In this document: positions 1-64,000 of the stretch, piece after piece
Layout of the letters: every line of letters starts with the position of its first letter
How positions within the stretch are numbered: the first letter of the stretch is position 1
Origin: a virus
Direction: 5' to 3' (one strand)
IMG/VR virus record: IMGVR_UViG_3300035698_034576
Location: 1 to 64,000 of that record
Length of the DNA stretch: 64,000 nt
The notes under the pieces: generated by a model
Seen by the model: only the letters and a program-made list of their open reading frames with translations
Databases searched by the model: none
What the model was told of the DNA's origin: nothing
Made by a program: the position numbers and the translations under genes

Positions 1-2
1 AC

Positions 3-146
3 GAGTCTATTTCCCACAAGTTAACCATTATGAAGAAAGATGACGTCTCACGAGTCCAACTAACTTGTGACGAAGGTTCAATAAACATAGATCAACTCTA
101 TCGAAATGGTAAAATGTTTGACTTGCAAAATCCAGCTACTTGGTAA
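3..146 (+). CDS. 3' end of hypothetical protein (cut by window edge)
   Basis: Open frame from 3 to TAA 144-146 (...MFDLQNPATW*). Confidence 0.6.
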   Translation, partial: ESISHKLTIMKKDDVSRVQLTCDEGSINIDQLYRNGKMFDLQNPATW

Positions 147-173
147 TTTAATAAAAATTTAAAAATTTGTATC

Positions 174-395
174 ATGGAAAAGTTTAATGAAACAGAAGTT
201 TTGACCACTAATGAATGGTTAAAGTGTGAAAGCGGAACTAAAGCCTATCGAGTAAAGACCTATAATGATAGTGGAGACTTAGTTGAGAAAGAATACATCT
301 TGTTGGGATTTGACAACTCAGATGATTTGTTTGAAGATGCTAAAAATTGTGCACCAGGATATTACACTGATAGTGTTAAAGTAACCCGTAAATAA
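174..395 (+). CDS. hypothetical early protein
   Basis: ORF preceded by repeated leader AATTTAAAAATTTGTATC-ATG. Confidence 0.75.
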   Translation: MEKFNETEVLTTNEWLKCESGTKAYRVKTYNDSGDLVEKEYILLGFDNSDDLFEDAKNCAPGYYTDSVKVTRK

Positions 396-411
396 TCTAA
401 AAATTATAATA

Positions 412-636
412 ATGGAAACAATTGAAAGTCTTGCAAAAGAAATGCAATCATTCTTATTTGTTAAATCGTCTGTGATTGAAAAAGCGGAAAAATCAAAAGT
501 AACTACCAAAAACAATCAAGACTTCAAAACACTTGTTTTAGACTGGGGAGATGGAAAGTATGATGAGGACCCAAATTGCGTCATTCAAGAAATCGAGTGG
601 ATTTTGAGTCAAGAGCTAAAAACCAAGAATAAATGA
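412..636 (+). CDS. hypothetical protein
   Basis: ORF, ATGA overlap with next gene. Confidence 0.7.
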   Translation: METIESLAKEMQSFLFVKSSVIEKAEKSKVTTKNNQDFKTLVLDWGDGKYDEDPNCVIQEIEWILSQELKTKNK

Positions 637-998
637 AAAAAGAAAAGTTTACTAAAATTCAGTACAGGGACTTTATTAAAGATAAGATAGCCACTTCTCC
701 CAGGTTGGCAATTAAAACTCTTTTGATGCTGTACTCAAATCAAACTCAAGAAGAGCAAGACCAAAGTTTCTCAAAACACAAAGATGGGTTCGGATTCAAT
801 AAAATGGATGCAGAAAAATTATCAGCCATTGCTCAGCAATATATCAGGGAGAATGGAATAAATGCTACTCAACTGAAAACTGTTCAAAACAAATTACCTA
901 AATATTGGAAGCAAGTTCTCAGAGAAGCCGATAAATCAAAATTGCACAAACAAATGACAGAAGGTAAACAATTAAATTTATTTGAAAATAATTGCTAA
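633..998 (+). CDS. conserved phage hypothetical protein (paralog of fragment at 34014-34316)
   Basis: NQTQxEQ...GxGF...D...LS...KYWKQ shared with ORF at 34056. Confidence 0.75.
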   Translation: MKKEKFTKIQYRDFIKDKIATSPRLAIKTLLMLYSNQTQEEQDQSFSKHKDGFGFNKMDAEKLSAIAQQYIRENGINATQLKTVQNKLPKYWKQVLREADKSKLHKQMTEGKQLNLFENNC

Positions 999-1040
999 AA
1001 AGTTTTTTATATCAAAAATTTTGCTATCTTTACAGTGTAA
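997..1040 (+). promoter_or_regulatory. putative early promoter (class I)
   Basis: AAAGTTTTTTATATCAAAAATTTTGCTATCTTTACAGTGTAA; near-identical copies at about 34800, 35353, 39158 and variant at 30291. Confidence 0.75.
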
Positions 1041-1069
1041 TCAGTTCTAATAATTTAAAAATTTGTATC

Positions 1070-1354
1070 ATGAGTATTGTAAAAAGAGAGAGTAAAAGAA
1101 GAATCGATTTGGACGGACCTGATGGAAATGCTTTTTTCCTGTTAGGAGTAGCTTCAAAGTGGGCAAAACAATTGAAAATGGATTCAAAAGCCATTGTAAA
1201 AGAAATGCAGTCAGGAGACTATAAAAATCTTTTGACTGTGTTTGAGAAAAACTTTGGTAGCTTTGTTGATCTGGAAACAGATAATCCTGAATACTTGAGC
1301 TTATTTGAGCCAACCGGACTTGATTTGCTGAAAAAGTCACTGAGAATGAAATAG
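1070..1354 (+). CDS. hypothetical early protein (IDLDGPDGNAF motif)
   Basis: Start moved to ATG 1070 after promoter and leader repeat. Confidence 0.75.
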   Translation: MSIVKRESKRRIDLDGPDGNAFFLLGVASKWAKQLKMDSKAIVKEMQSGDYKNLLTVFEKNFGSFVDLETDNPEYLSLFEPTGLDLLKKSLRMK

Positions 1355-1381
1355 TAAAAACATAATTTAAAAGTTTGTATC

Positions 1382-1696
1382 ATGGAAAAATTAAAAAACA
1401 CCAAAAAAATTACATTAGCCACTTTAAAAAGCTTTGCTAAAAGAAACGAAAAAAATATCTATTCTAATCTTGTAAGCTCTTTTAGTGGAATGACAGATAT
1501 GGTCGAGGACAATGATAAGCCTCAATGGAATAAGTCCGAAGTAGCAGAGCCAACTGGGTATTGTAAGACAGGCATATCAGGAATTTACACAGTGGGTCAA
1601 AGCCGAGATTATTTTGAAATCTATGAAGATTCTCAATACTTTGGGATAGAGGTTTATAATTCTTGCGGAACTACAATTTTAGCAGTTAAAAAATAA
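1382..1696 (+). CDS. hypothetical early protein
   Basis: ORF with leader repeat. Confidence 0.75.
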   Translation: MEKLKNTKKITLATLKSFAKRNEKNIYSNLVSSFSGMTDMVEDNDKPQWNKSEVAEPTGYCKTGISGIYTVGQSRDYFEIYEDSQYFGIEVYNSCGTTILAVKK

Positions 1697-1712
1697 TTTA
1701 AAAGTTTGTATC

Positions 1713-3644
1713 ATGGAAAAACTAGAAGTATTAAAAGCAGCAAACAAAGCCTATCGTGAGGGAGAAGCTATAATGAGCGACAAGGATTATGATGCTCTTG
1801 AAAAAGAAGTCCGAAAAAGCTTCCCTGACCATCCAATATTTAAAACCGGAGTTATTGAAAAACCTACGAAAAGAATGGCAAAACTTCCAAAGCCAATGTT
1901 TTCTCTCGATAAGCTAACTTCAATGGAGGAGATTGAGCAGTGGGCAAAATCAAAAAATTTACCTCTTGACACTATAGTTATCATAACCGGGAAATATGAT
2001 GCAATTTCATTAGTGGTAAAAGAAAGAACCGGAAGTGCTTGGACCAGAGGAGACGGAACAGAGGGTCAGATCAGCGATGGTCACTATTTAAAAACTGGAG
2101 AGAAAAAAAATAATGTTGATTACATTACCGCTGGTGAGCTGATTATGAAGGAGGAATATTTTGTAAACAATGTTGATAAGTTTCAAAAGCAAAATCCTCC
2201 ATATACTAATTCAAGAAATATGGCGGCAGGCTTATTTAATTCAGATGATTCAAATAATCCTGACTTAGTTGGATTCAATTACATGAGGTACACAATTTTT
2301 GATGAAGAAATGGAGAAATTGCACCAGCTTGAAAAGTGTAACAAATTGAATTCAACTCCTGTAGAATACGGAATATTTACTCTTGGAACAGTGCTAAGAG
2401 AGGGAGAAGATCTGCTCAATAAATTATATGAAGAGTGGAACAATCATCCTTTTAAATTAGATGGGCTTGTAATTGATGTAAATAGCGCCCCTAAAAGAAA
2501 ATCTTTAGGAAGAGAAAGAAACAACAATCCAGCCTATGCAAAGGCAATCAAACTAGGATGGGAAGAACAAGTACAAGCAAAGGTGACAGGAGTTGAGTGG
2601 TCAGTTTCAAAAGAGGGCTCTATTATTCCGGTTATCTTAATTCAACCAACGTTTATTTCAGGAGTCACTGTAAGAAGAGCCTCTGGATACAATGCGGCTT
2701 ATGTATTTGCCAACAACATCGCAAAAGATAGTAAAATCACAATCAAAAGATCTGGAGAAGTAATCCCAAAGCATTTAAACACAATAGAGTTTGATGGAAA
2801 AGAGGTATTTGCCATGAAGAAAGAAATAACTCTTTGTCCCTCTTGCAATTCTCAATTAAAATGGTCAAAAAATGATAAAGGGGAATTAGTCGATCTTAAA
2901 TGTAACAACAAAAGAGATTGTAAAGAGCAAACAATTAAAAAACTAGTTCATTTTTTCAAGACAATGAAAATTGATGAATTTGGAGAACCTTCTGTAAGAA
3001 AACTTTATGAAGCTGGATTCCTTACATTTGAAGACATAGTTTCAATGAAAATAGCTGACTTTGATAATATAGATGGATTTGGAGAAAAATCTTCATTAGC
3101 TCTGATCAATGAAATTAAGCTTAAAATTAAAGATGTTAGCTGGGTTAATTTTGGACATGCCATTAGTTGTTTCGACGGGTTAGGAACAAAGAAGCTAATT
3201 CTGTTTAGTGAAATTCTTGATGAGGGATATGGATTAGAAGAGCTGATGTGGATGTTAAGCAATAGCTCTATTGTGACTCCAGCTTTATTATCTATTCCTG
3301 GACTGTCTTTTAAAACTATAGAAGCATTTTTTTCAGGACTTCCGGAGTTAATTTTTCAAATAGAAATGATTAAAGCTAGAGGAGTAAATATTACCTTCCC
3401 CGTAAAAGAAACGCTGAAGCCTAAAGAAGGAGTTTTGAGTGGAAACGTATACGTTTTCACTGGGTTTAGAGACAAGAGCTTAGAAGAGGAAATAATTAAG
3501 CATGGGGGATCAATAGCAACTGGTGTTTCTAGTAAAGTTACACATTTGGTAGTTAAAGACCTAAGTAGTAAATCTTCCAAAGTCATCAAGGCTAAAGAGG
3601 CAGGTATCAAAATACTTTCCAAAGAAGATGTTTTAAATTTTTAG
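1713..3644 (+). CDS. ligA: NAD-dependent DNA ligase
   Basis: MSDxxYD, KYDA adenylation motif, TRGDG, DGLV, KRSGEVIP, Zn finger CPSC, HhH repeats, C-terminal BRCT (VFTG...GG...VS). Confidence 0.95.
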   Translation: MEKLEVLKAANKAYREGEAIMSDKDYDALEKEVRKSFPDHPIFKTGVIEKPTKRMAKLPKPMFSLDKLTSMEEIEQWAKSKNLPLDTIVIITGKYDAISLVVKERTGSAWTRGDGTEGQISDGHYLKTGEKKNNVDYITAGELIMKEEYFVNNVDKFQKQNPPYTNSRNMAAGLFNSDDSNNPDLVGFNYMRYTIFDEEMEKLHQLEKCNKLNSTPVEYGIFTLGTVLREGEDLLNKLYEEWNNHPFKLDGLVIDVNSAPKRKSLGRERNNNPAYAKAIKLGWEEQVQAKVTGVEWSVSKEGSIIPVILIQPTFISGVTVRRASGYNAAYVFANNIAKDSKITIKRSGEVIPKHLNTIEFDGKEVFAMKKEITLCPSCNSQLKWSKNDKGELVDLKCNNKRDCKEQTIKKLVHFFKTMKIDEFGEPSVRKLYEAGFLTFEDIVSMKIADFDNIDGFGEKSSLALINEIKLKIKDVSWVNFGHAISCFDGLGTKKLILFSEILDEGYGLEELMWMLSNSSIVTPALLSIPGLSFKTIEAFFSGLPELIFQIEMIKARGVNITFPVKETLKPKEGVLSGNVYVFTGFRDKSLEEEIIKHGGSIATGVSSKVTHLVVKDLSSKSSKVIKAKEAGIKILSKEDVLNF

Positions 3645-3668
3645 ATAAGTTAAATTACTGTACTTTTA
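3638..3668 (+). promoter_or_regulatory. putative middle promoter (class II)
   Basis: TTTTTAGAT with TAnnTTTA starting 19 nt after the T of TAGAT; same spacing at 8850, 18546, 24475, 28704, 32028. Confidence 0.7.
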
Positions 3669-3705
3669 TGAACTACTCACAAAGCAAGTTTTACGCTACA
3701 TAAAT

Positions 3706-4167
3706 ATGAAAAAAAATAGAGACTTAAGCATTTCAAACTTTTTAGAAGTTTTACAAAAAGAGTACTTTATATCTTTACTTAGGGGCAAAATATACCCTTC
3801 TGTTAAAAAGAAAAGTTATTACAAAAAACTATTGGGGTACAAGAAAGAAAAAATATTAGACGTATCCCATAAATATGGGCTTCCATGTATTTTTGATAAC
3901 GATGCAATTTACGAAGCAAAAAAGCTATTGGTTTTTGGAAATAAAAGCCCTGTTTTCTTCTATAAAAATGAAGCTGAAAAATCTGATCTAGAAATATCAG
4001 ATCAAATAAATTATTATTCCAAACAAGCCACGGTAATGGTCCACCTGGGTAATACCACTTCAATTGGAGAAATAACCTATTTCGATATTTTTGAAAAAAC
4101 AGTAAAAGTGAATATAGATGGAGTTGTAGACTGGTATTCAACTGAAAATGTAAAAAGAGTTTTGTAA
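3706..4167 (+). CDS. hypothetical protein
   Basis: 153 aa ORF after class II promoter. Confidence 0.75.
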   Translation: MKKNRDLSISNFLEVLQKEYFISLLRGKIYPSVKKKSYYKKLLGYKKEKILDVSHKYGLPCIFDNDAIYEAKKLLVFGNKSPVFFYKNEAEKSDLEISDQINYYSKQATVMVHLGNTTSIGEITYFDIFEKTVKVNIDGVVDWYSTENVKRVL

Positions 4168-4616
4168 TGATAAACTTTCTCCACAAACAAGTTATTTTTG
4201 ATTGCCATTTTATGTCTTTTATAGAGTTTGTTGAATTCTACAAAAAAGAGTATGATTTGGATAAATTAGCTTGCAGTGTAATATGGCATGGCATAAGAGA
4301 ATTTTCTAAATCTTACCAACAGGATCTGGTTAAATCAAATAACATAAAAGAAGAGGGTTTTAAAAAAATAAAGAATCAGATAATTTTGAATTCCCAAACC
4401 ACCTCTTTGGAGGAAAAAGAAGAGGAAGTTTTAGATACTGATAGAAAAGCTATTATAGCCTTAAGTATAGTTGACAAAAAAATAATGAAGAAACAAAAAT
4501 TAGCATTGCTTTTAGAGGAAGGGTTTAGCTTGTTAGAGATTAAAAATATTTTAAATGTATCCCCTGGATACTTAAACCACATGCTTGATGGAATTAAAAA
4601 AGTGGATAAAGTCTAA
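4167..4616 (+). CDS. hypothetical protein, possible C-terminal HTH
   Basis: LLEEGFSLLEIKNILNVSPGYL resembles HTH. Confidence 0.6.
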   Translation: MINFLHKQVIFDCHFMSFIEFVEFYKKEYDLDKLACSVIWHGIREFSKSYQQDLVKSNNIKEEGFKKIKNQIILNSQTTSLEEKEEEVLDTDRKAIIALSIVDKKIMKKQKLALLLEEGFSLLEIKNILNVSPGYLNHMLDGIKKVDKV

Positions 4617-6210
4617 AAGACTATCTGTTGATTTTTTGGAAGGAGAGACAACCTTTACTATACAAGGAGTAGAAGGATGTCTCTATATTATGGAACCTAA
4701 AAAAATACTCATAGGGGAAGATATGCGATTAATCTTTAATGAGAATGAGTTTTTATCTGACAAATGTTCCTTTTATGTTTTTGAGTGGGGAGGCAAATGG
4801 TTTTATGAGCCTAAAGATTACGAAAAAGTATCTTTTACTTTTTTGGAAAATATAGGAAAAGTTTCTTCTTTTTTAGATATAGAGGATTTTCCATTCTTAG
4901 GTTTGCACGGCATGTTTGAAATTTATAATGGCTCCGGATTGTATCAAGACTGGATTGATAAGGCTAAATTTTTAGGATATAAATCATTGGCTTTAGCTGA
5001 AAAAAATACTTTAGCGGGAGTTTTAGAATTTCAATCAGAATGCAACAAGAACAATATAAAAAGCATTATTGGGGAAGAGATATATGTTAAAGAAGGGAGC
5101 AAAACTTATTCAGTAAAGCTATATGTTAAAAATGAAAAAGGTTGGAAGATATTGCTCAGTATTCACAAAATAGTTTTAGTAGATAATCCGAGGCCATTTA
5201 TTGAGGAGCATGTTCTACTTAATCTATTGGATGAAAATATTTTTGTTGTGTTTGACAAAGGGGTTTTGCTTAATAGGAAAATTATTTTTGACTATTCTTT
5301 AAAAGCTGGAAGTGAAAATTTATTCTACCAGTGGGATACTGTCATTTACAAGAATGTCACTAGGGACAATGAGCTACTCCAAACGCAAAAAAATAATCTA
5401 GATTTCTTTAGAAAAGGAATGATAGAGTTTATTCTTATAAACGATGCCTACTATATTAACCAAGAGGATTATGAGATAAAGAAAAAACTTAATGAGATGA
5501 ATCCTAATAGTGAAATAGATGAAGTAGCAACAAACCAGTATTTGAAAGACCTTGATGATAATTACTTTTTAATGGAGAGTTTATTTCCAGAAGGAAAAGA
5601 TGATTTTGATAAGCTGTTCCCATCAATTATTTCTAATGCAAAAAAGATAGCGAAAGAATGTAACTTTCAATACAAAATATCTGAAGCTCGCTTACCCCAA
5701 TTTGAACAAAAGCATTTGCCTATTGAGCTTCAAAAAAAAGATAATAATTCACTTTTTTTATTTTTAATAGAGAAGGGAATTAAAGAGAAGCTTGTTGAAA
5801 GGGATGGGATTAAGGATTTGGATCCTTATTATGAAAGAATAGAGAAAGAAGCAAAAGTAATTCAAGAAGGTGGTTTTGTAGATTATTTTTTAGTTCTTTG
5901 GGATATTGTTAGGTATTCTTTAGCTAATGATATTTTGATAGGGCCAGGCAGGGGCAGCGCTGCTGGGAGCATCATATCACATTTGCTGAACATTACAAAC
6001 ATAGATCCTCTTAAGTATGATTTAATATTTGAGAGGTTTCTTAATGAGGGCAGAATAGGATATGTAGAAAAGGTAGAAATGATTATTGTAGAGACAGAAG
6101 ATGGATGTTTTGAATATAAAAATAATTCAAAAATAGCTATTCAAAGAGATGGAGTTAACAAAACAGTTATTTCCAGTGAATTAAAAGAGGGTGATTTGAT
6201 ACATGATTAG
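4585..6210 (+). CDS. dnaE: DNA polymerase III alpha, N-terminal part (PHP and start of palm)
   Basis: PHP-like region, YFL, GPGRGSAAGS, IDPLKYDLIFERFLN; ends in about 50 aa HINT-like tail. Confidence 0.93.
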   Translation: MMELKKWIKSKRLSVDFLEGETTFTIQGVEGCLYIMEPKKILIGEDMRLIFNENEFLSDKCSFYVFEWGGKWFYEPKDYEKVSFTFLENIGKVSSFLDIEDFPFLGLHGMFEIYNGSGLYQDWIDKAKFLGYKSLALAEKNTLAGVLEFQSECNKNNIKSIIGEEIYVKEGSKTYSVKLYVKNEKGWKILLSIHKIVLVDNPRPFIEEHVLLNLLDENIFVVFDKGVLLNRKIIFDYSLKAGSENLFYQWDTVIYKNVTRDNELLQTQKNNLDFFRKGMIEFILINDAYYINQEDYEIKKKLNEMNPNSEIDEVATNQYLKDLDDNYFLMESLFPEGKDDFDKLFPSIISNAKKIAKECNFQYKISEARLPQFEQKHLPIELQKKDNNSLFLFLIEKGIKEKLVERDGIKDLDPYYERIEKEAKVIQEGGFVDYFLVLWDIVRYSLANDILIGPGRGSAAGSIISHLLNITNIDPLKYDLIFERFLNEGRIGYVEKVEMIIVETEDGCFEYKNNSKIAIQRDGVNKTVISSELKEGDLIHD

Positions 6211-6243
6211 AGATGAACAAATAATTAATATCTAAAAGTTGTT

Positions 6244-6312
6244 ATGAAAATAGTAAAAAAAATTAGAAAAGAGATCAGGGAGTTTACCCACATGGGCGAA
6301 CTCCCTGACTAG
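6244..6312 (+). CDS. dnaE: 22-aa mini-ORF carrying the start of the DnaE catalytic motif
   Basis: MKIVKKIRKEIREFTHMGELPD* (TAG 6310-6312); not in ORF track. Confidence 0.7.
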   Translation: MKIVKKIRKEIREFTHMGELPD

Positions 6313-6313
6313 C

Positions 6314-8302
6314 GATATTGACACAGATATTGCTGGAGAAAAAAGAGGCGAAATAAAGAGATATTTAGAAAGCACCTATGGAGAAGATTATGTCTGCTCA
6401 GTAGGAACTTATGGAACATTTCAATTATCAGCTGGAATTAAAGATTTACTCAGACAAAAAATTCCATTTAAGGCAATGAATAAAGTTGTAAAGACAGCAA
6501 AATTTGAAAGAAATGAACCTATTTCATCTTTATTTGAAAAAGCCCTTAAGAGCCCGGGTTTAAAATCTATTCTTAAAAATAATGTAAAGGAGATAAACCA
6601 GTTAAGAGTAATCCATAAAGGAATTAAAAATGCATCAATACATGCCGCGGCAATGATTATTGTCCCAAAAGAATATGGGGATATATTTTCACAGATGCCA
6701 GTTAAAAAAATGGATGATTTATTAATTTCAGAGTGGGAAGGAGAACCACTTGCTAATGCCGGGTTCTTAAAAGAAGATTTGCTAGGGACAAATCAACTTA
6801 ATAAGTTTGCCAATATTATAAGACTGATAAAAGAAAAAGGAGTAATTGACTTCGATTTTTATAATATCCCATTGGATGATTCAGAAGTTTATCACTTTTA
6901 TAAAAGAGGCTTTACAGCCGATAACTTTCATTTTGGATCAGACCTAATGACAAAGTACACTATTAAGATACAACCAGATAACATAAATGACCTGATAGCA
7001 ATTATGGCCTTGGTTAGGCCTGGGACATTAGAATCTGGAGCTGCAGACAAATATGGCATTTATAAAGACGATCCCTCTAAGGCAAAATTTATGCCCGGCC
7101 TAGAGGGTATAACCAGCAAAACATTTGGCTTTATAGTTTATCAAGAGCAAGTTATGAAGATTTGCCAGGAAATAGGTGGATTTACACTTTCCGAAGCAGA
7201 TTTAATACGTAAGGCTATTGGTAAAAAGAAAATGGATTTACTCCATTCTTTTAAAGAGAAGTTTATTAGTCAAGCTATTTTATTAGGACATGATAAGACG
7301 TTAGTAGAGGATATTTGGGGATTAATGGAGTTACATGGATCATACTCTTTCAATAAGTCCCATAGCGCCGCATACGCTATCACAGGGTACATTTGCAACT
7401 GGTTTAAGGTAAATTATCCTTTAGAATTCTGGATAACAACTTTGCAATATGCAGATAAAGATGATATTCCAAAATTTATATCAGAAATTAATCGTATCAA
7501 TGGTATTGTCAAAATGAAACATGCAGACATAAACTTATCCAAGGATATTTTTTATGCCTCAAAAGATAAGAAAAGTCTTTACTGGTCTTTAGATAGGATA
7601 AGAATGCTTGGAGTTGTTGCTTCAGAGGCTTTGAAAGAAGAAAAAGATTTGGGAGACTTTACATCATTTGATAATTTTTTACATAGGATTAATGAAAATG
7701 ATAGAAAAGTAAACAAAGCCGTAATTGAAAATCTTATATTTTCAGGAGCCTTTGATGAAGTAGAAAATATAGAAAAAATTCAGGATAGACTTTTGTTAAT
7801 TTATAAAATGGCAGAATCTTTAAAAATAAAAGAAGAAGACATAAGTATCAATAAAAAACCATTTCCTCTAAATAAAGAATATTGGTGGCAATTGCAACAA
7901 AGAAGAGTATCTGAATTTTCATACTTTGATTATAAAAAAATAATTGAAGAGGAAGCTCTTGATACTTTTTCTGAAATTGAGACCTATTATAAGAATGGAT
8001 TTGAAATTAAAAAAGGAGGCTTCGCTGAAGAAAAAGTTATAACTGCAGGGATAATAGTGGAAGTGAATCAAAAAGAAAGTACAAAGGCTGGTAATTTTGC
8101 TGTACTAAAGATAGATAATAATTTTGAAGTCTTTTCATTTATTATATGGAATGAGCTTTGGGATAAAGTCAAGAATGATTTAGCAGAGGGATTTTTAATA
8201 GCTTTTTCTGGAAAGGTTCAAAAAGAAAAATATTACGATTATATGAGTGTACAATCATCAAAAAATACAAAAATTAAAATTATTTATAATGGAAAAAATT
8301 AA
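6314..8302 (+). CDS. dnaE: DNA polymerase III alpha, C-terminal part
   Basis: Frame of ORF 6476 extends upstream to DIDTD (6314); HAAA, KEDLLG, RPG, YQEQVM, YSFNKSH, OB fold; no ATG ahead of DIDTD in this frame. Confidence 0.93.
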   Translation, partial: DIDTDIAGEKRGEIKRYLESTYGEDYVCSVGTYGTFQLSAGIKDLLRQKIPFKAMNKVVKTAKFERNEPISSLFEKALKSPGLKSILKNNVKEINQLRVIHKGIKNASIHAAAMIIVPKEYGDIFSQMPVKKMDDLLISEWEGEPLANAGFLKEDLLGTNQLNKFANIIRLIKEKGVIDFDFYNIPLDDSEVYHFYKRGFTADNFHFGSDLMTKYTIKIQPDNINDLIAIMALVRPGTLESGAADKYGIYKDDPSKAKFMPGLEGITSKTFGFIVYQEQVMKICQEIGGFTLSEADLIRKAIGKKKMDLLHSFKEKFISQAILLGHDKTLVEDIWGLMELHGSYSFNKSHSAAYAITGYICNWFKVNYPLEFWITTLQYADKDDIPKFISEINRINGIVKMKHADINLSKDIFYASKDKKSLYWSLDRIRMLGVVASEALKEEKDLGDFTSFDNFLHRINENDRKVNKAVIENLIFSGAFDEVENIEKIQDRLLLIYKMAESLKIKEEDISINKKPFPLNKEYWWQLQQRRVSEFSYFDYKKIIEEEALDTFSEIETYYKNGFEIKKGGFAEEKVITAGIIVEVNQKESTKAGNFAVLKIDNNFEVFSFIIWNELWDKVKNDLAEGFLIAFSGKVQKEKYYDYMSVQSSKNTKIKIIYNGKN

Positions 8303-8801
8303 AGTAGTTTTAGATAAAACAACAGTTTTTTTATCTTTTAAGCCTTTTGATGAAGAGATAGATATTGACGATCTCACAATGATTCATTATGACAATTTGA
8401 GTGGTGAGATTATAACCATATCTTCATTACTAAATAGGATGGGCCTTTTAAAAGCTGAAGCAGAAAATTTGGCAAAGAAGAACAAGCATTTGCTAGAAGT
8501 TTTAGCGGCAGAAAAAAGAAGGTCTATTAGAAAGGATTGCATTTCAAAAAATACAAAATTTACAGCCCAGCAAGTAGAGGATGAAATTACGTTAGACACC
8601 GAATACAAGAGAGAGAAAGAAAGCTACATAGAGGACCAAAGATTATTTGGAATTTTAGAGTCATTGTACTGGGCTATAAATGCAAAAAGTCAAAAACTAT
8701 CAGTGCTAATGAAAGGAACCACTCCGGAAGAATTTGAGCAGGAGATAGTAAATGGAGCTATCAATGGTATTATGATAAAAAAGAAAGAAAACTTTATTTA
8801 A
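8289..8801 (+). CDS. putative UvsY-like recombination mediator
   Basis: Helical coiled-coil protein between polymerase and SSB; weak resemblance plus context. Confidence 0.45.
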   Translation: MEKIKVVLDKTTVFLSFKPFDEEIDIDDLTMIHYDNLSGEIITISSLLNRMGLLKAEAENLAKKNKHLLEVLAAEKRRSIRKDCISKNTKFTAQQVEDEITLDTEYKREKESYIEDQRLFGILESLYWAINAKSQKLSVLMKGTTPEEFEQEIVNGAINGIMIKKKENFI

Positions 8802-8908
8802 ACAAACAATATTTGTCTATTTAAAATATTTTCTTTTATAAACTGTTTTTAGATGAATAAATACAATGTAATTTAGACATAAATTATTAACACTTAAATA
8901 TTAAAAAA

Positions 8909-10156
8909 ATGACATTTGACAGAAGTAAGTACAGAGCTACTAAATTAAAAGAGTTAGAAAAACAAGAGGAAGAAGTAAAAGATTTGACCGGATTTGATTC
9001 TGCATTTTGGAAAATAGAGGAGGGTAAAAATACTTTCCGTATTTACCCAAAGCATGAACAATCCTCCTCTTATGTTTATGCAAAAGTTACCAATTGGTTG
9101 CCCCAAAAAATTGAAAAAGATGGTAAAGAAAAGTGGGACAGAAGACCTATTCTAGATGCTAGGAAGCATGGAGGTTTTGAAAAAGATTTGGTAGACCAAT
9201 ACCGGAAATATGTTCGCAGAATGATTAAGTCAGATGATGTATCTGATTCTGATTCAAAAAGAATTTTTGACATTATAACTGATTTTAAAACAGGCATTGA
9301 TGCCAACTCTTCTTGGATTTTATATGCTGGAAGAAAAGTTGCTTCTGGGTGGAAAGAAGCCAGACTGCTTGAATTTGGAGCCAGTGTAAAAGGAGGTTTA
9401 AATCAACTTTCAATAACGGACAGTGAAGATGTAAATGCAAAAGATTCTTTTACAGATGTTGATAAGGGAAGACCTGTTTTGATTAAATACTCCCCTAAAG
9501 AGTCAGACAACAAGAAAAAATATGTTGTTAACAAATTAGATGATGCTGTTGTTTTGACAGATGAGCAGCTTATTGCCTTTGAAGAATTAGAAACTCTTGA
9601 AAAACTATATGGCATTGGGTCATATAAAAAAGAGTATTTTTATAAAGCTTTGGATGGCCTTGAGCATTATGATGCTGAAAATGAAATAGGAGCGTTCACT
9701 CAAGAGGATTGGCTAGACATTTGTGAAGCTTTATCTGCTGAAATTGAAAAATATTTCTCCGAAGAGCCTGCAAAAGAAAAGTCTTCAAAAAAGAAACTCT
9801 CAAAAGATGAGGAGGTAGAAGAGAGGTTTGATGAGGAAGAAGGAGAAGAAGAAGAAAAATTTGAGAAAATATCCAGAAGCGATCTTAAAGATTTTATTAA
9901 AGAAAAAAATCTTAAAGTAAAAGTTTACAAAAAAGATACGGATGAAGACGTTCGCAATAAAATAGTAGTAGCTATTGAATCGCAGGAAGAGCCTGAGAGA
10001 AAAATTGAAACGGATTCTTTCCCTAAAAAGGAAGAGTCTAAAGAAGAGAAAAAAGAAGAGAAAAAAGAAGAGAAAAAAGAAGAAGCGGAGAAACCATCTT
10101 CTTTATCTAGGTTGGAACAAATGAAAGCATCCATTAAAAATGGGGCTAAAAAGTAA
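8909..10156 (+). CDS. putative gp32-like single-stranded DNA-binding protein
   Basis: FWKIEEGKNTFRIYP motif, long acidic/charged C-terminus, own promoter and terminator. Confidence 0.7.
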   Translation: MTFDRSKYRATKLKELEKQEEEVKDLTGFDSAFWKIEEGKNTFRIYPKHEQSSSYVYAKVTNWLPQKIEKDGKEKWDRRPILDARKHGGFEKDLVDQYRKYVRRMIKSDDVSDSDSKRIFDIITDFKTGIDANSSWILYAGRKVASGWKEARLLEFGASVKGGLNQLSITDSEDVNAKDSFTDVDKGRPVLIKYSPKESDNKKKYVVNKLDDAVVLTDEQLIAFEELETLEKLYGIGSYKKEYFYKALDGLEHYDAENEIGAFTQEDWLDICEALSAEIEKYFSEEPAKEKSSKKKLSKDEEVEERFDEEEGEEEEKFEKISRSDLKDFIKEKNLKVKVYKKDTDEDVRNKIVVAIESQEEPERKIETDSFPKKEESKEEKKEEKKEEKKEEAEKPSSLSRLEQMKASIKNGAKK

Positions 10157-10172
10157 ATTCTTTATAAACATT

Positions 10173-10203
10173 GGGGCAATCTGTTTTTAAGATTGCCCCT
10201 TTT
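10173..10203 (+). terminator. intrinsic terminator
   Basis: GGGGCAATCT / AGATTGCCCC stem then TTTT. Confidence 0.75.
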
Positions 10204-10214
10204 AAAGTTCAAAA

Positions 10215-11252
10215 ATGAAGAAACCAATAGGGGTATTTTTTTCAGATACCCACCTTGAAGAGAGAACAATAAGCATCAACGAATCAATATTTATAGAGGC
10301 TGATAATTTAGCCCTTAAATTGGGAGTTCCTTTATTTCACGGAGGGGATATTTTTACCTCTAGGAAAGCACAGTCATTATCCGTTTTAAATGCATTTGGA
10401 GATATTTTAGAGAACCTTTCCTCTGAGATGTATATTATTCCAGGAAATCATGATAAAACAGATCTAGACTCCACAGTCTCTTATATAGACAGTTTTAGAC
10501 ACTTCCCAAACCTACATCTTAATAGAGAAATTGGTCATATTCAAGTGAATAAAAATACCTCTATTTGGTCCCTACCTTATTTCAAAGAAGAGGGAAATTA
10601 TCCTGAATATTTAAAAATAATGACCGAGAGCTCTGCTTTTAATGAAGAAATTAATAACATTTTGTTGACCCATATCTCTATAAATGGAGTTAAAAATAAT
10701 GATTTATCTGTTGTGGATAATAAGATAAGCCAAGATTTATTCTCTAAATTTGACCTTGTCATAATAGGCCATTACCATCAAAGAAAAGAAATTGGCGATA
10801 ACATGTTGTATTTAGGGTCTTCTTACCAAGGAAATTTTGGGGAAGATGACCAAAAAGGTTTTATGGTGCTATATGATGATTTAACATTTGAATTTGTTCA
10901 ATCAACCTTTCCAAAATACGTTACCGAACAAATTGATTTAGATACAATTTCCAATGAAGAACTGATAGCTGTTCACACAAACGCAATGATGAATAAAGAT
11001 TCTTTTGTGAGAATGGTTGTTAAAGGGAAAGAGGAAAAGAGAAAAGCTTTTGATAAAAAAAGATATGAGGATGATGGAATAAAAGTTGTATTCAAAGATT
11101 CCTCTATTGAAGCCGAAATGGATAAAGCCTCAAAGGGGGATTTTGTCAGCTTTAACAAGAGCAACATTGTCGAACAGTTTAAAAACTGTTGTAAAGAAGA
11201 GGATTGGGATTATAATCATGGATTAGTTTATTTGGAAGAAATTTTGAAATAA
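10215..11252 (+). CDS. sbcD: SbcD/Mre11-like nuclease
   Basis: SDTH, GDIF, PGNHD, GHYH metallophosphoesterase motifs. Confidence 0.9.
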   Translation: MKKPIGVFFSDTHLEERTISINESIFIEADNLALKLGVPLFHGGDIFTSRKAQSLSVLNAFGDILENLSSEMYIIPGNHDKTDLDSTVSYIDSFRHFPNLHLNREIGHIQVNKNTSIWSLPYFKEEGNYPEYLKIMTESSAFNEEINNILLTHISINGVKNNDLSVVDNKISQDLFSKFDLVIIGHYHQRKEIGDNMLYLGSSYQGNFGEDDQKGFMVLYDDLTFEFVQSTFPKYVTEQIDLDTISNEELIAVHTNAMMNKDSFVRMVVKGKEEKRKAFDKKRYEDDGIKVVFKDSSIEAEMDKASKGDFVSFNKSNIVEQFKNCCKEEDWDYNHGLVYLEEILK

Positions 11253-11294
11253 AGTTATCAATTGAGAGCAAACAAAGTAATTACATTTATAGTT

Positions 11295-12803
11295 ATGGCA
11301 AAAATAAAAGAAGATAAAACTAAAGGCTTAGATAAACTGTCTATATCCTTAGTTAAGATAAATAAAGCTTATGGGGAGGGTAGTATTTTAAAAGCAAAAG
11401 GGGATGGTCCAGTTAAAGGTATAGAAAGAATCCCTATGGAATTCCCAGGGATTAATAGGGTTCTCGGGGAGGGTCTTCCAAAAGGTAGAATAATTGAGAT
11501 ATTTGGACCTGAATCAGCTTCTAAAACTACTTTCTGCATTCATGCTATTGCCGCGGCTCAACAAGTTACTGGATTGCCCGCTGCATTTATTGATGCAGAA
11601 CATTCCATGAACCTTGATTATGCTGAAAAACTTGGGGTTGACTTGGAGCATTTATATTTGTCTCAGCCAGGAAGTGGGGAAGAAGCCTTAGAGACCCTAG
11701 ATTTCCTATTAGAGGCTGGATTGAGTTTGATAGTAGTAGATTCTGTTGCAGCACTAGTTCCTAAGGCTGAAATAGATGGAGAAATGGGTGATTCAAAAAT
11801 GGGCCTTCATGCAAGGCTAATGTCTCAAGCCATGAGAAAAATAACAGCTAGAGTTGAAAGAAGTAAAACCGTTGTTATTTTTACAAATCAGCTTCGCGAC
11901 AAGATCGGTTGCATTGGACAAGATACCGAAATAAACTGGTTGAAAAACAATCCCCTTGAGTACGAAAAGATTGATTTGAAAAGCTTTTTTAAAGAAGCCT
12001 TTTCTCTTGAAATAGAAGATCTGGAGGTCAATGAAAAAAAGAGTGTTGAGGCTTTTCAGATTTTTATAGAGAGTTTTAATCACAACCTTGTAAAAAAAGA
12101 ACCTGGGCTAGTTTCCCAGCTAATTAGAAAGAAAGATGCTACAAAATACCAAGTCTCGATTAAGGACAATTCTTTCGATTGTTCTGGGGACCACTTAATT
12201 TTTGTGAAAACCCACTTAGCTAAAGAGGGAACATACTTAAGAGTTGAAGACTTATATTTAAGTAAAAACAAATCTTATCTCTTTTTGACAGAAGACTTGG
12301 TATTTGAAAAAGGATCAATTCATAAAACGGATAAAAAAATAAAAATTTATGATGTTGAGGTAAGAGGGAATCACAATTATTTTTCAAACGGAATTTTATC
12401 TCATAACACAATATTTGGAAATCCGGAAACAACTACCGGAGGAAATGCTCTTAAATTTTATTCGTCAATAAGACTGGATGTGAGGAAATCTACAAAAATA
12501 AAAAATGGCGATGATATAATTGGAGAGGAGATTCGCCTAAAAGCTGTAAAAAATAAAACGTATCCTCCCTTTAGACATACAGTAATGAGACTAATCTATG
12601 GCAAAGGATATTCAATACCAAGTGATATTTTGAATGAAAGTCTTTTATTAGGTATTGTGGAAAAAGCTGGAAGTTGGTTTAATTATGGTGAAACAAAATT
12701 AGGCCAAGGGCAGGATAATGTTGTTTCTATTTTGACTGATAACCCAGAGCTATTAGAGGAATTAAGAACAAAGATAAATCAAGCTTATGTGGAAAATAAA
12801 TAA
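11295..12803 (+). CDS. recA: RecA recombinase with intein
   Basis: GRIIEIFGPES, FIDAEH, VDSVAAL, ARLMSQAMRK, GGNALKFY; ATG at 11295. Confidence 0.97.
   Translation: MAKIKEDKTKGLDKLSISLVKINKAYGEGSILKAKGDGPVKGIERIPMEFPGINRVLGEGLPKGRIIEIFGPESASKTTFCIHAIAAAQQVTGLPAAFIDAEHSMNLDYAEKLGVDLEHLYLSQPGSGEEALETLDFLLEAGLSLIVVDSVAALVPKAEIDGEMGDSKMGLHARLMSQAMRKITARVERSKTVVIFTNQLRDKIGCIGQDTEINWLKNNPLEYEKIDLKSFFKEAFSLEIEDLEVNEKKSVEAFQIFIESFNHNLVKKEPGLVSQLIRKKDATKYQVSIKDNSFDCSGDHLIFVKTHLAKEGTYLRVEDLYLSKNKSYLFLTEDLVFEKGSIHKTDKKIKIYDVEVRGNHNYFSNGILSHNTIFGNPETTTGGNALKFYSSIRLDVRKSTKIKNGDDIIGEEIRLKAVKNKTYPPFRHTVMRLIYGKGYSIPSDILNESLLLGIVEKAGSWFNYGETKLGQGQDNVVSILTDNPELLEELRTKINQAYVENK
11910..12407 (+). mobile_element. 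mini-intein (166 aa) in RecA
   Basis: KIG|CIGQDT...CSGDH...YDVEV...SHN|TIFGNPETT. Confidence 0.92.
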
Positions 12804-14883
12804 AATATCAGCAGTAAATCTAGGCTCTTTTAAAAATTTAGATTTAGAAATAAAGCAAGGAAAAACATTCCTAGTGGTTGGTAAAAACAATGATGATAAA
12901 GGTCAAGAATCTAACGGAGCAGGCAAAAGCTGGTTTATAGAGTGCTTTGCAATAGGGTTATTGGGGGAAAGTTTGAAAAAGGTTCCATTATCTGATTTAA
13001 TCCGCAATGGAGAAAAGTCTTGCGAAATAGAGATAGAACTAGTTAATTCCTTTTTAAAAAAGGAGATGTGCATAAAAAGAATTATCCATGCTAAAAAATC
13101 TTCTGAAGTAGACATTTTTATAAATGGGGAAAACAAAGAAGCTTTTTATTCGAGTGTTGCAGATGCCGATAAATTTGTCCTAAATGAGATAGGCATATCA
13201 AAGGATGATTTGCTAGCTTACTATATTATTTCAAAAAGAAGGTATAGAAGCTTTTTTTCCTCCCCAGATGCAATTAAAAAAGAAATAATCTCTCGGTTTT
13301 CTGGGGCTGATTTATTAACAAGCATAGAGGATAAAGTCAATGAATCAGTTTCTAAATTAGAAAAAGAGCTTAACAAAAAAAACATAGAGACCAACCGCTT
13401 AGGAGCTAAATTAGAAATATACAAAGAAGACTTAGAAAAAGAAAAATCTAGGGATTTAAAAATTGAAAAAAATGAAGCTATAGAATTTATTCTGAGTGAG
13501 ATAGAGGTTATTTTAAACAGAATAGTGAATAGTGAAAATAGCATTGAAACCCAAAAAAAAGATTTAAAAATTATTCAGACAGGTATTGATTCCAAAACAA
13601 AGGTTAGAGAAAATATTTTTGTAGAGGATAAAAAAAAATATTTGAAAGATTTGATTGAAAAATCTGAAAATAACCACTTAAAGTTGGAATTGGTAAGGAA
13701 AGAAATAAAGAATCAATTGCACAATTACGAAGAGGAGAAAACATTAATAATAAAAAGCTTAAAAGAGAAAATAGCTATAACAGAAAGTGAAAGAGACGAG
13801 TATAATTTGTTCTTAACAGAAACAAGCAATAAAATAAAAGGCTCAGTAAAGTGTCCAAAATGTTTTCATGACTTTAATTTACAGGATAAAGAATTTTTAG
13901 TAGAGGATGCTAAAAAATTAATCCCAAAAATGGAAAAAGCAATAAGCTTATTCAACGAGTCAATAAAAGAGGATTATGTAAAAGTGGACGATAACAAATC
14001 CCTTATCTCTTCCAAAACAGCGGATCTTGATAATAAATTTAAAAAAGAGCAAGACTTACACAAAAAAGACAATGAGATTTTAGACTATAAAATAAAAGAA
14101 GCAAAAGATTCTTTGTCAAAAACTATAGTGCAAATAGATTCTCTTGATGATGAAATTAATAATTTAACAAAAAATAAAAAATCAGTAGAACAAATCATAG
14201 ATAATTTAAAGTGGAGTATTTCTGCCGATAAGAGTTCTGCCGAAGCTTTGGAAAAAAGACTAGTGGAGGAAGAGGAAAGAATTTTAGAGACAAAGGAAAA
14301 AGAGCTTCTAAAAAAAATAGAAGATATATCCGCTGAAGTATTTAATTCTTTACAAGAGGAAGATAAAGCTCAGAAAGAAGTATACGAAGAATCTCAATGG
14401 ATTTATAATTTTAAAAAGTTTAATTCATTTTTAGCTAACCAAGCAATAGGGACTATTGAGGGGCTAACAAATTACAATCTTGAAAAAGCAAATACAAATC
14501 TTCAAATAAAAATGGATGGCTTTAAAGTTTTAAAGAATAAAGAAATAAGGGAAAAGATTACAACGGTTGTTTTTAGAGAAGGAGAGGAGGATGGTTCTTT
14601 AGATAAATTTTCAGAAGGGGAAAAAGCCAGGATTGAACTGTCAAACATTATATCACTACAACAGCTTATCAATACAAGCTCTGGGTCCGGAGGTCTTGAC
14701 TTTTTAGGGATAGACGAAATTTTAAGCTCACTTGATACTATGGGGGTTGTTTTGATAGCTGACATGCTTTCTAAACTAAATCATACAGTGTTTTTGATCT
14801 CTCATGTAGGTATAGATGTGATTTTTTATGAAAATATAGTGAAAATAGAAAAGAGTAATAAAATTTCAAAGATTTCTTACTAA
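12787..14883 (+). CDS. sbcC: SbcC/Rad50-like ATPase
   Basis: NGAGKS, coiled coils with CPKC hook, FSEGE signature, IDE, LISH. Confidence 0.92.
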   Translation: MWKINKISAVNLGSFKNLDLEIKQGKTFLVVGKNNDDKGQESNGAGKSWFIECFAIGLLGESLKKVPLSDLIRNGEKSCEIEIELVNSFLKKEMCIKRIIHAKKSSEVDIFINGENKEAFYSSVADADKFVLNEIGISKDDLLAYYIISKRRYRSFFSSPDAIKKEIISRFSGADLLTSIEDKVNESVSKLEKELNKKNIETNRLGAKLEIYKEDLEKEKSRDLKIEKNEAIEFILSEIEVILNRIVNSENSIETQKKDLKIIQTGIDSKTKVRENIFVEDKKKYLKDLIEKSENNHLKLELVRKEIKNQLHNYEEEKTLIIKSLKEKIAITESERDEYNLFLTETSNKIKGSVKCPKCFHDFNLQDKEFLVEDAKKLIPKMEKAISLFNESIKEDYVKVDDNKSLISSKTADLDNKFKKEQDLHKKDNEILDYKIKEAKDSLSKTIVQIDSLDDEINNLTKNKKSVEQIIDNLKWSISADKSSAEALEKRLVEEEERILETKEKELLKKIEDISAEVFNSLQEEDKAQKEVYEESQWIYNFKKFNSFLANQAIGTIEGLTNYNLEKANTNLQIKMDGFKVLKNKEIREKITTVVFREGEEDGSLDKFSEGEKARIELSNIISLQQLINTSSGSGGLDFLGIDEILSSLDTMGVVLIADMLSKLNHTVFLISHVGIDVIFYENIVKIEKSNKISKISY

Positions 14884-14920
14884 AAATGCGTAATTTCACA
14901 AATGTTAAAAAATAATTGTT

Positions 14921-15436
14921 ATGGTATTCATTGGGATAGATAATGGAGTTGGCACTGTAGGAATAATAACTGAGGAAGATTATTTTTTTTTCAAAACCCC
15001 AATTAAATTTGGTCAAGATTACACAAAGAAGAAGAAGAACATTTCAAGAATAGATTCTGAAAAATTATTTAACTTATTACTCCCTTATGAGAAGGAGAGA
15101 GTTTTTGTGGGGGTAGAGAGGCCAATGATTAATTCTTTTAGATTTAACGCCTCAATAACCTCAGCAAGGGCTTTAGAGGCAATTCTTAATGTGGTAGAAA
15201 TGCTAAAAATGCCTTATCAGTTTGTTGATTCTAAAAGTTGGCAAAAAGAGCTTCTTCCCATTGGGGTTAAAACTTCTGTAGAATTGAAAGCAGCAAGTTT
15301 TACTATAGGGTGCAGGCTTTTCCCAAAAGTTCAGGATGTTATATTAAAAAATAAAGATGCGGATGGCATTTTGATTGCAGAATGGATAAAAAGGCTTCAG
15401 TTAGGAACCCTTAAGAAAAAATATAAATCCCCTTAA
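14921..15436 (+). CDS. RuvC-like Holliday junction resolvase
   Basis: IGIDNG, VERP, KSWQK, DADGILIA. Confidence 0.75.
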   Translation: MVFIGIDNGVGTVGIITEEDYFFFKTPIKFGQDYTKKKKNISRIDSEKLFNLLLPYEKERVFVGVERPMINSFRFNASITSARALEAILNVVEMLKMPYQFVDSKSWQKELLPIGVKTSVELKAASFTIGCRLFPKVQDVILKNKDADGILIAEWIKRLQLGTLKKKYKSP

Positions 15437-15437
15437 A

Positions 15438-15728
15438 ATGGATGATAAAAATAACATAATTTCGGAAAGAGGTAAAAAATTACATGAGATATATATAAAG
15501 AGATTTGGAGATGAAGACCTACATATAGTTAAGGGTTTTGAAATTCATTCTGCTAAGTATCAAATGAAATTAGCTAAGTTATCTTTGGATCGGATAAAAG
15601 ATGGTATTTTTGAAAAAAAAATAAAACCTATAATTGTAAAAGTAGGTAAATGCTTAATAACTCATTATGGTAATTTGACAGAACAGGAGATAATAGAAAA
15701 ATATACTAAAAGAAAAAAACGTCTTTAA
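15438..15728 (+). CDS. hypothetical protein
   Basis: ORF in operon. Confidence 0.65.
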   Translation: MDDKNNIISERGKKLHEIYIKRFGDEDLHIVKGFEIHSAKYQMKLAKLSLDRIKDGIFEKKIKPIIVKVGKCLITHYGNLTEQEIIEKYTKRKKRL

Positions 15729-15730
15729 AT

Positions 15731-16021
15731 ATGCCAAGATACATGATTTCCCCTTTTATATGTAAAAACGAAGGGTGCCCAAACTTTGAAAAAGTAATTA
15801 AAGAGTATAGTTGGACAGATGGTGACAATCCAAAGTGTCAAATATGCAATGAGATTATGGACGACCATTTTATTGAAAAGATTAATGCCCCAGCTGTATT
15901 AAAGTTTGCTTCTCTTTCCCCAGGAGAGAAAAGAACAATGATGAAAGAGAGAAGCAACAAGCATTTTAAAAAGTATATCGAAGAAGATAAGATAAACAAA
16001 GATAGATCACCTTCTTTTTAA
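15731..16021 (+). CDS. FmdB-like zinc-ribbon protein
   Basis: MPRY...CKNEGC...CQIC. Confidence 0.6.
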   Translation: MPRYMISPFICKNEGCPNFEKVIKEYSWTDGDNPKCQICNEIMDDHFIEKINAPAVLKFASLSPGEKRTMMKERSNKHFKKYIEEDKINKDRSPSF

Positions 16022-16030
16022 AAAAAAACT

Positions 16031-16315
16031 ATGTTATTAAATAAAGAAAGACAGGAACTTATAACTACTCTTAAAAAGCTAAATATAAAAGTATTGGTTT
16101 TGGACGGAGTTGGCTTATTTGCTATTTCTCAGTTCACACCGGCTGATATGAAAATGCATTTTGAGCATAAATTTTTTGGTAAAAATATTTCATTTTTAGA
16201 GGACAGTTCCACTCTTCAAGCAAGATCAATAGAAGCCTAGTATACAAAAATAAATGATATTGAAGAAGAAGAAGTAAAGATTCACAAAGATGTAAAATAC
16301 TTAACCTTTGGGTAA
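16031..16315 (+). pseudogene. hypothetical gene with in-frame TAG at 16238
   Basis: Frame continues YTKINDIEEEEVKIHKDVKYLTFG to TAA 16313-16315, overlapping next start. Confidence 0.5.
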
Positions 16316-16787
16316 AAAAAACTTTAATAAAAAGGCTCACATAAATGAAAGTAACTCATATCTATTAAATGGATTTGTTGTCGCTTACTCAGATGGGAGT
16401 TGTTGGCATAAAGATAAAATTTGAGGCTATGGATTTTTTATAAAACATAAAAAGTCAAGAAAGCATGTGGCAATAGGCCCAATAAAAAATACCACTATTT
16501 CCATAATGGAGCTATCTGCTATATTAGGGGTTTTAACATCTGTCTCTAAGACCTCAAAAGTTATTATTTATTCTGACTCAAATTATGCTGTCATGTCAAT
16601 AAATCAATGGGCTGTTGACTGGGACTTAAATGAAAGAAATAACGGGGATTTGTTTATAAGTATCCTTAATGAAATTAAAAAATTCAGAACAAAACCTATT
16701 TTCAAATGGATTCCAGGGCATTTTGAAATTCCAGGAAATGAAATAGCGGATAAATTAGCATCAGAAGCCAGGCGTAGAAATGAATAA
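16308..16787 (+). pseudogene. rnhA: RNase HI with in-frame TGA at 16422
   Basis: TTG 16308...AYSDGSCWHKDKI*GYG...MELSA...YSDSNY...WIPGH...GNEIADKLA in one frame. Confidence 0.85.
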
Positions 16788-18537
16788 AATAGAAAAACTT
16801 AAGGGTAGCTCTTATAAAGTGGTGTCTAGCTATAATCCTAATTTAGTTGACATTCTTCGTAAATTTAGCAACAGAAGTTTTGATGCTAAAGGAAAGTATT
16901 GGAAAGTTAAAATTTCCTCTTATACGGACACTGTTAGATTTTTGGAGATGATAAGGGATTTTAACTTTGACTTTTATAGCTGTGACAAAGAGGTTAATGA
17001 TATGATCACATTTGCAGAGAGAAAGTTTCTTCAAATAAAACAGAATCAAATCTTGTCATTAGCTTCAGAGTCCAATTTTGACGTTAAAGGTTTGAATTTT
17101 GACCTGTATCCCTTCCAAAAAGCAGGGGTTGAATATTTAGTTAAAAACAAAAAAGTGCTCTTAGGAGATCAGATGGGGCTTGGCAAAACGATTGAAGCTA
17201 TAGCTTCTGTACATCATTTGAAAGGGTTTAGCAACTTAACTGTTTGCCCAAACATTCTTAAAATAAATTGGTATAGAGAATGGATAAAATGGGTTCCAGA
17301 TATTAAAGTAGTTATATTGGAATCAAAGGATAATATTGAGTCATTCTTAAATCAAGAATACGATGTAATTATTTGTAATTATAATGCTGTCACAAAATTT
17401 TGTAAAACCCTAAAAAATTCAAAATTCAAATCCTTAATAATTGATGAAGGACATTTATTAAAAACTAAAAAAGCTAAAAGAACAGTCTCTATTAAAAGTA
17501 TAGCAAAATCCATAGATATTGTTTTTGACTTAACAGGCACCGCTATATTAAATAGACCAGTAGAGCTCCTCCCTCAGTTTGATATTTTGAATGTAACAGG
17601 GGAATTTGGTGACGAATGGAAGTTTAAGCTTAGATACTGTGGGGGTAAAAAAAATGGATTTGGCTGGGATTTTTCAGGAGCATCCAACCTTGAAGAGTTA
17701 CATTTGAAAATGAGAGAGCTTTGTTATATAAGGAGAGAAACAAAAGATGTGATGGAGGAACTTCCGGAAGTAACAGCTTCAACAATAGAAGTCGCAATAA
17801 ACAATAAAGCAGAGTATTTATCCGCAGAGAAAAATGTTGTTGAATACCTTAAGAATTTTCAGTATGATTTAGGTAAAATTATAGCTTGGGTAAAAAAGAA
17901 TGGATTTTATTGGGAAGACTTGTCAGATGATGAAAAAAATAATTTTATAAATGAGTATAAAAACATCAAAGTTTTCAATGCAAGTACTGCAGAGCAATTA
18001 GTAAAAATAAATTTATTAAGAAAGTTATCGGCGGAAGGAAAAATAGATAGTATTATTGAATGGGTAGAAAACTTTTTAGAAAGTGGGGAGAAATTAGTTT
18101 TGTTTGGAATTCATGTGGATATAATTAGAAAGATTTCCTCTCATTTTAACTTGATTCCAATTATAGGGGACACAGATCCAAAGACAAGACAAGAAATTAT
18201 TGATGATTTTCAGAAAAATGACAAAACAAAACTTATTATTTTAAACCTTAATGTGGGAGGTGTTGGAATAACTCTCACTTCAGCTTATAATTTAGCTTTT
18301 GTTGAAGTCGGCTGGACACCTGGGGAAATGGATCAAGCTATAGCTAGGATTCATAGAATTGGTCAAAAAAATCATGCAAACATTTACTACTTATTAGGTC
18401 AAGAGACAATAGATATGGATATGTATGATTTAGTAGAGCAGAAAAGAATAATAACCAATGCTGTAAATAAAGGAGTTAAAGCTGAAAAAGAAGTTAAAAT
18501 ATTGAAAGAATTAATAAATAGGCTAAATAACAGATAA
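16780..18537 (+). CDS. SNF2-family helicase
   Basis: DQMGLGKT, IDEGH, LTGT, GVGITLT, QAIARIHRIGQ. Confidence 0.93.
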   Translation: MNKIEKLKGSSYKVVSSYNPNLVDILRKFSNRSFDAKGKYWKVKISSYTDTVRFLEMIRDFNFDFYSCDKEVNDMITFAERKFLQIKQNQILSLASESNFDVKGLNFDLYPFQKAGVEYLVKNKKVLLGDQMGLGKTIEAIASVHHLKGFSNLTVCPNILKINWYREWIKWVPDIKVVILESKDNIESFLNQEYDVIICNYNAVTKFCKTLKNSKFKSLIIDEGHLLKTKKAKRTVSIKSIAKSIDIVFDLTGTAILNRPVELLPQFDILNVTGEFGDEWKFKLRYCGGKKNGFGWDFSGASNLEELHLKMRELCYIRRETKDVMEELPEVTASTIEVAINNKAEYLSAEKNVVEYLKNFQYDLGKIIAWVKKNGFYWEDLSDDEKNNFINEYKNIKVFNASTAEQLVKINLLRKLSAEGKIDSIIEWVENFLESGEKLVLFGIHVDIIRKISSHFNLIPIIGDTDPKTRQEIIDDFQKNDKTKLIILNLNVGGVGITLTSAYNLAFVEVGWTPGEMDQAIARIHRIGQKNHANIYYLLGQETIDMDMYDLVEQKRIITNAVNKGVKAEKEVKILKELINRLNNR

Positions 18538-18587
18538 AAATTTTTTAGATATACTAATTTATAGTATTTTTATTAAAAATTAACAAA

Positions 18588-19379
18588 ATGGACAGAATAT
18601 TAAAAAGTAAGAAAAAAAAGGAAATTATTTCTAAAATAGAAGGAGAAACAGAGCAGTATCTGCTGTCAATACCTACTCCAGAAAAAACAGAATCATACAC
18701 ACCAATTCCCTATAAGCTGATAATCGATTCAATAAAAAAAGAGCTTGAATGGAGAGATTATGAAATATCAAGCATTGACTATCGCACATCAAATAAGGGA
18801 AATAGAGTTATTGGCCTGTATCAATTCCTTTCCCCGGATGAAAGTACAGATATTAATGAAAAGGATAGATTAGTCAAGACTATAGGATTTAGGTCTTCTC
18901 ATGACAAAACTATGTCTTTTGGGATATTTTCAGGAGCCAATGTTTATATATGCTCAAACGGCATGTATTCTAGTGAAGTATCTTACACTAAGAAGCACAT
19001 ATCAAATGTTGATGAAGTAGTTAAAGAAGTTGTTCATAGTCAGCTTAATTTGATTGATATTTCATTTTCAGAGCTGCAAGAATTTAGGATAGCTTTAAAA
19101 GAAACTGTTTTATCAAAAACAGCTTCTGCACAGCTTTTAGGAAGACTTGTTTTTGAACAAGATGTTTTAAGATCGACTCAAATAAACTCTATTAAACATA
19201 ATAGAAGATTCTCTGATAACTTTAGTGATGATACAGCTTGGAGTTTATACAATAATATCACAGAGGCTCTTAAAAGTACTAACCCTATTCTTTTTCAAAA
19301 AAATCATCTAGCGGTTCATAGGCTTTTTCAAAAAGTAATATTAGGTTTAAGCAAAACTTCCAAGAAAAAAAATCTTTAG
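18588..19379 (+). CDS. DUF932-like protein
   Basis: SHDKT, ICSNGM, TAWSLYNNITE. Confidence 0.65.
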   Translation: MDRILKSKKKKEIISKIEGETEQYLLSIPTPEKTESYTPIPYKLIIDSIKKELEWRDYEISSIDYRTSNKGNRVIGLYQFLSPDESTDINEKDRLVKTIGFRSSHDKTMSFGIFSGANVYICSNGMYSSEVSYTKKHISNVDEVVKEVVHSQLNLIDISFSELQEFRIALKETVLSKTASAQLLGRLVFEQDVLRSTQINSIKHNRRFSDNFSDDTAWSLYNNITEALKSTNPILFQKNHLAVHRLFQKVILGLSKTSKKKNL

Positions 19380-19437
19380 AAAAGTATCAAATATATCAAC
19401 AAATAGAAGAAATACTCTTCTGCTAAAAATTAAACAA

Positions 19438-19674
19438 ATGAATTATACCGGGATCATGGTGACAATTACAATGCTATTAACAGTTCTTGCTATATGGCTA
19501 ACAGTCAGAACAACAAGAAGAGTAGAGAGAGGGAGAGATATTCATGGAAAATACACAAGTGAAAAAGTTTGTTTTGTTAATCTATTTGGAAAAGATTTCC
19601 CAGAAAAAAGAGTTAATATGATATTCTTTGGAGTATCAGCAATACTCTTTTTTAGCATCATTCAATTTATTTAA
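19438..19674 (+). CDS. small two-TM membrane protein
   Basis: Two hydrophobic stretches. Confidence 0.6.
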   Translation: MNYTGIMVTITMLLTVLAIWLTVRTTRRVERGRDIHGKYTSEKVCFVNLFGKDFPEKRVNMIFFGVSAILFFSIIQFI

Positions 19675-19693
19675 AGCATAGACAAGATTTATT

Positions 19694-22600
19694 ATGATAT
19701 TTAAGACGAATTTGGCCAAAACGGTTTGGTCCTCAAAATACCGCTATGCTCAAGAATCTGAGCTGCAAACATTTAGAAGACTAGCCAAAGCAATGTCTTC
19801 AATTGAAGAAGACAAAGAGTATTGGGAAAAAAGATTTTTTGAAACAATGGTTAAATTTGTGGATAATAAACCACAAGGACTCAAGTGTACAACCGGTGGA
19901 AGAATCACAGCCAACTTAGGAACAAGATACAAAGGAGCTACTTTATTTAATTGTTACATTTCAGGAGAAGTCACAAATGCCCAAGTAAAATACAACAGAA
20001 CTCTTTCTAATGGAGAAGTGATAAAAGTCAGCTATAAAACCGACAAAGTAGGAGATGATATGAAAAACATCATGTTAACTCTTATGGAACAAACACTTAC
20101 TTTAAGTAAAGAGGGAGGTTGGGGTTCTAATTTCTCCTGGATTCGTCCAAGAGGAAGCCTTGTTGGAGGAGTCGGAGTTGAGCACCCTGGAGTTGTTAAG
20201 TTTCTTGAAATTTTTGATAAGACTTCAGAAGTAATTGTTGCTGGGAATAACGATGGCTACAAAGATCCTTTGGTGGACCGGTACAAAGAAATTCTTGATC
20301 TCAATGATAAAAGAGATAAGAAAAAGCAAAGTAGAAAGGGAGCCCAAATGGCAGTTCTAAATATTGACCATCCAGATATTCAAGAATTTATTACGGCCAA
20401 AGTAAAAGGGGGAAGATTGACAAAATTCAATTTGTCAGTAATGGTAACAGATGCCTTTCTTGATGCGGTTGAGAAGGATGAGCTCTTTGAATTAAAATTC
20501 AATGATGTTGTGTACAAAAAAGTTCTTGCGAGGGAATTGTATGACCTAATAATGAAGTCAACTTACAATAGAGCTGAGCCAGGAATTTTGTTCTATGACA
20601 ACATGCAAGGAAACAATCCATTGGCCTATCTGGGGGATGTAAAAGCTGTAAATCCATGTGTTGTTGGAGAAACTTTAGTCTTGACATCAATTGGTTGGGT
20701 AAAGTTTGAAAAGCTCTATTCCATGTTTATAGGTAAAAAGAAATTGCCAAAAATAATAACAAGAAACAAAGAAGGTAAACTTTTCAATTCTGATTTAAAG
20801 GAAGTCCTTTTGACAGAAAGGAACTCTCAATTGTTCAAAGTTTCTCTTGGCAATTCAGAGTTTTTGATTACAAATGGCGAGCATAAGTTTTATAAAAGTG
20901 ATTTTAGTGAAATTCAAGTTTCAGATATTTTTGAAAAAGTATTAAGAAACGTTTTCATTGTTTCTGGAGGAGAGGACGTTGAGATTTTAGATGTAGAAGA
21001 GTTGGGTTACAAAGAGGACGTTTATGACCTAACAGCAGAACCCAATTTTAATTTCTTTTCTCTTTTGAACAAAGAAGAACACATCAATGAGGAAAAAATA
21101 CTTTTAAATGATTCTGTAGAACTAGATTACTATTCCATTGTTAATACAAAAAATGGGCAAAGATTTGCGTATGATTTAAAGGAGGGAGAAGATAATTTTG
21201 ATAAAGCCCTTTTATTTAAAAAGTCTATTTTGAATGTTGACTGTGGAGAAATCCCGGGAAATACGGTATCATCAACAGTTTGCTTATTAGGATCGCTGAA
21301 TCTAACTCAATATGTAAATAAAAAAAGAGAGTTTAATTGGAAGGAATATGAAGAGGATATTGAGACGTTCACCAGGATGCTTGACAATATTAATGATTTG
21401 CACAAAAAAGATCTTCCAGCTTATTTATGGGCAGTTAAAAATGTAAGGCAATTTGGCATGGGTTTAAACGGATTTGGTTCTATGCTATATATGTTAGGTA
21501 TAGGATATAACTCCTCAGAAGCTGTTGAAATGGCTGAGAAGCTAAATAAAACAAAGCTTGAGATTGCTCTTAGGTCCTCAGCTTTACTAGCTAAAGAAAA
21601 AGGACCTGCTCCAGCATTTTCAGAAAAGTATTTTGAAACAAACTATTGGAATGTTTTCTTGAAAGGTAAGGTTTCTAAGAAAACCATAGATTTGATTAAA
21701 AAAAATGGCCTAAGAAACTTAAAGGTAACAACAAATCCCCCTTTAGGAAATTGTGTTTCTATTGATACAAAAGTTGTTACCGATAATGGAGTAAAAAAAC
21801 TAAGAGAAATATTCAATGAAAATAATGTAAATAGAGAAATTGAAGAAAATTGGAGCAAGTGCATATCTGAAACGAAAGTCTTGACTTTAGATGGTTGGAA
21901 AAAAATCAAAAATTTATATGTCAATAAAAAAACAGAGGGATTAAAAATAAAAACAGAAAAGAAAAATGCCATTTCTTGCACCAAAGCTCATAAACTTTTA
22001 GTTAAGATAAATGAGAAAGAGGCTGTTTGGAAAGAGGCTGGAGATATAAAAGAAGGAGACACTATTTTAGTTGTAAAAAGAGATGTTTTGAACAGAGACA
22101 ACAGAATAAAAGACTTACTTTTAAAAGGTGAAAAGTTTAGCTATAGCAAATTTACAATAGACGTTAAGTCTGTTTCCGACTTAAATTGCAAATTTTGTGG
22201 TAAACCCTTAAAGATTGGAAATCTTTCTAGAAAAAATAAATCATTTTTTAAAGTTAAAGGATGCCCATGTAAAGGGAAAAATAACAAGCTCCAGTTTCAA
22301 TCAGTGTTTGGAGAAAATAGCGAATTATATTTTCAATCTTATAGCCATAAAGGAAGACTAACCTTAGAATGGCATATTGAGAAATATGGAGAAAAAGAGG
22401 GAAAAAGAAGATATAAAAACCTTCTTAAAAAGAGTGACAGAAGCTTGGAGGGTTTTATAGGAAACTATGGAGTTAAAGACGGAGAAAAAAAATACAATCA
22501 ATTTCTAGACAAGCTCAGAGGAGACTCTCTAAAGAAGTTCATAAGGGCTCATGGGGAAGAGGTTGGAATAGAAAGACACAAGATGTTTATAGAAAAGGCC

Positions 22601-23248
22601 AAGAAAGGCTATTTTTCATTAGAATATTGGATTGGAGTTTGCGGTGGGGATGAAGCGTTGGCTAAGGAAAAGTACAAGAGCTTCCAAACAAAAAATCTTG
22701 TTTGGTACACAGAAAAATATGGTTCAGAAAAAGGATTAATAAAATACAAAAAAGTTTGTTCAAAACACAGAAGGCACAATAGACCATTGTGGTATATAGA
22801 CAATTATGGTGAAAAAGATGGTATTCGCTTATTGGATTTATTCTGCAAAAGAAGAGTTTTTGGAACATCTAAAGTAGCTTCTGATTTTTTTGAAAGACTG
22901 GAAAAGGAGATTGGTAAGAGTTGTGAGTATATGCCAAAATCACCTGAAAAACATATAACCTCTATTGAAAAAAATAGGGCTTATTTCATTGACTTTTATT
23001 GTCCTCATTATAACAAGGGGATCGAATTCAATGGGACTTTTTGGCATTTCTCAATAGAAGATGAGAAAAAAGAAGAGCCTAATCCTGTTACAAAATTAAC
23101 TCCATCTCAGACTAAAGAGATAGATGAAAATAAAGCAGAAACAATTGAAAAAACAATTGAACTTCTTACAATATGGGAAAAAGAACTAAAGGATGAAAGT
23201 AAATTAATGGAAAAGTGTATAAAATTTTTAAAAAATGGAAATAATTAA
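19694..23248 (+). CDS. nrdJ: class II ribonucleotide reductase, N-terminal part, with mini-intein and N-half of a split intein fused to an endonuclease
   Basis: GGRI, LFNCY, RKGAQM, HPDI, AEPG, NP|CGE, CLLGSLNL, GLRN. Confidence 0.93.
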   Translation: MIFKTNLAKTVWSSKYRYAQESELQTFRRLAKAMSSIEEDKEYWEKRFFETMVKFVDNKPQGLKCTTGGRITANLGTRYKGATLFNCYISGEVTNAQVKYNRTLSNGEVIKVSYKTDKVGDDMKNIMLTLMEQTLTLSKEGGWGSNFSWIRPRGSLVGGVGVEHPGVVKFLEIFDKTSEVIVAGNNDGYKDPLVDRYKEILDLNDKRDKKKQSRKGAQMAVLNIDHPDIQEFITAKVKGGRLTKFNLSVMVTDAFLDAVEKDELFELKFNDVVYKKVLARELYDLIMKSTYNRAEPGILFYDNMQGNNPLAYLGDVKAVNPCVVGETLVLTSIGWVKFEKLYSMFIGKKKLPKIITRNKEGKLFNSDLKEVLLTERNSQLFKVSLGNSEFLITNGEHKFYKSDFSEIQVSDIFEKVLRNVFIVSGGEDVEILDVEELGYKEDVYDLTAEPNFNFFSLLNKEEHINEEKILLNDSVELDYYSIVNTKNGQRFAYDLKEGEDNFDKALLFKKSILNVDCGEIPGNTVSSTVCLLGSLNLTQYVNKKREFNWKEYEEDIETFTRMLDNINDLHKKDLPAYLWAVKNVRQFGMGLNGFGSMLYMLGIGYNSSEAVEMAEKLNKTKLEIALRSSALLAKEKGPAPAFSEKYFETNYWNVFLKGKVSKKTIDLIKKNGLRNLKVTTNPPLGNCVSIDTKVVTDNGVKKLREIFNENNVNREIEENWSKCISETKVLTLDGWKKIKNLYVNKKTEGLKIKTEKKNAISCTKAHKLLVKINEKEAVWKEAGDIKEGDTILVVKRDVLNRDNRIKDLLLKGEKFSYSKFTIDVKSVSDLNCKFCGKPLKIGNLSRKNKSFFKVKGCPCKGKNNKLQFQSVFGENSELYFQSYSHKGRLTLEWHIEKYGEKEGKRRYKNLLKKSDRSLEGFIGNYGVKDGEKKYNQFLDKLRGDSLKKFIRAHGEEVGIERHKMFIEKAKKGYFSLEYWIGVCGGDEALAKEKYKSFQTKNLVWYTEKYGSEKGLIKYKKVCSKHRRHNRPLWYIDNYGEKDGIRLLDLFCKRRVFGTSKVASDFFERLEKEIGKSCEYMPKSPEKHITSIEKNRAYFIDFYCPHYNKGIEFNGTFWHFSIEDEKKEEPNPVTKLTPSQTKEIDENKAETIEKTIELLTIWEKELKDESKLMEKCIKFLKNGNN
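20657..21241 (+). mobile_element. mini-intein (195 aa) ending in Asp
   Basis: VNP|CVVGETLV...GEHKF...VYDLT...ILNVD|CGEIP. Confidence 0.85.
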
Positions 23249-23375
23249 TATTGAAAATTTAGATTTGCAGGAGGAAGTTGTTGTCTCTATTTCAAAAACA
23301 TCTTTGAAAACGTTTGATATTGAAGTAGAAGATAATCATCACTATATTTTAGCAAATGGAATAATTTCGCATAAC
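21752..23375 (+). mobile_element. split intein with PD-(D/E)xK-type endonuclease
   Basis: PLGN|CVSIDT...CTKAH...IDFY...IEFNGTFWH...stop 23248; IntC MEIIN...FDIEV...SHN|SS at 23235-23375 in another frame. Confidence 0.88.
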
Positions 23376-24458
23376 TCTTCTGTTCTATGTGATAATATAT
23401 CAAATGGACTAGAACCTGTTTTCATGCACAATTATAATCGCACCCACATTACAGAAGGCTGGCCAAAAGATTATACAGAAGAGGATTTGATGAAAAAATT
23501 AACAAAGAAAAAAGTTGGGGGGACTGATGTTTGGGAAGGAGAAATAAACGGAGAAATTTATTATTATGAGCCCCATAACCGAGGCCTCTGTAAAATTGAA
23601 ACGGTTTATGATTATGGCTATAATTGGGTAAGAGAAAACTATCCTCAAGACCTGAAAGAGAACAAGCCTTATTTAATTACAACAAACGACCTTTCTGTCA
23701 CTGACCACTTAAACGTTCAAGAAGCCTTTCAAAAGTACATTGACCAAGCTGTTAGTAAAACTATCAATATTCCCAAAAATTATCCTTTTGACGAATTCAA
23801 AAAGATTTATATTGATGCTCACAAAAGAGGTTTGTTAGGTCTCACAACCTATAGAGACGGAACAATGGAATCAGTTCTCTCTAAGATAGAGGAAAGTGAG
23901 GATTTGAAAAAGGACAGATCCGTAATTAAAAACGTAAAACTCCCAAACAAATTTGTCAATGGACCTTGTGAAGTTATAAAAAGAGAGAAGCAAAAGTTTT
24001 ACATTCACTTTTCATATCTTATAGAGGACACAAAGAGAAGCTTTCCAATAGCTATTTGGATACAAAGCAATCAAAAACCTCAAGGAGAAGCTAAATATGT
24101 AAACAGAGCTCTGAAGTCTATTGAGATTTTGCTTACTGACTTTGGAGTTCCGGAAGAAGAGGTTGAAAAACTAGAGATGAAATACAAAGAGGACTATCCT
24201 TACAACAAATTAGCAAAAGCCATTTCAATGAGTTTGAGGCACAATTTGCCAATCAAAAATATAGTTCATTCTTTAGAAAACCTTGAGGGAGACACAATAT
24301 CAAGTCTATTAACAGCAATAAGAAAATTCTTATCAACTCACATTGCAGATGGTGAATCTGTATTAGATGGACTTTGTGACTCTTGCGGAGGAACTAACGT
24401 TGTTTATGAAGGAGGTTGTTCAACTTGCAAAGATTGTGGCAGCACTCAATGCGGGTAG
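23235..24458 (+). CDS. nrdJ: class II ribonucleotide reductase, C-terminal part with IntC
   Basis: SNGLEP, QKYIDQAVSKTIN, GLTTYRDG, terminal CxxC...EGGCxxCxxCG. Confidence 0.93.
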   Translation: MEIINIENLDLQEEVVVSISKTSLKTFDIEVEDNHHYILANGIISHNSSVLCDNISNGLEPVFMHNYNRTHITEGWPKDYTEEDLMKKLTKKKVGGTDVWEGEINGEIYYYEPHNRGLCKIETVYDYGYNWVRENYPQDLKENKPYLITTNDLSVTDHLNVQEAFQKYIDQAVSKTINIPKNYPFDEFKKIYIDAHKRGLLGLTTYRDGTMESVLSKIEESEDLKKDRSVIKNVKLPNKFVNGPCEVIKREKQKFYIHFSYLIEDTKRSFPIAIWIQSNQKPQGEAKYVNRALKSIEILLTDFGVPEEEVEKLEMKYKEDYPYNKLAKAISMSLRHNLPIKNIVHSLENLEGDTISSLLTAIRKFLSTHIADGESVLDGLCDSCGGTNVVYEGGCSTCKDCGSTQCG

Positions 24459-24537
24459 CATCAACAAAAGTTTTTAGATGAATGAATTCTTATTATTTTT
24501 ACTAAGTAATTTCAAACACAAATAATTAATATCAAAA

Positions 24538-24951
24538 ATGAAAGAAGAAAAAGAAGAAGAGAAGACTGTCAAAGGTCCAGAAACAAAGTCCGCAAGAATC
24601 ACTATTGAAAAGATCGAATTGAAAAAAGAAGATTTTTTAATAGGTGAGGAAAGAGCAAAAAGCTACATAAAGGCAATAAGACAGCACCTAGGAGAAAAGT
24701 TTACAATTTACAAGTTGCAAGAGAAGCTGAGACTTACTTTCAATGAGACAGAGCAACTACTGCAAGTGCTTGATTCTTTGGGTTTAGTAAGAAAAGAAGA
24801 AAAGAAATTTGTCTTAATGAAAAATGAGAAACAGAGGCTTGATTTTCTTGAACAAAGAAGTGAATTTATGAAAGCTCAGGCTGTTCGATTCTTAGAGAAT
24901 AGAGAATATTTTCTTCAACTATCAGATCACATCAAAAACAATGGCAAATAA
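24538..24951 (+). CDS. hypothetical protein, possible winged helix
   Basis: ORF after class II promoter at 24475. Confidence 0.65.
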   Translation: MKEEKEEEKTVKGPETKSARITIEKIELKKEDFLIGEERAKSYIKAIRQHLGEKFTIYKLQEKLRLTFNETEQLLQVLDSLGLVRKEEKKFVLMKNEKQRLDFLEQRSEFMKAQAVRFLENREYFLQLSDHIKNNGK

Positions 24952-25093
24952 AACAAACTGGATTCACGAAAGTTGTCAAAAGCACAAAAAAGCGGAAGTA
25001 GTGCTAAAAGAGGAAAAGAAAAAGAGAAAAGAGAAAACTTACCGCCTTGTCCAGGTTGACAGTAAAACCTGGAAAGAGGTGGAAGATGTTTGA
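24941..25093 (+). CDS. 50-aa basic hypothetical protein
   Basis: MANKTNWIHESC...KTWKEVEDV*; below ORF-track cutoff. Confidence 0.6.
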   Translation: MANKTNWIHESCQKHKKAEVVLKEEKKKRKEKTYRLVQVDSKTWKEVEDV

Positions 25094-25140
25094 CCTCTAA
25101 AAAATTAAATCTTAAAAAATTAAATCTTAAAAATTAGCCG

Positions 25141-25650
25141 ATGAACCCAATAGAAATGATAGAAGAGCTCTTCAAAAAAAACCTTGAAATCATAATAAAA
25201 AAGAATTCTGATTATTCATTATTGGATGCAGAATCATTTTTTAGAAACTTTATCTCTTCAGCCGAAGTAGCAAAAATTTCAACAGAAAAAGGAATGATTG
25301 TCAGAATGATGGACAAAATCAACAGAGCATCAAATCTTCTTGAAAAAGAAAGGAGTGTCAAAGATGAAACAATAGATGACACCCTTAGTGATTTAGTTAA
25401 TTATGCAGCTCTTCTACATACATTTGTAATGTGGGATAGAAAGAAAAAAGAAAGAGAAGAAGTAAGGACTGGAGATTCTTCTCTTGATTATAAAATTCCA
25501 ACTTTTGAAGCCGCGGTGGATTATGTAAACAAACAACTTGATGCTGACAAAAGGGATAAAATGAAAGAGTTACTATATATGACACCTCCTCCAATTATTA
25601 GGTATGGAGGAATTTGTAAAAATGAGCTAAAAGATATTGAAGAGAAATAG
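25141..25650 (+). CDS. DUF1599 / nucleotide modification-associated domain protein
   Basis: KKNSDY...RMMDKINR...DETIDDTLSDLVNYA. Confidence 0.75.
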   Translation: MNPIEMIEELFKKNLEIIIKKNSDYSLLDAESFFRNFISSAEVAKISTEKGMIVRMMDKINRASNLLEKERSVKDETIDDTLSDLVNYAALLHTFVMWDRKKKEREEVRTGDSSLDYKIPTFEAAVDYVNKQLDADKRDKMKELLYMTPPPIIRYGGICKNELKDIEEK

Positions 25651-25667
25651 ATTAACAATAAGGAATC

Positions 25668-26483
25668 ATGATAGAATACAAATTGATAAAAAAGTTACTT
25701 TTTGAACATAGCCCACAAATTGACTTCATTTCTCAACCAAAAGATGATAAAATGCATTATTGGAATCACTGTTGGTTTAATCCTGAAGAATACTCTGAGT
25801 TTTGGGAAAAAGTAGTTAAAAGTCCTTATGAAGTTTTGCAAGTACAAGATTTTAATGGATATGTTCACAATCTTACTTACCCTATTTTTACAGGCTCTTT
25901 AAAAAAATATGCTAATATCATTTCAGTAAAAAGGGCAAGGGATGGAGAAGTTTTTTCTGTTGGAGATATTGTTTCTGCTACAGATAACCCATATTTCGAT
26001 GGAGAAAACTATATAGAGAAATCTTCTGGAAAATGGAAAAAGGAATACTATTCCACAAAGATAAAATCATTTAAACTTATTGAACAAGGAGTGGTTTGTA
26101 TTTTTGACGAAGGAGTTGAGAAGTATGGACAACTACTCGATCATGTAGAGAAGAAGGAAAGAAAACTTTTATTTAAAGCGGAAGATGGAGTGGACATTTT
26201 TGAGGGAGATGAGTGGTTTTCTCTTCACACAGATTACAACGATGGGTTGAATTTTCATGAGCCTATGGAAATAATTAGGGATAAAAAAGCTTTTCTAAAT
26301 CTATCTAACGAGCACATCAAAAGATTTTCAACACAAGAAGCTGCAGAGAAATATATTTTAATGAATAAAAAAGCCTTGTCAATAAATGATTTTTTATGCA
26401 TAATAGGGGACAATTCTCCTCTTTTTAAAGATGAATTAATAAGAAGAGCAGAGGTAAGGATTAAATTAAACACAAAAAAATAA
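25668..26483 (+). CDS. hypothetical protein
   Basis: 271 aa ORF; SVKRARDGEVFSVGD and EDGVDIFEGD segments. Confidence 0.75.
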   Translation: MIEYKLIKKLLFEHSPQIDFISQPKDDKMHYWNHCWFNPEEYSEFWEKVVKSPYEVLQVQDFNGYVHNLTYPIFTGSLKKYANIISVKRARDGEVFSVGDIVSATDNPYFDGENYIEKSSGKWKKEYYSTKIKSFKLIEQGVVCIFDEGVEKYGQLLDHVEKKERKLLFKAEDGVDIFEGDEWFSLHTDYNDGLNFHEPMEIIRDKKAFLNLSNEHIKRFSTQEAAEKYILMNKKALSINDFLCIIGDNSPLFKDELIRRAEVRIKLNTKK

Positions 26484-26485
26484 AA

Positions 26486-26680
26486 ATGGCACAAGAGGAA
26501 ACATTCATTGTAAAAGTAAAAGCGTCTTACAACATGACAGAAGAAGAACTCCTAAAAGAAGTTTTGATGGGGGAATATAGTCTGAACACAAAAAGCCGAT
26601 TGAGATTCAACTTTGAGCATGTCAAGAAAAGGCCAATAGAAGAAAAAAAAAGGGGTTACAGCTTCAATTGTAAAAAATGA
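26486..26680 (+). CDS. hypothetical protein
   Basis: ORF in operon. Confidence 0.55.
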   Translation: MAQEETFIVKVKASYNMTEEELLKEVLMGEYSLNTKSRLRFNFEHVKKRPIEEKKRGYSFNCKK

Positions 26681-26804
26681 AGAGTAAGCAAAAGCCCCAA
26701 GAAAAGGATAAAAGCTTGAGTTGTCCAGTTAGAAAAGACTGTTTATTGTTTATAGGAAAAATAAAAGATTGCTCTAGATGTAATTATTACAAAAAGAAAA
26801 TAAA

Positions 26805-27014
26805 ATGAGTTTCATAAAAAGACTAAAAGAAGAACATTTTCAACTAGAGGAAAAAGTAATTAAACTCTCTTCCTTTTTGTTGTCAGAAAAATCAAACGAA
26901 ATAAGTGAGTTCCAACTAACAATGCTTAAAATTCAGATATTGTCAATGTCAGCCTATTTGACTTGTCTTGAGTCAAGAATTTTGGATCTTGGAAAAAATG
27001 ATGATTCAAAATAA
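26805..27014 (+). CDS. small coiled-coil protein, crAss001_48-like
   Basis: RLKEE..QLEEK..KL..FL...Q...M..YL..L..RI pattern. Confidence 0.6.
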   Translation: MSFIKRLKEEHFQLEEKVIKLSSFLLSEKSNEISEFQLTMLKIQILSMSAYLTCLESRILDLGKNDDSK

Positions 27015-27053
27015 TAGCATAACATCAAGGGGGCACAAGCAGTTATGTAAAAA

Positions 27054-27329
27054 TTGCTGAGTGTTTCATTCACGCTTAATTCAGATTTAAAGCCAATGGA
27101 AAAAGAATTAGAGGATCACTACAAAGTAAGATTGTTTTGTTTTTTATGTAAGAAAGACTTTACTGTTCTAATTAAAAAAGGAACTCCAATAAGAGAGGAC
27201 AGAGCTTTACTAACTGTATCCTACAGGGACCATGATACCAAAACCTCCTGGGATGAAAATATAGAGTGTCCAATATGTGGAAATACCACTCCTATTATTA
27301 TAAGCTTAAAAGACGAAGAGAAAGAATAA
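27054..27329 (+). CDS. zinc-finger protein
   Basis: CFLC...CPIC; true start may be internal MEKEL. Confidence 0.6.
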   Translation: MLSVSFTLNSDLKPMEKELEDHYKVRLFCFLCKKDFTVLIKKGTPIREDRALLTVSYRDHDTKTSWDENIECPICGNTTPIIISLKDEEKE

Positions 27330-27441
27330 ATGAGAAAAACTGAGAAGATAAGATAGCAAAACAAATCTATAGCAAAAATATTACTTGTTTATTATAAAGA
27401 TTTATTATCTTTATCTTTACAGCTTATTATAAAATAACAAA

Positions 27442-28602
27442 ATGTCAGCAAAAGAAGTACATATATCAAAGTATGGAATAGAAAACGTAGATAAAAATGG
27501 AAACATAATCTACCCCGTAAAAGTTCAAAATAAAGAAGCTTATAGAGAATGGTTATCCTATGACAAAGAATACAAAGAACTAAGTAAAAACAAGCTCTTG
27601 AAGACCTCCCAGGGCTTTACAGTAAATATCGCTGCGGTCAAATTAGGAAAGATTCATAGAGAAATAGTAGACCTTTCAATAGAAGAAAAAAGATCCATCT
27701 TAAAAAAGTGGAAAGAGTTCCAAAGCACCAAAGGCAAAAAGCTAGCCTCATTTAGAAAAGCATTTAGAGAAATTTCCTCACAAGTACCTGTCCCTCATTC
27801 AGATGTGCTAAAAGAGAGAGAAGTAGAGGTAATTGACTTGTTCTCAAAGCTTTACAGCGTGGATGAAGTGTGGAAGATACTACATAACCAGCTGGGTATC
27901 AGAACTTCCAAGCAAGCAGTGCTTACTTTTAGAAACAAACATGCTGAGGAAATAAGAATATCTCAAGAAAAGTACAAAGAGAGCTTTGATGGTATCAGGC
28001 TGGTACACAAGCGATCACGTCTTGAAGAGCTCTTAGATTTATATAACGATAGAAGGTCTATCTACATAACTAGCAGGAATCAAAATGATTACAGACTTTT
28101 GCTTCAAACGCTTGAACAGGTAAGAAAGGAAGTGGAGGGAGACAGAGTTACAGTAGATGCCAGCTTACAAGTCAGGATAGAGCACACAATAAGTAATAGA
28201 CAAGAGGAAATGCTTAAGGAATTGCCCATTAAGACTATGGTTATCAGTTTAGTAGCAGGTAGATTGGGAATAAATCCTCTTCAGTTGTTAACAAGATTGA
28301 CCAAAAGCTACTATTCAAGATTCAATGGTATGGCTGGATCTACCGCCACTTTCAATTCCTCAGACATTACATATCCCTCCCAAATAGTCTATAACCTAGA
28401 AGAAATCAGTGCTCTGAGTATTGAAAATACAAAAAGGGACAATGATTTAACTGATTATGAGGAACTTACTGATGAAGAGGCTTTAAACTTTATGGATGCT
28501 AAAGAAAGTTTACTCAGCAAGCTTAGAAAAAAGAAGAAAGATTTAAAGGCCAGAAAAGACAGTGTTGAGGTAATCTCTGACTCCCTGTTTAAAGATAAGT
28601 AA
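27442..28602 (+). CDS. putative terminase small subunit-like (DUF2280-like) protein
   Basis: HTH-like region then KRSRLEEL...LEQVRKEVEG. Confidence 0.45.
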   Translation: MSAKEVHISKYGIENVDKNGNIIYPVKVQNKEAYREWLSYDKEYKELSKNKLLKTSQGFTVNIAAVKLGKIHREIVDLSIEEKRSILKKWKEFQSTKGKKLASFRKAFREISSQVPVPHSDVLKEREVEVIDLFSKLYSVDEVWKILHNQLGIRTSKQAVLTFRNKHAEEIRISQEKYKESFDGIRLVHKRSRLEELLDLYNDRRSIYITSRNQNDYRLLLQTLEQVRKEVEGDRVTVDASLQVRIEHTISNRQEEMLKELPIKTMVISLVAGRLGINPLQLLTRLTKSYYSRFNGMAGSTATFNSSDITYPSQIVYNLEEISALSIENTKRDNDLTDYEELTDEEALNFMDAKESLLSKLRKKKKDLKARKDSVEVISDSLFKDK

Positions 28603-28759
28603 TTTTCTTGTGTTTACCGGGTGGGAAGGGGAGACTAATTAGCTAGTATATAAGCTTTTATGATTTTGCTAAAAATGAATAATTTGCCATGTGAAATATT
28701 TTTTAGATGAATTAATCCCCTTTATATTTACTCTATAATTAATTCAAACACAAACTACT

Positions 28760-28983
28760 ATGAAATTTCAATAAAATTAGAGTACAGGGACAAAGTTTAC
28801 ACTTCAAATCACATAGAGGTCACCAAATTCAAAGAGTGTTACTTAGCGAATTTAATCCAAAAAATTGCAAAAGGAGAAATTGCATTTTTCACCTTTAAAA
28901 AAGACAACCAAAAATATTTCTTTGGAGCAAAGATTCTAGAAGAATCCATCATAACTATTTCCTCTACCCCTACGGAGGCTTGA
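28760..28983 (+). pseudogene. frameshifted hypothetical gene
   Basis: ATG AAA TTT CAA TAA; -1 frame open 28771-28983; class II promoter upstream. Confidence 0.6.
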
Positions 28984-29010
28984 AAGTATACCATTCCAAA
29001 ATAAAAAACT

Positions 29011-29412
29011 ATGTTAAAAATATTAGAAGAGGTTGCGGCTCGCAGGTTAAAAGAGAATTCCCCAAATAAAGTTATTCAGCTTTCAAAATTCCTAATGGAT
29101 AGGGCAATGGAAGACCTTAATAAAAATATGAGCTTAGGAGGGACTCAGTCTTCAGTTGAGTTGAGCAATTTGAAGTTAAACTTTTTTGATGAGGTTTGGG
29201 AAATAAAAAATAGGGCCTATCGTGACGACACATCAGATGATGATGTTCAAGAAGTGCTGTATGAATTTGCTCACAAAGACTTGCCCCTCCCACTGTCCGA
29301 AATAGTCAACCATAAGCCTCCCCGACCACTTGAATGCTGGATAAAAGCAAGAGAGTTGGACTGTGCAGAGTATATCCAGTGGCATTTAGAGAAAGAGAAA
29401 GACAATAAATAA
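29011..29412 (+). CDS. hypothetical protein
   Basis: ORF. Confidence 0.65.
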   Translation: MLKILEEVAARRLKENSPNKVIQLSKFLMDRAMEDLNKNMSLGGTQSSVELSNLKLNFFDEVWEIKNRAYRDDTSDDDVQEVLYEFAHKDLPLPLSEIVNHKPPRPLECWIKARELDCAEYIQWHLEKEKDNK

Positions 29413-29421
29413 TCCAGCAAT

Positions 29422-29670
29422 ATGAAAACAGAATTTTTCCCAATGAGCCACAGGCCGGACGTTGACCCAAACGACCACGAAAATACTCAAACCGTAATAA
29501 TCTTCGATGAAGATTTATTATATTATGACTTCGGGTTCTTCCATTTTGATGATGATGAATGGTATATTTTAGGCGGGATGGCATTTGAGATGAAGTGCTG
29601 GTGTTATGTTCCCAAGCCAATAAATATTAGCTTAAAATGGGCACTTGTCAAACATTTTGGGTATAGATAA
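29422..29670 (+). CDS. DUF551-like small protein
   Basis: FFPMSHRP...W...WCYVPKP. Confidence 0.5.
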   Translation: MKTEFFPMSHRPDVDPNDHENTQTVIIFDEDLLYYDFGFFHFDDDEWYILGGMAFEMKCWCYVPKPINISLKWALVKHFGYR

Positions 29671-29702
29671 TCAAATTACGTTGAATTTTAACCCTTAAAA
29701 CA

Positions 29703-29894
29703 ATGGAAACGCAACAAGAAAATTATGCTGACGACTTTGATGACATTGAGGATGATTTTGATGAAGAAGATTATTTGGAATGGACACACGAAGAAGAACA
29801 GCAGATCGCCCTAAACTGCGAATGCGGAGCTTAGGGTCTTGGCAAATATAGAGCAGTTTATCACGTTGCTGACTGCTGCTGTGGAGCTGAATAA
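29703..29894 (+). pseudogene. acidic, Cys-rich small protein with in-frame TAG at 29832
   Basis: METQQENYADDFDD...NCECGA*GLGKYRAVYHVADCCCGAE*. Confidence 0.6.
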
Positions 29895-29979
29895 ACACTT
29901 AAATAAGAAATCTGCTAATTAACAAAAACGGTAAAATACTTAAATAGCGCTAACGTAAATAATAAACACAGTAAAAGAC

Positions 29980-30258
29980 ATGAAAGAGAAAATAATACAA
30001 ATAAGTAAAGACCTTGAAAAAGGAAGCTCTCTTTGTGGAGGGGATTTTGAGAACGAATTGAAAGCGACTTATGTGAACCTTAGACAAGTTTCCTCCGTTT
30101 CAGGAAGGGAAAAGTTGACTCTACCCTTATCCGGAAATTTTGTTGGATACTACTCTATTGTGAGCATGGGGAATGGTGATAATTTTTACATTGGAGAAAA
30201 AGAAGGGATTGAGCTGATCAGCATTATTGCTCCAACTGAGCACTCTTCTAACATTTAG
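29980..30258 (+). CDS. hypothetical protein
   Basis: ORF. Confidence 0.6.
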   Translation: MKEKIIQISKDLEKGSSLCGGDFENELKATYVNLRQVSSVSGREKLTLPLSGNFVGYYSIVSMGNGDNFYIGEKEGIELISIIAPTEHSSNI

Positions 30259-30354
30259 GTTTAAAAAGAAATTTATTTAAAAGTTAAGAAAAATTTTTTA
30301 TATAGTAAATTTTGAGTATCTTTACAGCAGATTAACAATTTAAAAATTTGTGAG

Positions 30355-30528
30355 ATGGAAAAAGACTTAAAGAAAAAACCTGAAAAAGAGAGACTTTCCT
30401 ACTTTTGCTCTGCTTGCGATGGTACAACTTATGATGTGGACTATTGTGATAATCCAAGCTGCCCAAACCAACCTTGCTGTGGAAAGCCAAAAAAAGATTG
30501 TCACTGCTACGAAAAAGATCCATCATGA
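30355..30528 (+). CDS. 57-aa Cys-rich protein
   Basis: 8 Cys; directly after class I promoter variant and leader repeat. Confidence 0.7.
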   Translation: MEKDLKKKPEKERLSYFCSACDGTTYDVDYCDNPSCPNQPCCGKPKKDCHCYEKDPS

Positions 30529-32017
30529 AGTACCTACTGACGACAATAATCCTGATTTCAATCTTTCTACTAGCGGCCTATTCTCATGATAGTCACACGA
30601 AAGAGATGAAGAGGTTTGACGAGATAGAGTACAAACTAGATAAATTCATCAACGCTGATTCCTTGAGAACAGAGCACTACCGCACTTGTACTTTTTCAAG
30701 TTGGGAAAATGTAGGAATTGGCTTTGATGGATATTATTATGACATAAACTACAGAAATCTTCATGGAAGAGAATAAAAAACAAATTATGCCAAAAGAATT
30801 AACATTTGACGAGTGGTTTTCTTTGAATGAGGAATTGCTCTGGGTAAGAGCTGGAGATTCCGGAGCTACTGGTGAACTTGATTTTGACTGGGAAGACTTT
30901 ATCTGGGATGAATGGGAAAAGTATCAAAATAAAAAAACAATGAGGAAAGTGTTTATAATAGGAGACACACATCAAACTGACATTGACAAATTGTTAAAAA
31001 ATAATCCAGATGTTGAAATAGTCAGGATTTATAGTCCGAGTAATGTTCCATTAAACGAAACATTTACCTTAACAAGAATACCTGATTTTGAAACTCCTAT
31101 AATTCTCAAACAAAATCATAAAAGACCATATAAATTTCATAAATAAAAACTACAATGAATACACTTAAAGCAGTACCTAATGAAAATTGGTTTAAAGTAG
31201 AGCAAGGATTTGTTCTCGTTAGTGATGAGAAACCTAATCCTAAAATCATAGGTAATAAAAAGATAATGTGTCTTTATCCCCCTGAATTTTCTGATCAGAT
31301 TTATAAGACTTTAGTTGGGTTAGCTAAAAATAAATATCAGTTGAAGGAGTTTTCAGCTTTTGATAGCTATATCAAAGAGGAGGGCTATTGGAAAAATGAT
31401 TTTGATTTATGGTGGGATATAGAGAATCACTTCATTTTCTGGAGATCAGGGGAGCTTAATAATGATATAATATCATGCTTCAAAAAGATTGAATAAGGAC
31501 ACTAATCAAGCTTCCCCAGCAGTTTGGTTTGCTGAGGAACTACATTTAAACATCAATCCAATAAAATGAAAGATAAAAAATACGGTAAACCTTACACTAT
31601 ACATGGAATCAGTTACCACTTTCACCCCGATTTGGACTATGACAAAGCAGAAGCCTACTTAAAGGAAATAGGTGAATGGGATTATGTAAGTACCCACGGA
31701 TTCAGTGTGGATGGATGGAGCATTATAGCATCAGCAAACAGCATTTGGGATGAACGAAATAAAAATTCAACAAAATGAAAGATAAAAAATATGATTTGAA
31801 CCTATATCAAGCCCTTGAAATAGTGGTGAAAGGTGGGGCTGTCAGAGGGGATGACTTTGCAGACGGAATCTTCTTGAAGCTAAATTCCTATGGACAATTG
31901 ATAACTATGCATGCTGGTAGAACATATCTTGAAAATGTCAATGTATTTCTTAGAGGCATGGCCAAACAGAAGTTCAGAAGTCTATCTGCTATAGAAATAA
32001 AGGACCTAGTCCCTTAA
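30525..32017 (+). other. run of small hypothetical CDSs (30525-30776, 30763-31146, 31155-31496, 31566-31778, 31775-32017)
   Basis: Tightly packed + strand ORFs with A-rich leaders; first has an N-terminal hydrophobic segment. Confidence 0.65.
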
Positions 32018-32075
32018 AAATATTTTTTAGATGAGCTAGGTCTTCCTATCTTTACTGTGAACTAAAAATAAAAGC

Positions 32076-32420
32076 ATGAAAAAAATACCGCAATTTCTAA
32101 TTCAAAAAATAATGATGGGATTAATCATCTTCTTATGGATTGGTTTTTTATTGAGTATGGTTGTAGGGAGAGAGGCTTTATGCTCTGATAAAGGATTTTC
32201 AATGAAAGCAAGGGTAGAGGTTGTTCAATCAAACCCAGACCTTAGGGTTCAAATAGTTCAATCAAACCCCGACTGGAGAATAAAGATTGTTGAGAATGAT
32301 CCATTTGAGTGTGGAGAATGGAGGATTGTCACTTCTCTTCCAGATATTAGGATTCAATATGTAACATCAAATCCTGACATTCGAGTCAAATTTGTAAGTG
32401 CAAACCCAGGAAAAGAATAA
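32076..32420 (+). CDS. secreted/anchored repeat protein resembling the 7_1-knot family
   Basis: TM/signal, then repeats V..SNPD.RV and CGEWRIV. Confidence 0.6.
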   Translation: MKKIPQFLIQKIMMGLIIFLWIGFLLSMVVGREALCSDKGFSMKARVEVVQSNPDLRVQIVQSNPDWRIKIVENDPFECGEWRIVTSLPDIRIQYVTSNPDIRVKFVSANPGKE

Positions 32421-32570
32421 ATATGTTTGTTTCAATTTTGATTGTAGGAATTTGTCTATTCGGAATATTCAAAATGTTCTCTAAAAGTAAAAAAGATTAT
32501 TAAGCACAAACCTTAAAAAAGACCACAGAGGCAATGCTTTATGAGCCGTTGTTGTGTGGCGTTATTTACT

Positions 32571-32807
32571 ATGGAAGATTTAATAACACTACTAGCTAAA
32601 GGGAAACAGGTTACTGATGAGCATATTAAAGTTGAATTATATGAGATCTGCGATAGAGTGCATAGTAGGTGCGATAGCGAATGCCCTGTTTTCCGACTTA
32701 ATGGGAATAAAGTGCCTGATACTGCAAAAGATTTCAATAAAAATAGAGGCTGCGACTGCTTTAAAAACGGAGCTAATATGCTCGATTTTATTCGTAATGC
32801 CACATAA
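32571..32807 (+). CDS. cassette gene 1, Cys-rich hypothetical protein
   Basis: MEDLITLL...CDRVH..C..ECP...GCDCFKNG; stop codon lies inside CACATAAC. Confidence 0.75.
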   Translation: MEDLITLLAKGKQVTDEHIKVELYEICDRVHSRCDSECPVFRLNGNKVPDTAKDFNKNRGCDCFKNGANMLDFIRNAT

Positions 32808-32872
32808 CGGAATAGGACTTGTTATGGTTTCGTGCTTTGTTAATCAGATTATTAAACTAAAAATAAAATAAA

Positions 32873-33082
32873 ATGGAATACAATTTTAAATCAAGACCAA
32901 CAGGGAAATCATTTTCAGAAATGATTCAATTAAAATTTAATATTTTAAAAGGATTAAATTGTGCTGTTGTAACGCTTAACCCAGAAAAAACCAAAAGGGA
33001 CTTTAAATACATGACAGGGTCATCGTTAAAATTAGACCTAAGAAAAGATACTAAAGATGTGTACAACGCTTTTTTAGCATGA
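32873..33082 (+). CDS. cassette gene 2, hypothetical protein
   Basis: MEYNFKSRPTGKS...; stop directly before CCATAAC. Confidence 0.7.
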   Translation: MEYNFKSRPTGKSFSEMIQLKFNILKGLNCAVVTLNPEKTKRDFKYMTGSSLKLDLRKDTKDVYNAFLA

Positions 33083-33083
33083 A

Positions 33084-33175
33084 CCATAACGGTTGAGGCT
33101 AAGAGCAATTGCCTTGTAAATACTACTCAATTAATCAGAAATGCTGATGGCAATTGCTTTTAGCCTTTGTTATAA
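33084..33175. repeat. attC-like imperfect palindrome (92 nt)
   Basis: CCATAAC-GGTTG-AGGCTAAGAGCAATTGCC / 35-nt loop / GGCAATTGCTTTTAGCCT-TT-GTTATAA; inner arms match 17/18. Confidence 0.8.
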
Positions 33176-33187
33176 AACGTTTTTATT

Positions 33188-33358
33188 ATGGAACTTACAG
33201 ACAGAGAATTAGCCCTAAGATGGTGGAATAGAAAACCCATTCAAGAAAGAACTGAACTTGCAAAACAAGCAAAAATTCCAGTGGAAAATAGAGATTATAA
33301 TACATTGACAGGTAATGAAATTGAATGGATTTGGCGTAACCAACCGTACAACTCTTAA
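33188..33358 (+). CDS. cassette gene 3, 56-aa hypothetical protein
   Basis: MELTDRELALRWWN...LTGNEIEWIWRNQPYNS*; not in ORF track. Confidence 0.7.
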   Translation: MELTDRELALRWWNRKPIQERTELAKQAKIPVENRDYNTLTGNEIEWIWRNQPYNS

Positions 33359-33401
33359 ATGTTTTATAACGTAAGGATATACGCAACTCTAAATTAATAA
33401 A

Positions 33402-33812
33402 ATGAAACTACAAATAAAAATTCTCAAAAACACTCCTTTTGATAAAGCAGGGACAGTCTTAAATATTTACGACTTTAGGCTGAAGTATTCTTATTTTGCA
33501 ACTAAAGACGCTACGGATGATGAAGTGTTTGATCACATACTTAGCTTTAATGCTGAACCTGTAGGTACGGTGGATAAATGGTTTGAAGCTGTACGCGAAA
33601 ATGGTAAACTTCCCTTAGAAGTAATTATCAACGGAGTGTTGTACGTGAAGCAGCTCGATGGTTCGTATTATTCATTCTTAGTTGATTCAGAGATAAAATC
33701 TTGTGATAAAATCGGAGTGCATAGTATAACTTATGTTGAAAGTCTTTTTAAAAACACTAAGCACAAAAAAGAAGTTCTTTATTGTACTTCAAACATATAT
33801 AAAAAACTGTAG
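33402..33812 (+). CDS. hypothetical protein
   Basis: ORF. Confidence 0.65.
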   Translation: MKLQIKILKNTPFDKAGTVLNIYDFRLKYSYFATKDATDDEVFDHILSFNAEPVGTVDKWFEAVRENGKLPLEVIINGVLYVKQLDGSYYSFLVDSEIKSCDKIGVHSITYVESLFKNTKHKKEVLYCTSNIYKKL

Positions 33813-33813
33813 C

Positions 33814-34066
33814 ATGAAAAAAAATAAATGCAGAAATCGTAGCAGACAGTATTAACCTTAAAGGAGATAGAATTACTTCTTATCTGCTTACTTACCCAAG
33901 ATTTATCCATGGTGAAGTTTTAACCCACAGAATGTTTGGTCGAAACTCTGCATCAAGTAGAGCAATACCATTTAAGAAAATGGTTAAAATGGTAGAAGAA
34001 GATCCTTTTATTCCTTCTCTCAACAAACACAATTGCAGCAAAAAGAGCTCTTTCCTTGATTTTTGA
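33814..34066 (+). pseudogene. thyX: truncated FAD-dependent thymidylate synthase
   Basis: Frame from 33824: IVADSI...YPRFIHGEVLTHRMFGRNSASSRAIP...DPFIP; A8 run puts ATG 33814 out of frame; similarity lost near 34015. Confidence 0.8.
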
Positions 34067-34316
34067 CAATCAAACACAAGATGAACAGTCTTCGGAATCA
34101 ACAAGAGAGCAGAATGGGATAGGATTCACCGGAACTGATGCTAACATTCTATCAAGCTTTTGTAAGCAACTTTCCGAAAGAGGCCACTTGTCTTCCAAGC
34201 AAATGGAAATTCTTTTAAAAAAAATGCCAAAGTACTGGAAGCAGATCCTTTCCTTGAGCGATGTTGAGAAGCTAAATTCAATGGTAGTAAATTACATTCC
34301 CCAAGAAACCGCATAA
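34014..34316 (+). pseudogene. 5'-truncated paralog of ORF 633-998
   Basis: LLSTNTIAAKRALSLIFDNQTQDEQ...KYWKQIL with no ATG of its own. Confidence 0.7.
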
Positions 34317-34329
34317 AAAAATCAATACA

Positions 34330-34458
34330 ATGAATAATAGAAAAAGTATCAATGATTCCCCAAGATTCTTTAGAGTAAAAAAGGGACCAAAAGCAGGTGT
34401 CTATGTAAACAGTTTGGAAAACCGTCGACTAGATAGAGTTGGCAAAAAAAGTAAATAG
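34330..34458 (+). CDS. 42-aa peptide consisting only of the shared tag
   Basis: VKKGPKAGVYVNSLENRRLDRVGKK*. Confidence 0.6.
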   Translation: MNNRKSINDSPRFFRVKKGPKAGVYVNSLENRRLDRVGKKSK

Positions 34459-34702
34459 TTTTGAAAAATATAAAAAACTCTCCTTCTTTGGAGAAAAAAG
34501 TAAGAAAAAAAGAAGCTTCAAAAATTATAAAGATGGCAAAGAACTTGCCTTCCTCTGTTGAAGAAAAGGAGAGAGTGGAGGATCCTTTGATAGAAAGGAG
34601 TGATAACCTAAGTGTTTTTCTACAAGCTCACCAGAAGAGGCAATCGAATCAATTGTTACAGCCCTTTTAAGACTTACTAAAGATAAGCTCTAAAATCTTT
34701 GC

Positions 34703-34744
34703 AATCCCATCCCGTCAGATAGACTAAGGGTGGGATTTTTTTTT
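34703..34744 (+). terminator. intrinsic terminator
   Basis: AATCCCA / TGGGATT stem plus T run. Confidence 0.75.
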
Positions 34745-34870
34745 GCTTAGAGATAGTTTTGAGTAATAATTTTAAAAAAAAGTGAAAAAAAACACTACAA
34801 AAGTTTTTTATATAAGAAATTTTGCTATCTTTACAGTGTAATCAGTGTTAACAATTTAAAAATTTGTACC

Positions 34871-36803
34871 ATGAACATTTCAGAGACTTTATTAAAAGAA
34901 GTAAAAGAGAGCAATATGTATATAATGTTCTGCGACTACGATTCACTTGATGAGGTGTCACTTGAAAAAGCAAATGCAATAAACATAGGATCTTTTGAGC
35001 AAGGGTTAATCCCCCTGGGAACTTTTTTGAAGTGTCCAAAGAAAAAAGAAGTGACTTTAGAGTGGATAATGAACAAAGTCAACAGAGACAGTTATTTTGT
35101 CAACCTAAGCCAAATAATTAAAAAGGCTTTGAATATAGACGGACTGTCAGTTTACCCCACCTCTTATGGAGTAGGTTTTTTCCGGCTGTTTGGAATGAAT
35201 AAAAAAGAAGTTGACAGAGTTCATAATTTCTTCAAAGAAAATGGTATTGAATACCGAAATGAGCTTTCCGATGCAAGATATGTATATCGATTCAAAGTAT
35301 CAAAATCAAGGGATAATATAGAAAAATTAAAAAATATTAAAAAAAGTAGCTAAAAGTTTTTTATATAAGAAATTTTGTTATCTTTACAGTGTAATCAATG
35401 TTAATAATTTAAAAGTTTGTACCATGAAAAATTATTCAGTGGAATCAACAGAAAAAGCCCTGTTAAGAAAAGGCTTTCAACACAATGGTGGAAATAGTGG
35501 AATTGAATATTTCGGAAATGAAGAGCACTTTAATGAGGCGAATGTGTGCTCGCATTTCATTTATCACCACAATAACGGCCACTCTACCATAATGGCAACA
35601 GTTGAGAATTCGTTCAAAAATGGAAAGAGCTTTGCCACTATAAATGGAATTCACCCTGTTGAATGGTTTGAATCAGTTAAGAATGACATAAGCTAAAATT
35701 AAAGCCATGAAGACAAAAATCGAAATGATGCAAAAAGAGTTGACTGAACGCATGCTGATGCCATTGTTTGAAATACCAGCTATAAATATGGAAGATGGGA
35801 GTGAAAATTGGATATTGTTCGATGTATCCATTAGTCGAAATTCTATCTTTGCTCAACATATTGCCTTATCCTCAAAAGAGGAAAAGAGCAAAAAAATAGC
35901 TTACAAATCCATTCCCATTGACACGGATTTCTGTTTAGACCATCACTTAGAGCAATTGTATGAGCTTTGTATAGATGGCATAATTGAAGGAGACCTGTAC
36001 AGACTGCAATAAAACTTAAAAACCATGAAAAACATAACCACAACTGATAGCTATTCCAAGCAGTTAATATTAAAAGCCCATTTCAATCTTACTAATAAAG
36101 CCGGGAGACCAGAATATTCTCCTACTTCAACGGAAATTCAATCTGAAATTGATAAGATTATAAGTGGAAACAAAAGAGCTGACAGAGATTCAATAGCTGA
36201 TTTTTTCCAAACTGATGATTTGACAACCTATAGAATTTTGCAAAATTTAAGCTGGGGATTCTTTTTAAACCATTTTGGAGAAAATGCTAAAGCCTATTGG
36301 GATAAAGCTCACCCATTCTTTTATCCTGGAAGTGCTTCAAAGGACTACCATTCATTTAGCCTTTTGTTTATTTTGGACCATTTTGATTTATTTTCAAAAT
36401 CCCAATTTTGGACCAGCGCGGGCTGGAAGTTTAACCCAAACATAAAAAAAATGGTTTGGACTTATAATTCCGGCTATTCAAACATCACCATATAAAATTC
36501 AAGACAATGAAAACAAAAATTCCTAAATCAGTAAGAGACTCTATTGAAGAAATAAACGAAATGTTGCCAAAGATTCATGAAGCAGATGAATTTCCTTGTA
36601 GCTACTTTGGAGGCACCTGGCCAATTTATACAGGAATGACAAAGCCGATTGAAATTAAAAATCAGTTTGTTTATATCCGAGCCAACTCCGCTCATGGGAA
36701 TATTGGGCCGGAAAGATTTAACTGTAATGATGAATATCAAGTTGATTCATTGAAATTCCACCTTAAACACATCAAGCAGTCTTATAAAAAAGTTTTGAAG
36801 TAG
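34871..36803 (+). other. early small-gene cluster (34871-35353, 35424-35696, 35707-36012, 36025-36495, 36507-36803)
   Basis: ORFs behind class I promoters at about 34800 and 35353. Confidence 0.75.
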
Positions 36804-36860
36804 CAAATTAAAGTAATTTAGAAAAGGGTTAGTTTCAATATCAATCTTACTAAATTTTGT

Positions 36861-36874
36861 TATATTTATTAAAA
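36861..36874 (+). promoter_or_regulatory. putative late promoter (class III)
   Basis: TATATTTA(A/T)TAAA, also at 40236, 50954, 55739, 58518, 60167, ahead of structural, tagged or lysis genes. Confidence 0.65.
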
Positions 36875-36883
36875 ATAATTGAA

Positions 36884-37168
36884 ATGATTTATAAAAACGA
36901 AAGCATTCTAAAATCTTTTGGGATTGATATTGAAAAAGGAGGAAAGAAAACTGGTGTTTATGCTGACACCCACGAAAACAGAAAAGCTGGAAAAGTTGGA
37001 CAAAGTTACTTTAAAGAAAAAGAAGCCTCAAAAACTTCAACAAAGGGCCAAGATGAAGCATTTAAGCTTATCAACAATCTTCGCTCTAGTACTTTTAAAA
37101 ATCTAAATGATGATGAGCTGTTTGAATTTAGAAAACAGATGGCAAATTATCTTGATCTGAAAATGTAA
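36884..37168 (+). CDS. tagged putative head-packaged protein
   Basis: ILKSFGIDIEKGGKKTGVYADTHENRKAGKVGQSY. Confidence 0.75.
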   Translation: MIYKNESILKSFGIDIEKGGKKTGVYADTHENRKAGKVGQSYFKEKEASKTSTKGQDEAFKLINNLRSSTFKNLNDDELFEFRKQMANYLDLKM

Positions 37169-37990
37169 ATGAGCCTTAATAAGAATAACATATTGAAATC
37201 GTTTATTATCCCGGACCTCAATAAGGGGATAAAAACAGGTATTTATCTTGATACTCCCGAAAATCGAAAAAAGGGACGTGTGGGAATGAAGTATATAAAA
37301 GATAGTGTTTTGTATTATGATCAAAAACAAAACAAGCACATCTTTCGTGAGGTATTAGAAAATGAAAATGCAAAACACGATATACATTTATCTGGAGAAG
37401 AAAAAGTCCAGTACAATAAATTGTTTTTAGAAGGATCTCTTATCCGTCCAGCAAAAGGATATGGATTTTCAGGACTAAAGGAAAGTGATACAAAGAATTT
37501 AAAAATGTATCTAGCTAGCTATTGGCAAAACTACATGCCAAGTAAAACTGTTTCAAAAGAAGAGAATCTGAGAAAAGTTCCCTCTATGGTTAGAAGACTA
37601 AATTCAGTCAAGGAAGAGTACAATGACCAGCTTAAGGCAAAGCCCTGGTTAAAAGACAGTGCATTTGGCACCTTATATAATAGGTATGTAGGGAGAATAG
37701 ATAGTTTGTTAGAAGAGACAGCAGACATTCAAAATAAAGCTAAAGAAACTTTAGATAGTATAGATATTTACAACCAAGAAAAGCATGACCTCGAGGTTAT
37801 GAATAATGAGGAAGTGGATAATAAAATCTATCAACTTAAAGAAAAAGAGAAAGAAGTTTTGGCAGAAAAAAGAAAAAAAGAACTATCAGAAGCTCTCAAG
37901 GGAATAACTGATCCCGATAAAATAAACGAGATCAAAACCTCTTTTGAAATAAGCTGGTACAATGAAGGTCGTAAATATCATGGAGATTAG
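37169..37990 (+). CDS. tagged putative head-packaged protein
   Basis: ILKSF...LNKGIKTGIYLDTPENRKKGRVGMKY. Confidence 0.75.
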   Translation: MSLNKNNILKSFIIPDLNKGIKTGIYLDTPENRKKGRVGMKYIKDSVLYYDQKQNKHIFREVLENENAKHDIHLSGEEKVQYNKLFLEGSLIRPAKGYGFSGLKESDTKNLKMYLASYWQNYMPSKTVSKEENLRKVPSMVRRLNSVKEEYNDQLKAKPWLKDSAFGTLYNRYVGRIDSLLEETADIQNKAKETLDSIDIYNQEKHDLEVMNNEEVDNKIYQLKEKEKEVLAEKRKKELSEALKGITDPDKINEIKTSFEISWYNEGRKYHGD

Positions 37991-38012
37991 TAAAATTAAT
38001 AAAATTAACAAA

Positions 38013-38510
38013 ATGGAACATGTTAGATTAAACATTCTTAAATCCTTCGGAATTTCAGATATTAAAAAAGGTGGAAAGAAGACCGGAGTGTACGAAAACA
38101 CTTCAGAGAACAGAAAGCTTGGCAGAGTCGGCCAAAAATATTCTAAGGAGAAAGATACTCCTGAAAATAGAAAGCTTGGTAGAGCTAGTAAGAATAACCC
38201 TGGGATACAGGGGAATCAATCCTCAAATAAAGCCCCTAGCGACAAGAGAGCCAATGAATTTTTTGGAGAATCTAAGCATGGACAAGCGATAGAGGCTCTA
38301 ATGGATGGAACCTGGAATAGAGGAAAGGCTGAAAAGTATCTTGATGAGGTGAGTAGCGATGATAAGAAGTGGTCAAATATAATGAATAAAATATCTAGCG
38401 ATCTTGGAATAGATTCTTCTAAGCATGACACCTATGGAAGTCAAACAAAGGAGATGATTGATAAAATGGGAGAGCTTTATGAAATTAGAGGTGGAGAGGG
38501 CAAAAAATAA
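38013..38510 (+). CDS. tagged putative head-packaged protein
   Basis: ILKSFG..IKKGGKKTGVYENTSENRKLGRVGQKY plus partial duplicate DTPENRKLGR. Confidence 0.75.
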   Translation: MEHVRLNILKSFGISDIKKGGKKTGVYENTSENRKLGRVGQKYSKEKDTPENRKLGRASKNNPGIQGNQSSNKAPSDKRANEFFGESKHGQAIEALMDGTWNRGKAEKYLDEVSSDDKKWSNIMNKISSDLGIDSSKHDTYGSQTKEMIDKMGELYEIRGGEGKK

Positions 38511-38629
38511 AGCAGCTTCAATAAGCATTGCAGAAAAATTGTAGCTTAAATTTTTTACATTATTTAAAAATCATTATATTTGCTATCTAATTAGTACAAA
38601 CAATTAAACATTAACTAAATGCCATCAAC

Positions 38630-39049
38630 ATGAAAAAATCACGATTTTCGATTCTTTTGGTCGCAATCCTGTCATTGTTTTTCATAACAATGAGTTGTGA
38701 CTCAACTACAAAACCCGAACCGCCTGGAGAAAAGGATGTGTCCATAAATTTAGAAAATTCCTTTTCACAGACAATGGAGGTCCAGACGATGGAAATCAAT
38801 CTTGCTTCCCAGCAATCGCTTGAGGCGGAAATGACCATTGAAACTGTTTTTGAATATGAGAGAGCACTATTTCCCAGCAATTATATTTTATTTCAAGAAA
38901 AAAAGGGAATCGGTTTGCTTTCAGGAGACTTTCAATTTACAAATACTTATACAAAAAAGCTCGCCAGTGTTAATAATGAATCGAAAAATAGGAAGAGAGG
39001 TTGGGATTCATTCCCTTTATCTAAATCAGAAGCAACTTTTCTGTCATAA
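38630..39049 (+). CDS. putative lipoprotein
   Basis: MKKSR, hydrophobic core, ITMS-C; TATATTTG at 38575 upstream. Confidence 0.6.
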   Translation: MKKSRFSILLVAILSLFFITMSCDSTTKPEPPGEKDVSINLENSFSQTMEVQTMEINLASQQSLEAEMTIETVFEYERALFPSNYILFQEKKGIGLLSGDFQFTNTYTKKLASVNNESKNRKRGWDSFPLSKSEATFLS

Positions 39050-39075
39050 TAAATAAAAATTGGTTAAGAAGTGTT

Positions 39076-39111
39076 AGAGGCCAGGATTCACAGTCTGGCC
39101 TCTTTTTTTTT
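39076..39111 (+). terminator. intrinsic terminator
   Basis: AGAGGCCAG / CTGGCCTCT plus T run. Confidence 0.85.
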
Positions 39112-39243
39112 GCTTATAAATAAGAAATAAATTTATTTTTTAAAAAAAAACACTACAAAAGTTTTTTATATCAAAAATTTTGCTATCTTTACAGTGTAAT
39201 TGATAGCAATTACGGAAAATGATTAATTTAAAACATTTGTAAA

Positions 39244-40161
39244 ATGATTCAAAAAATTGAGTACCAAAGACAAAGCTCTTCCCAGATGCTAGAGCAGATC
39301 AGGAATACAACTGAAAACTTGCTTACTGGAGGGGTAAAAGTAAATGTTGATTCTTATTCAAACAATTCCTTCATTCCTTACTTGGTTGAAAAAAGAGTTT
39401 TGAAAAAATTAAAGACTTATTTGAAAGGCTTGGAATCACCATTCAAAACCATGAAAGGAAGAGAGATAAACCCTAAAAGCTACAAATGGAACATTCTTTT
39501 AGAGGTCAAAGTGGAAAGATTAAACACAACAGAGCTTCAAATGTTTCAAAATGAAGTAAATGAAAAAGGTTGCGAATGGGGTTTAAACTATCTTTTTGGT
39601 GGATTGAGAGAAAAGAATCATTTATGTCCAACAGAATCTAGAATATCAAGGGAGGTTCTAAATGATAATTTTTTAACCTGGAACGGAGTATCTTGTTTTT
39701 AATAAATTTAAAATTTTGTAACCATGGAAAATGTAATTGATGAAAAAGTGATAAAAATGTCAGAAGTGAATGACAAGTTTTATGAGAGAGAAAGAAAAAG
39801 AATTGCTAAAACGGGTAACTATCCTAAGTTCACTCAAAAGGAAATGTTTTTTAGAAAGGAAGAGAAAGACAGATATTCAATAGTGAACAGAATGTCCGAA
39901 AATGAATTGGAAGATTTGAAAGATGCTGTTGATGGTGATGGCATGTGGAATCTTTTGAGAAAAGAAGTAAAAGTGAGCAATCGTTGGAAAGACACAATCA
40001 AAGTTGAAGATGTTAAATCCAAGTTCGAGAATGAAACCCCTGGGTATGTCGGGAGAATGAGTGGAGATTTGATAGCACAGAAAAAGGGATCCATTACTCT
40101 GGGAGGAAAAGTTTACACAAGAGAGTTCACAAAAAGATATGATACTAGAGGCTTTTGGTAG
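39244..40161 (+). other. two early hypothetical CDSs (39244-39702, 39724-40161)
   Basis: Class I promoter near 39158, leader repeats, terminator at 40188. Confidence 0.75.
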
Positions 40162-40187
40162 AAAACTACATTAGAAGCCCATTTATT

Positions 40188-40216
40188 AAACCAGCCTATA
40201 AAGGCTGGTTTTTTTT
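40188..40216 (+). terminator. intrinsic terminator
   Basis: AAACCAGCCT / AGGCTGGTTT plus T run. Confidence 0.85.
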
Positions 40217-40275
40217 ATAGCTTGATAAATTTTGTTATATTTATTAAAAGTATTCTGAACTTACACTTTCAATAG

Positions 40276-41943
40276 ATGTTACAAAAAAATAAAAAATATT
40301 ATTCGTATGGGGTAAGTGGATCAAAAAACCGCCCCAAAGACCTTATATCCTCTTTTGAATCTATTGAAGAGGCTAGACAAATCCTTGATATAAAGGAGCA
40401 AAAGATTTTTCAAAAATCATTGACCTCTGATAACCCAGCAGATATTATCAAAGCAATGACAAGGCTAAACGATCCAACTCAATACAGCCCGTCAAATACC
40501 TTTAATAATACAAACGTACATGGAGGCAAGTCTTTACTGGTAGATCCTTATGGTCATCATTCAGCTAGTGGTTATCTCCAAAAAATCAGGCCTATAGATA
40601 ATGGCATTTTGCGCAATATGGCAAAATCTCCATTTGTTAAAGCTATTGTTGAAACAAGAATAGAGCAAGTAGCTTCCTTTGGATCTGTATCAGAAGATAA
40701 AGATGATATTGGATGGATGATAGTTAAGAGGAATGGTGAAAAAGTAGGGGATACCGATAGAGGGGAAATAGATAGAATTACTAAATTTGTTTCTGAAACA
40801 GGTGTTGATGAAAGTCGTTGGGTTAAAGATGATTTTGATAAGTTTCTTAGAAAAATAACTCAAGATACCCTTACTCTAGATGCATTGACATTTGAAATAG
40901 TAAGGACAAAAAATGATAAGCTTTACGAGTTTTTTGCAACGGACGCTGGCACATTTTATTTTGCTGATCCAAGGGAACTATTTTCCCAAAAAACTGAAAT
41001 AAATGGACACATGCCTTTGTATGTACAGGTTTTCCAGGGCCAAGTTATCAATAATTATTATCCATGGGAATTAGCTTATGGAATTAGAAACCCCACCTCT
41101 GATATTTATCAAAACGGGTATGGTAGGTCGGAACTGGAGGATTTAATAAATGTTGTCACTTGGCAATTGTATGGGATGCAATATACAGGTTCTTTCTTTT
41201 CAAGAGGATCTGCACCTAAAGGAATATTGAAGCTCTCTGGAAATGTGAATGAAAGAAGGTTAGCAGAATTTAAGCAACAATGGGCAGCACAAGTCCAAGG
41301 CATTAAAAATGCTTGGAAGACTCCGATTATGGAAGCAGATAAGATGGAGTGGGTTGATTTGCAACGAAACAACAGAGATATGGAATTCTCAAGCTGGATA
41401 GAATTCTTAACAAAGATTCTTTGTGGAGTTTATAAGATAGACCCTTCAGAAATAGGAATGCCAATGTCTGGTGGGGAAGGGGGAAAAAGTATGTTTTCTG
41501 ATGATACAAAGCAGAGGCAACTCTTTTCAAAAGAAAAAGGTTTGAAACCCCTATTGAAATTTATTGAGCAGAAAGTTGATAAATACATTGTTCAACAATT
41601 AAATCCTAACTATAAATTTATTTTTACCGGAGTTAACTTTAGTGATGCCAGTAAGGAGCTTGAGTCAGATATTAAAAAGGTTGGTAACTTTATGGGGTAT
41701 AAAGAGATTAGAAGAAAGCACAATCTTCCTGATGATATTGGTAAAGATGATTTGATTCTAAATCCTATCTTTATGCAGTCAAAAATGGCAGCACAGCAAG
41801 GAGGGAGCATGGGGGCAGAAGACCAATACAATGAAGAAGAATCTGGAGATTATAATTCTGACTGGATGAATGAGGGGGAAAATCCTTTTTTAAAATCTAT
41901 GAATGAAGCCACAGAAACGTTTATCCAAACACTGAAACCATGA
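40276..41943 (+). CDS. portal protein
   Basis: RNPTSD..NGYGRSELE, FFSRGSAPKGIL, W...G..NAWK.P, DMEF, IDPSEIG (SPO1/Twort-type). Confidence 0.92.
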   Translation: MLQKNKKYYSYGVSGSKNRPKDLISSFESIEEARQILDIKEQKIFQKSLTSDNPADIIKAMTRLNDPTQYSPSNTFNNTNVHGGKSLLVDPYGHHSASGYLQKIRPIDNGILRNMAKSPFVKAIVETRIEQVASFGSVSEDKDDIGWMIVKRNGEKVGDTDRGEIDRITKFVSETGVDESRWVKDDFDKFLRKITQDTLTLDALTFEIVRTKNDKLYEFFATDAGTFYFADPRELFSQKTEINGHMPLYVQVFQGQVINNYYPWELAYGIRNPTSDIYQNGYGRSELEDLINVVTWQLYGMQYTGSFFSRGSAPKGILKLSGNVNERRLAEFKQQWAAQVQGIKNAWKTPIMEADKMEWVDLQRNNRDMEFSSWIEFLTKILCGVYKIDPSEIGMPMSGGEGGKSMFSDDTKQRQLFSKEKGLKPLLKFIEQKVDKYIVQQLNPNYKFIFTGVNFSDASKELESDIKKVGNFMGYKEIRRKHNLPDDIGKDDLILNPIFMQSKMAAQQGGSMGAEDQYNEEESGDYNSDWMNEGENPFLKSMNEATETFIQTLKP

Positions 41944-42479
41944 GAGAAAATATACTAAGGTCCTTTAAAGAGTATGACTTAATGAAAGGAAAGAAAACCG
42001 GAATATATACAAACACTCCTGAAAACAGAAAAAAGGGTAGAGTTGGTCAAAAATATTCTAAAGAAGATGAAAAAGAAGAAAGTCCAATAACTGTAGAGGT
42101 AGATGATGAAAGAACTATTTATCATTATGGAAATAAAGGCTCTTTAATTATGACAGAAACAACTCCAGAATACGAATTTAAAGATGATATAACAGAGGAG
42201 AAAATGAATGAGCTAGGATTGGAGGAAGATGATTTTATTTTCAAAATTGAACATATTGAGATTAATGACCAAGAAAAAGGTAAGGGTTTTGCAAAAAAAT
42301 TGATGCAAAGGGCTATGAAGGACTTTAGTTCAAAAACTATTTATCTTAATGCATCTCCTATGGGATTTAAAGGATTGGATCTTGATGATTTAACAAAATT
42401 TTATGAATCCTTTGGTTTTTCTGTTTTTAAAAATGATAGCAATAACAACTTAATGATAAAACAAAATGGATCACATTAG
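41940..42479 (+). CDS. tagged GNAT acetyltransferase
   Basis: Tag plus IEI...KGKGFAKKLM...IYLNASP...LTKFYESFGF. Confidence 0.8.
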   Translation: MRENILRSFKEYDLMKGKKTGIYTNTPENRKKGRVGQKYSKEDEKEESPITVEVDDERTIYHYGNKGSLIMTETTPEYEFKDDITEEKMNELGLEEDDFIFKIEHIEINDQEKGKGFAKKLMQRAMKDFSSKTIYLNASPMGFKGLDLDDLTKFYESFGFSVFKNDSNNNLMIKQNGSH

Positions 42480-42873
42480 ATTAAACATTCTAAAGTCCTT
42501 TGGCATTGACATTGAAAAAGGTGGAAAGAAGACGGGGATTTATACTGACACTTACGAAAATAGAAAAAAGGGAATAGTAGGCCAAAAATATTCTAAGGAT
42601 GAAATCGCAAAGGAGAATACCTACTTCAATACGTATGGAGAGGCAATTAGCTATGCCTATGAGCAAGCATTTAAGAAATTTAAAGTAGATGAGGACGATT
42701 GGTTTATGGCAATGTCTACTGGAGGAAAGCCTTCTCGTAATAAAACAAAGAGTGGAATTATAGCCCTTTATGACAAGGAGACTGGGAAAGAGTCTAAAAA
42801 AGCTTTGTCTATTCAGGTTTACAACATGGACAGGGATAAAAAATCATTTGAACTAAATTGGTACATAAGCTAG
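42466..42873 (+). CDS. tagged putative head-packaged protein
   Basis: ILKSFGIDIEKGGKKTGIYTDTYENRKKGIVGQKY. Confidence 0.75.
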   Translation: MDHIRLNILKSFGIDIEKGGKKTGIYTDTYENRKKGIVGQKYSKDEIAKENTYFNTYGEAISYAYEQAFKKFKVDEDDWFMAMSTGGKPSRNKTKSGIIALYDKETGKESKKALSIQVYNMDRDKKSFELNWYIS

Positions 42874-42877
42874 TAGC

Positions 42878-43749
42878 ATGAGGACAGGATTAACAATAGA
42901 GCTATTAAAATCAAATTTTAAGGAAGTTGAGGAAAAGTATAGGGGAACCTTAAAAATGAAGGAAGATCCAAAAGAATCTATTTTTTTTGATTGTAAATCA
43001 GATGGTCCAGAGAAAATAAAGGTTTTGGAAGCTATCCGTTTTTTTGAAGATAAAATTAAAAAGCAAGGTCTTGAGATTAATTCTAAAGATAAAAAATATT
43101 TGAATAGTCTAAAAGATCTTTATAAGGAAATGAAAGGAGATCAGCCTTAATGCAAATAATAAAGGATATAGCAAAATCATTTAATAAATCTAATTCCTCA
43201 ATAGAGAAGGTTTCTTTAATGAGGAAGTCTGGAGTAAAAAATGGTAGAGATTTATCTAGAATAAGCGGTATTCCTATTAGTCAATTTATAAGACTGGGAA
43301 TAGAGGATGGTGCATCAAAAGAGAAGATAAATGATTTAGCAGGTGCAAAATTAGGCTCTGAAGAAATTCATTTTTACGAAATAGTAGGAGCCCTTTTATC
43401 TCTTGATCTTCTTAAAAAACTAATTATTGTAAGTGAACTTGACTTTGCAGAAACTTTACTAATGGGTAGCTCTATCTCTTATGATAAAGAAAATGATGTG
43501 TTAAAGAGTAAAAACATCACTGTAGACATTAGAAGCAGCTTGCCTGGGGACATTAATTTAGATATTGATACATTACTGCTTAAACCTAACATAGGAGGTT
43601 ATTTAGCTAAAAATACCCTCCTGATAAAAGCTATAGAGGATTTATCTATAAATCAACTAGACATATTGTACAAGGGAATTACTGAAAGGAACCCTAACCA
43701 TAGTTTGCTAAGTGAAATAATATTAACTATTCAAAAAAAATTACAGTAA
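42878..43749 (+). other. two hypothetical CDSs (42878-43150, 43150-43749)
   Basis: Coupled ORFs, both with an early (L/I)xKS motif. Confidence 0.7.
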
Positions 43750-43750
43750 A

Positions 43751-44260
43751 ATGAATACAGAATATATCCAAGATTATAAAAATAATATATCAAAAAACAT
43801 ATTTAATAGTTTTGATATATTAAAAGCTTTTGCCCCGGAGGGCTCTCGTAAACAAACCAAAAGAGGAGAGTGGTATGTAAAACAAGGAGGTAAATGGGTT
43901 TATGAGAAAAAAGGAGGGAGAGCCTCTAAAGAAACCGAAGATACTAGTTCACAAGAGGGAGGATCGTCCGAGGGAAATATAAAATCTAAATCAAGCCGAA
44001 ATATGGGCTTTTTAAGAGAACTTTCTGACAGTGAGTTTAAAAATTTAGGCATGATTGGTTTTGATAAAATATCAAGATATAAAGCTGTTTATGCAAAAGC
44101 CGCTCATGAGATAATGGAGGAGGGCATAAGGCTTGGATATGTTGAGAAAAAAGATTATGGAAAAGGAAAGGGTAAATACACAACAACAGAGGCTTCAGGC
44201 AAAATGTCCCTATCTTTGATAATTCAGAAAATAAAGGATAATGAGTCTATTAAAGATTAG
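43751..44260 (+). CDS. putative head-packaged protein with second tag type
   Basis: FDILKAFAPEGSRKQTKRGEWYVKQGGKW. Confidence 0.65.
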   Translation: MNTEYIQDYKNNISKNIFNSFDILKAFAPEGSRKQTKRGEWYVKQGGKWVYEKKGGRASKETEDTSSQEGGSSEGNIKSKSSRNMGFLRELSDSEFKNLGMIGFDKISRYKAVYAKAAHEIMEEGIRLGYVEKKDYGKGKGKYTTTEASGKMSLSLIIQKIKDNESIKD

Positions 44261-44277
44261 TTCAAAAATAAGCGAAT

Positions 44278-45666
44278 ATGGAATTTGAAAGAATAGACAA
44301 ACAGGAAACTGCCCTTTTTAATCTAGAAAAATCTAGAAAAACAGGCTATTATAAAGATAATCGCGAAAATCGTCTAAAAAATAGAGTAGGTCAGAAATAT
44401 ACCATAGATGTAACTGACGAAAAAGATCTTGGAAAAGTACAACGCCAACTAGAAGAAGCCCGTAACAGAAAAGATATTTACAATCCTTCAGAAGAAAATG
44501 ACCAGGAGATAGAGAGGCAATTTTTGGAAAATTTCGAAAAATTCGCTAAAGAAGATGCTGAGTGGCTTAAAGAAAATCCAATGGGGTCTCGCACAAGAGA
44601 TTGGAGAAGGAACGATGAAATTATCAGAGCAAATCTTTTATTAGAAGAGGCAGAAGCTTCTAAACAAATTTCTTTAGAAACTGACCAAGATAAAGAGGCT
44701 TTTATACATGCTTCTCAGGTTACAAGAGCAGAGAGCCAATTTTTTATGGGAGAACTTATTGATAAAATTAAGCTCAATCCTGAAAACTCAACTTTCAAGG
44801 AAGAATTGGTTTGGCTAACAACTAAAGATCATGAGAGAGTCAGAAGATTCAATATCTTAGCTAGGGAAAACAATATAACTCAATTAGAACCCTTTAGATT
44901 TGTAAAAGAGACCAATAAACCTGTGCTTGTCTGGGATTCAGAAGAGAAGTATTCTTCATTAACAAATAAAGGACCAAAAGTTAATAAAGAGAATCTTAAA
45001 AGATCAACATATAAGGATTCTTTAGGGGCTTTTGAAGCGTGGGAAACCGAAGGCAGTAAATTAAGTTTTCCTTGGGAGTCTGCCAAAATAGGAGGTTCTG
45101 TTTCATATAATGTTGATGAAGCTAGTGAAGCTATTAGAGATTATCTGAGTAGGCTCCCTATTTTAGAGGTTGATCCTTGGGATGTTGAAGTGTTTTTAAA
45201 ATCTCCTCATGATTTTATAAAAGAAAAAGGCCATTTTAATCTAATAGATAGTGAAGACAAAATTTTTGGAAGTATAATTATATCCACAAAAGAAAAAGAT
45301 TTTTTATTCCTCAGAAAAATTAACGATCACTATGTAAAGGACAGTTCTAAGAAAAAGACTAGCATAGGTAAGTCTTATGTTGTAAAATTATTACCTATAC
45401 TTAATCCTATTTCAGGACTTAATTATAAGCATCCAATATCAGAGTTGCCTTTAATTGTTGTTCCAGAAGTGGCTACAATATCTGAAAGTAGATTGGATAG
45501 AGCTAAAAGAAAAATTAGAGAATATGATTTAGATGAATTGTCTAGGCTTATTGAGGAAGAGGAAGCTTTGCCAAAATATAAGCAAGATAAAGATGATCTT
45601 GACCTTTTATATTTTAAAAGGACTAAATATTTTGAATTTAAAAGGGAAATCGAAAAATATACATAA
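44278..45666 (+). CDS. tagged putative head-packaged protein
   Basis: LEKSRKTGYYKDNRENRLKNRVGQKY. Confidence 0.75.
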   Translation: MEFERIDKQETALFNLEKSRKTGYYKDNRENRLKNRVGQKYTIDVTDEKDLGKVQRQLEEARNRKDIYNPSEENDQEIERQFLENFEKFAKEDAEWLKENPMGSRTRDWRRNDEIIRANLLLEEAEASKQISLETDQDKEAFIHASQVTRAESQFFMGELIDKIKLNPENSTFKEELVWLTTKDHERVRRFNILARENNITQLEPFRFVKETNKPVLVWDSEEKYSSLTNKGPKVNKENLKRSTYKDSLGAFEAWETEGSKLSFPWESAKIGGSVSYNVDEASEAIRDYLSRLPILEVDPWDVEVFLKSPHDFIKEKGHFNLIDSEDKIFGSIIISTKEKDFLFLRKINDHYVKDSSKKKTSIGKSYVVKLLPILNPISGLNYKHPISELPLIVVPEVATISESRLDRAKRKIREYDLDELSRLIEEEEALPKYKQDKDDLDLLYFKRTKYFEFKREIEKYT

Positions 45667-45667
45667 A

Positions 45668-48244
45668 ATGAAAACTGATTTAATTAGTAAGAGCAAAGGA
45701 CTGGGAATAGCTAGATCATTTGAAAATGATATTGAGAAGGCTAAAGCTTTCCCTCCAGGGACAATTAAAAATTATAATGGCAAGAGATATATTAAAGTAT
45801 CAGATGCAAAAGGTTTGGAATGGAAAGACCAATGGAAAATGATCCATAGTAAAAAACAAATAGAGGAAACTCTTGAAGAGTTTGGTAATGTTCCTGGACT
45901 CTCTGGTAAACTTTCTGGATTGCCTGCTGATGCTGAATCAAAACCAAGCGCTCCCTCTGTTGAAAAAAAGGAAACCTCAGGAAATGATTCAAGTAATGAT
46001 CCAGTTATAGGCACTTTAAATAAGGTATCTACATCAAAAGATCATTCTCCTTTGACGAGACTTGAAAATATGTACAGCTATGGGTTGGAAGATCCAATGA
46101 CTTTAGCTACATTTTCTGGAGCCCATTATTCTGAAGTTCAGAAATTTTTAGCAAATAAAAAAGAAACTGAAATTAAATCTGCTTTTACAGAAGTTGAAAA
46201 AGAAAGGATTGCCGCAGCGACAAGAAAGAAAAGACTTTCTCTTTATGCGGAACTAGCTGGCATTTCTGTTCATGATAGATGGAGAACGTATGATACCATT
46301 CTTGAAAACACTATGGAGGGCAAGTTCAAATCTATGATTGCATTTGGATCAGGTGGAGTAGGAAAAGCTCAGCCTTTGTACAGTAAGGTATTAACTCCTG
46401 AAGGCTTTGTAAAAATGGGGGAATTAAAAGTTGGAGATGAAGTTGTAACTCCTAAAGGGAGTTTATCTAAAATCTCAGATATTTATCCACAAGGCAAACG
46501 GGCTGTTTATGAATTAACCATGGAGGATAACACTAAAATTAGATCTGATGTGGAACATTTATGGAAAGTTCTAGACACAGAGGATGATTTTAGTGAAAAA
46601 GTATTATCCCTGGAAGACATAGTGGAAAAAGGCTTAAAAACTGAAAATGGCTGGAGATTTGGAATTCCATTTATTGATAAGCCTTTTGGAGCTCCAAAAA
46701 ATATTGATTTGCCGGTTAACCCTTGGCTTATTGGATGGCTACTTGGAAATGGTTGCTTTTCAAACAATCTTTCCTTTGATATTAATCCATTAGATAAAGA
46801 ATTCCTTTTAAGCAAAATTGAAGAGTATCTTCCAAAAAATTTAAAGATCTCTAAGAAAATAAGCCCCACCAAGTTCAGTATCATTGGGAATGATAAATTA
46901 GATGAAAAAGAATTAGAGCTAGCAATCAATCAGCTGTCCCTGCCTGAAAGAGAAAACTGTTCTGCATTTATTCCTGGGGTATACAAAAGATCTTCTGTTG
47001 AACAGAAGCTCCATATTATACAGGGCTTAATGGATTCAGCTGGATATATAGATCAAGCTGGAATGCTAAAATTTTCCTCTCCATATAAGATATTGGCTCA
47101 GGATTTTTATGATTTAGTTAAATCATTTGGAAGAATGGCTTATATTGAAGAAAAGACCGTATCATTTTTTGGAACTGATTCAAGAGAAAATTGGATAGTA
47201 TCTTTTGATTTAGGAGAAGGGTACCTTCCTTATTCCTCCCCGGCAAGATCTAATGAATACCGTCCTAAGGATAAAGAAGGATCCATGCCAATAGTGGATA
47301 TTTCGTTTATAGCCATAGAAGACACCCAATGTATTTCAATAGAAGATGCAGATAAAATGTATATCACAGATGGTTACATTCAAACCCATAATACATGGAA
47401 CATGCAATTAGCAACTAAGAAATTTGTTGTTAATAGGGAAACAGGAATTATTATGAGAAAAGAGGATTTCAAGAAAACTTTTGGTCCAGATGCTACTTGG
47501 GATGATTCTCACATTAAAACAGTTCCAAAAAATGATTACCGGGAACTGCGCCAGTTTGATCCTACAAAAAAGTTTAGTGCTTCAGATTACGAATATGTAG
47601 TTATAGGGGGTTCAATATCCCCAGTTATGACATATTCAAGTATCTATCAACATAACAAGAAGATTATTGTTTTTGATGATATTGATAAGATCCTTAAGAA
47701 TAGAGAGGGGCTTGATGTTCTTAAAGGGGCTTTGGATGGAGAAATAAAAGATATTTCATGGGGTACTTCAACAACTCCTAAGGATATGCTAGGAGTTGAT
47801 GTTCCTAAAACCTTTAAGTTTGAAGGCAGGGCTATATTTATAACCAACCTAACCAATGAACAACTTAAGACTCCAGAGCTACAACCTATCACTCAGTCTA
47901 GAGCTGAGCCTGTGGATTTAACAATGACAAAAGAGGAAACTATTCAAAAGCTACAGACTTTGGTTAAGACTATGGAAGTTAAAGATGCGGCTGGAGAGGT
48001 TATTGATGCTTCCCCTGAGGACAAGCAACAGGCCTTAGACTATATGATTGAAATGAAGGATATAATTCATGCAGGATACTTCAATGCTAGAAAGCTAGGA
48101 GCGCTAACAAAACTTCTTAAGATTTCCAAAAATGATACCGAACTGTTTAGAAAAATGGCTTCATCTTCTCTACAGGTCCCTACAGGCGAGCAAATACCTG
48201 AGGATTGGATTTTCAATTATGACGATGATGAAGGAATAGTTTAA
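45668..48244 (+). CDS. P-loop (AAA-like) ATPase with class 3 intein
   Basis: Walker A GSGGVGK|T, Walker B IVFDD, IFITN; N-terminal IEKAKAFPPGT. Confidence 0.85.
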   Translation: MKTDLISKSKGLGIARSFENDIEKAKAFPPGTIKNYNGKRYIKVSDAKGLEWKDQWKMIHSKKQIEETLEEFGNVPGLSGKLSGLPADAESKPSAPSVEKKETSGNDSSNDPVIGTLNKVSTSKDHSPLTRLENMYSYGLEDPMTLATFSGAHYSEVQKFLANKKETEIKSAFTEVEKERIAAATRKKRLSLYAELAGISVHDRWRTYDTILENTMEGKFKSMIAFGSGGVGKAQPLYSKVLTPEGFVKMGELKVGDEVVTPKGSLSKISDIYPQGKRAVYELTMEDNTKIRSDVEHLWKVLDTEDDFSEKVLSLEDIVEKGLKTENGWRFGIPFIDKPFGAPKNIDLPVNPWLIGWLLGNGCFSNNLSFDINPLDKEFLLSKIEEYLPKNLKISKKISPTKFSIIGNDKLDEKELELAINQLSLPERENCSAFIPGVYKRSSVEQKLHIIQGLMDSAGYIDQAGMLKFSSPYKILAQDFYDLVKSFGRMAYIEEKTVSFFGTDSRENWIVSFDLGEGYLPYSSPARSNEYRPKDKEGSMPIVDISFIAIEDTQCISIEDADKMYITDGYIQTHNTWNMQLATKKFVVNRETGIIMRKEDFKKTFGPDATWDDSHIKTVPKNDYRELRQFDPTKKFSASDYEYVVIGGSISPVMTYSSIYQHNKKIIVFDDIDKILKNREGLDVLKGALDGEIKDISWGTSTTPKDMLGVDVPKTFKFEGRAIFITNLTNEQLKTPELQPITQSRAEPVDLTMTKEETIQKLQTLVKTMEVKDAAGEVIDASPEDKQQALDYMIEMKDIIHAGYFNARKLGALTKLLKISKNDTELFRKMASSSLQVPTGEQIPEDWIFNYDDDEGIV
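46367..47392 (+). mobile_element. class 3 intein (342 aa) with LAGLIDADG endonuclease
   Basis: Starts AQP; EHLW, TQCISI, QTHN give the WCT triad; GWLLGNG and GLMDSAG. Confidence 0.9.
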
Positions 48245-48264
48245 ACTAATTAAAAATTAAGCAA

Positions 48265-48432
48265 ATGACATCAAAAGAAGATTTTAAAAATCAATACAGA
48301 AATAGTTCCATTGAGGCTTTGGACAGCATTATTGCTGGGATGCTTGCTAGCAAATCCGACAGCAATTTGTTATATGCCCTTACAGAGTTAGTTGATGAAA
48401 AGTTAGAAGAAGAAAGACTGATTTCTTCTTGA
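48265..48432 (+). CDS. 55-aa ORF in frame with the downstream peptidase
   Basis: MTSKEDFK...ERLISS*; separated from 48475 by two TGAs. Confidence 0.55.
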   Translation: MTSKEDFKNQYRNSSIEALDSIIAGMLASKSDSNLLYALTELVDEKLEEERLISS

Positions 48433-48474
48433 CGATTCAGAGCTAATTGACGATTAATCTTAAAACACAATCTA

Positions 48475-50202
48475 ATGTTTGGAACAGACCTAAGGGGAAA
48501 GCGCCAGCCTATTGGTACAACTACTGTTCGCGGAGACGGTTCAAGGTATATAAAAATATGTCTTGAACCGTATGGCGATAACTGGCTTAGAGTAGTAATT
48601 CCTGGAGAGACAAAAAGAATTATTGAATCTTTAGATACCAAAGGAACAGCTATTCGTAAGTATGATAAGCCTTTAAATGGAGTAAGACTTTTGGACAAGC
48701 TAATTGTTGATTTTTATAAAGATAAAATAGGCTATTCAAAAGAAGCTGCTGAATCTATGCCAGGGAAGTTTAAAGCTATTGGAGGTTTTGAAGGAGCTTC
48801 TGTATATTCTTTTTCTAATTTTTTCACTCAAATAGCAATGGCTAAGAGGCAGAATAAAAAATTAGATAGCAGAGCGGCAATAAGAAAAGCAGAAATTATA
48901 GCTTGGGAAAAACAAGTTGCTTTAGTTGGGGAGGATGGAGCTGGGACCGAACCCTTAGATTATGATTTTGAAGGGGATAAAACTCCAATCAGAGAAGTCT
49001 CTAAAGAAGAAATAGAGGGTTTGTCTTTAACAATGGATGAAGCTTTAAAAACTCTTCGCAGAGGGGTCACTTTTGACGGAGAGCAAAAAGAGGCTTACTG
49101 GGGAGGATTAGAAAAAGCTGGAAAATGGCCTGAAAAATATAGGATAATGCCAGAAATTGTGGCTGAAAGAGCTGCCCTTGAAGACAATTTTAAAAAAGCT
49201 TTTAAGGGAGAGCATGACTGGATTGTTAAGGAAACATTTGATCAAAATATAGATATTTACTTTGATAGATACTTCAGAAACTTCCGTGATCAAATAATGG
49301 TAGATGAAGGAAAGAGAATATCTAAAGAATACGAATTAGACCTTGATGGAGATACAATAACTTTTTATGATAAGTTTTATAATATAATGCATAATCTTAA
49401 AGAGTTTGAAATAGACAGCTTAGCTAAACTTAGATTCAAAAGTAAGATTGGCAAAAATCTTAATGGAAAGTGGAAAAAAGAACATATTGCTATATTAGAA
49501 AATACTGAATTAATTTCCCAAAGTCTTCCTTTAGGCCATTTCATAAATAATCCTCGGCTCAGCACTTTTCAGGCCCCAGATTATTTTATTGGAAGTGGAT
49601 ATGCCTCTTATAATCAGTCATCAAATACTATTGAGTTTTCAAGACAATTTATGAACAATGCTTCTGCCCAAGGACACTTGACAGATCCTTTAGAATTTTT
49701 TTCAGTTGCTCCCCATGAGATAGGACATGCTGTTTCTAGGTATTTCAGGAAAGATATTCATCCTTTAGGGTATCAAGAATGGGTAAGTTTATGTGGGTGG
49801 GATAACAGGCAAGAAAATTTGCATGCAACAGGTGATGATAGAGATATTGAAAGACTAGGAGAGAACAATAGTATCAAGTTGATAACAGAGTATGCTAATA
49901 AGTCCCCTGAAGAAGCTTTTGCGGAATATTATTCATGTTATTTCCAGAATAAAGAAAATATTGACAATTGGCTTGATACAAATGATCCCTCTTTTCTGTC
50001 CAAAACACAAAGGCCTAAAATGAACTATATTTCTTTTTGGAAAGAGGATGTTAGGACAGGAAAAATGCATAAAATGAGTTATCCTAAAGTAAGTCGTGAG
50101 AATGGCATTTATTACAGAAATTCTGTTGTTGGAACTTCTCAAATGACTTCAAACAAAGAAATATTTAGTTTCATGAGAGAGGTCATATTTGACAATGTTT
50201 AA
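48475..50202 (+). CDS. zincin metallopeptidase-domain protein
   Basis: HEIGH...ITEYA..SPEEAFAE. Confidence 0.8.
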   Translation: MFGTDLRGKRQPIGTTTVRGDGSRYIKICLEPYGDNWLRVVIPGETKRIIESLDTKGTAIRKYDKPLNGVRLLDKLIVDFYKDKIGYSKEAAESMPGKFKAIGGFEGASVYSFSNFFTQIAMAKRQNKKLDSRAAIRKAEIIAWEKQVALVGEDGAGTEPLDYDFEGDKTPIREVSKEEIEGLSLTMDEALKTLRRGVTFDGEQKEAYWGGLEKAGKWPEKYRIMPEIVAERAALEDNFKKAFKGEHDWIVKETFDQNIDIYFDRYFRNFRDQIMVDEGKRISKEYELDLDGDTITFYDKFYNIMHNLKEFEIDSLAKLRFKSKIGKNLNGKWKKEHIAILENTELISQSLPLGHFINNPRLSTFQAPDYFIGSGYASYNQSSNTIEFSRQFMNNASAQGHLTDPLEFFSVAPHEIGHAVSRYFRKDIHPLGYQEWVSLCGWDNRQENLHATGDDRDIERLGENNSIKLITEYANKSPEEAFAEYYSCYFQNKENIDNWLDTNDPSFLSKTQRPKMNYISFWKEDVRTGKMHKMSYPKVSRENGIYYRNSVVGTSQMTSNKEIFSFMREVIFDNV

Positions 50203-50734
50203 AAATATTTTTACGCAAACAAATTTCAACTACTTTCACTTGATGAACAAGTCAATAGAATCAAAACATTTATCTAAGGAAAATAAAGGGATCACAAAAG
50301 CTGTGATTGGAATAGTTTTTAATAAAGAGGGCAAAGTTTTACTAGGCTTTTCCTCTCTTAATGATAACTTAAGAAAAGATAAGTGGTGTTTTCCTGGGGG
50401 AGGACGTGAGAAAGGAGAGAGTGATTATCAAGCTGGGGTTAGAGAAGTAAAAGAGGAAACAGGTATTACAGCTAAACCTTTGAATCTATCCCCCTTTATA
50501 GACACAGAGGTTCCAAATATAACTTTTGTTATTATGGTAAAAACAGGAGGAAAGCTACAACCTAATGAAGAATTTCATTATTTAGACTGGTTTTCTCCTG
50601 ACAGCCTGCCAAAAAACATTGTAAAGTCAAATGCTAAAATAGTAAATATTGCCATCAAAACAATAGAAGAGGCAACTAAGAATATTTCTTCATTTTCCTT
50701 CATTGGCAAAGATTCAGTAATAGGGAGTTTTTAA
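50189..50734 (+). CDS. NUDIX hydrolase
   Basis: PGGGREKGESDYQAGVREVKEETG. Confidence 0.9.
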   Translation: MTMFKNIFTQTNFNYFHLMNKSIESKHLSKENKGITKAVIGIVFNKEGKVLLGFSSLNDNLRKDKWCFPGGGREKGESDYQAGVREVKEETGITAKPLNLSPFIDTEVPNITFVIMVKTGGKLQPNEEFHYLDWFSPDSLPKNIVKSNAKIVNIAIKTIEEATKNISSFSFIGKDSVIGSF

Positions 50735-50770
50735 CTTAAAGGACTTACAGAATTCAATAAAACTGTGAAT

Positions 50771-50926
50771 ATGAAAGAACCAAAAGTTACATCAAAAGAT
50801 AGGGCTAAATTCCCTAAAGTTCAGGACGCTTATGAAAATGCCTTTAAAAAATCTTACCAGGAAATGATAAAAGCTTCCCTGACTGAACTTATGGATAAGT
50901 TGGGCAAAGCTATTAAAGGAGTTTGA
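50771..50926 (+). CDS. 51-aa hypothetical protein
   Basis: MKEPKVTSK...AIKGV*. Confidence 0.55.
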   Translation: MKEPKVTSKDRAKFPKVQDAYENAFKKSYQEMIKASLTELMDKLGKAIKGV

Positions 50927-50982
50927 AAACTATTGACCTATGACAATTTTTACTATATTTAATAAAATTAATACATAAGAAA

Positions 50983-52287
50983 ATGGACGGTTTAATTAAC
51001 TTAGAAGATAAAAGAAAGATAATAGCTTCAAATTTTATAGAGTTTGAACCTAATATCTTAAAAGCCAGAGCTGGAAGATATGCTGATACATCAGAAAACC
51101 GATCTAAAAAAAGAGTTGGTGAGCAGTATGGATCTAAGAAAGAAGAGGAAGTTAAGGAGGGGAGGGATCCTAAAAAAGAGGACCCAGAAACATCAAGATC
51201 AAAAAAAGAAGAGGACCCAAAGAAAGAGGGTAAAGAAAAAGTAGCAAAAACAACATCAGAACATGCAAAAGACACTTCAACAGAAGATCTTCAGAATTAT
51301 GTAGATAATTTCAACCCAGATTCAGTTGTATTCAATAATCAAGAGCTTTTTGATGAAGCAAAAAAGGAGCTTGCTTCAAGGTCAAAAGAAGGAAAAAGTA
51401 AAACAGAAGTTGGTATGATGAAGATTGAAGATAAAATATCTTCTTTAAAACAAACCATTGAGGCTACCAGCTCCTTATTAGACACCCTTCCAGAGGGAAA
51501 AATGAAAGAAGGAATTGCTCTTAGCATAGAGCAGGGGGAAGATGAGATAAGAAGCCTAGAAAGTGAAAAAACTTCTCTTGAGAAAAAAAATAAAAAAGAG
51601 AAAGAGCCTAAAATTTCACCAGAAGCCTTCATTGCAACATCATCAGTGAATGATCTAGCCAAGAAATCTAGCGAACTTGCAAAAGAATCTTCAGAAGCTT
51701 TATCAGAAGGAAATTATGAGCTGGCTTCAGAATTAGCAAAACAATCAAGTCAATATGCACAGAGTATATCTGATAAGATGGGAGAAGCCTCTAAATCTAA
51801 TGATAAGGAAAAGCTAATAAAAGAAAGAGCTTCCCTTGTTAAGAAGCAAGATAAGTTACTTGGTCAAGTTAGCTCAACTTCAAAGGGTAGGCAACAAACA
51901 ACCTTAAATAACGCTAGAATAAAAGAAATTGATGCAGAGCTTAGCGGTAGTCCCAAGGAGAAACCTTCTGAAAAGAGCGGGGATAGGGTTACTCTAAATG
52001 ATCACATGTTAAAAGAGGCAAAGGATAAACCTTCTAAAAAAAATATGATTGATGCCAAAATAGACAACAAAGAAGACTTTATCGATTCTATTCAAGAAGA
52101 AGACAATGAAGAGATTAATAAAATTTGGAAAAAAGTTTTAGAAGAGGAAGTTGTATCAGCTTTAGATAAAGAAGGCATAAATGACACTCAAGAAGCCAGA
52201 GATGATATTATGAATAACGATAAATTTCATGATACTATTTTTGGAAATGCTTATACTAAAGCTTTTAAAGAATATTCAAAAAAATAA
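50983..52287 (+). CDS. tagged, highly charged putative head-packaged protein
   Basis: ILKARAGRYADTSENRSKKRVGEQY; late promoter at 50954. Confidence 0.75.
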   Translation: MDGLINLEDKRKIIASNFIEFEPNILKARAGRYADTSENRSKKRVGEQYGSKKEEEVKEGRDPKKEDPETSRSKKEEDPKKEGKEKVAKTTSEHAKDTSTEDLQNYVDNFNPDSVVFNNQELFDEAKKELASRSKEGKSKTEVGMMKIEDKISSLKQTIEATSSLLDTLPEGKMKEGIALSIEQGEDEIRSLESEKTSLEKKNKKEKEPKISPEAFIATSSVNDLAKKSSELAKESSEALSEGNYELASELAKQSSQYAQSISDKMGEASKSNDKEKLIKERASLVKKQDKLLGQVSSTSKGRQQTTLNNARIKEIDAELSGSPKEKPSEKSGDRVTLNDHMLKEAKDKPSKKNMIDAKIDNKEDFIDSIQEEDNEEINKIWKKVLEEEVVSALDKEGINDTQEARDDIMNNDKFHDTIFGNAYTKAFKEYSKK

Positions 52288-52308
52288 AAGTTAGCAAATA
52301 TAAAATGA

Positions 52309-54414
52309 ATGTTTTCAAAAGCAGAAATACAAGCTCTGTTAAATGTAATAAACAAGAATAGTTTGTTCTTTATTGCTTCCCAACTTGGGAAGCATTTGTT
52401 ATTACCGGACGATGTTTCTTTTTTAAAAAAGGAAGGAATAGATCTTTCTAAAATAATCACAAAACATAGTCCGCTAGAACAAGCCTATTTGTTTGGCCAT
52501 ATATCTACTCTTCTGGAAAATGATGTTGTCAAGAAGATGACCTTCAAAGACTTCACTAAATACTTGACTAGTGATAAATGGATGCCTCTTATACAAAAAG
52601 AAAAATATGCTCTCACAGCAGTTGAAAACTTTGCATACTATGAAATTCGTGGACTTGGAACAAGATACAATCAAAGGCTTGGTCATTTAGTTTCTGAAGT
52701 AGATAAAAAAACAAAAGAGGCGAGAGAGTTAAGTGTTAAAAAGACGGCAAAAGAGGCTATTGTAAGAAGGGAGAATAAAAAGTGGCTAGCTTCAGAACTC
52801 AGATCAATAACAGAGGATTGGGGAAGAGATTGGGGAAGAGCTTCTGATTTTATAATGACCACAGCTTACTCAAAGGGTTCTGTTGAAGCTGCAAAAAAGA
52901 GGTCTGGAGAACAAGCAAAGGTTTGGATGTCTGTTTATCCGCAAGCATGTAAGCATTGTATCAAAGCCTATTTAACAGATGGAATAGGATCAAGGCCAAG
53001 AGTTTTTCTTGTAACGGATCTTGAGAGGAATGGGACAAATATCGGAAGAAAGACTGCAGAAGCCTTACCCGTTGTTCCTCCATACCATCCACATTGTTTT
53101 ACAAGTGGTAGGACTCCTGTTATGACAGAAGAGGGCTATAAATTTATAAACAAAATAAAAATAGGGGATTTAGTTTTAACTCATAAAGGAAGATTCAGAA
53201 AAGTTAGTCAATTGCATTTTAATAAAATAAAAAAAATTGAGATAGAAAATAAATATTTCAATATTACTTATAAAATAAAGCAATTTGACAAAACCGATAA
53301 ATTTGTTACTATTTGTAAGATAACTCCGGATCATCCTTTTTTATCAAATAATAAGTGGGTGTCAGCTAAAAAACTGAAGATCAATGATACTTTATCTTTA
53401 TTACAAAGAAAATGTTTTAATCCTAAATGTGAAAACTATACTTCTATATCTTCCAAATTTGAAGAAAATCAATATTGCTCCATAACTTGCGGAAATTCTC
53501 GCTCAGCTAATAAACAATGGGAAAATTACTCAGAGGATAAAAAAGCATCAATATCTAAAAATATCAGTGAAGGAAATTTAAGAAGATATAAATTAACATC
53601 AAAAGAATACAGACAAAAATTAACTGAAAATGGACGTATAGCTCATGAAAAAGTAATGTCTACATGGTCAGATGAAAAGAAAAAAGAAGTTATTCTTAAA
53701 ATAAGAAATTCTAATAAAAAAACATGGTCTTCTTTTACTGATAAAGTAAAAACAAAAAAAGCTTCTAAAGCCAGGAAAAAAAATTCTTCTCATGGTAGAT
53801 CAGGAAATTCTCCATTAGAAATTACTTTTTCAAAAATTTTAAGTAAATTTGATCAGAATTTTACTAATAATTTTAAAATAGAAACAAAGAGAACAAACCC
53901 TAATAATTCAAATCAATCTATTTATAGATGGCTGGATTTTTATGACCCTAGATTAAATATAGTTTTTGAAGTAGACAGTGATTATTGGCACTCTGATAAA
54001 GAAAGAGATAGGATAAGAGATAATGAAATTTTTAATCTGATAGGGGCGGATATATTTCATATAAAAGAAGATGAATTTAAAGATTTAATAAAGTTAGAGG
54101 AGAAGGTTGGAAGATTATTATCTAATCATAATGGAGACTACTCTTTCAAAGATGTTAAAATTGTGGATATAGAAGAAGTTTTCTATAAAGGCAATGGAGA
54201 AGGAATGGTTTACACTTATAATCTTTCAGTGGAAGAAGATGAGAGTTATATTGTAAAAGGGATCGCTGTACATAATTGCCGATGTGATCCAAACTATTTT
54301 CACGACGGATCTGAGTGGGACGAAGAAGAAAAAAGGTTTAAAAAACCTAAATATGTATCAAAATACAAACCATTAGTCAAAGTTACTATTAACGGAAAAG
54401 AATATGAAGGATAA
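52309..54414 (+). CDS. MuF/SPP1 gp7-like head morphogenesis protein with intein
   Basis: ACKHC...PPYHPH|CRC. Confidence 0.85.
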   Translation: MFSKAEIQALLNVINKNSLFFIASQLGKHLLLPDDVSFLKKEGIDLSKIITKHSPLEQAYLFGHISTLLENDVVKKMTFKDFTKYLTSDKWMPLIQKEKYALTAVENFAYYEIRGLGTRYNQRLGHLVSEVDKKTKEARELSVKKTAKEAIVRRENKKWLASELRSITEDWGRDWGRASDFIMTTAYSKGSVEAAKKRSGEQAKVWMSVYPQACKHCIKAYLTDGIGSRPRVFLVTDLERNGTNIGRKTAEALPVVPPYHPHCFTSGRTPVMTEEGYKFINKIKIGDLVLTHKGRFRKVSQLHFNKIKKIEIENKYFNITYKIKQFDKTDKFVTICKITPDHPFLSNNKWVSAKKLKINDTLSLLQRKCFNPKCENYTSISSKFEENQYCSITCGNSRSANKQWENYSEDKKASISKNISEGNLRRYKLTSKEYRQKLTENGRIAHEKVMSTWSDEKKKEVILKIRNSNKKTWSSFTDKVKTKKASKARKKNSSHGRSGNSPLEITFSKILSKFDQNFTNNFKIETKRTNPNNSNQSIYRWLDFYDPRLNIVFEVDSDYWHSDKERDRIRDNEIFNLIGADIFHIKEDEFKDLIKLEEKVGRLLSNHNGDYSFKDVKIVDIEEVFYKGNGEGMVYTYNLSVEEDESYIVKGIAVHNCRCDPNYFHDGSEWDEEEKRFKKPKYVSKYKPLVKVTINGKEYEG
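53095..54276 (+). mobile_element. intein (394 aa) with DUF559/Vsr-like endonuclease
   Basis: HPH|CFTS...TPDHPF...LDFY...EVDSDYWH...YNLSVEEDESY...VHN|CRC. Confidence 0.92.
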
Positions 54415-55216
54415 AGATATGAGCATATTAAGAGCTATAAGAGAAGCAACAGGACAATCCATGCCTCTTAAAAAAGGATTTAAAGCCTATATGAAATTAA
54501 AAGAAGAGGTTGATTTGTTAAAAGAAAGTTTATCCCTGCTCTCCATGCAGCAAGAAGCAACAAAAAACCATTTCAATAAAGCTCTTGAAGCAAATCCTTT
54601 AAGACTAGCTGAATTTAATAAAAGGTTTAACGCTAGCTTTGAAGATTATATATCAAAAGTTGAGGAGATAAAGAAAAGCCATGATGAAAAGAAATTGCTA
54701 ATGGGCCATTACAAAGAGATCACTATTGGTCTTGATGACTGGCTAAGTAAGTTGATTGAGTATGACAATTTACTTGAAAGTAAAGAGTATAAGTACAAAA
54801 AGTTTTTAAAAGATGGTTTAGGGCTTTACAGGAAGGATTTGCCTCAGTTCTCTTACAAGGATATTCAGGATATATTGGTTAAGCTTGGCAGGGAGGGAAT
54901 AATATTTAGTAAAGTATCTATTCCTATAGATTTAATAAAACCATCACAAATTGATTTTTGCGAAGAAAAGATCCAGAATTTATTAAATAATGGAATTGAT
55001 GATGAAAACTTTGTTCCAATTATATCTAAGGATTTATTTCTTATTGATGGGCACCACAGATGGGCTCAAAAACTAGAGGAAGATGATCAGCAAATAATAG
55101 ATGCTTTTTACATCAACATGAAAGCTGTTGACCTTATAGAAAATCTTAAGAAAGAAGAGGAAAAAGATAGGGCGAGAGAATTGTTAAAGAGAGCTGAAGA
55201 AGCTGGATTGATTTAA
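54404..55216 (+). CDS. ParB/Srx-like domain protein
   Basis: IKPSQ...PIISKD..LIDGHHRW. Confidence 0.8.
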   Translation: MKDKDMSILRAIREATGQSMPLKKGFKAYMKLKEEVDLLKESLSLLSMQQEATKNHFNKALEANPLRLAEFNKRFNASFEDYISKVEEIKKSHDEKKLLMGHYKEITIGLDDWLSKLIEYDNLLESKEYKYKKFLKDGLGLYRKDLPQFSYKDIQDILVKLGREGIIFSKVSIPIDLIKPSQIDFCEEKIQNLLNNGIDDENFVPIISKDLFLIDGHHRWAQKLEEDDQQIIDAFYINMKAVDLIENLKKEEEKDRARELLKRAEEAGLI

Positions 55217-55233
55217 AAAAATTTTAAGATAGC

Positions 55234-55713
55234 ATGAAGAAAGTACCGGAAGAATTAAGAGATATTGTTGAAAGAAGGAATAAGTTTTTAACCATTGCTT
55301 TTTCAGAATTAAAGGACCAAATTAGGATAATAGGAAATCCACAAGCTCCAGCAATTCTCTTTAACGATACGATTATTATAAGTTGTTACGTTAAAAACTT
55401 TAACCTTCATTTCACAAACAAGCCTTATGATGGGGAAATTGTTTCAACGTATAAATTGAAAAGTGGGTTTGTTCTTTCAAAGCAAACTATCAAGAATCAC
55501 CTAAAAGAGAGTGAGCATAGAAAAATCTTTAGAATATCTTTCCAAGGATCCTCTCTATTTTTGACTGGATGGAACTATAGAGGCCGAGGGGAGCAGGAGG
55601 AACTCTATCCTGTTTTTTCCAGGCACAATCCGAAGGTTTATTTTACCCTAAAGAAAGCTGAAGAGGTTTTAGAGAGACTTAGGGGCTTTCATTATATTGT
55701 TGATATATTGTAA
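55234..55713 (+). CDS. hypothetical protein
   Basis: ORF. Confidence 0.7.
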   Translation: MKKVPEELRDIVERRNKFLTIAFSELKDQIRIIGNPQAPAILFNDTIIISCYVKNFNLHFTNKPYDGEIVSTYKLKSGFVLSKQTIKNHLKESEHRKIFRISFQGSSLFLTGWNYRGRGEQEELYPVFSRHNPKVYFTLKKAEEVLERLRGFHYIVDIL

Positions 55714-55762
55714 TAGAGGCTGTCCTTATTTTTTTTGTTATATTTAATAAAAATAAGAGTAG

Positions 55763-56101
55763 ATGAAAATACTTATTGCAGAAGACGACTTCATATCCGC
55801 CCTACTATATAATAAGATCCTTAAGGAGCACACCATATCCATTGTTTTAGATGGAATTGATTTCATACAGGAGCATTCTTCTGAATATGATTTATTTATA
55901 ATAGATTTATATCTAAGGAGGCAGAGTAGCTATGAAATCATAGACTATCTTGTTTCTGTTGGAAATACTAAACCTATTCTTGTAATTTCAGCCATAGATT
56001 TTGATAAAAGACTTATAAAAGAAAGAGACACTGAGATAAGTGTTATGAGGAAGCCTATTTTGTCAAAAAAACTATTAGAATTCATAAATTTAATAAAATA
56101 A
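55763..56101 (+). CDS. single-domain response regulator (receiver)
   Basis: ILIAEDD, DLFIID, ILVISA, RKPI. Confidence 0.88.
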   Translation: MKILIAEDDFISALLYNKILKEHTISIVLDGIDFIQEHSSEYDLFIIDLYLRRQSSYEIIDYLVSVGNTKPILVISAIDFDKRLIKERDTEISVMRKPILSKKLLEFINLIK

Positions 56102-56105
56102 AAGA

Positions 56106-56552
56106 ATGTGTAAAGTTACCGATAGTATAATTGAGAGTGCAAAAACAATTGAGAGAATTGTCACAAAGACAATGAAAGAGATGGAAATTTCAAACATTAC
56201 CATAAAAGCTGGAAAAGATATTGTTTATGTTTCCGACCTCTCTACAAATAAAATTGTTTTTCTAAATGATCAAGCAAAACTTCTTTTTGGAGATGCTGTT
56301 GGAGAGACATGTTTTACCGCCCTTCAAGATAGTGAATTTGAGTGTGATTATTGTAACAATGAAGAGTTATTAGCCAATCCAGAGAAAGAGGTGGAGTGGA
56401 TATTCTTCAACAAGAAACTTGGTAAATTATTTCGCATAGTTAACTATGTAAAAAAATTAGAAGATAAAACTTATAGATTTGAGAGAGCCTCTGATATAAC
56501 AGATCAAGTGGGGGATATAGCTCGCTTGAGTAAAATCCACAAGTTGATATGA
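56106..56552 (+). CDS. PAS-like domain protein
   Basis: VYVSD....IVFLN..A..LFG..VGETCF..L...C..C...DIT. Confidence 0.75.
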   Translation: MCKVTDSIIESAKTIERIVTKTMKEMEISNITIKAGKDIVYVSDLSTNKIVFLNDQAKLLFGDAVGETCFTALQDSEFECDYCNNEELLANPEKEVEWIFFNKKLGKLFRIVNYVKKLEDKTYRFERASDITDQVGDIARLSKIHKLI

Positions 56553-56968
56553 GCGAAACAGAAGAATTAGTAAAAGCGATCGAGACTATGAGTAAGGGTT
56601 TTGAGTCGTTAAGAGATAAAATGGAGAATGACAAAAAATCCTCGAGCTTTGATTATGTAAAGTGGATAGGAGGACTTGTCCTTGTTTTCATAACAGCATT
56701 TTCTGGGAATAGTATTTCTAACGCAAACCTCTTAAATAAAGTAGAAAACAATGAAAAAACTGCTAAAACAATTAGCAGTCGCATTGGCTCTTTAGAATCG
56801 GAAATGGATATTGTAGTAAAGGATCTTTATGCAAGGGATCATCTCAATGTATCTAAGGAAACATTTTACGCTGCATGGTACAATCACATAGAGAAGAATA
56901 ATTATAACTTTAGAAGAATAGGCGAAAAGATTAACATATCCCTCATAACAGAAGAGGGGAATAAATAA
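56549..56968 (+). CDS. single-TM protein, holin/antiholin candidate
   Basis: One TM plus coiled coil, in lysis cluster. Confidence 0.45.
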   Translation: MSETEELVKAIETMSKGFESLRDKMENDKKSSSFDYVKWIGGLVLVFITAFSGNSISNANLLNKVENNEKTAKTISSRIGSLESEMDIVVKDLYARDHLNVSKETFYAAWYNHIEKNNYNFRRIGEKINISLITEEGNK

Positions 56969-56975
56969 AAGAATT

Positions 56976-57377
56976 ATGAAAAAGAGATTTAAAAAAATAT
57001 GGATATTTCTTTTATCCTGGAACGAACTAATAACAATCCCTGTTGGCCTTTTCATTTGGTGGATAGGCCCAACATTGATGCGTTGGTCGGGTTTTGATGA
57101 GACAGCTGGAGCATACGATTCAGTCGTACTAACAAAGATAGTTTTTGCTATAATAGCGACAGGAATACTTTCAGGTTTTGCTTGGATATTTATTAAACTT
57201 GCCTTTCCAGAAGCATATCGGTATCTTGATGAGGCCTTAGGCAAAAACCTAGAAGAAGAAGTTTATAGTGAAGAGTTTTATAATAATAACATGACAAAAT
57301 GGCAAAGATCAAAAGTAGTATTGTGGCTGTTATCTTTATATTTATTAGTGTTGGCCTTTTTGGTCAGTGCGATTTAA
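56976..57377 (+). CDS. putative holin (3 TM)
   Basis: Three hydrophobic segments, overlaps endolysin. Confidence 0.55.
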   Translation: MKKRFKKIWIFLLSWNELITIPVGLFIWWIGPTLMRWSGFDETAGAYDSVVLTKIVFAIIATGILSGFAWIFIKLAFPEAYRYLDEALGKNLEEEVYSEEFYNNNMTKWQRSKVVLWLLSLYLLVLAFLVSAI

Positions 57378-57838
57378 GGCAAGAGCTTCAAACGAACTAT
57401 AGAGATTTAATAGGAGTAAGAGAGCTAACGGGGAAAAATGACGGAAAGAAAGTTTCTGAAATTATAGAGGCCTCAGGCTTTGATTCAGTATCAAGAATTC
57501 CTTGGTGTGCTGCTTACATTTATTATAACTTTCTTGAAATAGGGCATAGATTGGAAATTAAATACCCAGCTTATGCCCCTTCATATTTTCCTGAAAACAG
57601 AGTTATTTATACAAGAGGAAAAGGGAAAAAGTGCACTCCTTTAGAGGGGGACATTATAGGAATCTATTTTTCATCTAAAGGAAGGATTGCTCATGTTGGG
57701 TTTTATGATGGAGAAAATGAGGATTACATAATTTCCGTAGAAGGAAACACAAATAAAGCTGGAAGTCGAGAGGGTGATGGAGTTTGGGTAAAATACAGAC
57801 CAAAAGGAACTATTTATAAAATAAGCCGATTTTTATGA
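57299..57838 (+). CDS. CHAP/NlpC-P60-type endolysin with signal peptide
   Basis: GVRE..G.N.G, PWCAA, GDI, AHVG, VEGNT. Confidence 0.85.
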   Translation: MAKIKSSIVAVIFIFISVGLFGQCDLRQELQTNYRDLIGVRELTGKNDGKKVSEIIEASGFDSVSRIPWCAAYIYYNFLEIGHRLEIKYPAYAPSYFPENRVIYTRGKGKKCTPLEGDIIGIYFSSKGRIAHVGFYDGENEDYIISVEGNTNKAGSREGDGVWVKYRPKGTIYKISRFL

Positions 57839-58498
57839 TTAAAAAAATAGCAGTACAGGTTATCTTGTCAATCGCATTGATTGTTGTTACTTATCTATAC
57901 TTCACAAAACCGGTAAAGATATTCAACACTGATCAGGTTGAGATAAATAGATTAAATGATTCAATAAACAAGTTGAAATCTGCTTACAGTTTCCTTCTAG
58001 AAAAAGAAAGCGATAGTCTTGTTGATCTTATTGAAAGGAAGGATTCTGTTATAAGAATAAAGAATGCTAATTACTGGAACTTAAAAAAGGAACATGAAAA
58101 AACTATTATTTCTATTATGGCTATGCCTGACGATTCCATCGTTATCCTTTTCTCAAGACTCACTATCCAATAAAAGGGTTTTTGTAAGCATAGACCAATT
58201 AAGGATAGCTGTTGTAAAAATGGTTAGGCTTGATCAATTGCAAATTGAAGTAGATTCTTTGCTCTGTATAAACAAGAATTTATCAACACTTAACGTAGAT
58301 TATTTTAATCTAGTTAGAATAGAAGAAAAGAAAAATGAAAATTTGCTAAATAGAATTCAATTTTATGAGGAGATTTCTCTAAGAGAGAACGAAAGATATG
58401 AGAACATGGTTAAAGAAAATAAGAAAAAAAGAATCAAACAGGGAGTTGTCGTTTTTGCCGGAGGACTTATACTTGGAATTTTAACTACATTTTTTTAA
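57835..58498 (+). other. overlapping spanin-like gene pair (57835-58173, 58094-58498)
   Basis: N-terminal TM plus coiled coil; signal peptide, coiled coil and C-terminal TM; follows endolysin. Confidence 0.5.
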
Positions 58499-58552
58499 TT
58501 CATTTAAAAAATTTTAATATATTTAATAAATAAATAACTAATAAACAAAGTC

Positions 58553-59146
58553 ATGGACAGAATTTATTTAAGACCCGACGGAACTGTAAATATGGACAGT
58601 AATTACATTCCTCAAGAGGATATGGATATAATGACGAAAAAACATTCTGAGCAACCTACCTCACAATTAGGGACCCCAGGAGAGGTTTCTGTTGTAGGAG
58701 AGTTTGGAACGAAAGATTTTCGTAAAACAGTAATTGCTTTTGACGGTGATCTTGGGGCTATTGCCGGTGGAGCAGACCTTGCTCTCGGAGCATTGATTTA
58801 TACTTTTCCAGCTGGGGTTATCAGAGTAAATTCTGTAAAAGCAAATTTCAGCTTGCAGCAAAAAGATGGAAAAGTAACTGCTGACACTCCAGAGGTTGGA
58901 ATTGGAAGTACCGTTGGAACAGGAGTCACAGACACATTAGCGACCACTACTGATAACATTCTTGCAGGAGTTGCTATTACAGATTGCGACGGGACAGTAG
59001 AAAAAAGAGTTGCTTCATCAACTCATACAGTTTTAGAGGATGCTGCTCATACAGTATTCTTTAATGTTGCTGATGGATGGGCTGCTGATGGTGATGCTGC
59101 CCTCGGATTTACTGGTGAAGTAGTTATTACTTGGGAAATACTTTAA
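58553..59146 (+). CDS. putative virion (decoration-like) protein
   Basis: G/A/T/D-rich beta-type composition, late promoter, next to protease. Confidence 0.5.
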   Translation: MDRIYLRPDGTVNMDSNYIPQEDMDIMTKKHSEQPTSQLGTPGEVSVVGEFGTKDFRKTVIAFDGDLGAIAGGADLALGALIYTFPAGVIRVNSVKANFSLQQKDGKVTADTPEVGIGSTVGTGVTDTLATTTDNILAGVAITDCDGTVEKRVASSTHTVLEDAAHTVFFNVADGWAADGDAALGFTGEVVITWEIL

Positions 59147-59159
59147 TAAAACTAAGCTG

Positions 59160-60155
59160 ATGAAAAGCAATCGGTTCAACTTTTTCGTTCCTGCTACTAT
59201 CTCTAAGTCAAGAGATAGTAGTGGTAATGAAATTATGGAAGTACAAGGAGTTGCCAGCACTATAATGAGAGATCTTGAAGGAGAATCTTTGGATCCATCA
59301 GGGTTTGAAATAGATTACTTTTTAAAGAGCGGACTGTTAAAGTGGGAGCATGGAAAAGACCCAAAGTCTTATATAGGAACCCCAACTGAGGCTAGAGTAA
59401 CCAGTAACAACGAATTTTTTATAAAAGGAAGGCTCTGGAATGACTCTGAAACAGCAAGAAGTGCTTATGAATTAGCCAAGACTTTAGAAAAAAGCAATTC
59501 AGGAAGAAAAATAGGGTGGTCAATAGAAGGAAATTCCCTTGAAAAGAGTGCTGATGGTAAAAATATTCCAAGAGCTAGAATTACAAATGTGGTTTTAACA
59601 ATGAACCCTGTTAACACAAACACATGGGCAGAAATTGTAAAAAGCAATTTTAAAGCCGACTATATAGAGCCAGAATTTGAGAAAAAAACAAATTATCAAG
59701 GGGAAGCTTGTATTTTCAGCTCAATAGAAGGAAATCAAGAAATATCCATTGACACTGACTTTAACATTGTTAAAAAATCTATTGACCCTGACATAATTAA
59801 GAAAGATGAAACTAAGGGAGTTCCAAAAGATTTTTTAAGTGATTTGATAAAAGAGCATGAAAAATTAATTTGGCTATTAAAAGAAGGCACTAAAGAAGAG
59901 ATTGAAGAGGAATTAAAAATTCAACAAAAGGAATTGGAGACTTATAAAAAAGAGTATAACTCTTTGGGTAAAACAATAAGCACTAATTCTGGAGCAGCTT
60001 TAGTAGCAGAAGATGTTGAAGGTTCTCCAAAGGTTTTGGCTAAAAGTGTAAGCTCTGATTGCATACAGAAATCAGTAACTATTCTTATAAATGCTATTTT
60101 GGAAGGAATTTTACCTAAATCTGAGCAAGAAAAGATAAAAAAAGCGATTGCATAA
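59160..60155 (+). CDS. prohead protease
   Basis: GVAST..RDLEGE, KWEH, GWSIEG, LTMNPVN..TWA. Confidence 0.88.
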   Translation: MKSNRFNFFVPATISKSRDSSGNEIMEVQGVASTIMRDLEGESLDPSGFEIDYFLKSGLLKWEHGKDPKSYIGTPTEARVTSNNEFFIKGRLWNDSETARSAYELAKTLEKSNSGRKIGWSIEGNSLEKSADGKNIPRARITNVVLTMNPVNTNTWAEIVKSNFKADYIEPEFEKKTNYQGEACIFSSIEGNQEISIDTDFNIVKKSIDPDIIKKDETKGVPKDFLSDLIKEHEKLIWLLKEGTKEEIEEELKIQQKELETYKKEYNSLGKTISTNSGAALVAEDVEGSPKVLAKSVSSDCIQKSVTILINAILEGILPKSEQEKIKKAIA

Positions 60156-60193
60156 AGAAAAAATATTATATTTAATAAAAAATATCTTTTATT

Positions 60194-61075
60194 ATGAAAG
60201 AGGAAATCATGAAAAGTGTTGAGCTGTCACCAGAAAATATAAAAAAGGCCTATGAAGTTTTAGGAATAGAAGCTCCTATTCTTGAAAAGTCTATTAAGGA
60301 TAAACCTATTGATGAAAAAGAGACCGAAGGCGTTTCGGAAGAGACTGTTAAAAAGGCCTTAGAGGTTGGTGAAAAAAAGGCTCCAGAACCAGAGGTTAAA
60401 CTCAAGGAGGAAGAAGAGAAAGAGGAAGAAGAGAAGGAAAGAGAGGAAGAAGAAGAGAAGGAAGAAAAAAAAATAAGCAAATCTGAAGAGTCAGATATTG
60501 TTAAGCAAGCCTCCCTCAAAGAAGAACTCGCAACTTCTCTTGAAAAATCAATTAATGAAAAATTGAAAGCCCTTGGCCAGATAAATATCGATATTTCAAA
60601 TAAAATTGAAAAATCCCTTAATTTGCTTTCGGAAGTTGATTTTAAATTGCAAAAATCCTCCAAAGAAATTGATGACAGGCTTGAAAAATCCTTAAATGAA
60701 GTCAATTCCAAAATTGAGAAATCTATCAATTCAAAAGCGGAAAGAGACGAAACTATTTTAAAGTCTATAAATGAAATTGAGGATAGAGTTAGAACTATTG
60801 AAAATACTCCTAACACAAGAAAATCAATTACCAACGCATACATTCAAAAAGGAATTTCCCCAGAAAATGAGGAAGCGCCTATTGAGAAGTCTTTGTCCTT
60901 ATCAAGGAACAGAAAAATTATATCTGATTTACTGTTAGAGAAATCAAACTATCAGGGATCAAGTCCAAACGGAGAGTATATGAATGCTCTTATGTCTTTT
61001 GAGGCAACTGGTCAATTATCAAAAGCTGTAATGAATGATTTAAGTAAATCAGAAGGTATTAGATTTACATCGTAA
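60194..61075 (+). CDS. putative scaffold protein
   Basis: Acidic coiled coil between protease and capsid with many (L/I)xKS sites. Confidence 0.75.
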   Translation: MKEEIMKSVELSPENIKKAYEVLGIEAPILEKSIKDKPIDEKETEGVSEETVKKALEVGEKKAPEPEVKLKEEEEKEEEEKEREEEEEKEEKKISKSEESDIVKQASLKEELATSLEKSINEKLKALGQINIDISNKIEKSLNLLSEVDFKLQKSSKEIDDRLEKSLNEVNSKIEKSINSKAERDETILKSINEIEDRVRTIENTPNTRKSITNAYIQKGISPENEEAPIEKSLSLSRNRKIISDLLLEKSNYQGSSPNGEYMNALMSFEATGQLSKAVMNDLSKSEGIRFTS

Positions 61076-61127
61076 AAAATATATAAAGTTTGTAAATTAG
61101 GTTTGTGAATGAATTAAATTTAAAAAA

Positions 61128-62579
61128 ATGAATGAATTATCTGTTGGATTAGACTCCTATATGAGTCAATCCGGAGCAGGTGAAAGCTCACAAGCCGAAC
61201 TTGCCGAACTTCAAAAAGCCTTATCCGCCGGTGCTATCACAGGCAGAGATACTGATGGCTCATCAAGCGCATCTGGAGCCCCTTTAAAAGTTGAATCTTT
61301 GGAAGGCACTCTTAAAGTAATCACCTGGAAAGAATCTGACATCCAGCTATGGAAAAAAGTTCCAAAACTTCCTGCTTATAACACAGTTGAAGAGTACAAT
61401 CAGCTGGTAAGTTATGGCGAAGAAGGCATGGGAGGCTTTAACCTAGAGGGAGAACTTCCTCAAGAAGCTGACTCAGTTTATACCAGACGATCAGAATTGG
61501 TTAAATTCATGGGGGTTACCGGTTCGGTATCTCACCCAATGCAACTTGTAACCACAATGATTGGAGATGTTCTTCAACAGGAGATCAAAAACAAAATTCA
61601 ATGGTTGCTTAAAAAAGCTGACGTTGCTCTTGCTTATGGAGATGCCTCCATAGTACCTCAGCAGTTCAATGGTTTTTACAAACAACATCAAACTGGTGTT
61701 ATGGGTGAAACAGGAACTCTTGCTGATTATTACAACTCTGGCAATACAGTAGATATGGGTGGCAAAATTCTTTCTGAAGCTGGTCTTGAAGACTCTTCTC
61801 TTGGAATTATTGAGAATTTTGGTTACGCCGATTTGCTGATGGGTTCTCCTGAAGTTTTGTCTGGATTTGTTAAAAATTTCCATGACAGTAAATTTATCAC
61901 TCCAAATACTCCATCATTAACTGACGGTGTTATGGGACAAAGGGTGAAAACTTTCATGTCTCAATTTGGTGAGATTGAGCTGTCTTATGATAAATTTTTG
62001 AAAAAACAAAGACCTCGTGCCGCTTCAGCTCCTGCTTTGACAACCGTGAATCCTCTCGCCGCACCAACAGTTACTGCTGCAATTGAAACCTCTACTGCTT
62101 ACTTCTTGAAAGCTGGAGATTACAATTATGCTGTTGCTGCTTTAAACCGTTATGGTGAAGGAGCCATGAGCACTGCTATTTCAGCTGTTACAGCAACTGC
62201 CGGTGATGCAATGGATCTTACTGTTAGTAAGGTGACAAATGCCACTGGATATGTTGTTTATCAGACTGAATTGGATGGTACTATTCTTTACCCGGTCCTC
62301 ACAATTAGTGAAGCTCAAAGAGCTGCTGGTTATGGTGGAGGAACTGCTGGAAAAATCAGAGTTGACGGACGCATTCTAGCCAATACTGAAGAAGCATTCT
62401 TAATTGAGAATTCTGCTCAAGTTTGGTCATTTAAACAACTTGCTCCATTGATGAAAATGGATCTTGCTGTTCTTGCTCCAGCGCAAAGATTTATGGTTCT
62501 GCTTTATGGAACTCCCCAACTTTACGCTCCAAAAAAGATGGTCCGCATCTATAACATTGGGAAAAACCTTCCTTCTTAA
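61128..62579 (+). CDS. major capsid protein (SPO1/Twort-like)
   Basis: LQKALSAG...LKVESLE..LK.IT, TVEEY, QLAPLMKMDLA, LLYG.P.L.APKK. Confidence 0.92.
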   Translation: MNELSVGLDSYMSQSGAGESSQAELAELQKALSAGAITGRDTDGSSSASGAPLKVESLEGTLKVITWKESDIQLWKKVPKLPAYNTVEEYNQLVSYGEEGMGGFNLEGELPQEADSVYTRRSELVKFMGVTGSVSHPMQLVTTMIGDVLQQEIKNKIQWLLKKADVALAYGDASIVPQQFNGFYKQHQTGVMGETGTLADYYNSGNTVDMGGKILSEAGLEDSSLGIIENFGYADLLMGSPEVLSGFVKNFHDSKFITPNTPSLTDGVMGQRVKTFMSQFGEIELSYDKFLKKQRPRAASAPALTTVNPLAAPTVTAAIETSTAYFLKAGDYNYAVAALNRYGEGAMSTAISAVTATAGDAMDLTVSKVTNATGYVVYQTELDGTILYPVLTISEAQRAAGYGGGTAGKIRVDGRILANTEEAFLIENSAQVWSFKQLAPLMKMDLAVLAPAQRFMVLLYGTPQLYAPKKMVRIYNIGKNLPS

Positions 62580-62604
62580 TAGTATTTCCTGATTCTTTAT
62601 AATT

Positions 62605-62637
62605 AAGGCCAGAGCATTTTTGTTCTGGCCTTTTTTT
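62605..62637 (+). terminator. intrinsic terminator
   Basis: AAGGCCAGA / TCTGGCCTT plus T run. Confidence 0.85.
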
Positions 62638-62665
62638 GATTGATTATATTTTGCTATCTTTATAA

Positions 62666-62734
62666 AAATTTGAGGATAGGCAGATTTCGCGACCTGCTGA
62701 AAAGAGGTTGACCTTTATCCTCTTCCTCGAATTT
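62666..62734 (+). other. candidate structured 5' leader RNA
   Basis: Outer stem AAATTTGAGGA/TCCTCGAATTT enclosing two hairpins. Confidence 0.5.
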
Positions 62735-62769
62735 AATAAACAAAAAGGTTTTTAATAAATAAAGGTATT

Positions 62770-62988
62770 ATGAAAAATGTTTACGGGTACATCTACTTAA
62801 CAACAAATCGTGTCAATGGGAAAAGATACGTTGGACAACATAGCTCAATTAAATTAAATATTAAATATTTCGGAAGTGGGATTTATTTAAGAAGAGCTGT
62901 AAAAAGGTTTGGACTACTAAATTTTAAAGTTCAATTGCTTGAGCATTGTTACTCTTTGAAAGAGCTTAATGATAGAGAAAATTATTGG
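62770..62988 (+). pseudogene. GIY-YIG homing endonuclease interrupted by IS
   Basis: GYIY.TTN..NGK.YVGQ, YFGSG, ELNDRENYW then IS sequence. Confidence 0.85.
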
Positions 62989-64000
62989 GTGAACTACCCA
63001 CCCACGCCAGAGGCGATATGTTGGGCTTCAAGGGTCAGTACTCCACGTAACCGTGGCAGTTCGCCTTGATTTTTCCTGTCAGTTCCTGACAAGTAATTTT
63101 TTAAAGCAAAAGATTTTATGTTATTAGCAGCCAAAATATCTCTATCGTGTGTAACTCCACAAGATTTGCAAGTCCAAGTTCTATCGGACAATTTCAAGTC
63201 TTTGCTGATTACTCCACAAGAGCAAGTTTTTGATGATGGAGCAAAACGTCCTATTCTAAGAATGTTTTTGCCGTACCAATCAGCTTTGTATTCTAACATA
63301 GTTACAAAAGTTGACCAGCTTACATCTGAAATTGCTTGTGCTAAACAATGATTTTTAACCATGTTTTTTACTGTCAAGGTTTCCAAGCAAATCGTTTGGT
63401 TCTCACGAATTAGCTTAGTAGAAGTTTTATGCAAAAAATCTTTACGTTTATTTGCTACTTTTTCATGTAGCAAGGCAAGACGTTGTTTAGTGCGCTTACC
63501 TTTGGTCTTTGAATATTTTCGTTGTACATATTTTAGTTTGCTTTGTGCTTTTCGCAGATATTTAGGGTTTTCAAATACCTCTTCCTCAGAAGTGATAGCG
63601 AAGTCTTTAATTCCTAAATCTATTCCAATTGTTGTACTTTCCTTAATAGGGGCTTTAATTGGTATCTCCTCATTTGTACTAACCAATATAGAAGCGAAAT
63701 ACTTACCAGTTGGGGTAACACTTATAGTTGCACTTTTAATAATTCCTTTAATTGGGCGATGCAAAATGATTTCAATGCCCTCTTTAAACTTAGGGATTAT
63801 CAACAAGTCATTTTCAACTATTACATTTTGCGGCACTGAAAAGGATTGTCCACCTTTATGCTTTGATTTGAACTTTGGAAAACCAGCCCCTTTAAAGAAT
63901 TTCTTAAAAGCAATCTCCATATTTTGGATAGATTGCTGTAAAGATTGGCTATTTACTTCTTTCAACCACTCACACTCTTTTTTAAGTTCTGGAAGCTGTT
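62989..64000 (-). mobile_element. IS200/IS605-family element, right end in window
   Basis: Minus-strand end ...GGGTGGGTAGTTCAC at 62989, directly after tnpB. Confidence 0.85.
62994..64000 (-). CDS. tnpB: TnpB RNA-guided endonuclease (5' part beyond window)
   Basis: IGIDLG, ICLETL, SSKTCSCG...WTCKSCG..HDRD..AA.NI; frame open to window edge. Confidence 0.95.
   Translation of the reverse strand, partial: QLPELKKECEWLKEVNSQSLQQSIQNMEIAFKKFFKGAGFPKFKSKHKGGQSFSVPQNVIVENDLLIIPKFKEGIEIILHRPIKGIIKSATISVTPTGKYFASILVSTNEEIPIKAPIKESTTIGIDLGIKDFAITSEEEVFENPKYLRKAQSKLKYVQRKYSKTKGKRTKQRLALLHEKVANKRKDFLHKTSTKLIRENQTICLETLTVKNMVKNHCLAQAISDVSWSTFVTMLEYKADWYGKNILRIGRFAPSSKTCSCGVISKDLKLSDRTWTCKSCGVTHDRDILAANNIKSFALKNYLSGTDRKNQGELPRLRGVLTLEAQHIASGVGG

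Follow-up and report, generated by a model that had tools for sequence, protein, structure and literature searches.

The dnaE gene studied here is in two pieces, and its C-terminal half (C-half) most probably contains a programmed translational bypass, that is, a short ribosomal hop. The coding gap lies within the short leader of the C-half, at the catalytic motif. As judged from the sequences, no single reading other than a hop from GAC 6307 to GAT 6314 would restore the invariant LPD(I/L)DxD across ten phage lineages. Coordinates in the window (the whole 64,000-nucleotide [nt] stretch of phage DNA that was analysed) are given in Table 1, together with the gaps of the other lineages.

Translation from ATG 6244 yields the C-half leader and then meets TAG at 6310-6312. 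From 6314, frame 2 reads GAT ATT GAC ACA GAT (DIDTD) and stays open until the stop at 8300-8302. The ORF list places the first ATG, GTG or TTG of this frame not before 6476, and the open stretch of the +1 frame begins at 6254. When 6310-6316 are skipped, ELPDIDTD is restored (ELPDIDTDIAGEK). In the closest relative, P0121 (60% identity by BLASTP over the full length of the C-half; 65% over 516 tree columns), the motif is contiguous and unbroken (...GGELPDIDTDIAGERRGEIK); thus, the window dnaE contains exactly 7 extra nt. The Pfam match to PF07733 behaves in the same way, with model positions 7-99 stopping at 6057 and positions 102/103-260 restarting at 6311/6314. These translations agree with a preliminary description of this DNA, which had read GELPD-TAG followed by a +1 frame from DIDTD to 8302 with no upstream ATG, and had noted that a 7-nt skip rebuilds ELPDIDTD. 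The two-piece organization of dnaE, the covarying hairpin and the endonuclease genes between the halves in relatives were absent from that description.

Table 1. Features of the split dnaE gene in the window, and sequences at the corresponding gap in other lineages (take-off codon, stop, further nucleotides, landing codon).
Feature	Position	Strand	Description and basis
N-terminal half (N-half) of dnaE	4585..6210	+	PHP domain and first part of the palm; ORF list, translation, Pfam PHP, PF07733 7-99; start TTG 4585 or ATG 4588; 3' end ...LKEGDLIHD TAG
C-terminal extension of the N-half	6058..6207	+	50 residues after ERFLNEGRI; Pfam match over at 6057
Spacer between the halves	6211..6243	+	33 nt, geneless; often the site of an endonuclease gene in relatives
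C-half leader	6244..6309	+	22 codons, MKIVKKIRKEIREFTHMGELPD
5' hairpin	6275..6308	+	11-bp stem (6275-6285 with 6298-6308); inner 3-bp stem
Take-off codon GAC	6307..6309	+	Asp, first catalytic aspartate of PDxD; motif alignment with relatives
7-nt coding gap	6310..6316	+	TAG 6310-6312, C 6313, landing codon GAT 6314-6316
C-half body	6317..8302	+	From ATT 6317 (IDTDIAGEKRGEIK...); remainder of the palm, fingers, HhH; Pfam PF07733 103-260, PF17657, PF14579; stop 8300-8302
Gap in L088/L090			GAC TAG T GAC
Gap in L095, L130			GAC TAA G GAC
Gap in L097, L105			GAC TAA G TAC
Gap in L136-145, 147, 148			GAC TAA GG GAC, 8 nt; 12 near-identical contigs from 4 datasets
Gap in L146/L150			CTC TGA GAC CTC, 9 nt, in frame
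Gap in L152/L153			ATC TAA G ATC
Gap in L159			CCG TAA G GCG

The phage is uncultured and derives from a salt lake, and its record is a metagenome assembly estimated to be 75% complete. Logan contigs from two salt-lake metagenome runs cross the gap with 0 differences and 0 gaps; their depth is low (2.9 and 3.2). They are record 6 of run X1, corresponding to 6203-6400, and record 10 of run X2, corresponding to 6176-6599. The two runs belong to different studies and different years (2017, 2019), and X1 may be the source sample of the record. The contigs of runs X3 and X4 leave the gap site uncovered. Because two runs from different studies span the gap unchanged, the break in dnaE is real DNA and not an assembly error. 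The preliminary description had noted that an insert of 7 nt is untypical of homopolymer errors.

The preliminary description had also proposed looking for the insert in related dnaE genes, and gaps of 7, 8 or 9 nt were indeed found at the same motif in nine further phage lineages. A stop (TAA, TAG or TGA) lies directly 3' of the take-off codon in all ten lineages, and the landing codon and the take-off codon are identical or synonymous in seven, the match being two of three bases in L097, L105 and L159; six lineages were found with the DNA pattern P-D-TAR-N-[GT]AY, in which stop and landing codon are present by construction. The other four (the L136 set, L146/L150, L152/L153 and L159) were found by protein similarity, which required neither the stop nor the repeat. 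Here, the stop follows the take-off codon in 4/4, and the landing codon is identical in 3/4 and matches in two of three bases in 1/4. Take-off codons encode Pro, Asp, Ile or Leu, and LPD(I/L)DxD is recovered in every gap lineage only if translation hops to the landing codon. The catalytic motif is free of gaps in each of the 67 gap-less loci examined. All seven Asp-type lineages use GAC and not GAT for take-off; this preference is only weakly unusual, GAC being present also in 39/67 gap-less loci, and is not counted as evidence.

Leaders are alike in gap-bearing and gap-less genes. Homologous leaders continue directly into DIDTD in P0121, P0235, P0227, P0231, P0192/L003, L154 and L157. On the protein tree (42 rows), the gap state is patchy, with 10 changes, at least 8 of which are forced by well-supported branches; such patchiness is expected of a mobile cassette. 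Local conversion at the gap was considered for L150 versus L149 and rejected, identity being ~85% throughout. Odd N-termini alone suggest gaps in P0238, P0217, P0186 and P0219. IMG/VR look-ups with P0238, P0217 and P0235 returned gap-less or distant relatives only, or none, and blastn searches of GenBank phages with the window dnaE gene and with the L136 junction gave no match.

Directly upstream of the gap, the window RNA is predicted to form a stable hairpin (minimum free energy [MFE] -24.7 kcal/mol, z = -6.41), and none of 200 shuffled sequences was equally stable. Its 3' arm extends over bases 1 and 2 of the take-off codon. Hairpins of 7-17 bp were found in 10/10 gap lineages, although a hairpin was not required in any search for these lineages, and they reach the take-off codon or stop no more than 2 nt short of it. 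The register is the same, with covariation, in the window and eight other lineages. Over the 48 nt up to and including the Asp codon, MFE values are -12.9 to -26.4 in gap genes (mean -21.4, 10 sequences) versus a mean of -7.7 and a best value of -18.4 in gap-less relatives (64 distinct sequences; Mann-Whitney p = 3e-7, a value that overstates support, as do p-values generally for related sequences, which are not independent samples). The hairpin is missing from 64/64 gap-less loci. When nine sequences were scored with a hairpin model built from the same nine, 92.9% of cells paired, and both sides had changed in 7 of 14 pairs. In controls for this count, 0/500 shuffles paired as highly and slid registers reached 31-53%. 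We infer that the hairpin stimulates or drives the hop. Since the 5' stem-loop of the gene 60 family is not conserved between clades according to the text of a preprint (Manning and Atkins 2022), that family offers no precedent for such a driving role.

The following course of events is proposed. The ribosome would first read the 22-codon leader and then stall, its A site occupied by TAG while peptidyl-tRNA(Asp) is paired with GAC 6307-6309. At this point, the 3' arm of the hairpin (6298-6308) would be inside the ribosome and the 5' arm already out, so that the hairpin, by folding again at the rear of the ribosome, could pull the mRNA forward by approximately the gap length. The tRNA would unpair, the mRNA would slide by 7 nt, and the same tRNA would re-pair at GAT 6314-6316. 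Decoding would restart at ATT 6317 (...GELPDIDTDIAGEK...) with the catalytic motif intact, giving the junction peptide ...EFTHMGELPDIDTDIAGEK. Features characteristic of bypassing are present: two ORF parts joined by a skipped block (in the window and nine lineages), a landing codon readable by the same tRNA (GAC/GAT in the window), a slow codon 3' of take-off (a stop in 10/10, unforced in four), and a conserved mRNA signal, the 5' hairpin, with a presumed stimulatory effect. The candidate programmed hop of the preliminary description is thus supported by the gaps in nine lineages and by the covarying hairpin.

Ordinary +1 frameshifting at GAC-TAG, a shifty stop resembling that of prfB, would yield ...LPD-S-DIDTD... 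with the second Asp-x-Asp as the catalytic one. A 7-nt gap does equal +1, the A site is occupied by the stop, the +1 frame stays open, and UAG followed by C is a weak termination context. We nevertheless regard this reading as very unlikely, since GAC-T offers tRNA(Asp) no +1 re-pairing and the relatives also have 8-nt and in-frame 9-nt gaps. With lengths of 7, 8 and 9 nt, shifts of +1 or -1/+2, or readthrough, would take three mechanisms; moreover, shift or readthrough would place Tyr (TAC in L097 and L105) or Gly (GGC in L144) at the catalytic Asp position. The product would carry a two-residue insert within the motif that is free of gaps in 67/67 gap-less loci. Neither P-site re-pairing nor a single conserved shifted product, as known from prfB-type frameshifting, was found. 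It is just as improbable that the C-half is dead or dispensable, with the 7 nt as a scar that a mutation or a mobile element left in a degenerating gene, or as part of a defective-genome variant. A stop combined with a frameshift has the look of a pseudogene, and the contig comes from an incomplete metagenome assembly (estimated 75%), but the ORF 3' of the gap comprises 662 intact codons with all polymerase domains (Pfam), and the 83-kb record contains no further PF07733 gene. The break also persists in the 2017 and 2019 runs, and that of another lineage in 12 contigs from 4 datasets; scars would not repeat a stop, a matched codon and a covarying hairpin in ten lineages.

Still less likely is a polymerase in three pieces, in which the leader peptide is freed at TAG and the body is reinitiated at ATT 6317 or CTG 6305. 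The enzyme already consists of separate polypeptides, and in Asp-type gaps the codon after landing is ATT or ATC; yet the first catalytic Asp would be parted from the second, L146/L150, L152 and L159 resume at GAT or GAC, which are not start-like, and the matched codons and the hairpin would be left unexplained. Loss of the 7 nt at the RNA level, by a micro-intron or by an RNA polymerase jump after the hairpin, would produce a contiguous mRNA and could draw on the strong hairpin immediately 5' of the gap; we rate it the least likely of all. Rfam revealed no intron or ribozyme, with only 6 weak matches in 5800-6600, far under the gathering scores, and the in-frame stop after take-off and the repeated landing triplet would be unneeded. 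The RNA:DNA hybrid in RNA polymerase is 9 bp, and three matching bases are too few to re-anchor it.

Further readings of the break were rejected. A group I intron between ERFLNEGR and DIDTD (U/G boundary 6065/6312) conflicts with the frame-1 LPD, which is homologous coding sequence, and group I or II introns conflict with the 250-nt insert between ERFLNEGR and LPD, which encodes protein and has homologues among the in-frame inserts of relatives. Rfam intron models gave no match in 5800-6600 at E <= 10. A split intein was discarded because the insert (...GR/IGYVEK to ...FTHM/GELPD) lacks the intein catalytic residues, and Pfam gave no match to an intein or Hint model at E <= 0.001. Stop-codon reassignment was dismissed since TAG, TGA and TAA all occur within 27 nt past the N-half and the 39 long ORFs end in all three stops (TAA 29, TAG 8, TGA 2), in line with the standard code; the 64-kb window contains no tRNA genes and thus no suppressor tRNA.

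The preliminary description had pointed to a second site of the same kind, GAT-TAG-A-GAT at 6205-6214. The pattern is present, but a hop there was rejected as chance. The window contains 3 occurrences of GAYTAGNGAT versus 1.21 expected, 13/100 shuffles contain at least as many, and a synonymous codon is found 7-9 nt past the last sense codon at 4 of 39 long ORF ends. The site has no hairpin (MFE -1.6 versus -23.5 at the gap site). A third match, at 52566, was rejected as lying out of frame within an ORF.

The extension of the N-half corresponds to the first part of a beta-rich module, which is in frame within unsplit relatives. Homologous tails are present in L003, L095, L097, L154 and L157, and homologous in-frame inserts in P0020, P0054 and L010. 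Endonuclease genes were found between the dnaE halves of L003, L130, L136, L146 and L159, and the gap is kept with the nuclease absent in the window, L150 and L152. Based on these relatives and on the precedent of T4 MobA, we suggest that a homing-endonuclease element has left the gene split, with a tail on each half and a gap. The gap interrupts conserved PDIDTD-coding DNA, a possible nuclease target, and the nuclease gene would have been lost in the window phage.

A wider proposal, possible but short of probable, is that the gap belongs to a minimal hairpin-powered bypass cassette. Its hairpin of 7-17 bp, made of the codons directly upstream (..GSLP..), would re-zip at the rear of a ribosome halted at the stop and drag the mRNA by 7-9 nt to the repeated codon. 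The cassette would move together with dnaE-splitting homing endonucleases of diverse types (GIY-YIG, HNH and others), protecting the conserved PDIDTD-coding DNA from their cleavage, and its hosts would be phages with cultured relatives on Bacteroidota, and jumbo phages. It would represent an independently evolved, much simpler second counterpart of T4 gene 60/MobA and include the first natural in-frame stop-hop.

Efficient bypassing is rare. Known cases comprise T4 gene 60 with its homologues in a single topoisomerase gene, the byps of yeast mitochondria, and a candidate in Streptomyces phage terminases. For the MobA element, the Manning and Atkins 2022 preprint cites Bonocora (2011). As far as that text describes it, the gene 60/MobA system resembles the dnaE system in several respects: an essential DNA-metabolism gene is split, with tails added and an endonuclease often between the halves; the gap occurs near the beginning of the downstream half, in a conserved metal-binding motif; a stop directly follows take-off; take-off and landing codons match, being Asp GAY in some gene 60 clades; and some forms have lost the nuclease while retaining the gap, whereas others have lost the gap as well. 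There are also differences, within the same source. A topoisomerase is affected there and dnaE here, and the gap is 50 nt (20 in one clade) versus 7-9 nt, a length that cannot accommodate a take-off stem-loop or an internal Shine-Dalgarno sequence. Leaders comprise 46 codons there and 22 here, so that a nascent-peptide signal of the gene 60 type cannot act in the same way. The 5' hairpin is conserved and covarying in dnaE and not conserved between gene 60 clades, and the dnaE take-off position varies over four adjacent codons. None of the marks of gene 60/MobA homology (Topo2L, 50-nt gap, take-off stem-loop, mini-SD, KKYK) was found. By this comparison, the dnaE gap would work like a gene 60/MobA cassette but is no homologue of it.

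In the gene that encodes the terminase of Streptomyces phage Hau3, a 10-nt insert (7-nt in an S. catenulae prophage) is bypassed after UUA, and mass spectrometry of a UAA variant in E. coli showed bypass and not a +1 shift (PMC10732093). This natural 7-10 nt gap in an essential phage gene likewise has a slow A-site codon, a landing codon and a nearby RNA structure. Its trigger, however, is a sense codon that is rare and linked to the host life cycle, and is thus regulatory, whereas that of dnaE is a true stop; inserts of this type are reported in 3/100 terminase genes; and neither a split gene nor an endonuclease is described in that article, whereas dnaE is split and its gap follows a hairpin. 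Synthetic 'stop-hops' in E. coli (Weiss et al. 1987, according to the review by Atkins 2016, PMC5009743), which are similar in that the hop is frame-independent, were artificial constructs of low efficiency. According to the same review, shorter natural counterparts have long been presumed and hardly found, and a natural in-frame stop-hop was not known. If the hop is true, L146/L150 (CTC TGA GAC CTC) would be the first.

The 'fractured genes' described by Dassa et al. (2009, PMC2677866), in which a split intein occurs with a free-standing homing endonuclease, include three DnaE loci. The similarity lies in a phage-type dnaE in two parts, an endonuclease between the halves in relatives, and beta-rich tails. 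However, the dnaE tails have neither an initial Cys/Ser nor a terminal His-Asn plus Cys/Ser/Thr, and a coding gap is not described in the text of that paper. Cbastvirus genomes (Cellulophaga phage phi13:1, gp038/gp039, and Tenacibaculum phage Larrie) share the split point, the kind of tail and the leader MKIINIEQNTAPKLVNGTLPDIDTD, and their dnaE halves carry annotations as two separate genes, each for a 'DNA polymerase III alpha subunit'. Unlike the window gene, those of these cultured phages have neither gap nor hairpin (MFE -8.0 and -3.2). A literature search found no paper on bypassing in dnaE, and the text of the Manning and Atkins 2022 preprint contains neither 'polymerase' nor 'DnaE'; relevant loci may be listed in the supplements to Manning and Atkins and to Dassa et al.

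A family of 7-9 nt hops would provide a compact system for testing ribosome release and landing, with natural variation in the form of four take-off codons, three stops, three gap lengths and a covarying hairpin. It would also show that the link of homing endonucleases to split genes and recoding is not confined to T4. Such polymerase genes are shortened or mis-started by gene callers, as in the 608-aa call in the window, and mis-started N-termini are present in public data (MAVLCPTKYIDID... and MARRPEVKRY...).

The window (64 kb) is the start of an IMG/VR viral contig of 83 kb; it has a G+C content of 30-36% and carries nearly all its genes on the + strand. Its DnaE-type (Pol III alpha) polymerase gene (4585-8302) is split over three reading pieces, which are listed below together with features of related loci (L handles; P handles denote related DnaE proteins from public sets). 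The first ORF has 50 extra residues beyond ...ERFLNEGRI, up to TAG 6208-6210. The C-half body contains PF07733 positions 103-260, the finger domain and HhH (Pfam). Given this ORF layout and the lack of any ATG, GTG or TTG in frame 2 before 6476, the preliminary description of 6244-6330 (leader, TAG, frame-2 resumption at GAT 6314) proved exact. Stop usage of the phage is normal, with TAA, TAG and TGA all in use, and no tRNA genes were found within the 64-kb window.

Reading pieces of dnaE in the window, and gap junctions and genes between the dnaE halves in relatives
Locus	Feature	Coordinates	Strand	Description
Window	First ORF	4585/4588-6210	+	Frame 1; PHP domain and Pfam PF07733 positions 7-99
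Window	Spacer between first ORF and ATG 6244		+	33 nt, by ORF reading
Window	Leader	ATG 6244 to TAG 6310-6312	+	Same frame as first ORF; reads MKIVKKIRKEIREFTHMGELPD
Window	Hairpin	6275-6285 paired with 6298-6308	+	3' arm takes in first two bases of take-off codon
Window	C-half body	GAT 6314 to 8302	+	Frame 2; DIDTDIAGEKRGEIK..., 662 codons
L088/L090	Gap junction			...VPD TAG T GAC ATT GAT; IMG/VR pattern scan
L095, L130	Gap junction			GAC TAA G GAC; JGI pattern scan
L097, L105	Gap junction			GAC TAA G TAC; JGI pattern scan
L136-type (12 contigs, 4 datasets, among 18 IMG/VR relatives of P0209)	Gap junction			CCA GAC TAA GG GAC ATC GAT; 8-nt gap, other frame
L146, L150	Gap junction			GAT CTC TGA GAC CTC GAT; 9-nt gap, in frame
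L152, L153	Gap junction			GAT ATC TAA G ATC GAT
L159 (GenBank human-gut scaffold)	Gap junction			CTC CCG TAA G GCG GAT ATA
L003	Gene between halves			HNH/endonuclease VII-like
L130	Gene between halves			'Homing endonuclease' PHROG
L136, L146	Between halves			GIY-YIG-like ORFs, assigned from motif only
L159	Between halves			HNH-like ORFs, assigned from motif only
L095, L097	Between halves			Other ORFs

In full-length relatives, of about 1160-1190 aa, ERFLNEGRIGKSLPDIDTDF is uninterrupted. In a subset, L010 among them, an in-frame insert of 45-55 residues separates ERFLNxxR from LPD, and in many other relatives the split point lies inside this insert. The C-halves of split relatives start with M-[IK]-V-K-x-I... 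and read G-[SE]-L-P-D-I-D-T-D some 20 residues on; P0235, P0227, P0231 and P0192 follow this start pattern, as does the closest relative, P0121 (60% identity), whose split C-half reads MINVKKIEIETRIIFEGGELPDIDTDIAGERRGEIK. The same two-gene dnaE is present, and annotated so, in the cultured Cellulophaga phage phi13:1 and Tenacibaculum phage Larrie, and the host of the window phage is therefore probably a member of the Bacteroidota. The split is old.

Compared with P0121, the window has exactly 7 nt extra between the Asp and Ile codons of LPDIDTD. In two salt-lake metagenome runs (2019 and 2017, different studies), Logan contigs cover the site (6203-6400 and 6176-6599) with 0 differences and 0 gaps, at low depth and with one run possibly being the source of the window contig. 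The agreement of both runs excludes misassembly of the IMG/VR contig, and the insert is real DNA.

In several public C-half gene calls the start lies in the shifted frame and the N-terminus is odd (MAALSLTKDIDTD, MLVRSLTKYIDND, MAVLCPTKYIDID), and frame 2 of the window similarly reads ..ANSLTSDIDTD. IMG/VR and the JGI metagenomes were scanned for the DNA pattern P-D-TAR-N-[GT]AY-I-D-x-D. Two of the four IMG/VR matches represented one jumbo-phage lineage from two datasets (L088/L090). Four of the 44 JGI matches were dnaE C-halves; the remaining 40 had no DnaE downstream and are chance matches. Stop and landing codon are thus present by construction of the search in six lineages (window included), while the other four were retrieved by protein similarity alone. 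Among the 18 IMG/VR relatives of P0209, L149 was gap-less and the L151 sequence lacked the junction. In all lineages a stop codon directly follows the last decoded codon at the gap start, and in every lineage LPD(I/L)DxD is rebuilt when reading resumes right after the codon that recurs, be it in full or in 2 of 3 bases.

TAAG follows the take-off codon in 6/10 lineages (L095, L130, L097, L105, L152, L159), which differ in that codon (GAC, ATC, CCG); it could reflect a shared cassette origin or a preferred stop context. Public C-half calls with odd starts (MVRFRELDIDLD, MRSDIDTD) or a post-motif start also include P0150, P0163, P0123 and P0198/P0203/P0204/P0240. The N-terminus MARRPEVKRY, from a call starting just after the motif, was traced to the 8-nt gap lineage, and some of these calls may hide further gap types.

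The hairpin 5' of the gap was not a criterion in any search for gap lineages. In the window its MFE is -24.7 kcal/mol (z = -6.41; 0/200 shuffles as stable). A perfect stem of 11-17 bp, capped by a 6-nt loop and set in the same codon register, is found in eight other lineages; its end falls anywhere from 3 nt short of the take-off codon (L136) to 2 nt into it. The stem of L088/L090 is shorter (7 bp) and lies 2 nt upstream. Over the 48 nt ending in the Asp codon, the mean MFE was -21.4 kcal/mol for gap genes (10 sequences) and -7.7 for 64 distinct gap-less relatives (most stable, -18.4; Mann-Whitney p = 3e-7, a value inflated by relatedness). In an ungapped alignment of nine sequences, 92.9% of cells pair and 7/14 pairs change on both sides (e.g., CCC/GGG, CCT/AGG and CCG/CGG at the Pro codon). 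These values were reached by 0/500 shuffles, and slid registers gave 31-53%, although scoring is favored by deriving the structure from the same nine sequences.

The hairpin would act on the mRNA. Judged by the size of the ribosome footprint, the 3' arm would be inside the ribosome at take-off and the 5' arm outside, and refolding would pull the mRNA forward. For T4 gene 60, a role for mRNA that pairs behind the ribosome has been put forward (Wills et al. 2024 preprint; 2016 review PMC5009743); the Manning and Atkins 2022 preprint describes the gene 60 5' stem-loop as not conserved across clades.

From the sequence patterns, we consider a programmed hop over the dnaE gap likely. The hop first suggested for the 7-nt gap is supported by the recurrence of matched codon and leading stop in other gap lineages. 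The peptidyl-tRNA would leave the codon before the stop and re-pair with the same codon downstream, one mechanism that covers all lineages; the take-off codon varies by lineage (CCG, GAC, ATC, CTC) and the landing codon varies along with it. Read as frameshifting or readthrough, the 7-, 8- and 9-nt gaps would need three separate mechanisms (+1 frameshifting, -1/+2 frameshifting and stop readthrough, respectively). Decoding would also insert 1-3 residues into a motif that 67/67 gap-less loci keep unbroken, and place Tyr (L097, L105) or Gly (L144) at the catalytic Asp. In L144 (3972-3990), one of 12 near-identical contigs, the landing codon is GGC instead of GAC, which would be lethal if decoded as the catalytic Asp and tolerable in a mere landing pad; a sequencing error is another possible cause. 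Reinitiation downstream of the stop is unlikely, because the resume site lacks a start-like codon in three lineages.

A second hop, suggested in the preliminary description for GAT TAG A GAT where the N-half ends (6205-6235), is probably chance: the +1 frame would add EQIINI, then TAA, the site has no hairpin, and such matches occur at 4/39 ORF ends.

Hopping in dnaE would be recoding of an already known kind in a new form. In full-text literature searches, no account of dnaE bypassing came up, and the text of the gene 60 survey (Manning and Atkins 2022 preprint) mentions no polymerase. Of short-gap precedents the nearest, described in PMC10732093, comes from the Hau3 terminase, where gaps of 10 nt follow a sense UUA codon; the window gap has 7 nt and begins with the stop TAG. 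For a Hau3 UAA variant, mass spectrometry confirmed bypass in E. coli.

A quick IQ-TREE phylogeny was built from 42 C-half sequences (10 DNA-verified gap, 4 inferred gap, 28 gap-less). The gap state required 10 changes, at least 8 of them forced by well-supported branches, and clustered no more than shuffled labels (77/500 shuffles as low). The sisters of the window were P0121 (split, gap-less), then P0122 (unsplit). In relatives, an endonuclease gene often occupies the space between the halves; nuclease and gap occur together in L095, L130, L136, L146 and L159, a gap without nuclease in the window, L150 and L152, a nuclease without gap in L003, and neither in L149, L154 and L157. With about 95% identity to each other, L146 and L150 are set apart by a nuclease gene of roughly 0.9 kb. 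These combinations mirror the decay series of the T4 MobA element, whose bypass insert shields DNA from the element's own nuclease, according to the Manning and Atkins 2022 preprint. By analogy, the dnaE gaps may serve the same protective purpose. Like the MobA/MobE cases, the window dnaE is a gene in pieces.

A split intein was rejected: the tails lack intein catalytic residues and gave no Pfam intein match. The tails of both halves (6058-6300; IGYVEKVEMIIVETEDGCFEY...LKEGDLIHD and MKIVKKIRKEIREF...) resemble outer strands of a HINT/SH3-like beta module, which lacks splicing residues, lies in frame in unsplit P0020, P0054 and L010, and may hold the halves together. An intein-like end (...GYLVHN|C) lies just upstream of the match in L151 (3851-4000), a gut phage with a long C-half; inteins therefore occupy other sites of the same gene. 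The C-halves of the gut phages L149, L150 (3980-6478) and L152 (3923-6793) are 170-290 residues longer than the window's. In the jumbo-phage locus L090 (1-2910), more than three pieces make up the dnaE region. Its N part stops at 996, small ORFs at 1015-1410, 1412-1807 and 1797-2318 (minus strand) have no Pfam or PHROG match, and ORF 2269-2664 holds a second copy of a palm fragment and the first part of the insert module, followed by the gap-bearing leader. The linear record of the cultured Bacteroides phage BS-TP1 (L158; PQ571274.1, 1-1600) begins inside dnaE, with a helicase-like gene between the halves and a gap-free, unannotated C-terminal half.

Follow-up and report, generated by a model that had tools for sequence, protein, structure and literature searches.

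The acquisition of small accessory genes by lytic phages has mostly been ascribed to illegitimate or short-homology recombination. Xer-dependent modules are associated with dif and pdif sites, and the CTX phage integrates through a folded single strand. Promoter/stem-loop (PeSL) cassettes of T4-type phages were reportedly described by Arbiol in 2010. Such cassettes of T4-type phages are also treated in the available text of Comeau 2014 (PMC4122927). In integrons, the R-box consensus of attC is RYYYAAC/GTTRRRY, and the bottom strand of attC, which is the recombined one, is enriched in G:T mispairs, as given in the available part of the source (PMC5027507). Integrase-less clusters of attC sites (CALINs) have been published for phages before. 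According to the available text of that study, a survey of 10,705 phage genomes yielded 17 CALINs, IntI1 recombined five of the six sites tested, and recombination by IntI1 is given for one predicted attC of Polaribacter phage P12002L (Qi et al. 2023, PMC9892861).

Here, one region of the window (the whole 64,000-nt stretch of phage DNA that was analysed) is compared with these systems. The region is probably a short array of three one-gene cassettes, decayed in part, that belongs to a Flavobacteriales-type integron-like system of bacteria and phages, for which we infer a circle, a cleavage position and an enzyme. Its features are the following.

32530–32547, plus strand: remnant of the 3' half of the junction hairpin (GGCAATGCTTTATGAGCC), which aligns with 33149–33166 and the leader of gene 3
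32551–32564, plus strand: left arm of cassette 1 (GTTGTGTGGCGTTA), divided as GTTGT-GTGG-CGT-TA
32571–32807, plus strand: gene 1, encoding a 78-aa Cys-rich protein, function unassigned
32795–32808, plus strand: right arm of cassette 1 (TAATGCCACATAAC), TA-ATG-CCAC-ATAAC, overlapping the last codons and the stop of gene 1
32809–32820, plus strand: 12-nt spacer at the junction of cassettes 1 and 2 (GGAATAGGACTT), without an inner hairpin
32821–32835, plus strand: left arm of cassette 2 (GTTATGGTTTCGTGC), GTTAT-GGTT-[T]-CGT-GC, with one bulged T
32873–33082, plus strand: gene 2, encoding a 69-aa protein, function unassigned
33077–33090, plus strand: right arm of cassette 2 (GCATGAACCATAAC), GC-ATG-AACC-ATAAC, with the stop codon TGA inside
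33091–33168, plus strand: junction hairpin, with the inner stem 33096–33113 / 33149–33166 and a loop of 35 nt, predicted to be part of the gene 3 cassette
33169–33182, plus strand: left arm of cassette 3 (GTTATAAAACGTTT), GTTAT-AAAA-CGT-TT
33188–33358, plus strand: gene 3, encoding a 56-aa Trp-rich protein, function unassigned
33357–33370, plus strand: right arm of cassette 3 (AAATGTTTTATAAC), AA-ATG-TTTT-ATAAC, the 3' edge of the array, followed by neither a hairpin nor a GTT core

An earlier, sequence-only reading had put each of the three genes inside its own complementary pair, with a full 92-nt hairpin between genes 2 and 3 and a related half-hairpin before gene 1. All of these are present at these positions in the letters of the window. 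Pair 1 has 12 Watson-Crick pairs among its 14 positions, and both mismatches are G·T. Pair 2 has 13 Watson-Crick pairs and one G·T besides the bulged T, and in pair 3 the position left over from 13/14 Watson-Crick pairs is again G·T. The arms of one cassette are complementary over 14 nt, and those of neighbouring cassettes are not complementary. All three units fit a single template, GTTRT-N4-(C/A)GT-NN for the left arm and NN-AT(G/T)-N4'-AYAAC for the right arm. The variable bases pair across the gene, and G (left)·T (right) is fixed at position 11.

These pairs are far above chance. For each of the 103 plus-strand genes of the 83-kb contig, the 60 nt upstream were paired with the stop region, G·T being counted as a pair: genes 1 and 3 alone reach 14/14, and gene 2 reaches 13 ungapped. 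Non-cognate pairings reach 14 in 2 of 1000 cases. On the plus strand of the contig, ATG-N4-ATAAC occurs six times, three of which are the right arms, and GTTRT-N4-5-CGT occurs four times, three of which are the left arms. In six template units taken together from four sources, pairing is seen at 35 of the 36 variable positions, a result matched by just 2 of 720 right-arm permutations. Related phage sequence of 374 kb contains 65 arm pairs (52 distinct) with 38 different N4 cores, against 7–16 pairs in five shuffles.

The 92-nt hairpin is confirmed as well. The inner stem of 18 nt is 94% complementary and contains no bulged base, the one bulged T lying in the left arm of gene 2. ATAAC (33086–33090) and GTTAT (33169–33173) close the hairpin. 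The unpaired spacers beside the inner stem (5 nt 5', 2 nt 3') form an asymmetric internal loop. The fold of the DNA has −23.3 kcal/mol (z = −5.9), and none of 200 shuffles is as stable.

The half-hairpin at 32530–32547 is the truncated 5' edge of the array, from which the 5' half of the hairpin and the upstream AAC core are missing; no left half matching it is seen in the window with up to three mismatches allowed. Its relation to the 3' half of the hairpin is borne out by the alignment, and direct similarity is limited to a stretch of ~48 nt upstream of genes 1 and 3. The 12-nt junction at 32809–32820 is a collapsed site. The fold of 32785–32845 is no better than shuffles (z = 0.03), and a similar junction of 13 nt is seen in G002. 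Beyond gene 3, the fold of 33345–33405 is no better than shuffles, either. The inner hairpin is thus unfoldable at two of the four junctions in the window, and at most cassettes 2 and 3 look mobilisable now.

The likeness to integron cassettes and CALINs is considerable. In both, imperfect hairpins closed by AAC...GTT link units of one gene each. A hairpin base of AAC and GTT triplets is seen here and in other arrays. The start of a cassette pairs with its own far end and not with the neighbour, which is the footprint of a circular form. The G:T mispairs are biased towards one strand: of the non-Watson-Crick pairs in the 52 distinct phage arm pairs, 45 are G·T/T·G and 7 A·C/C·A, and at position 11 there is G·T in 36 arm pairs and A·C in one. 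This one-sided enrichment corresponds to that of the bottom strand of attC. As in the phage CALINs of the available text of Qi et al. (PMC9892861), no integrase is found in the phage. The junctions of P12002L are alike as well. The same architecture lies between methyltransferase genes of that phage, e.g., CTAAC-GG..GGCTAA..TTAGCC-ATT-GTTAGGC; the published P12002L_attC1/2 may be other hairpins.

The differences from integrons concern the site, the polarity and the enzyme. The outer stem here, with its fixed position-11 G·T, is 14 bp long and cassette-specific. ATAAC/GTTAT takes the place of RYYYAAC/GTTRRRY as the core: the R boxes CCATAAC and GTTATAA agree with the consensus at 5/7 positions each, short of the full consensus, and most units have T at position 5 of the GTT box. 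These features speak for the separate site family that had been raised as a possibility from the sequence. Unlike in integrons, the phage gene lies on the G·T strand with the hairpin 5' of it, and the linked bacterial recombinase is devoid of positions 177–240 of the integron-integrase model. Rfam gave sub-threshold chance matches only for 31500–34500. A scan of 29000–37000 for sigma-70 promoters and terminators gave counts no higher than shuffles.

PeSLs of T4-type phages are alike in that small conserved stem-loops flank small accessory genes and mark swap points in the variable regions of virulent phages. Unlike the PeSLs, which are direct repeats for homologous recombination, the arms here are inverted complements varying by unit, and in bacteria their site family is linked to a tyrosine recombinase. 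Near-identical direct repeats of the PeSL type are not seen flanking the genes; the ~48-nt similarity upstream of genes 1 and 3 is the only one. With the Xer modules, the system shares a likely Xer-family enzyme and a folded single-stranded site as the likely substrate. A 28-bp dif-like site with a 6-bp spacer is absent, and the spacers between the arms are 2 to ~120 nt here. In the openly accessible articles searched, 14-bp cognate arms, a fixed G·T, reversed phage polarity or a Flavobacteriales Xer-like platform were not found described.

Homologues of genes 2 and 3 in unrelated phages are bracketed by ends of the same family. The gene 2 homologue L082 (72% identity) has cognate arms of another core, AGGG/CCCT against GGTT/AACC in the window, which is a compensatory change. 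The gene 3 homologue L101 (60% aa identity) has GTGC/GCAC arms and its own, different upstream hairpin. Another gene 2 homologue, L083 (60% identity), is without arms, as are the gene 3 homologue L100 and the AAAA-type locus L126. Flanking complementarity above the non-cognate null is seen in 0/64 loci of gene 1 homologues, and none of them shares the neighbours in the window. These 64 assessable loci come from 79 fetched, of which six were left out (L008, L022, L043, L044, L057, and L064; mostly metagenome or second contig copies), then five short or partial ones (L027, L076, and L079–L081) and four more for scant flank.

The AAAA/TTTT arm pair of gene 3 brackets at least seven unrelated gene kinds. 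The idea that the pairs travel with the gene needs correction: the AAAA/TTTT pair is shared by unrelated genes, and the 64 assessed homologue loci of gene 1 are not bracketed. Copies of gene 3 at 84–93% identity are present in five viral contigs. These five copies are identical through ATAACG and unrelated beyond. The four of these contigs whose whole records were compared with the window share almost nothing else with it, and the carriers of the cassettes are otherwise nearly unrelated phages. Six different upstream right arms are followed by one and the same hairpin with the AAAA left arm; this hairpin precedes gene 3 in G002 and G005, and other genes with the same left arm.

IMG/VR was also searched blindly with the left arm of gene 3 alone, which yielded 14 loci. 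The right-arm core lies 183–382 nt downstream in 11 of them. One of the remainder is cut by the contig end and two are without the core, so that the cognate right arm is present at 11 of the 13 assessable loci. As background, this core has 5 matches in 1,177,320 nt. Other phage contigs contain longer arrays, with more than 10 of these units, in which the arm types are mixed and pair across the gene. The covariation across the gene, the boundaries and the shared arrays support the earlier view that the genes are discrete cassettes with attC-like ends.

No close relative of the phage appeared in IMG/VR scans with single proteins (two flanking genes and the portal protein), and GenBank phages gave nothing useful by blastn (30000–36000; 33077–33380) or by tblastn (genes 1 and 3). 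The phage is present as contigs only in four salt-lake sequencing runs at a depth of 2–4; no joints are listed for them, no piece spans the array, and no recombination event is seen, so that these runs are uninformative about excision. None of the runs listed as containing the phage is an RNA run.

As the sequence-only reading had noted for the integrase, a tyrosine recombinase (PF00589) is not matched in this phage contig, nor in any of five related phage records, two of which are complete. The array of the window would accordingly be an orphan array, and the link to an enzyme is adjacency in other genomes only. The search suggested by that reading, empty in the phages, did find a XerA-like gene beside arrays in Flavobacteriales. 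There, the same site family is present in arrays directly downstream of a XerA/IntI-like recombinase. This holds at 7/7 loci, those of a 345-aa recombinase and six orthologues (at least 60% identity). The 345-aa protein passes NF040815 with 233 bits (cut-off 220) and gives 211 bits in two stretches on TIGR02249 (cut-off 265). As positions 177–240 of the integron-integrase model are missing from it, it is not a classical IntI.

The orthologue loci contain 3–10 arm pairs, against shuffle means of 0.5–2.1, and three of four controls beside more distant Xer-like genes are without arm pairs; the scans cover these seven orthologue and four control loci, with simple shuffles as the null. A looser form of the template, GTTRN-N4-NGT-NN / NN-ATN-N4'-NYAAC with G·T at position 11, is shared by the three units of the window and the bacterial arrays. 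Some bacterial arm types are letter-identical to phage ones, e.g., GTTATAGGGCGTTT/AAATGCCCTATAAC. The host order is probably Flavobacteriales, judging from related cassettes in MAG bins and from phage P12002L.

Of the 30 bacterial arm pairs that have G·T or A·C at position 11, 29 have their G·T strand opposite to the recombinase gene (manual count). This strand is antisense to the cassette gene in 16/17 units whose longest ORF covers at least 80% of the unit. These 16 units have the polarity of attC, with the gene on the top strand and attC 3' of it, and the phage units do not. The phage cassettes are built backwards compared with the bacterial ones: they have the gene on the G·T strand, preceded by the hairpin.

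Based on these comparisons, a cassette consists, in order, of an optional long imperfect hairpin, a left arm, a short leader with the ORF, and a right arm. When the ends are joined, as in an excised circle, the right arm, the hairpin and the left arm would fold on the G·T strand into one attC-like site, in which an asymmetric internal loop separates the outer stem from an inner stem with its loop. The exchange would take place in the conserved AAC of the G·T strand, presumably at ATAA|C; the comparative boundaries place it within the conserved ATAACG and resolve it no finer. Integration at G|TT on the plus strand had been proposed before, to be checked by gain or loss of units exactly there in related phages. 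The boundaries are sharp in several unrelated phages and give ATAAC(G) on the plus strand, that is, G|TT on the minus strand, and the proposed position needs correction. With the exchange point at the 5' side of the hairpin (plus strand), the hairpin would travel with the downstream gene. The predicted cassettes are 32808–33089 for gene 2 and 33090–33369 for gene 3, and cassette 1 would have lost its 5' edge. The catalysis would be due to a host XerA/IntI-like tyrosine recombinase, a host enzyme being proposed because no tyrosine recombinase was found in the examined part of the phage.

Every phage G·T is on the gene-sense strand, and U-rich tails like TTTGTTAT follow the inner stems. Unrelated genes are preceded by a conserved leader, situated between the left arm and the ATG, and a promoter-like motif found before several other genes of this phage has TTGTTAT as its core. 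Such observations could be explained if the arms and hairpins acted in mRNA, as terminators, RNase III-type sites or 5'-3' brackets, and the genes were shuffled by homologous recombination at the linkers in a PeSL-like manner. The phages without a detected tyrosine recombinase would agree with this, and the available text of a published study reports PeSL-mediated shuffling (PMC4122927). This explanation is nevertheless unlikely. In the 16 bacterial units mentioned above, the mRNA would have an A·C mismatch in place of the G·T. In the long arrays with mixed arm types, pairing spans the gene rather than lying inside the junction element, and the position directly downstream of a tyrosine recombinase is common to all the orthologue loci. 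In most relatives the genes occur without arms, which indicates that the arms are dispensable for expression.

The attC-like architecture and the AAC/GTT cores would also fit classical integron cassettes (a CALIN) served by an IntI with the extra domain and exchanged at G|TT on the plus strand, and phage CALINs are published with sites mostly recombined by IntI1, in the available text (Qi et al. 2023, PMC9892861). Such an origin is rather improbable here. The cut-off of TIGR02249 is passed by none of 3 MAGs and none of 301 sampled genomes of the host order, in a scan without a positive control. The agreement of 5/7 positions in each R box argues against it, as do the location of the hairpin before the gene and the sequence that follows the right arm, which differs in all five gene 3 copies. 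Genes 1 and 3, for which 46 and 56 homologues were found in metagenomes, are small genes of a kind typical of phages. The attribution to IntI-type recombinases in the sequence-only reading needs correction, given these genomes and a XerA-like associated enzyme in likely host genomes.

The arms could be inverted repeats for a DNA invertase, with the small genes as invertible on/off segments, since the same 14-bp site flanks each gene in inverted orientation and the need for an identical crossover would explain the matching arms. This is very improbable, because inversion through the core would give A·C at position 11, contrary to the 36 G·T against one A·C among 52 pairs. The three genes here and the genes of the AAAA-type loci are, moreover, all in the same direction as their neighbours. 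Chance matches within AT-rich DNA, although single 12/14 inverted matches are common (58 inverted pairs in the 1.3-kb region; 12/14 reached by 9/600 non-cognate pairings of the flanks of gene 1), have a negligible probability and are refuted by the genome-wide flank, motif-count, permutation, blind left-arm and related-phage tests.

An IS200/IS605 element was rejected as a candidate: the sole TnpB is 30 kb off (62994–64163, minus strand) and the cassettes carry unrelated small ORFs.

For the array of integron-like cassettes, the wider meaning lies in its ends. Gene-sized units with defined ends recur in otherwise unrelated phages, and these ends adjoin a dedicated recombinase in the probable host order. 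Together, these facts point to site-specific cassette exchange without a phage-borne enzyme. They bear on the origin of cassettes and attC sites, and on the descent of IntI from Xer-like enzymes. It may be that virulent Flavobacteriales phages keep their own mirror-image pool of cassettes, with the recombination site of the host arrays, the gene on the other strand and the hairpin before it, moved during infection by a host Xer-like enzyme without the integron-specific domain. If so, there would be a route of site-specific gene exchange between unrelated lytic phages. The system would then be a living example of the Xer-to-integron transition, and phage genes bracketed by hairpins would be a possible source of cassettes. 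Tools for finding integrons that require the extra domain of IntI would call such systems orphan attC clusters. The reversed polarity of the gene offers a simple test to distinguish cassettes of a phage pool from those of a bacterial pool.

The proteins of the three cassettes are small, and neither Pfam nor PHROG has a family match for that of gene 1. The start of gene 1 is the ATG at 32571, not 32541, based on the alignment of 31 homologues. This alignment contains invariant Cys and His positions. An arm type nearly identical to the left arm of cassette 1 is found in L115.

The phage record in IMG/VR is 83,151 nt long and is estimated to be 75% complete; the window is its first 64 kb. The G+C content is 33%, and the + strand carries nearly all genes. 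They include genes for a portal protein, an NAD-dependent ligase, a RecA with an intein (window 11295–12803), and an SNF2 helicase. A 701-aa protein with Hint/intein domains is encoded at 52309–54414. Among the few genes on the − strand is one for a TnpB-type protein of 389 aa (OrfB_IS605, Cas12f1-like TNB, and HTH_OrfB_IS605 domains), from window position 62994 to 64000 and on to contig position 64163 (994–2163 of locus L001). The runs containing this phage are salt-lake metagenomes. Three small genes adjoin one another at 32.5–33.4 kb, and none of them matches a Pfam or PHROG family.

Small genes enclosed by complementary arms (window positions)
32571–32807, + strand, gene 1, 78 aa
32873–33082, + strand, gene 2, 69 aa
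33188–33358, + strand, gene 3, 56 aa

The three complementary pairs reported for these genes in the sequence-only reading were all recovered at their positions. So was the hairpin, with an inner stem at 33096–33113/33149–33166 closed by ATAAC and GTTAT, and the related half-hairpin before gene 1, which is a copy of its 3′ half. The hairpin folds at −23.3 kcal/mol (z = −5.9), far better than shuffles. For the 12-nt stretch joining genes 1 and 2, and for the sequence beyond gene 3, folding is no better than in shuffles. Because single 12/14 inverted matches are frequent in this DNA, the whole arrangement was tested: the 60 nt upstream of each of the 103 + strand genes were compared with its stop-codon region, with G·T allowed. 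Pairing of 14/14 is seen only in genes 1 and 3; with its bulge left out, gene 2 gives 13. Non-cognate pairings reach 14 in only 2 of 1000 cases. The template read from the arms is GTTRT-N4-CGT-NN (left) and NN-ATG-N4′-ATAAC (right). Three of the four left motifs and three of the six right motifs on the + strand of the whole contig are cassette arms. The observation made from the sequence alone is real. Apart from these arms, GCGCTAACGTAAATAA at 29940–29960 resembles the sequence following the right arm of gene 3 and one in another compared contig, G001. It looks like an orphan right end (CTAACGTAA), and no partner arm was seen for it.

The pairing is retained in homologues. A gene-2 homologue in the viral contig L082 (72% amino acid identity) has the arms GTTATAGGGCGTTT/AAATGCCCTATAAC, in which the template is kept and the core is changed, while a second homologue (L083, 60%) is without arms. 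Five IMG/VR contigs carry gene 3 at 84–93% amino acid identity, each copy with its two arms. Four of the carriers, compared as whole records, have at most four other genes in common with the window, and these are weakly similar. A gene-3 homologue with 60% identity, on a contig of a Flavobacterium MAG (L101), has the arms GTTATGTGCCGTTA/TAATGGCACATAAC and, directly upstream, its own long hairpin, whose sequence is unlike that of the window. The gene-3 homologue of a Lishizhenia MAG contig (L100, 76%) has no arms. Direct repeats AAATCCACYAAACA...ACTCATTGTG flank it in place of inverted arms (around 5900–6260), which suggests a different system in that phage, resembling the promoter/stem-loop linkers (PeSL) between swapped genes of T4-type phages. 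In six template units, pairing holds at 35 of the 36 variable positions; when the right arms are permuted, only 2 of 720 orders match this. Position 11, the fixed pair of the arms, is G (left) opposite T (right) in 7/7 tabulated units.

In a blind test, IMG/VR was searched with 18 nt spanning only the left arm of gene 3. The right-arm core ATGTTTTATAA lies 183–382 nt downstream of the left arm in 11 of the 14 loci found, against a background of 5 matches to this 11-mer in 1.18 Mb. One locus ends 22 nt past the left arm, and two are without the core, one of them an unrelated GC-rich match. Between arms of the gene-3 type, at least seven unrelated kinds of genes are enclosed. The pairs had been taken to belong to individual genes; instead, these facts indicate that each arm pair represents a type of site. 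Likewise, the common arms GTTAGCATTA/TAATGCTAAC enclose two unrelated genes of G001 and G002. Longer arrays are seen in L115 (13 units in 13 kb) and L116 (at least 8 units), each unit with its own matched arms and with strong hairpins between units, starting with ATAACGG and ending with GTTAT. In 374 kb of array-type sequence there are 65 arm pairs (52 distinct, 38 different cores) versus 7–16 in shuffles. Among the 52, position 11 is G·T in 36 and A·C in 1. Junction hairpins with differing stems in different phages have the loop CGTTTTAATG in common, which would not be expected if such sites were recognised by structure alone.

Junction hairpins with the loop CGTTTTAATG
L104 (Polaribacter phage P12002L), 29974–30077
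L104, 30849–30964
G002, 48080–48130
L115, 7709–7748

Five copies of gene 3 are identical through ATAACG and unrelated beyond it. The hairpin type of the window is found upstream of the AAAA left arm, that of cassette 3, in six contigs, each time after a different right arm, and the TTTT right arm is followed by differing sequence in at least 10 contexts. The hairpin therefore belongs with the downstream gene, and exchange is placed within ATAAC(G), on the 5′ flank of the hairpin. An exchange at G|TT on the + strand, as proposed from the sequence alone, is replaced by AA|C on that strand. A cassette would thus be composed of hairpin, left arm, gene, and right arm. The gene 2 cassette would correspond to 32808–33089 and the gene 3 cassette to 33090–33369. 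In cassette 1 the 5′ half of the hairpin is lost, and cassette 2 has a 12-nt spacer where the hairpin would stand. At most two of the window's cassettes still look mobilisable.

As had been noted for the window, no integrase was found in this phage: the Phage_integrase family has no match in the contig or in any of five related records (two complete), versus 14/14 control genomes matched. One cassette-bearing contig, the same 34,064-nt contig as G005, is binned in a Crocinitomicaceae MAG, another sits in a Flavobacterium MAG, and P12002L is a cultured relative of the architecture. On these grounds, the host order is likely to be Flavobacteriales. No protein in three MAGs or in 301 sampled Flavobacteriales genomes passes the integron-integrase model TIGR02249, in a search run without a positive control. 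In the Flavobacterium MAG, the best partial match comes from a 345-aa protein, which aligns to the model in two stretches only (2–176 and 241–313) and passes NF040815 ("site-specific tyrosine recombinase/integron integrase") with 233 bits (cut-off 220).

Directly downstream of this recombinase gene is an array with the same arm template. In a protein search of 201 Flavobacteriales genomes, 53 have a match at E ≤ 1e-60, and six of these have full-length orthologues with at least 60% identity. Arrays lie 3′ of the gene at all seven loci (3–10 arm pairs versus shuffle means of 0.5–2.1). Among four control loci with more distant homologues, three are without arm pairs and the fourth has 2 versus a mean of 1.75. 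Some bacterial arm pairs are letter for letter those of phages; GTTATAGGGCGTTT/AAATGCCCTATAAC of the phage gene-2 homologue is also found in the bacterial locus L137. Of the 30 bacterial pairs whose position 11 is G·T or A·C, 29 have their G·T strand opposite to the recombinase gene, and the cassette genes are opposite to the G·T strand in 16 of 17 units (ORF at least 80% of the unit). The phage cassettes have the same site as the bacterial ones with the gene turned round. At 9912–10040 of L137, the ATAAC of the last cassette adjoins an AT-rich stretch just past the recombinase stop codon, with the inverted repeat GGCGAAACAAACTTTCG/CGAAAGTTTGTTTCGC, which makes it a candidate for an attI-like site in the bacterial system.

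What the window contains is a small orphan cassette array of the integron/CALIN kind (attC clusters without an integrase). Cassettes moved by a recombinase are probably the explanation, in which the enzyme, the circular form, and the precise cut are inferred. On the phage data alone, the leading alternative is that the arms and hairpins work at the RNA level, as every G·T in phages is on the sense strand and the stems carry U-rich tails. It is weakened because the same fixed pair in bacteria would be an A·C mismatch in mRNA, and because the arms pair across genes, not inside a junction. An RNA role is thus improbable, and keeps some weight because the hairpins may additionally serve as terminators. 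Classical IntI integrons are unlikely, since no IntI was found in the MAGs and sampled genomes (again without a positive control), the R boxes match at only 5/7 positions, and the polarity is reversed. A DNA invertase flipping each gene conflicts with the constant polarity seen at position 11.

In Qi et al. 2023 (PMC9892861), 10,705 phage genomes were screened and 17 CALINs are reported, one of them in P12002L with two methyltransferase genes, and IntI1 recombines 5/6 sites tested. Junctions of P12002L, for example CTAAC-GGCTAC-GGCTAAACGG...CCGTTTTAGCC-ATT-GTTAGGC, have the same architecture as those of the window, and are not equated here with attC1/attC2 of that study. Its inner-stem ends GGCTAA/TTAGCC are those of the window's hairpin, and cognate arms flank one methyltransferase gene. 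In the literature searched, no description was found of 14-bp cognate arms, the fixed G·T, reversed polarity in phages, or the Xer-like platform.

The motif TTTTGTTATATTTAWTAAAAAT recurs at window positions 36857, 40232, and 55735 and contig position 68843 (also 35375), lying 27–49 nt before several genes, that of the portal protein among them, and looks like a phage promoter. Its core TTGTTAT is common to the cassette left arms. Between the truncated hairpin and the phrog_6462 gene, at 32424–32504, is an ORF of 26 codons (MFVSILIVGICLFGIFKMFSKSKKDY, read by eye), whose product may be a small membrane peptide.

Follow-up and report, generated by a model that had tools for sequence, protein, structure and literature searches.

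Eight proteins of an uncultured Bacteroidota-type phage, unrelated in other respects, share an undescribed module of about 45 residues, and the question raised by their genes is what such a module is for. The DNA analyzed here, the window, was a stretch of 64,000 nt corresponding to positions 1 to 64,000 of IMG/VR record IMGVR_UViG_3300035698_034576, the full record being 83,151 bp. A preliminary description of the window had listed eight proteins with a common tag and proposed that the tag loads them into the phage head. A six-frame search of the 64-kb window with the pattern G.[YFW]..[TNSD]..NR.{3,4}[RKI][VILA]G gave exactly eight matches, all N-terminal and all on the plus strand, in the ORFs starting at 34330, 36884, 37169, 38013, 41940, 42466, 44278 and 50983, and the sub-pattern ENR....[VILA]G returned the same eight ORFs only. 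Profile A1, built from the eight window tags, recovered the same eight from the 83,151-bp record with E-values of 1.3e-26 to 2.5e-20, and one further match, a half-repeat at 38151-38183 (E 0.017). The set originally listed was thus confirmed by both the strict pattern and the profile.

The tag consisted of an (L/I/V)-x-K-(G/S/A) site followed by a 20-residue core, GxYxDTxENRKxGRVGQxY, in which the Tyr, NR and VG were invariant. As first reported, the Phi-x-K-(G/S/A) site was present in all eight tags, with a spacing of 5-7 residues between the Lys and the Tyr, and the (Q/M/E)xY ending in seven of the eight, the exception being 34330. The leader preceding the site was loosely conserved and often ended in ILK(S/G/A)F; the ILKSF form singled out earlier was exact in 4 of 8 tags and read ILRSF in 41940. 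When the tag module of 42466 was modeled with AlphaFold2, the core formed a confident strand-helix-strand. No Pfam family, polyvalent-associated families included, matched the tag of the eight window proteins at E-values up to 1, and no PHROG did so at E-values up to 0.1. The tags of the database proteins P0001, P0002 and P0004 likewise had no curated-family match, and a literature search found no paper describing the motif.

All of the genes described below are on the plus strand. The first tagged ORF (34330-34458, 42 aa, core from 34396) had the most divergent copy, ended just past an A7 run and is possibly a remnant. It had no cargo, so that the proposed fusion of tag to cargo applied to the other seven ORFs only. 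The protein encoded at 36884-37168 (94 aa, core from 36953) had a small helical, charged cargo, that at 37169-37990 (273 aa, core from 37238) a cargo outside known families, and that at 38013-38510 (165 aa, core from 38085) contained the half-repeat of the core. The portal protein (40276-41943), identified by Bacillus and Lysinibacillus matches annotated as such, was followed by a tagged GNAT-like acetyltransferase (41940-42479, 179 aa, core from 42000), the start of which overlapped the portal stop; 42466 also overlapped its preceding gene. The GNAT assignment, already made from the sequence, was moderately supported by PF14542 (E 5.4e-6; 26.9 bits, below the cut-off of 30) and phrog_1758 (E 2.7e-4). 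The remaining tagged proteins had unknown cargos at 42466-42873 (135 aa, core from 42535) and 44278-45666 (462 aa, core from 44344), or were rich in Lys and Glu (50983-52287, 434 aa, core from 51073).

A second type of tag was found in the same region. In the protein encoded at 43751-44260, ILK↓A was followed by a hairpin-like motif, G..Y.K...G.W. The second tag type was also present in an intein-interrupted P-loop ATPase (45668-48244) and at the N-terminus of a HEIGH (zincin-like) protein (48475-50202) with a weak ATLF match (E 0.0028). The adjoining NUDIX hydrolase (50189-50734) was without the first tag, although NUDIX is tag-fused in relatives. An intein-bearing protein (52309-54414) resembled DAC22_203 in a by-eye comparison and is possibly, on weak grounds, a MuF-like minor head protein; PF04233 (MuF) gave sub-threshold matches at the corresponding place in 3 of 17 records, the record of the window not being among them. 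The region continued with the head maturation protease (59160-60155, phrog_1028), the scaffold protein (60194-61075), assigned by position and composition, and the major capsid protein (61128-62579), a homologue of SPO1 Gp6.1.

A late-type promoter-like motif, TWWTATATTTAWTAAA, occurred at six plus-strand sites (36858-36873, 40233, 50951-50966, 55736, 58515 and 60164), compared to 0.29 expected on both strands, and directly preceded 36884, the portal gene, 50983, 55763, 58553 and the scaffold gene. The tagged genes without a motif of their own continued the same tight gene runs, except for 34330, which had none upstream. The earlier statement that tagged genes lie behind late promoters was therefore correct for 36884 and 50983 directly and for the others as members of the same runs, but not for 34330. 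The motif suggests that the tagged genes are expressed late.

The Lys site of the tag was also found in the head proteins. Over its 293 aa, the scaffold had 16 Phi.K[SAG] sites compared to 1.9 expected (z 11.2), seven of which were (L/I)EK(S/A/G), while the protease had 11 compared to 2.1 expected (z 6.3). Among the 75 window ORFs, only these two and a 199-aa protein (43150-43749; 6 sites, 1.5 expected, z 3.9) exceeded a z of 3. The preliminary description had claimed that xxK(S/A) saturates the scaffold and marks the N-terminus of the capsid protein, and both statements held: LQK↓A occupies residues 28-31 of the capsid protein. This K30-A31 pair was invariant in 11 of 11 relatives and aligned with LNK-A of SPO1 Gp6.1. 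Across 12 IMG/VR relatives, 3-26 sites were counted in the protease, the scaffold or the fusion of the two, compared to 1-4 expected, and MA9V-3 had 21 compared to 2.6. These site statistics suggest that the head protease of this lineage cuts (L/I)-x-K↓(S/A/G), a predicted rule that the Lys site of the tag fits. No support was found in the literature for the maturation of Twort-like capsid proteins after Lys, which had been cited as precedent. The cargo parts were not enriched in sites, as expected if the leader alone were removed; the 50983 protein, for example, had one, the tag's own, compared to 2.9 expected.

The association of site and core extended to the database. Among 142 cores outside five recognised kinases, taken from the 120 best database matches, a Phi.K[SAG] site was located no more than 9 residues before the core in 121, against a background of 8.3%. 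In these 121 sited cores, P3 was Leu or Ile in 104, P2 was Glu in 75 and P1' was Ala, Ser or Gly, and the gap between the Lys and the Tyr was 5 residues in 88 and 6 in 27. The second tag type was also preceded by Phi.K[GAS].

The tags were concentrated near the head genes. In 16 records, 26 of 44 tags lay between the portal and capsid genes, compared to 9.7 expected by length, and in 80 portal-anchored loci chosen regardless of tag presence, 47 tags were downstream of the portal, 6 upstream and none on the other strand. The second tag type, too, was downstream of portals, in 29 cases compared to 3. These counts overstate the number of independent events, because the relatives are phylogenetically clustered. 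There were departures from this pattern. Four of the eight tagged genes in the window were 2-6 kb upstream of the portal, four of the five in DAC22 were about 80 kb away from it, four of the six in record G008 were outside the portal-capsid interval, and neither tag type was found in 16 of 51 portal relatives with 9 kb or more of sequence beyond the portal on its downstream side. IMG/VR contained at least 537 portal relatives, and the tag was present in 1,607 protein clusters. The sole cultured carriers found were DAC-type Bacteroides phages, the host of which is Bacteroides thetaiotaomicron.

The best explanation, which we consider about evenly poised between right and wrong, is that the module labels swappable enzymes that are to be loaded into the phage head. 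The tagged genes would be expressed late, alongside the portal, scaffold and capsid genes, and the prohead would take in their products. The SPO1-type head maturation protease would then clip the tagged proteins after the Lys, and therefore each mature cargo would begin with the core. At infection the cargos, an acetyltransferase, NUDIX, ADP-ribosyltransferase, kinases, a zeta-toxin kinase, an ATPase and unknowns, would exit with the DNA. Relatives chain the same cargos in one polyvalent protein with a tag at each joint. In the window phage, every cargo is encoded by a gene of its own and is tagged individually. That the tagged proteins enter the head, are cleaved there and are then ejected is inferred, as is a binding partner of the core; a literature search yielded neither virion proteomes nor N-terminal sequences of tagged phage proteins. 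The match of the site with those in the scaffold, protease and capsid proteins, the location mostly between portal and capsid genes and the exchangeable, polyvalent-type cargos argue for capsid loading as originally proposed, while the tag is an N-terminal leader in part of the proteins only and its core is not capsid-specific. The binding of DNA or of the ejection path by the tag, also proposed at the outset, found no support. If capsid loading is correct, the tag is the capsid address label of a large group of Bacteroidota phages, most of them uncultured. A sequence rule would then predict the phage proteins that gut and marine Bacteroidota receive first on injection, the assembly and dismantling of polyvalent proteins would be explained and the tag could be used to pack such phages with foreign proteins. 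Since DAC-type phages with the tag can be grown on B. thetaiotaomicron, the idea is open to direct testing.

The internal proteins IPI-III and Alt of phage T4 have a capsid targeting sequence and are processed by gp21 after Glu. The tag resembles this system in that a short N-terminal element is attached to unrelated proteins encoded near the head genes, the element ends at a head-protease motif that also riddles the scaffold, with cutting in the present case being predicted, and the cargos are exchangeable effectors. However, there was no sequence likeness to the consensus of the T4 targeting sequence: the motif of the tag ends in Lys, with a predicted cut at (L/I)-x-K↓(S/A/G) rather than after Glu, and the protease (phrog_1028) and the Gp6.1-like capsid protein are of the SPO1 type. 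Moreover, conservation of the tag is highest downstream of the predicted cut, in a part that the mature protein would retain: the core is better conserved than the leader, whereas the T4 targeting sequence shows the reverse. Copies of the element are also found within long proteins and in animal kinases. Encapsulin cargo-loading peptides are short portable peptides that direct unrelated enzymes into an HK97-fold shell with no protease step. The tag is likewise a short portable element on unrelated enzymes, hypothetically binding the capsid protein, but its sequence is unrelated to these peptides.

Parallels have also been described in other phages. Propeptide-bearing ejection proteins of the giant phages phiKZ and SPN3US are processed by the prohead protease (PMC5694885, PMC7411985, PMC10052503). 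There, as proposed for the tagged proteins, one short motif is the cutting site in many head proteins, and a mass of protein is packaged and ejected. Both lineage and motif differ, however, and the parts of those reports considered here mention no common conserved mini-domain. Polyvalent proteins are predicted, in passages of PMC5512222, to be packaged and injected with the DNA. The repertoire given in those passages (NUDIX, ART-PolyVal, Kinase-PolyVal, GNAT and zincin-like peptidase) corresponds to that of the tagged proteins, and the position of the genes, between the portal gene and a putative, weakly assigned MuF-like gene, may do so as well; tag-carrying relatives are true multidomain polyvalent proteins; the same passages contain no description of the tag. 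The window proteins differ in having a single cargo each rather than multidomain chains.

The tag was located at the extreme N-terminus in all eight window proteins and in 5 of 5 in DAC22. In database relatives, the first core was within 40 residues of the N-terminus in 67 of 109. It lay past residue 40 in the other 42 of the 109, and many copies were internal. The tag is thus N-terminal in the window, as had been claimed, but in relatives often internal, at domain joints. In the long polyvalent proteins of relatives it flanked NUDIX, ART-PolyVal, Kinase-PolyVal and DUF5661 domains: NUDIX, ART-PolyVal and DUF5661 in P0039, NUDIX and ART-PolyVal in P0051, Kinase-PolyVal in P0061 and, with two first-type tags, a HEIGH protein fused with DUF5661 in P0007. 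One DAC22 cargo was a Zeta_toxin domain (E 1.1e-32).

This arrangement raises the possibility, in our view unlikely, that the module is a protease-cuttable joint only, a substrate of either the head protease or the zincin-like peptidase at 48475. The N-terminal tags would then be relics of gene splitting that play no part in sending proteins to the head, and uptake would occur via, say, a MuF-like protein or the portal. The tags are found exactly between domains in fused relatives and the spacing between site and core is fixed. Zincin-like peptidases are proposed as processors of polyvalent proteins in passages of PMC5512222, the gene for the HEIGH protein is in the same run as the tagged genes, and HEIGH is fused with tags in P0007. 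However, a bare linker needs no 20-residue core with an invariant Tyr, NR and VG and a confidently predicted fold, animal kinases keep the core without any cutting site, and the tag-only ORF of the window, like the small tag-only proteins of 72-85 aa among the database matches, has nothing to separate.

In molluscs, a starfish and a fly, the core, with little net charge in its eukaryotic form, formed arrays of 3-13 copies before protein kinase domains, and none of 24 animal kinase cores was preceded by a Phi.K[SAG] site. A capsid-specific signal is untenable for the core because it occurs in these kinases without the Lys site; by its distribution, the core is a general mini-domain. These arrays, the many nucleotide-using enzymes among the cargos and the distance of some tagged genes from the head genes would also fit a cytoplasmic adaptor that docks enzymes onto one conserved cellular target, either a nucleic acid or a protein, in bacteria and animals, with its place in the head module reflecting late co-expression only. 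A weak likeness of the first half of the core to a 12-residue segment, KTGxYLDQRENR, of RlmI/YccW-type RNA methyltransferases (PDB 1wxw, 4dmg, 2as0, 3vse and 3c0k) points in the same direction. The matches had E-values of 0.019-0.94, came from five chains of one family, and the best of them covered profile positions 15-34 only. Homology beyond the 12 residues was not supported. The segment lacks the GRVG half and stands in another context, and the likeness is possibly a structural analogy. The adaptor explanation is improbable, since it leaves unexplained why a scaffold-type motif precedes the phage form only (121/142 compared to 0/24), why the tags are strongly biased to the portal-to-capsid interval and why the core is swapped for an unrelated second mini-module behind the same site. 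Such a swap was seen in an orthologous ATPase (39% identity, E 4e-38), which has the first tag type in DAC22 and the second in the window.

It is very improbable that a single dedicated enzyme, such as a Tyr kinase or a nearby maturase, recognizes or modifies the tag, as the invariant Tyr, the tag-Kinase-PolyVal fusion in P0061, the kinase identity of the core-bearing animal proteins and a radical-SAM-like ORF adjoining a tagged gene in record G008 might suggest, since no enzyme was noticed alongside the tag in all genomes in an unsystematic look and no kinase was identified in the 64-kb window.

Capsid loading can be taken further, although this extension is doubtful. The core may be a free-standing mini-domain of phages and animals that binds one universal partner and starts every protease-released effector, so that the core, not the leader, would hold the cargo in the DNA-filled head or steer it to its target in the host. 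Together with the second tag it would constitute a plug-in system, a 45-residue cassette that makes any enzyme injectable and also serves as a breakable joint in polyvalent proteins. The unexplained core arrays in the mollusc and starfish kinases point to a role wider than phage assembly.

The eight N-terminal tags reported in the preliminary description, each of about 45 residues and made up of a leader, a Φ-x-K-(G/S/A) site (Φ = L, I or V) and a core (GxYxDTxENRKxGRVGQxY), were recovered in full. The strict pattern gave exactly eight matches in six frames of the window, all on the + strand and all in the named ORFs (starting at 34330, 36884, 37169, 38013, 41940, 42466, 44278 and 50983), and a profile built from the eight tags (alignment A1) found in the whole record the same eight and a half-repeat within the 38013 protein. 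Chance or low complexity as the source of the tag was ruled out by the restriction to eight exact pattern matches and by profile E-values down to 1e-26. The sequences behind the tag were unrelated, one GNAT-like domain and several charged or helical proteins without known family; the earlier GNAT assignment had moderate support in Pfam and PHROG profile searches. The ORF at 34330 consisted of the tag alone (42 aa) with its stop just past an A7 run, and a frameshift linking it to the next ORF at 34461 was ruled out because the frame has a stop at 34452-34454. In the window proteins the tag was covered by nothing in Pfam (E ≤1) or in PHROGs (E ≤0.1), and when tags and cargos were searched against the two collections neither this tag (tag 1) nor a second small tag (tag 2) was assigned to a family. 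The motif strings, including combinations with phage and with kinase, returned nothing relevant in the literature searched. A single-tag tblastn search of cultured phages gave no match at E ≤1; the method was too insensitive, since the cultured Bacteroides phage DAC22 has five tags by profile.

The complete IMG/VR record is 83,151 bp long with a completeness rating of 75%, and the window has a G+C content of 30-37% and nearly all of its genes on the + strand. The portal protein (40276-41943, + strand) shared 41% identity with its counterpart in Chryseobacterium phage MA9V-3 and 37% with the portals of DAC-type Bacteroides phages, with weaker matches to SPO1-like and Twort-like phages. The capsid protein (61128-62579, + strand) was a clear homologue of SPO1 Gp6.1 (PDB 9vel, E 4.6e-69), and the head maturation protease (59160-60155, + strand) matched phrog_1028 (E 1.7e-44). 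The head module of the window is therefore myophage-type and of the SPO1 kind, and the host is probably a member of the Bacteroidota.

An alignment of 46 tag copies from the window and IMG/VR loci (A2) showed a loosely conserved leader, often ending Φ-x-K-(S/G/A)-F, followed by a variable spacer, a second Φ-x-K-(A/S/G), mostly (L/I)-E-K, and a core in which Y, N-R and V-G were invariant. AlphaFold2 modelled the leader of A2 with low confidence (mean pLDDT 52-55) and residues 21-40 with high confidence (83-92) as a strand, a short helix and a strand. Foldseek found no match to this model in the PDB, and an ESM Atlas search with the tag gave no usable match by features, the structure rows having TM <0.5. 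When the tag was modelled in a complex with the scaffold and the capsid protein, the prediction yielded no answer (score 0.00), which counts neither for nor against binding. A segment of RlmI-type methyltransferases, KTGxYLDQRENR, had a weak likeness to the core (E 0.019-0.94) that may be a structural analogy. The scaffold N-termini (window 60194 onward and the loci L055, L056 and L061) carried I-x-K-(S/G/A)-(F/Y), for example ILKGF, IKSF, IEKAF and IKKAY; they resemble the tag leader ILKSF, so the two may share one binding or cutting site.

The Lys site recurs in the head proteins themselves. When the 75 + strand ORFs of at least 80 aa in the window were compared with composition-matched shuffles, only three were enriched in Φ-x-K-(S/A/G): the scaffold, the protease and the 43150 protein. 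The scaffold, earlier described as saturated with the motif, indeed had 16 sites versus 1.9 expected (z 11.2), seven of them (L/I)EK(S/A/G), and the protease had 11 versus 2.1 (z 6.3). The protein encoded at 43150-43749 (199 aa, no known family), with six sites versus 1.5 expected (z 3.9), may be a further head-protease substrate or a scaffold-like protein. In 12 IMG/VR relatives the protease, scaffold or fused protease-scaffold had 3-26 sites versus 1-4 expected, and MA9V-3 had 21 versus 2.6. The motif was also present, as had been stated, at the N-terminus of the capsid protein, where a variable stretch of about 30 residues ends in a Lys-Ala that was invariant in 11 of 11 sequences and with which LNK-A of SPO1 Gp6.1 aligns. 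Judged from these statistics, the Φ-x-K site looks like the cutting rule of the head protease; the literature searched contained no measured site at which SPO1- or Twort-type capsid proteins are cleaved, and the specificity was therefore derived statistically. The scaffold of T4 is riddled with gp21 sites, the same pattern of a scaffold full of head-protease-type sites as is seen here. The Felix O1 capsid protein is reported to be uncleaved, and its protease to belong to a different family.

The same site accompanies the core in database proteins. Among 142 cores, taken from the best 120 proteins of a word-indexed tag-profile search minus five recognised kinases, 121 had the site at most nine residues upstream (background 8.3%), a share that is higher still in phage proteins, since the 142 include about 10 cores from three more eukaryote-like fragments (P0013, P0046 and P0053, one core each with the site within nine residues) and the spacing in the tags of the window is too long for the nine-residue limit. 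The five eukaryotic kinases had the site in none of 24 cores. Of the 121 sites, P3 was L or I in 104 and P2 was E in 75, while P1' was A, S or G; the gap from Lys to Tyr was 5 in 88 and 6 in 27. The cargo parts of the window proteins were not enriched in sites, the 50983 protein having only the site of its tag versus 2.9 expected.

Directly observed were the motif and its build of two parts, the statistics of the site, where the genes lie, the families to which the cargos belong, the fusions and the exchange of one tag for the other. The best-supported account of the tag, to which we give about an even chance, is that it serves as a module for cargo of the head. Tagged genes would be expressed late alongside the head genes, the prohead would take up their products, the head protease would clip after the Lys, and mature cargos beginning with the core would be released, with ejection and a partner of the core presumed.

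The profile survey of the tag proposed in the preliminary description, run as an exhaustive search of 1.84 billion cluster representatives, yielded 1,607 proteins at E ≤0.001 and 518 at ≤1e-10. The known cargo families were those of polyvalent proteins (NUDIX, ART-PolyVal, Kinase-PolyVal, DUF5661 and DUF6496), and the cargo of DAC22_77 was a Zeta_toxin domain. In long proteins the tags were placed at domain boundaries. One matched database protein, P0039, comprised NUDIX (150-248), a tag (304-317), ART (354-486), DUF5661 (532-589) and a second tag (599-612); P0051 had ART (1121-1240) between tags at 1077-1090 and 1259-1272; and P0007 fused a homologue of the window HEIGH protein (48475) to DUF5661 and two tags. 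Thus the window looks like a polyvalent protein split into single genes, with the tag kept on each. The rival reading of the tag as a pure processing joint appeared unlikely. Iyer et al. argued that polyvalent proteins are packaged and injected, often via fusion to MuF or portal domains, and that they undergo peptidase processing (PMC5512222). A term search of the text of that article did not find the tag motif; its supplement may list unnamed motifs.

Tag 2, for which no Pfam family was found, has roughly the form P.GT....G..Y.K...G.W and lies at the N-termini of three proteins of one gene run (43751-44260, 45668-48244 and 48475-50202), preceded in two of them by ILK-A or IEK-A. In relatives it was roughly IGEIR.W.G..Y.K...G.WV.V (for example, 3379-5016 and 5683-6129 of locus L001), usually behind Φ-x-K-(G/A/S) and at N-termini or domain joints. 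A local profile of the three window proteins and two MA9V-3 proteins detected 29 copies downstream and three upstream of the portal in 80 portal loci, and the Lys site preceded nearly all of the copies among those listed. Sorted by tag, the 51 loci that extend far enough downstream comprised 23 with tag 1 only, 10 with tag 2 only, two with both and 16 with neither; tag 2 occurred mostly in loci without tag 1. In the intein-bearing ATPase encoded at 45668 the tag is tag 2, and in the DAC22 ortholog, 39% identical over 195 residues (E 4e-38), it is tag 1; from this pair the two tags appear functionally interchangeable.

A promoter-like motif, TWWTATATTTAWTAAA, had eight matches on both strands versus 0.29 expected; all six + strand sites fell within 36.8-60.2 kb, directly before 36884, the portal gene, 50983, 55763, 58553 and the scaffold gene. 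The suggestion that most of the tagged genes lie behind late-type promoters or around the portal was borne out in part as to the promoters: seven of the eight, all but 34330, are in runs led by the motif. The starts of 41940 and 42466 overlap the preceding genes. About 45 nt of nearly the same sequence (aaaagttttttatataagaaattttgctatctttacagtgtaat...) recur ahead of 34871, 35424 and 39244 (about 34790-34870, 35340-35423 and 39160-39243) and are a putative second promoter or regulatory class, unlike the late-type motif.

The tag led to 17 IMG/VR records that are 50 kb or longer, 16 of which had one to six tags. A portal 35-50% identical to that of the window was present in 16 of the 17 records searched, in which the window's own record replaced the tagless G012; the known tag carriers are therefore one lineage. 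Between the portal and capsid genes lay 26 of 44 tags versus 9.7 expected by length (16 records with both genes located). A tag-blind sample comprised the best 80 loci among the portal relatives in IMG/VR, which number at least 537. A tag was present in the flanks of 35 of these loci; 47 tags were downstream of the portal and six upstream, and the other strand had none. Downstream sequence of 9 kb or more was available for 51 loci, and 25 of these had a downstream tag. Many of the loci are closely related, so that independent cases are fewer. The exceptions were DAC22, in which four of five tagged genes are about 80 kb from the portal and adjoin polysaccharide deacetylase-like, coiled-coil and metallophosphatase-like proteins, and the IMG/VR record G008, with four of six tags outside the portal-capsid interval. 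The rival reading of the tag as a cytoplasmic adaptor with no capsid connection was judged unlikely.

The core also occurs outside phages. Of 256 proteins listed from the tag-profile searches, 152 had one to three cores with the Lys site; 74 had at least three cores without the site, and the catalytic-loop motif of protein kinases was present in 44 of the 74; 22 were other cases, mostly with a single core and the site slightly farther upstream; and eight had no core by pattern. All six multi-copy proteins looked up were animal (Biomphalaria, Saccostrea, Plakobranchus, Mactra, Mercenaria and the starfish Acanthaster), and all four site-bearing proteins looked up were metagenomic, on contigs of 62-122 kb. 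The animal unit is roughly TYVDNa.NRsLGRVGmP.GSaV, repeated between Ser-rich linkers. The core is thus a mini-domain in its own right, to which the phage form alone adds the Lys site. That the tag is the recognition site of a modifying enzyme was judged highly improbable. Arrays of 3-13 copies lacking the Lys site were seen ahead of kinase domains in molluscs, a starfish and a fly (P0002, P0003, P0121-P0141 and others); neither a description of such a repeat family nor an article on it turned up in the literature searched.

Internal proteins that are directed to the head and trimmed by a protease were already known as a concept, as were polyvalent effector proteins. What is new to the cargo module is the phage lineage and the Lys-type site, the mini-domain as a joint of polyvalent proteins and the core in animal kinases, together with a conserved mini-domain that would be left on the cargo and a second tag that appears to be interchangeable with the first.

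Several other genes of this region were observed. The MuF-like gene (52309-54414) is interrupted by an intein, with matches to Intein_splicing (E 2.7e-11) and Hint, as is the ATPase gene (45668-48244), with a weak LAGLIDADG_3 match and intein-type PHROG matches; a MuF family search of the 17 records gave only sub-threshold matches, in three. The 270-aa protein encoded after the MuF-like gene (54404-55216) has phrog_2859, of unknown function, as its sole match and a DGHHR motif, noted by eye, that recalls ParB-like nuclease domains. In a 124-kb relative, the ORF from 1293 of locus L057 (G008:C1:17800-22300), flanked by a tagged gene and by the gene for the protease-scaffold, is radical-SAM-like (CxxxCxxC by eye). 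A NUDIX gene is retained between the portal and capsid genes in the two cultured relatives, DAC22 (MT074141.1, 115675-116046) and MA9V-3 (PV245944.1, 88841-89197), as it is in the window (50189-50734), and in uncultured relatives NUDIX is fused to the tag.
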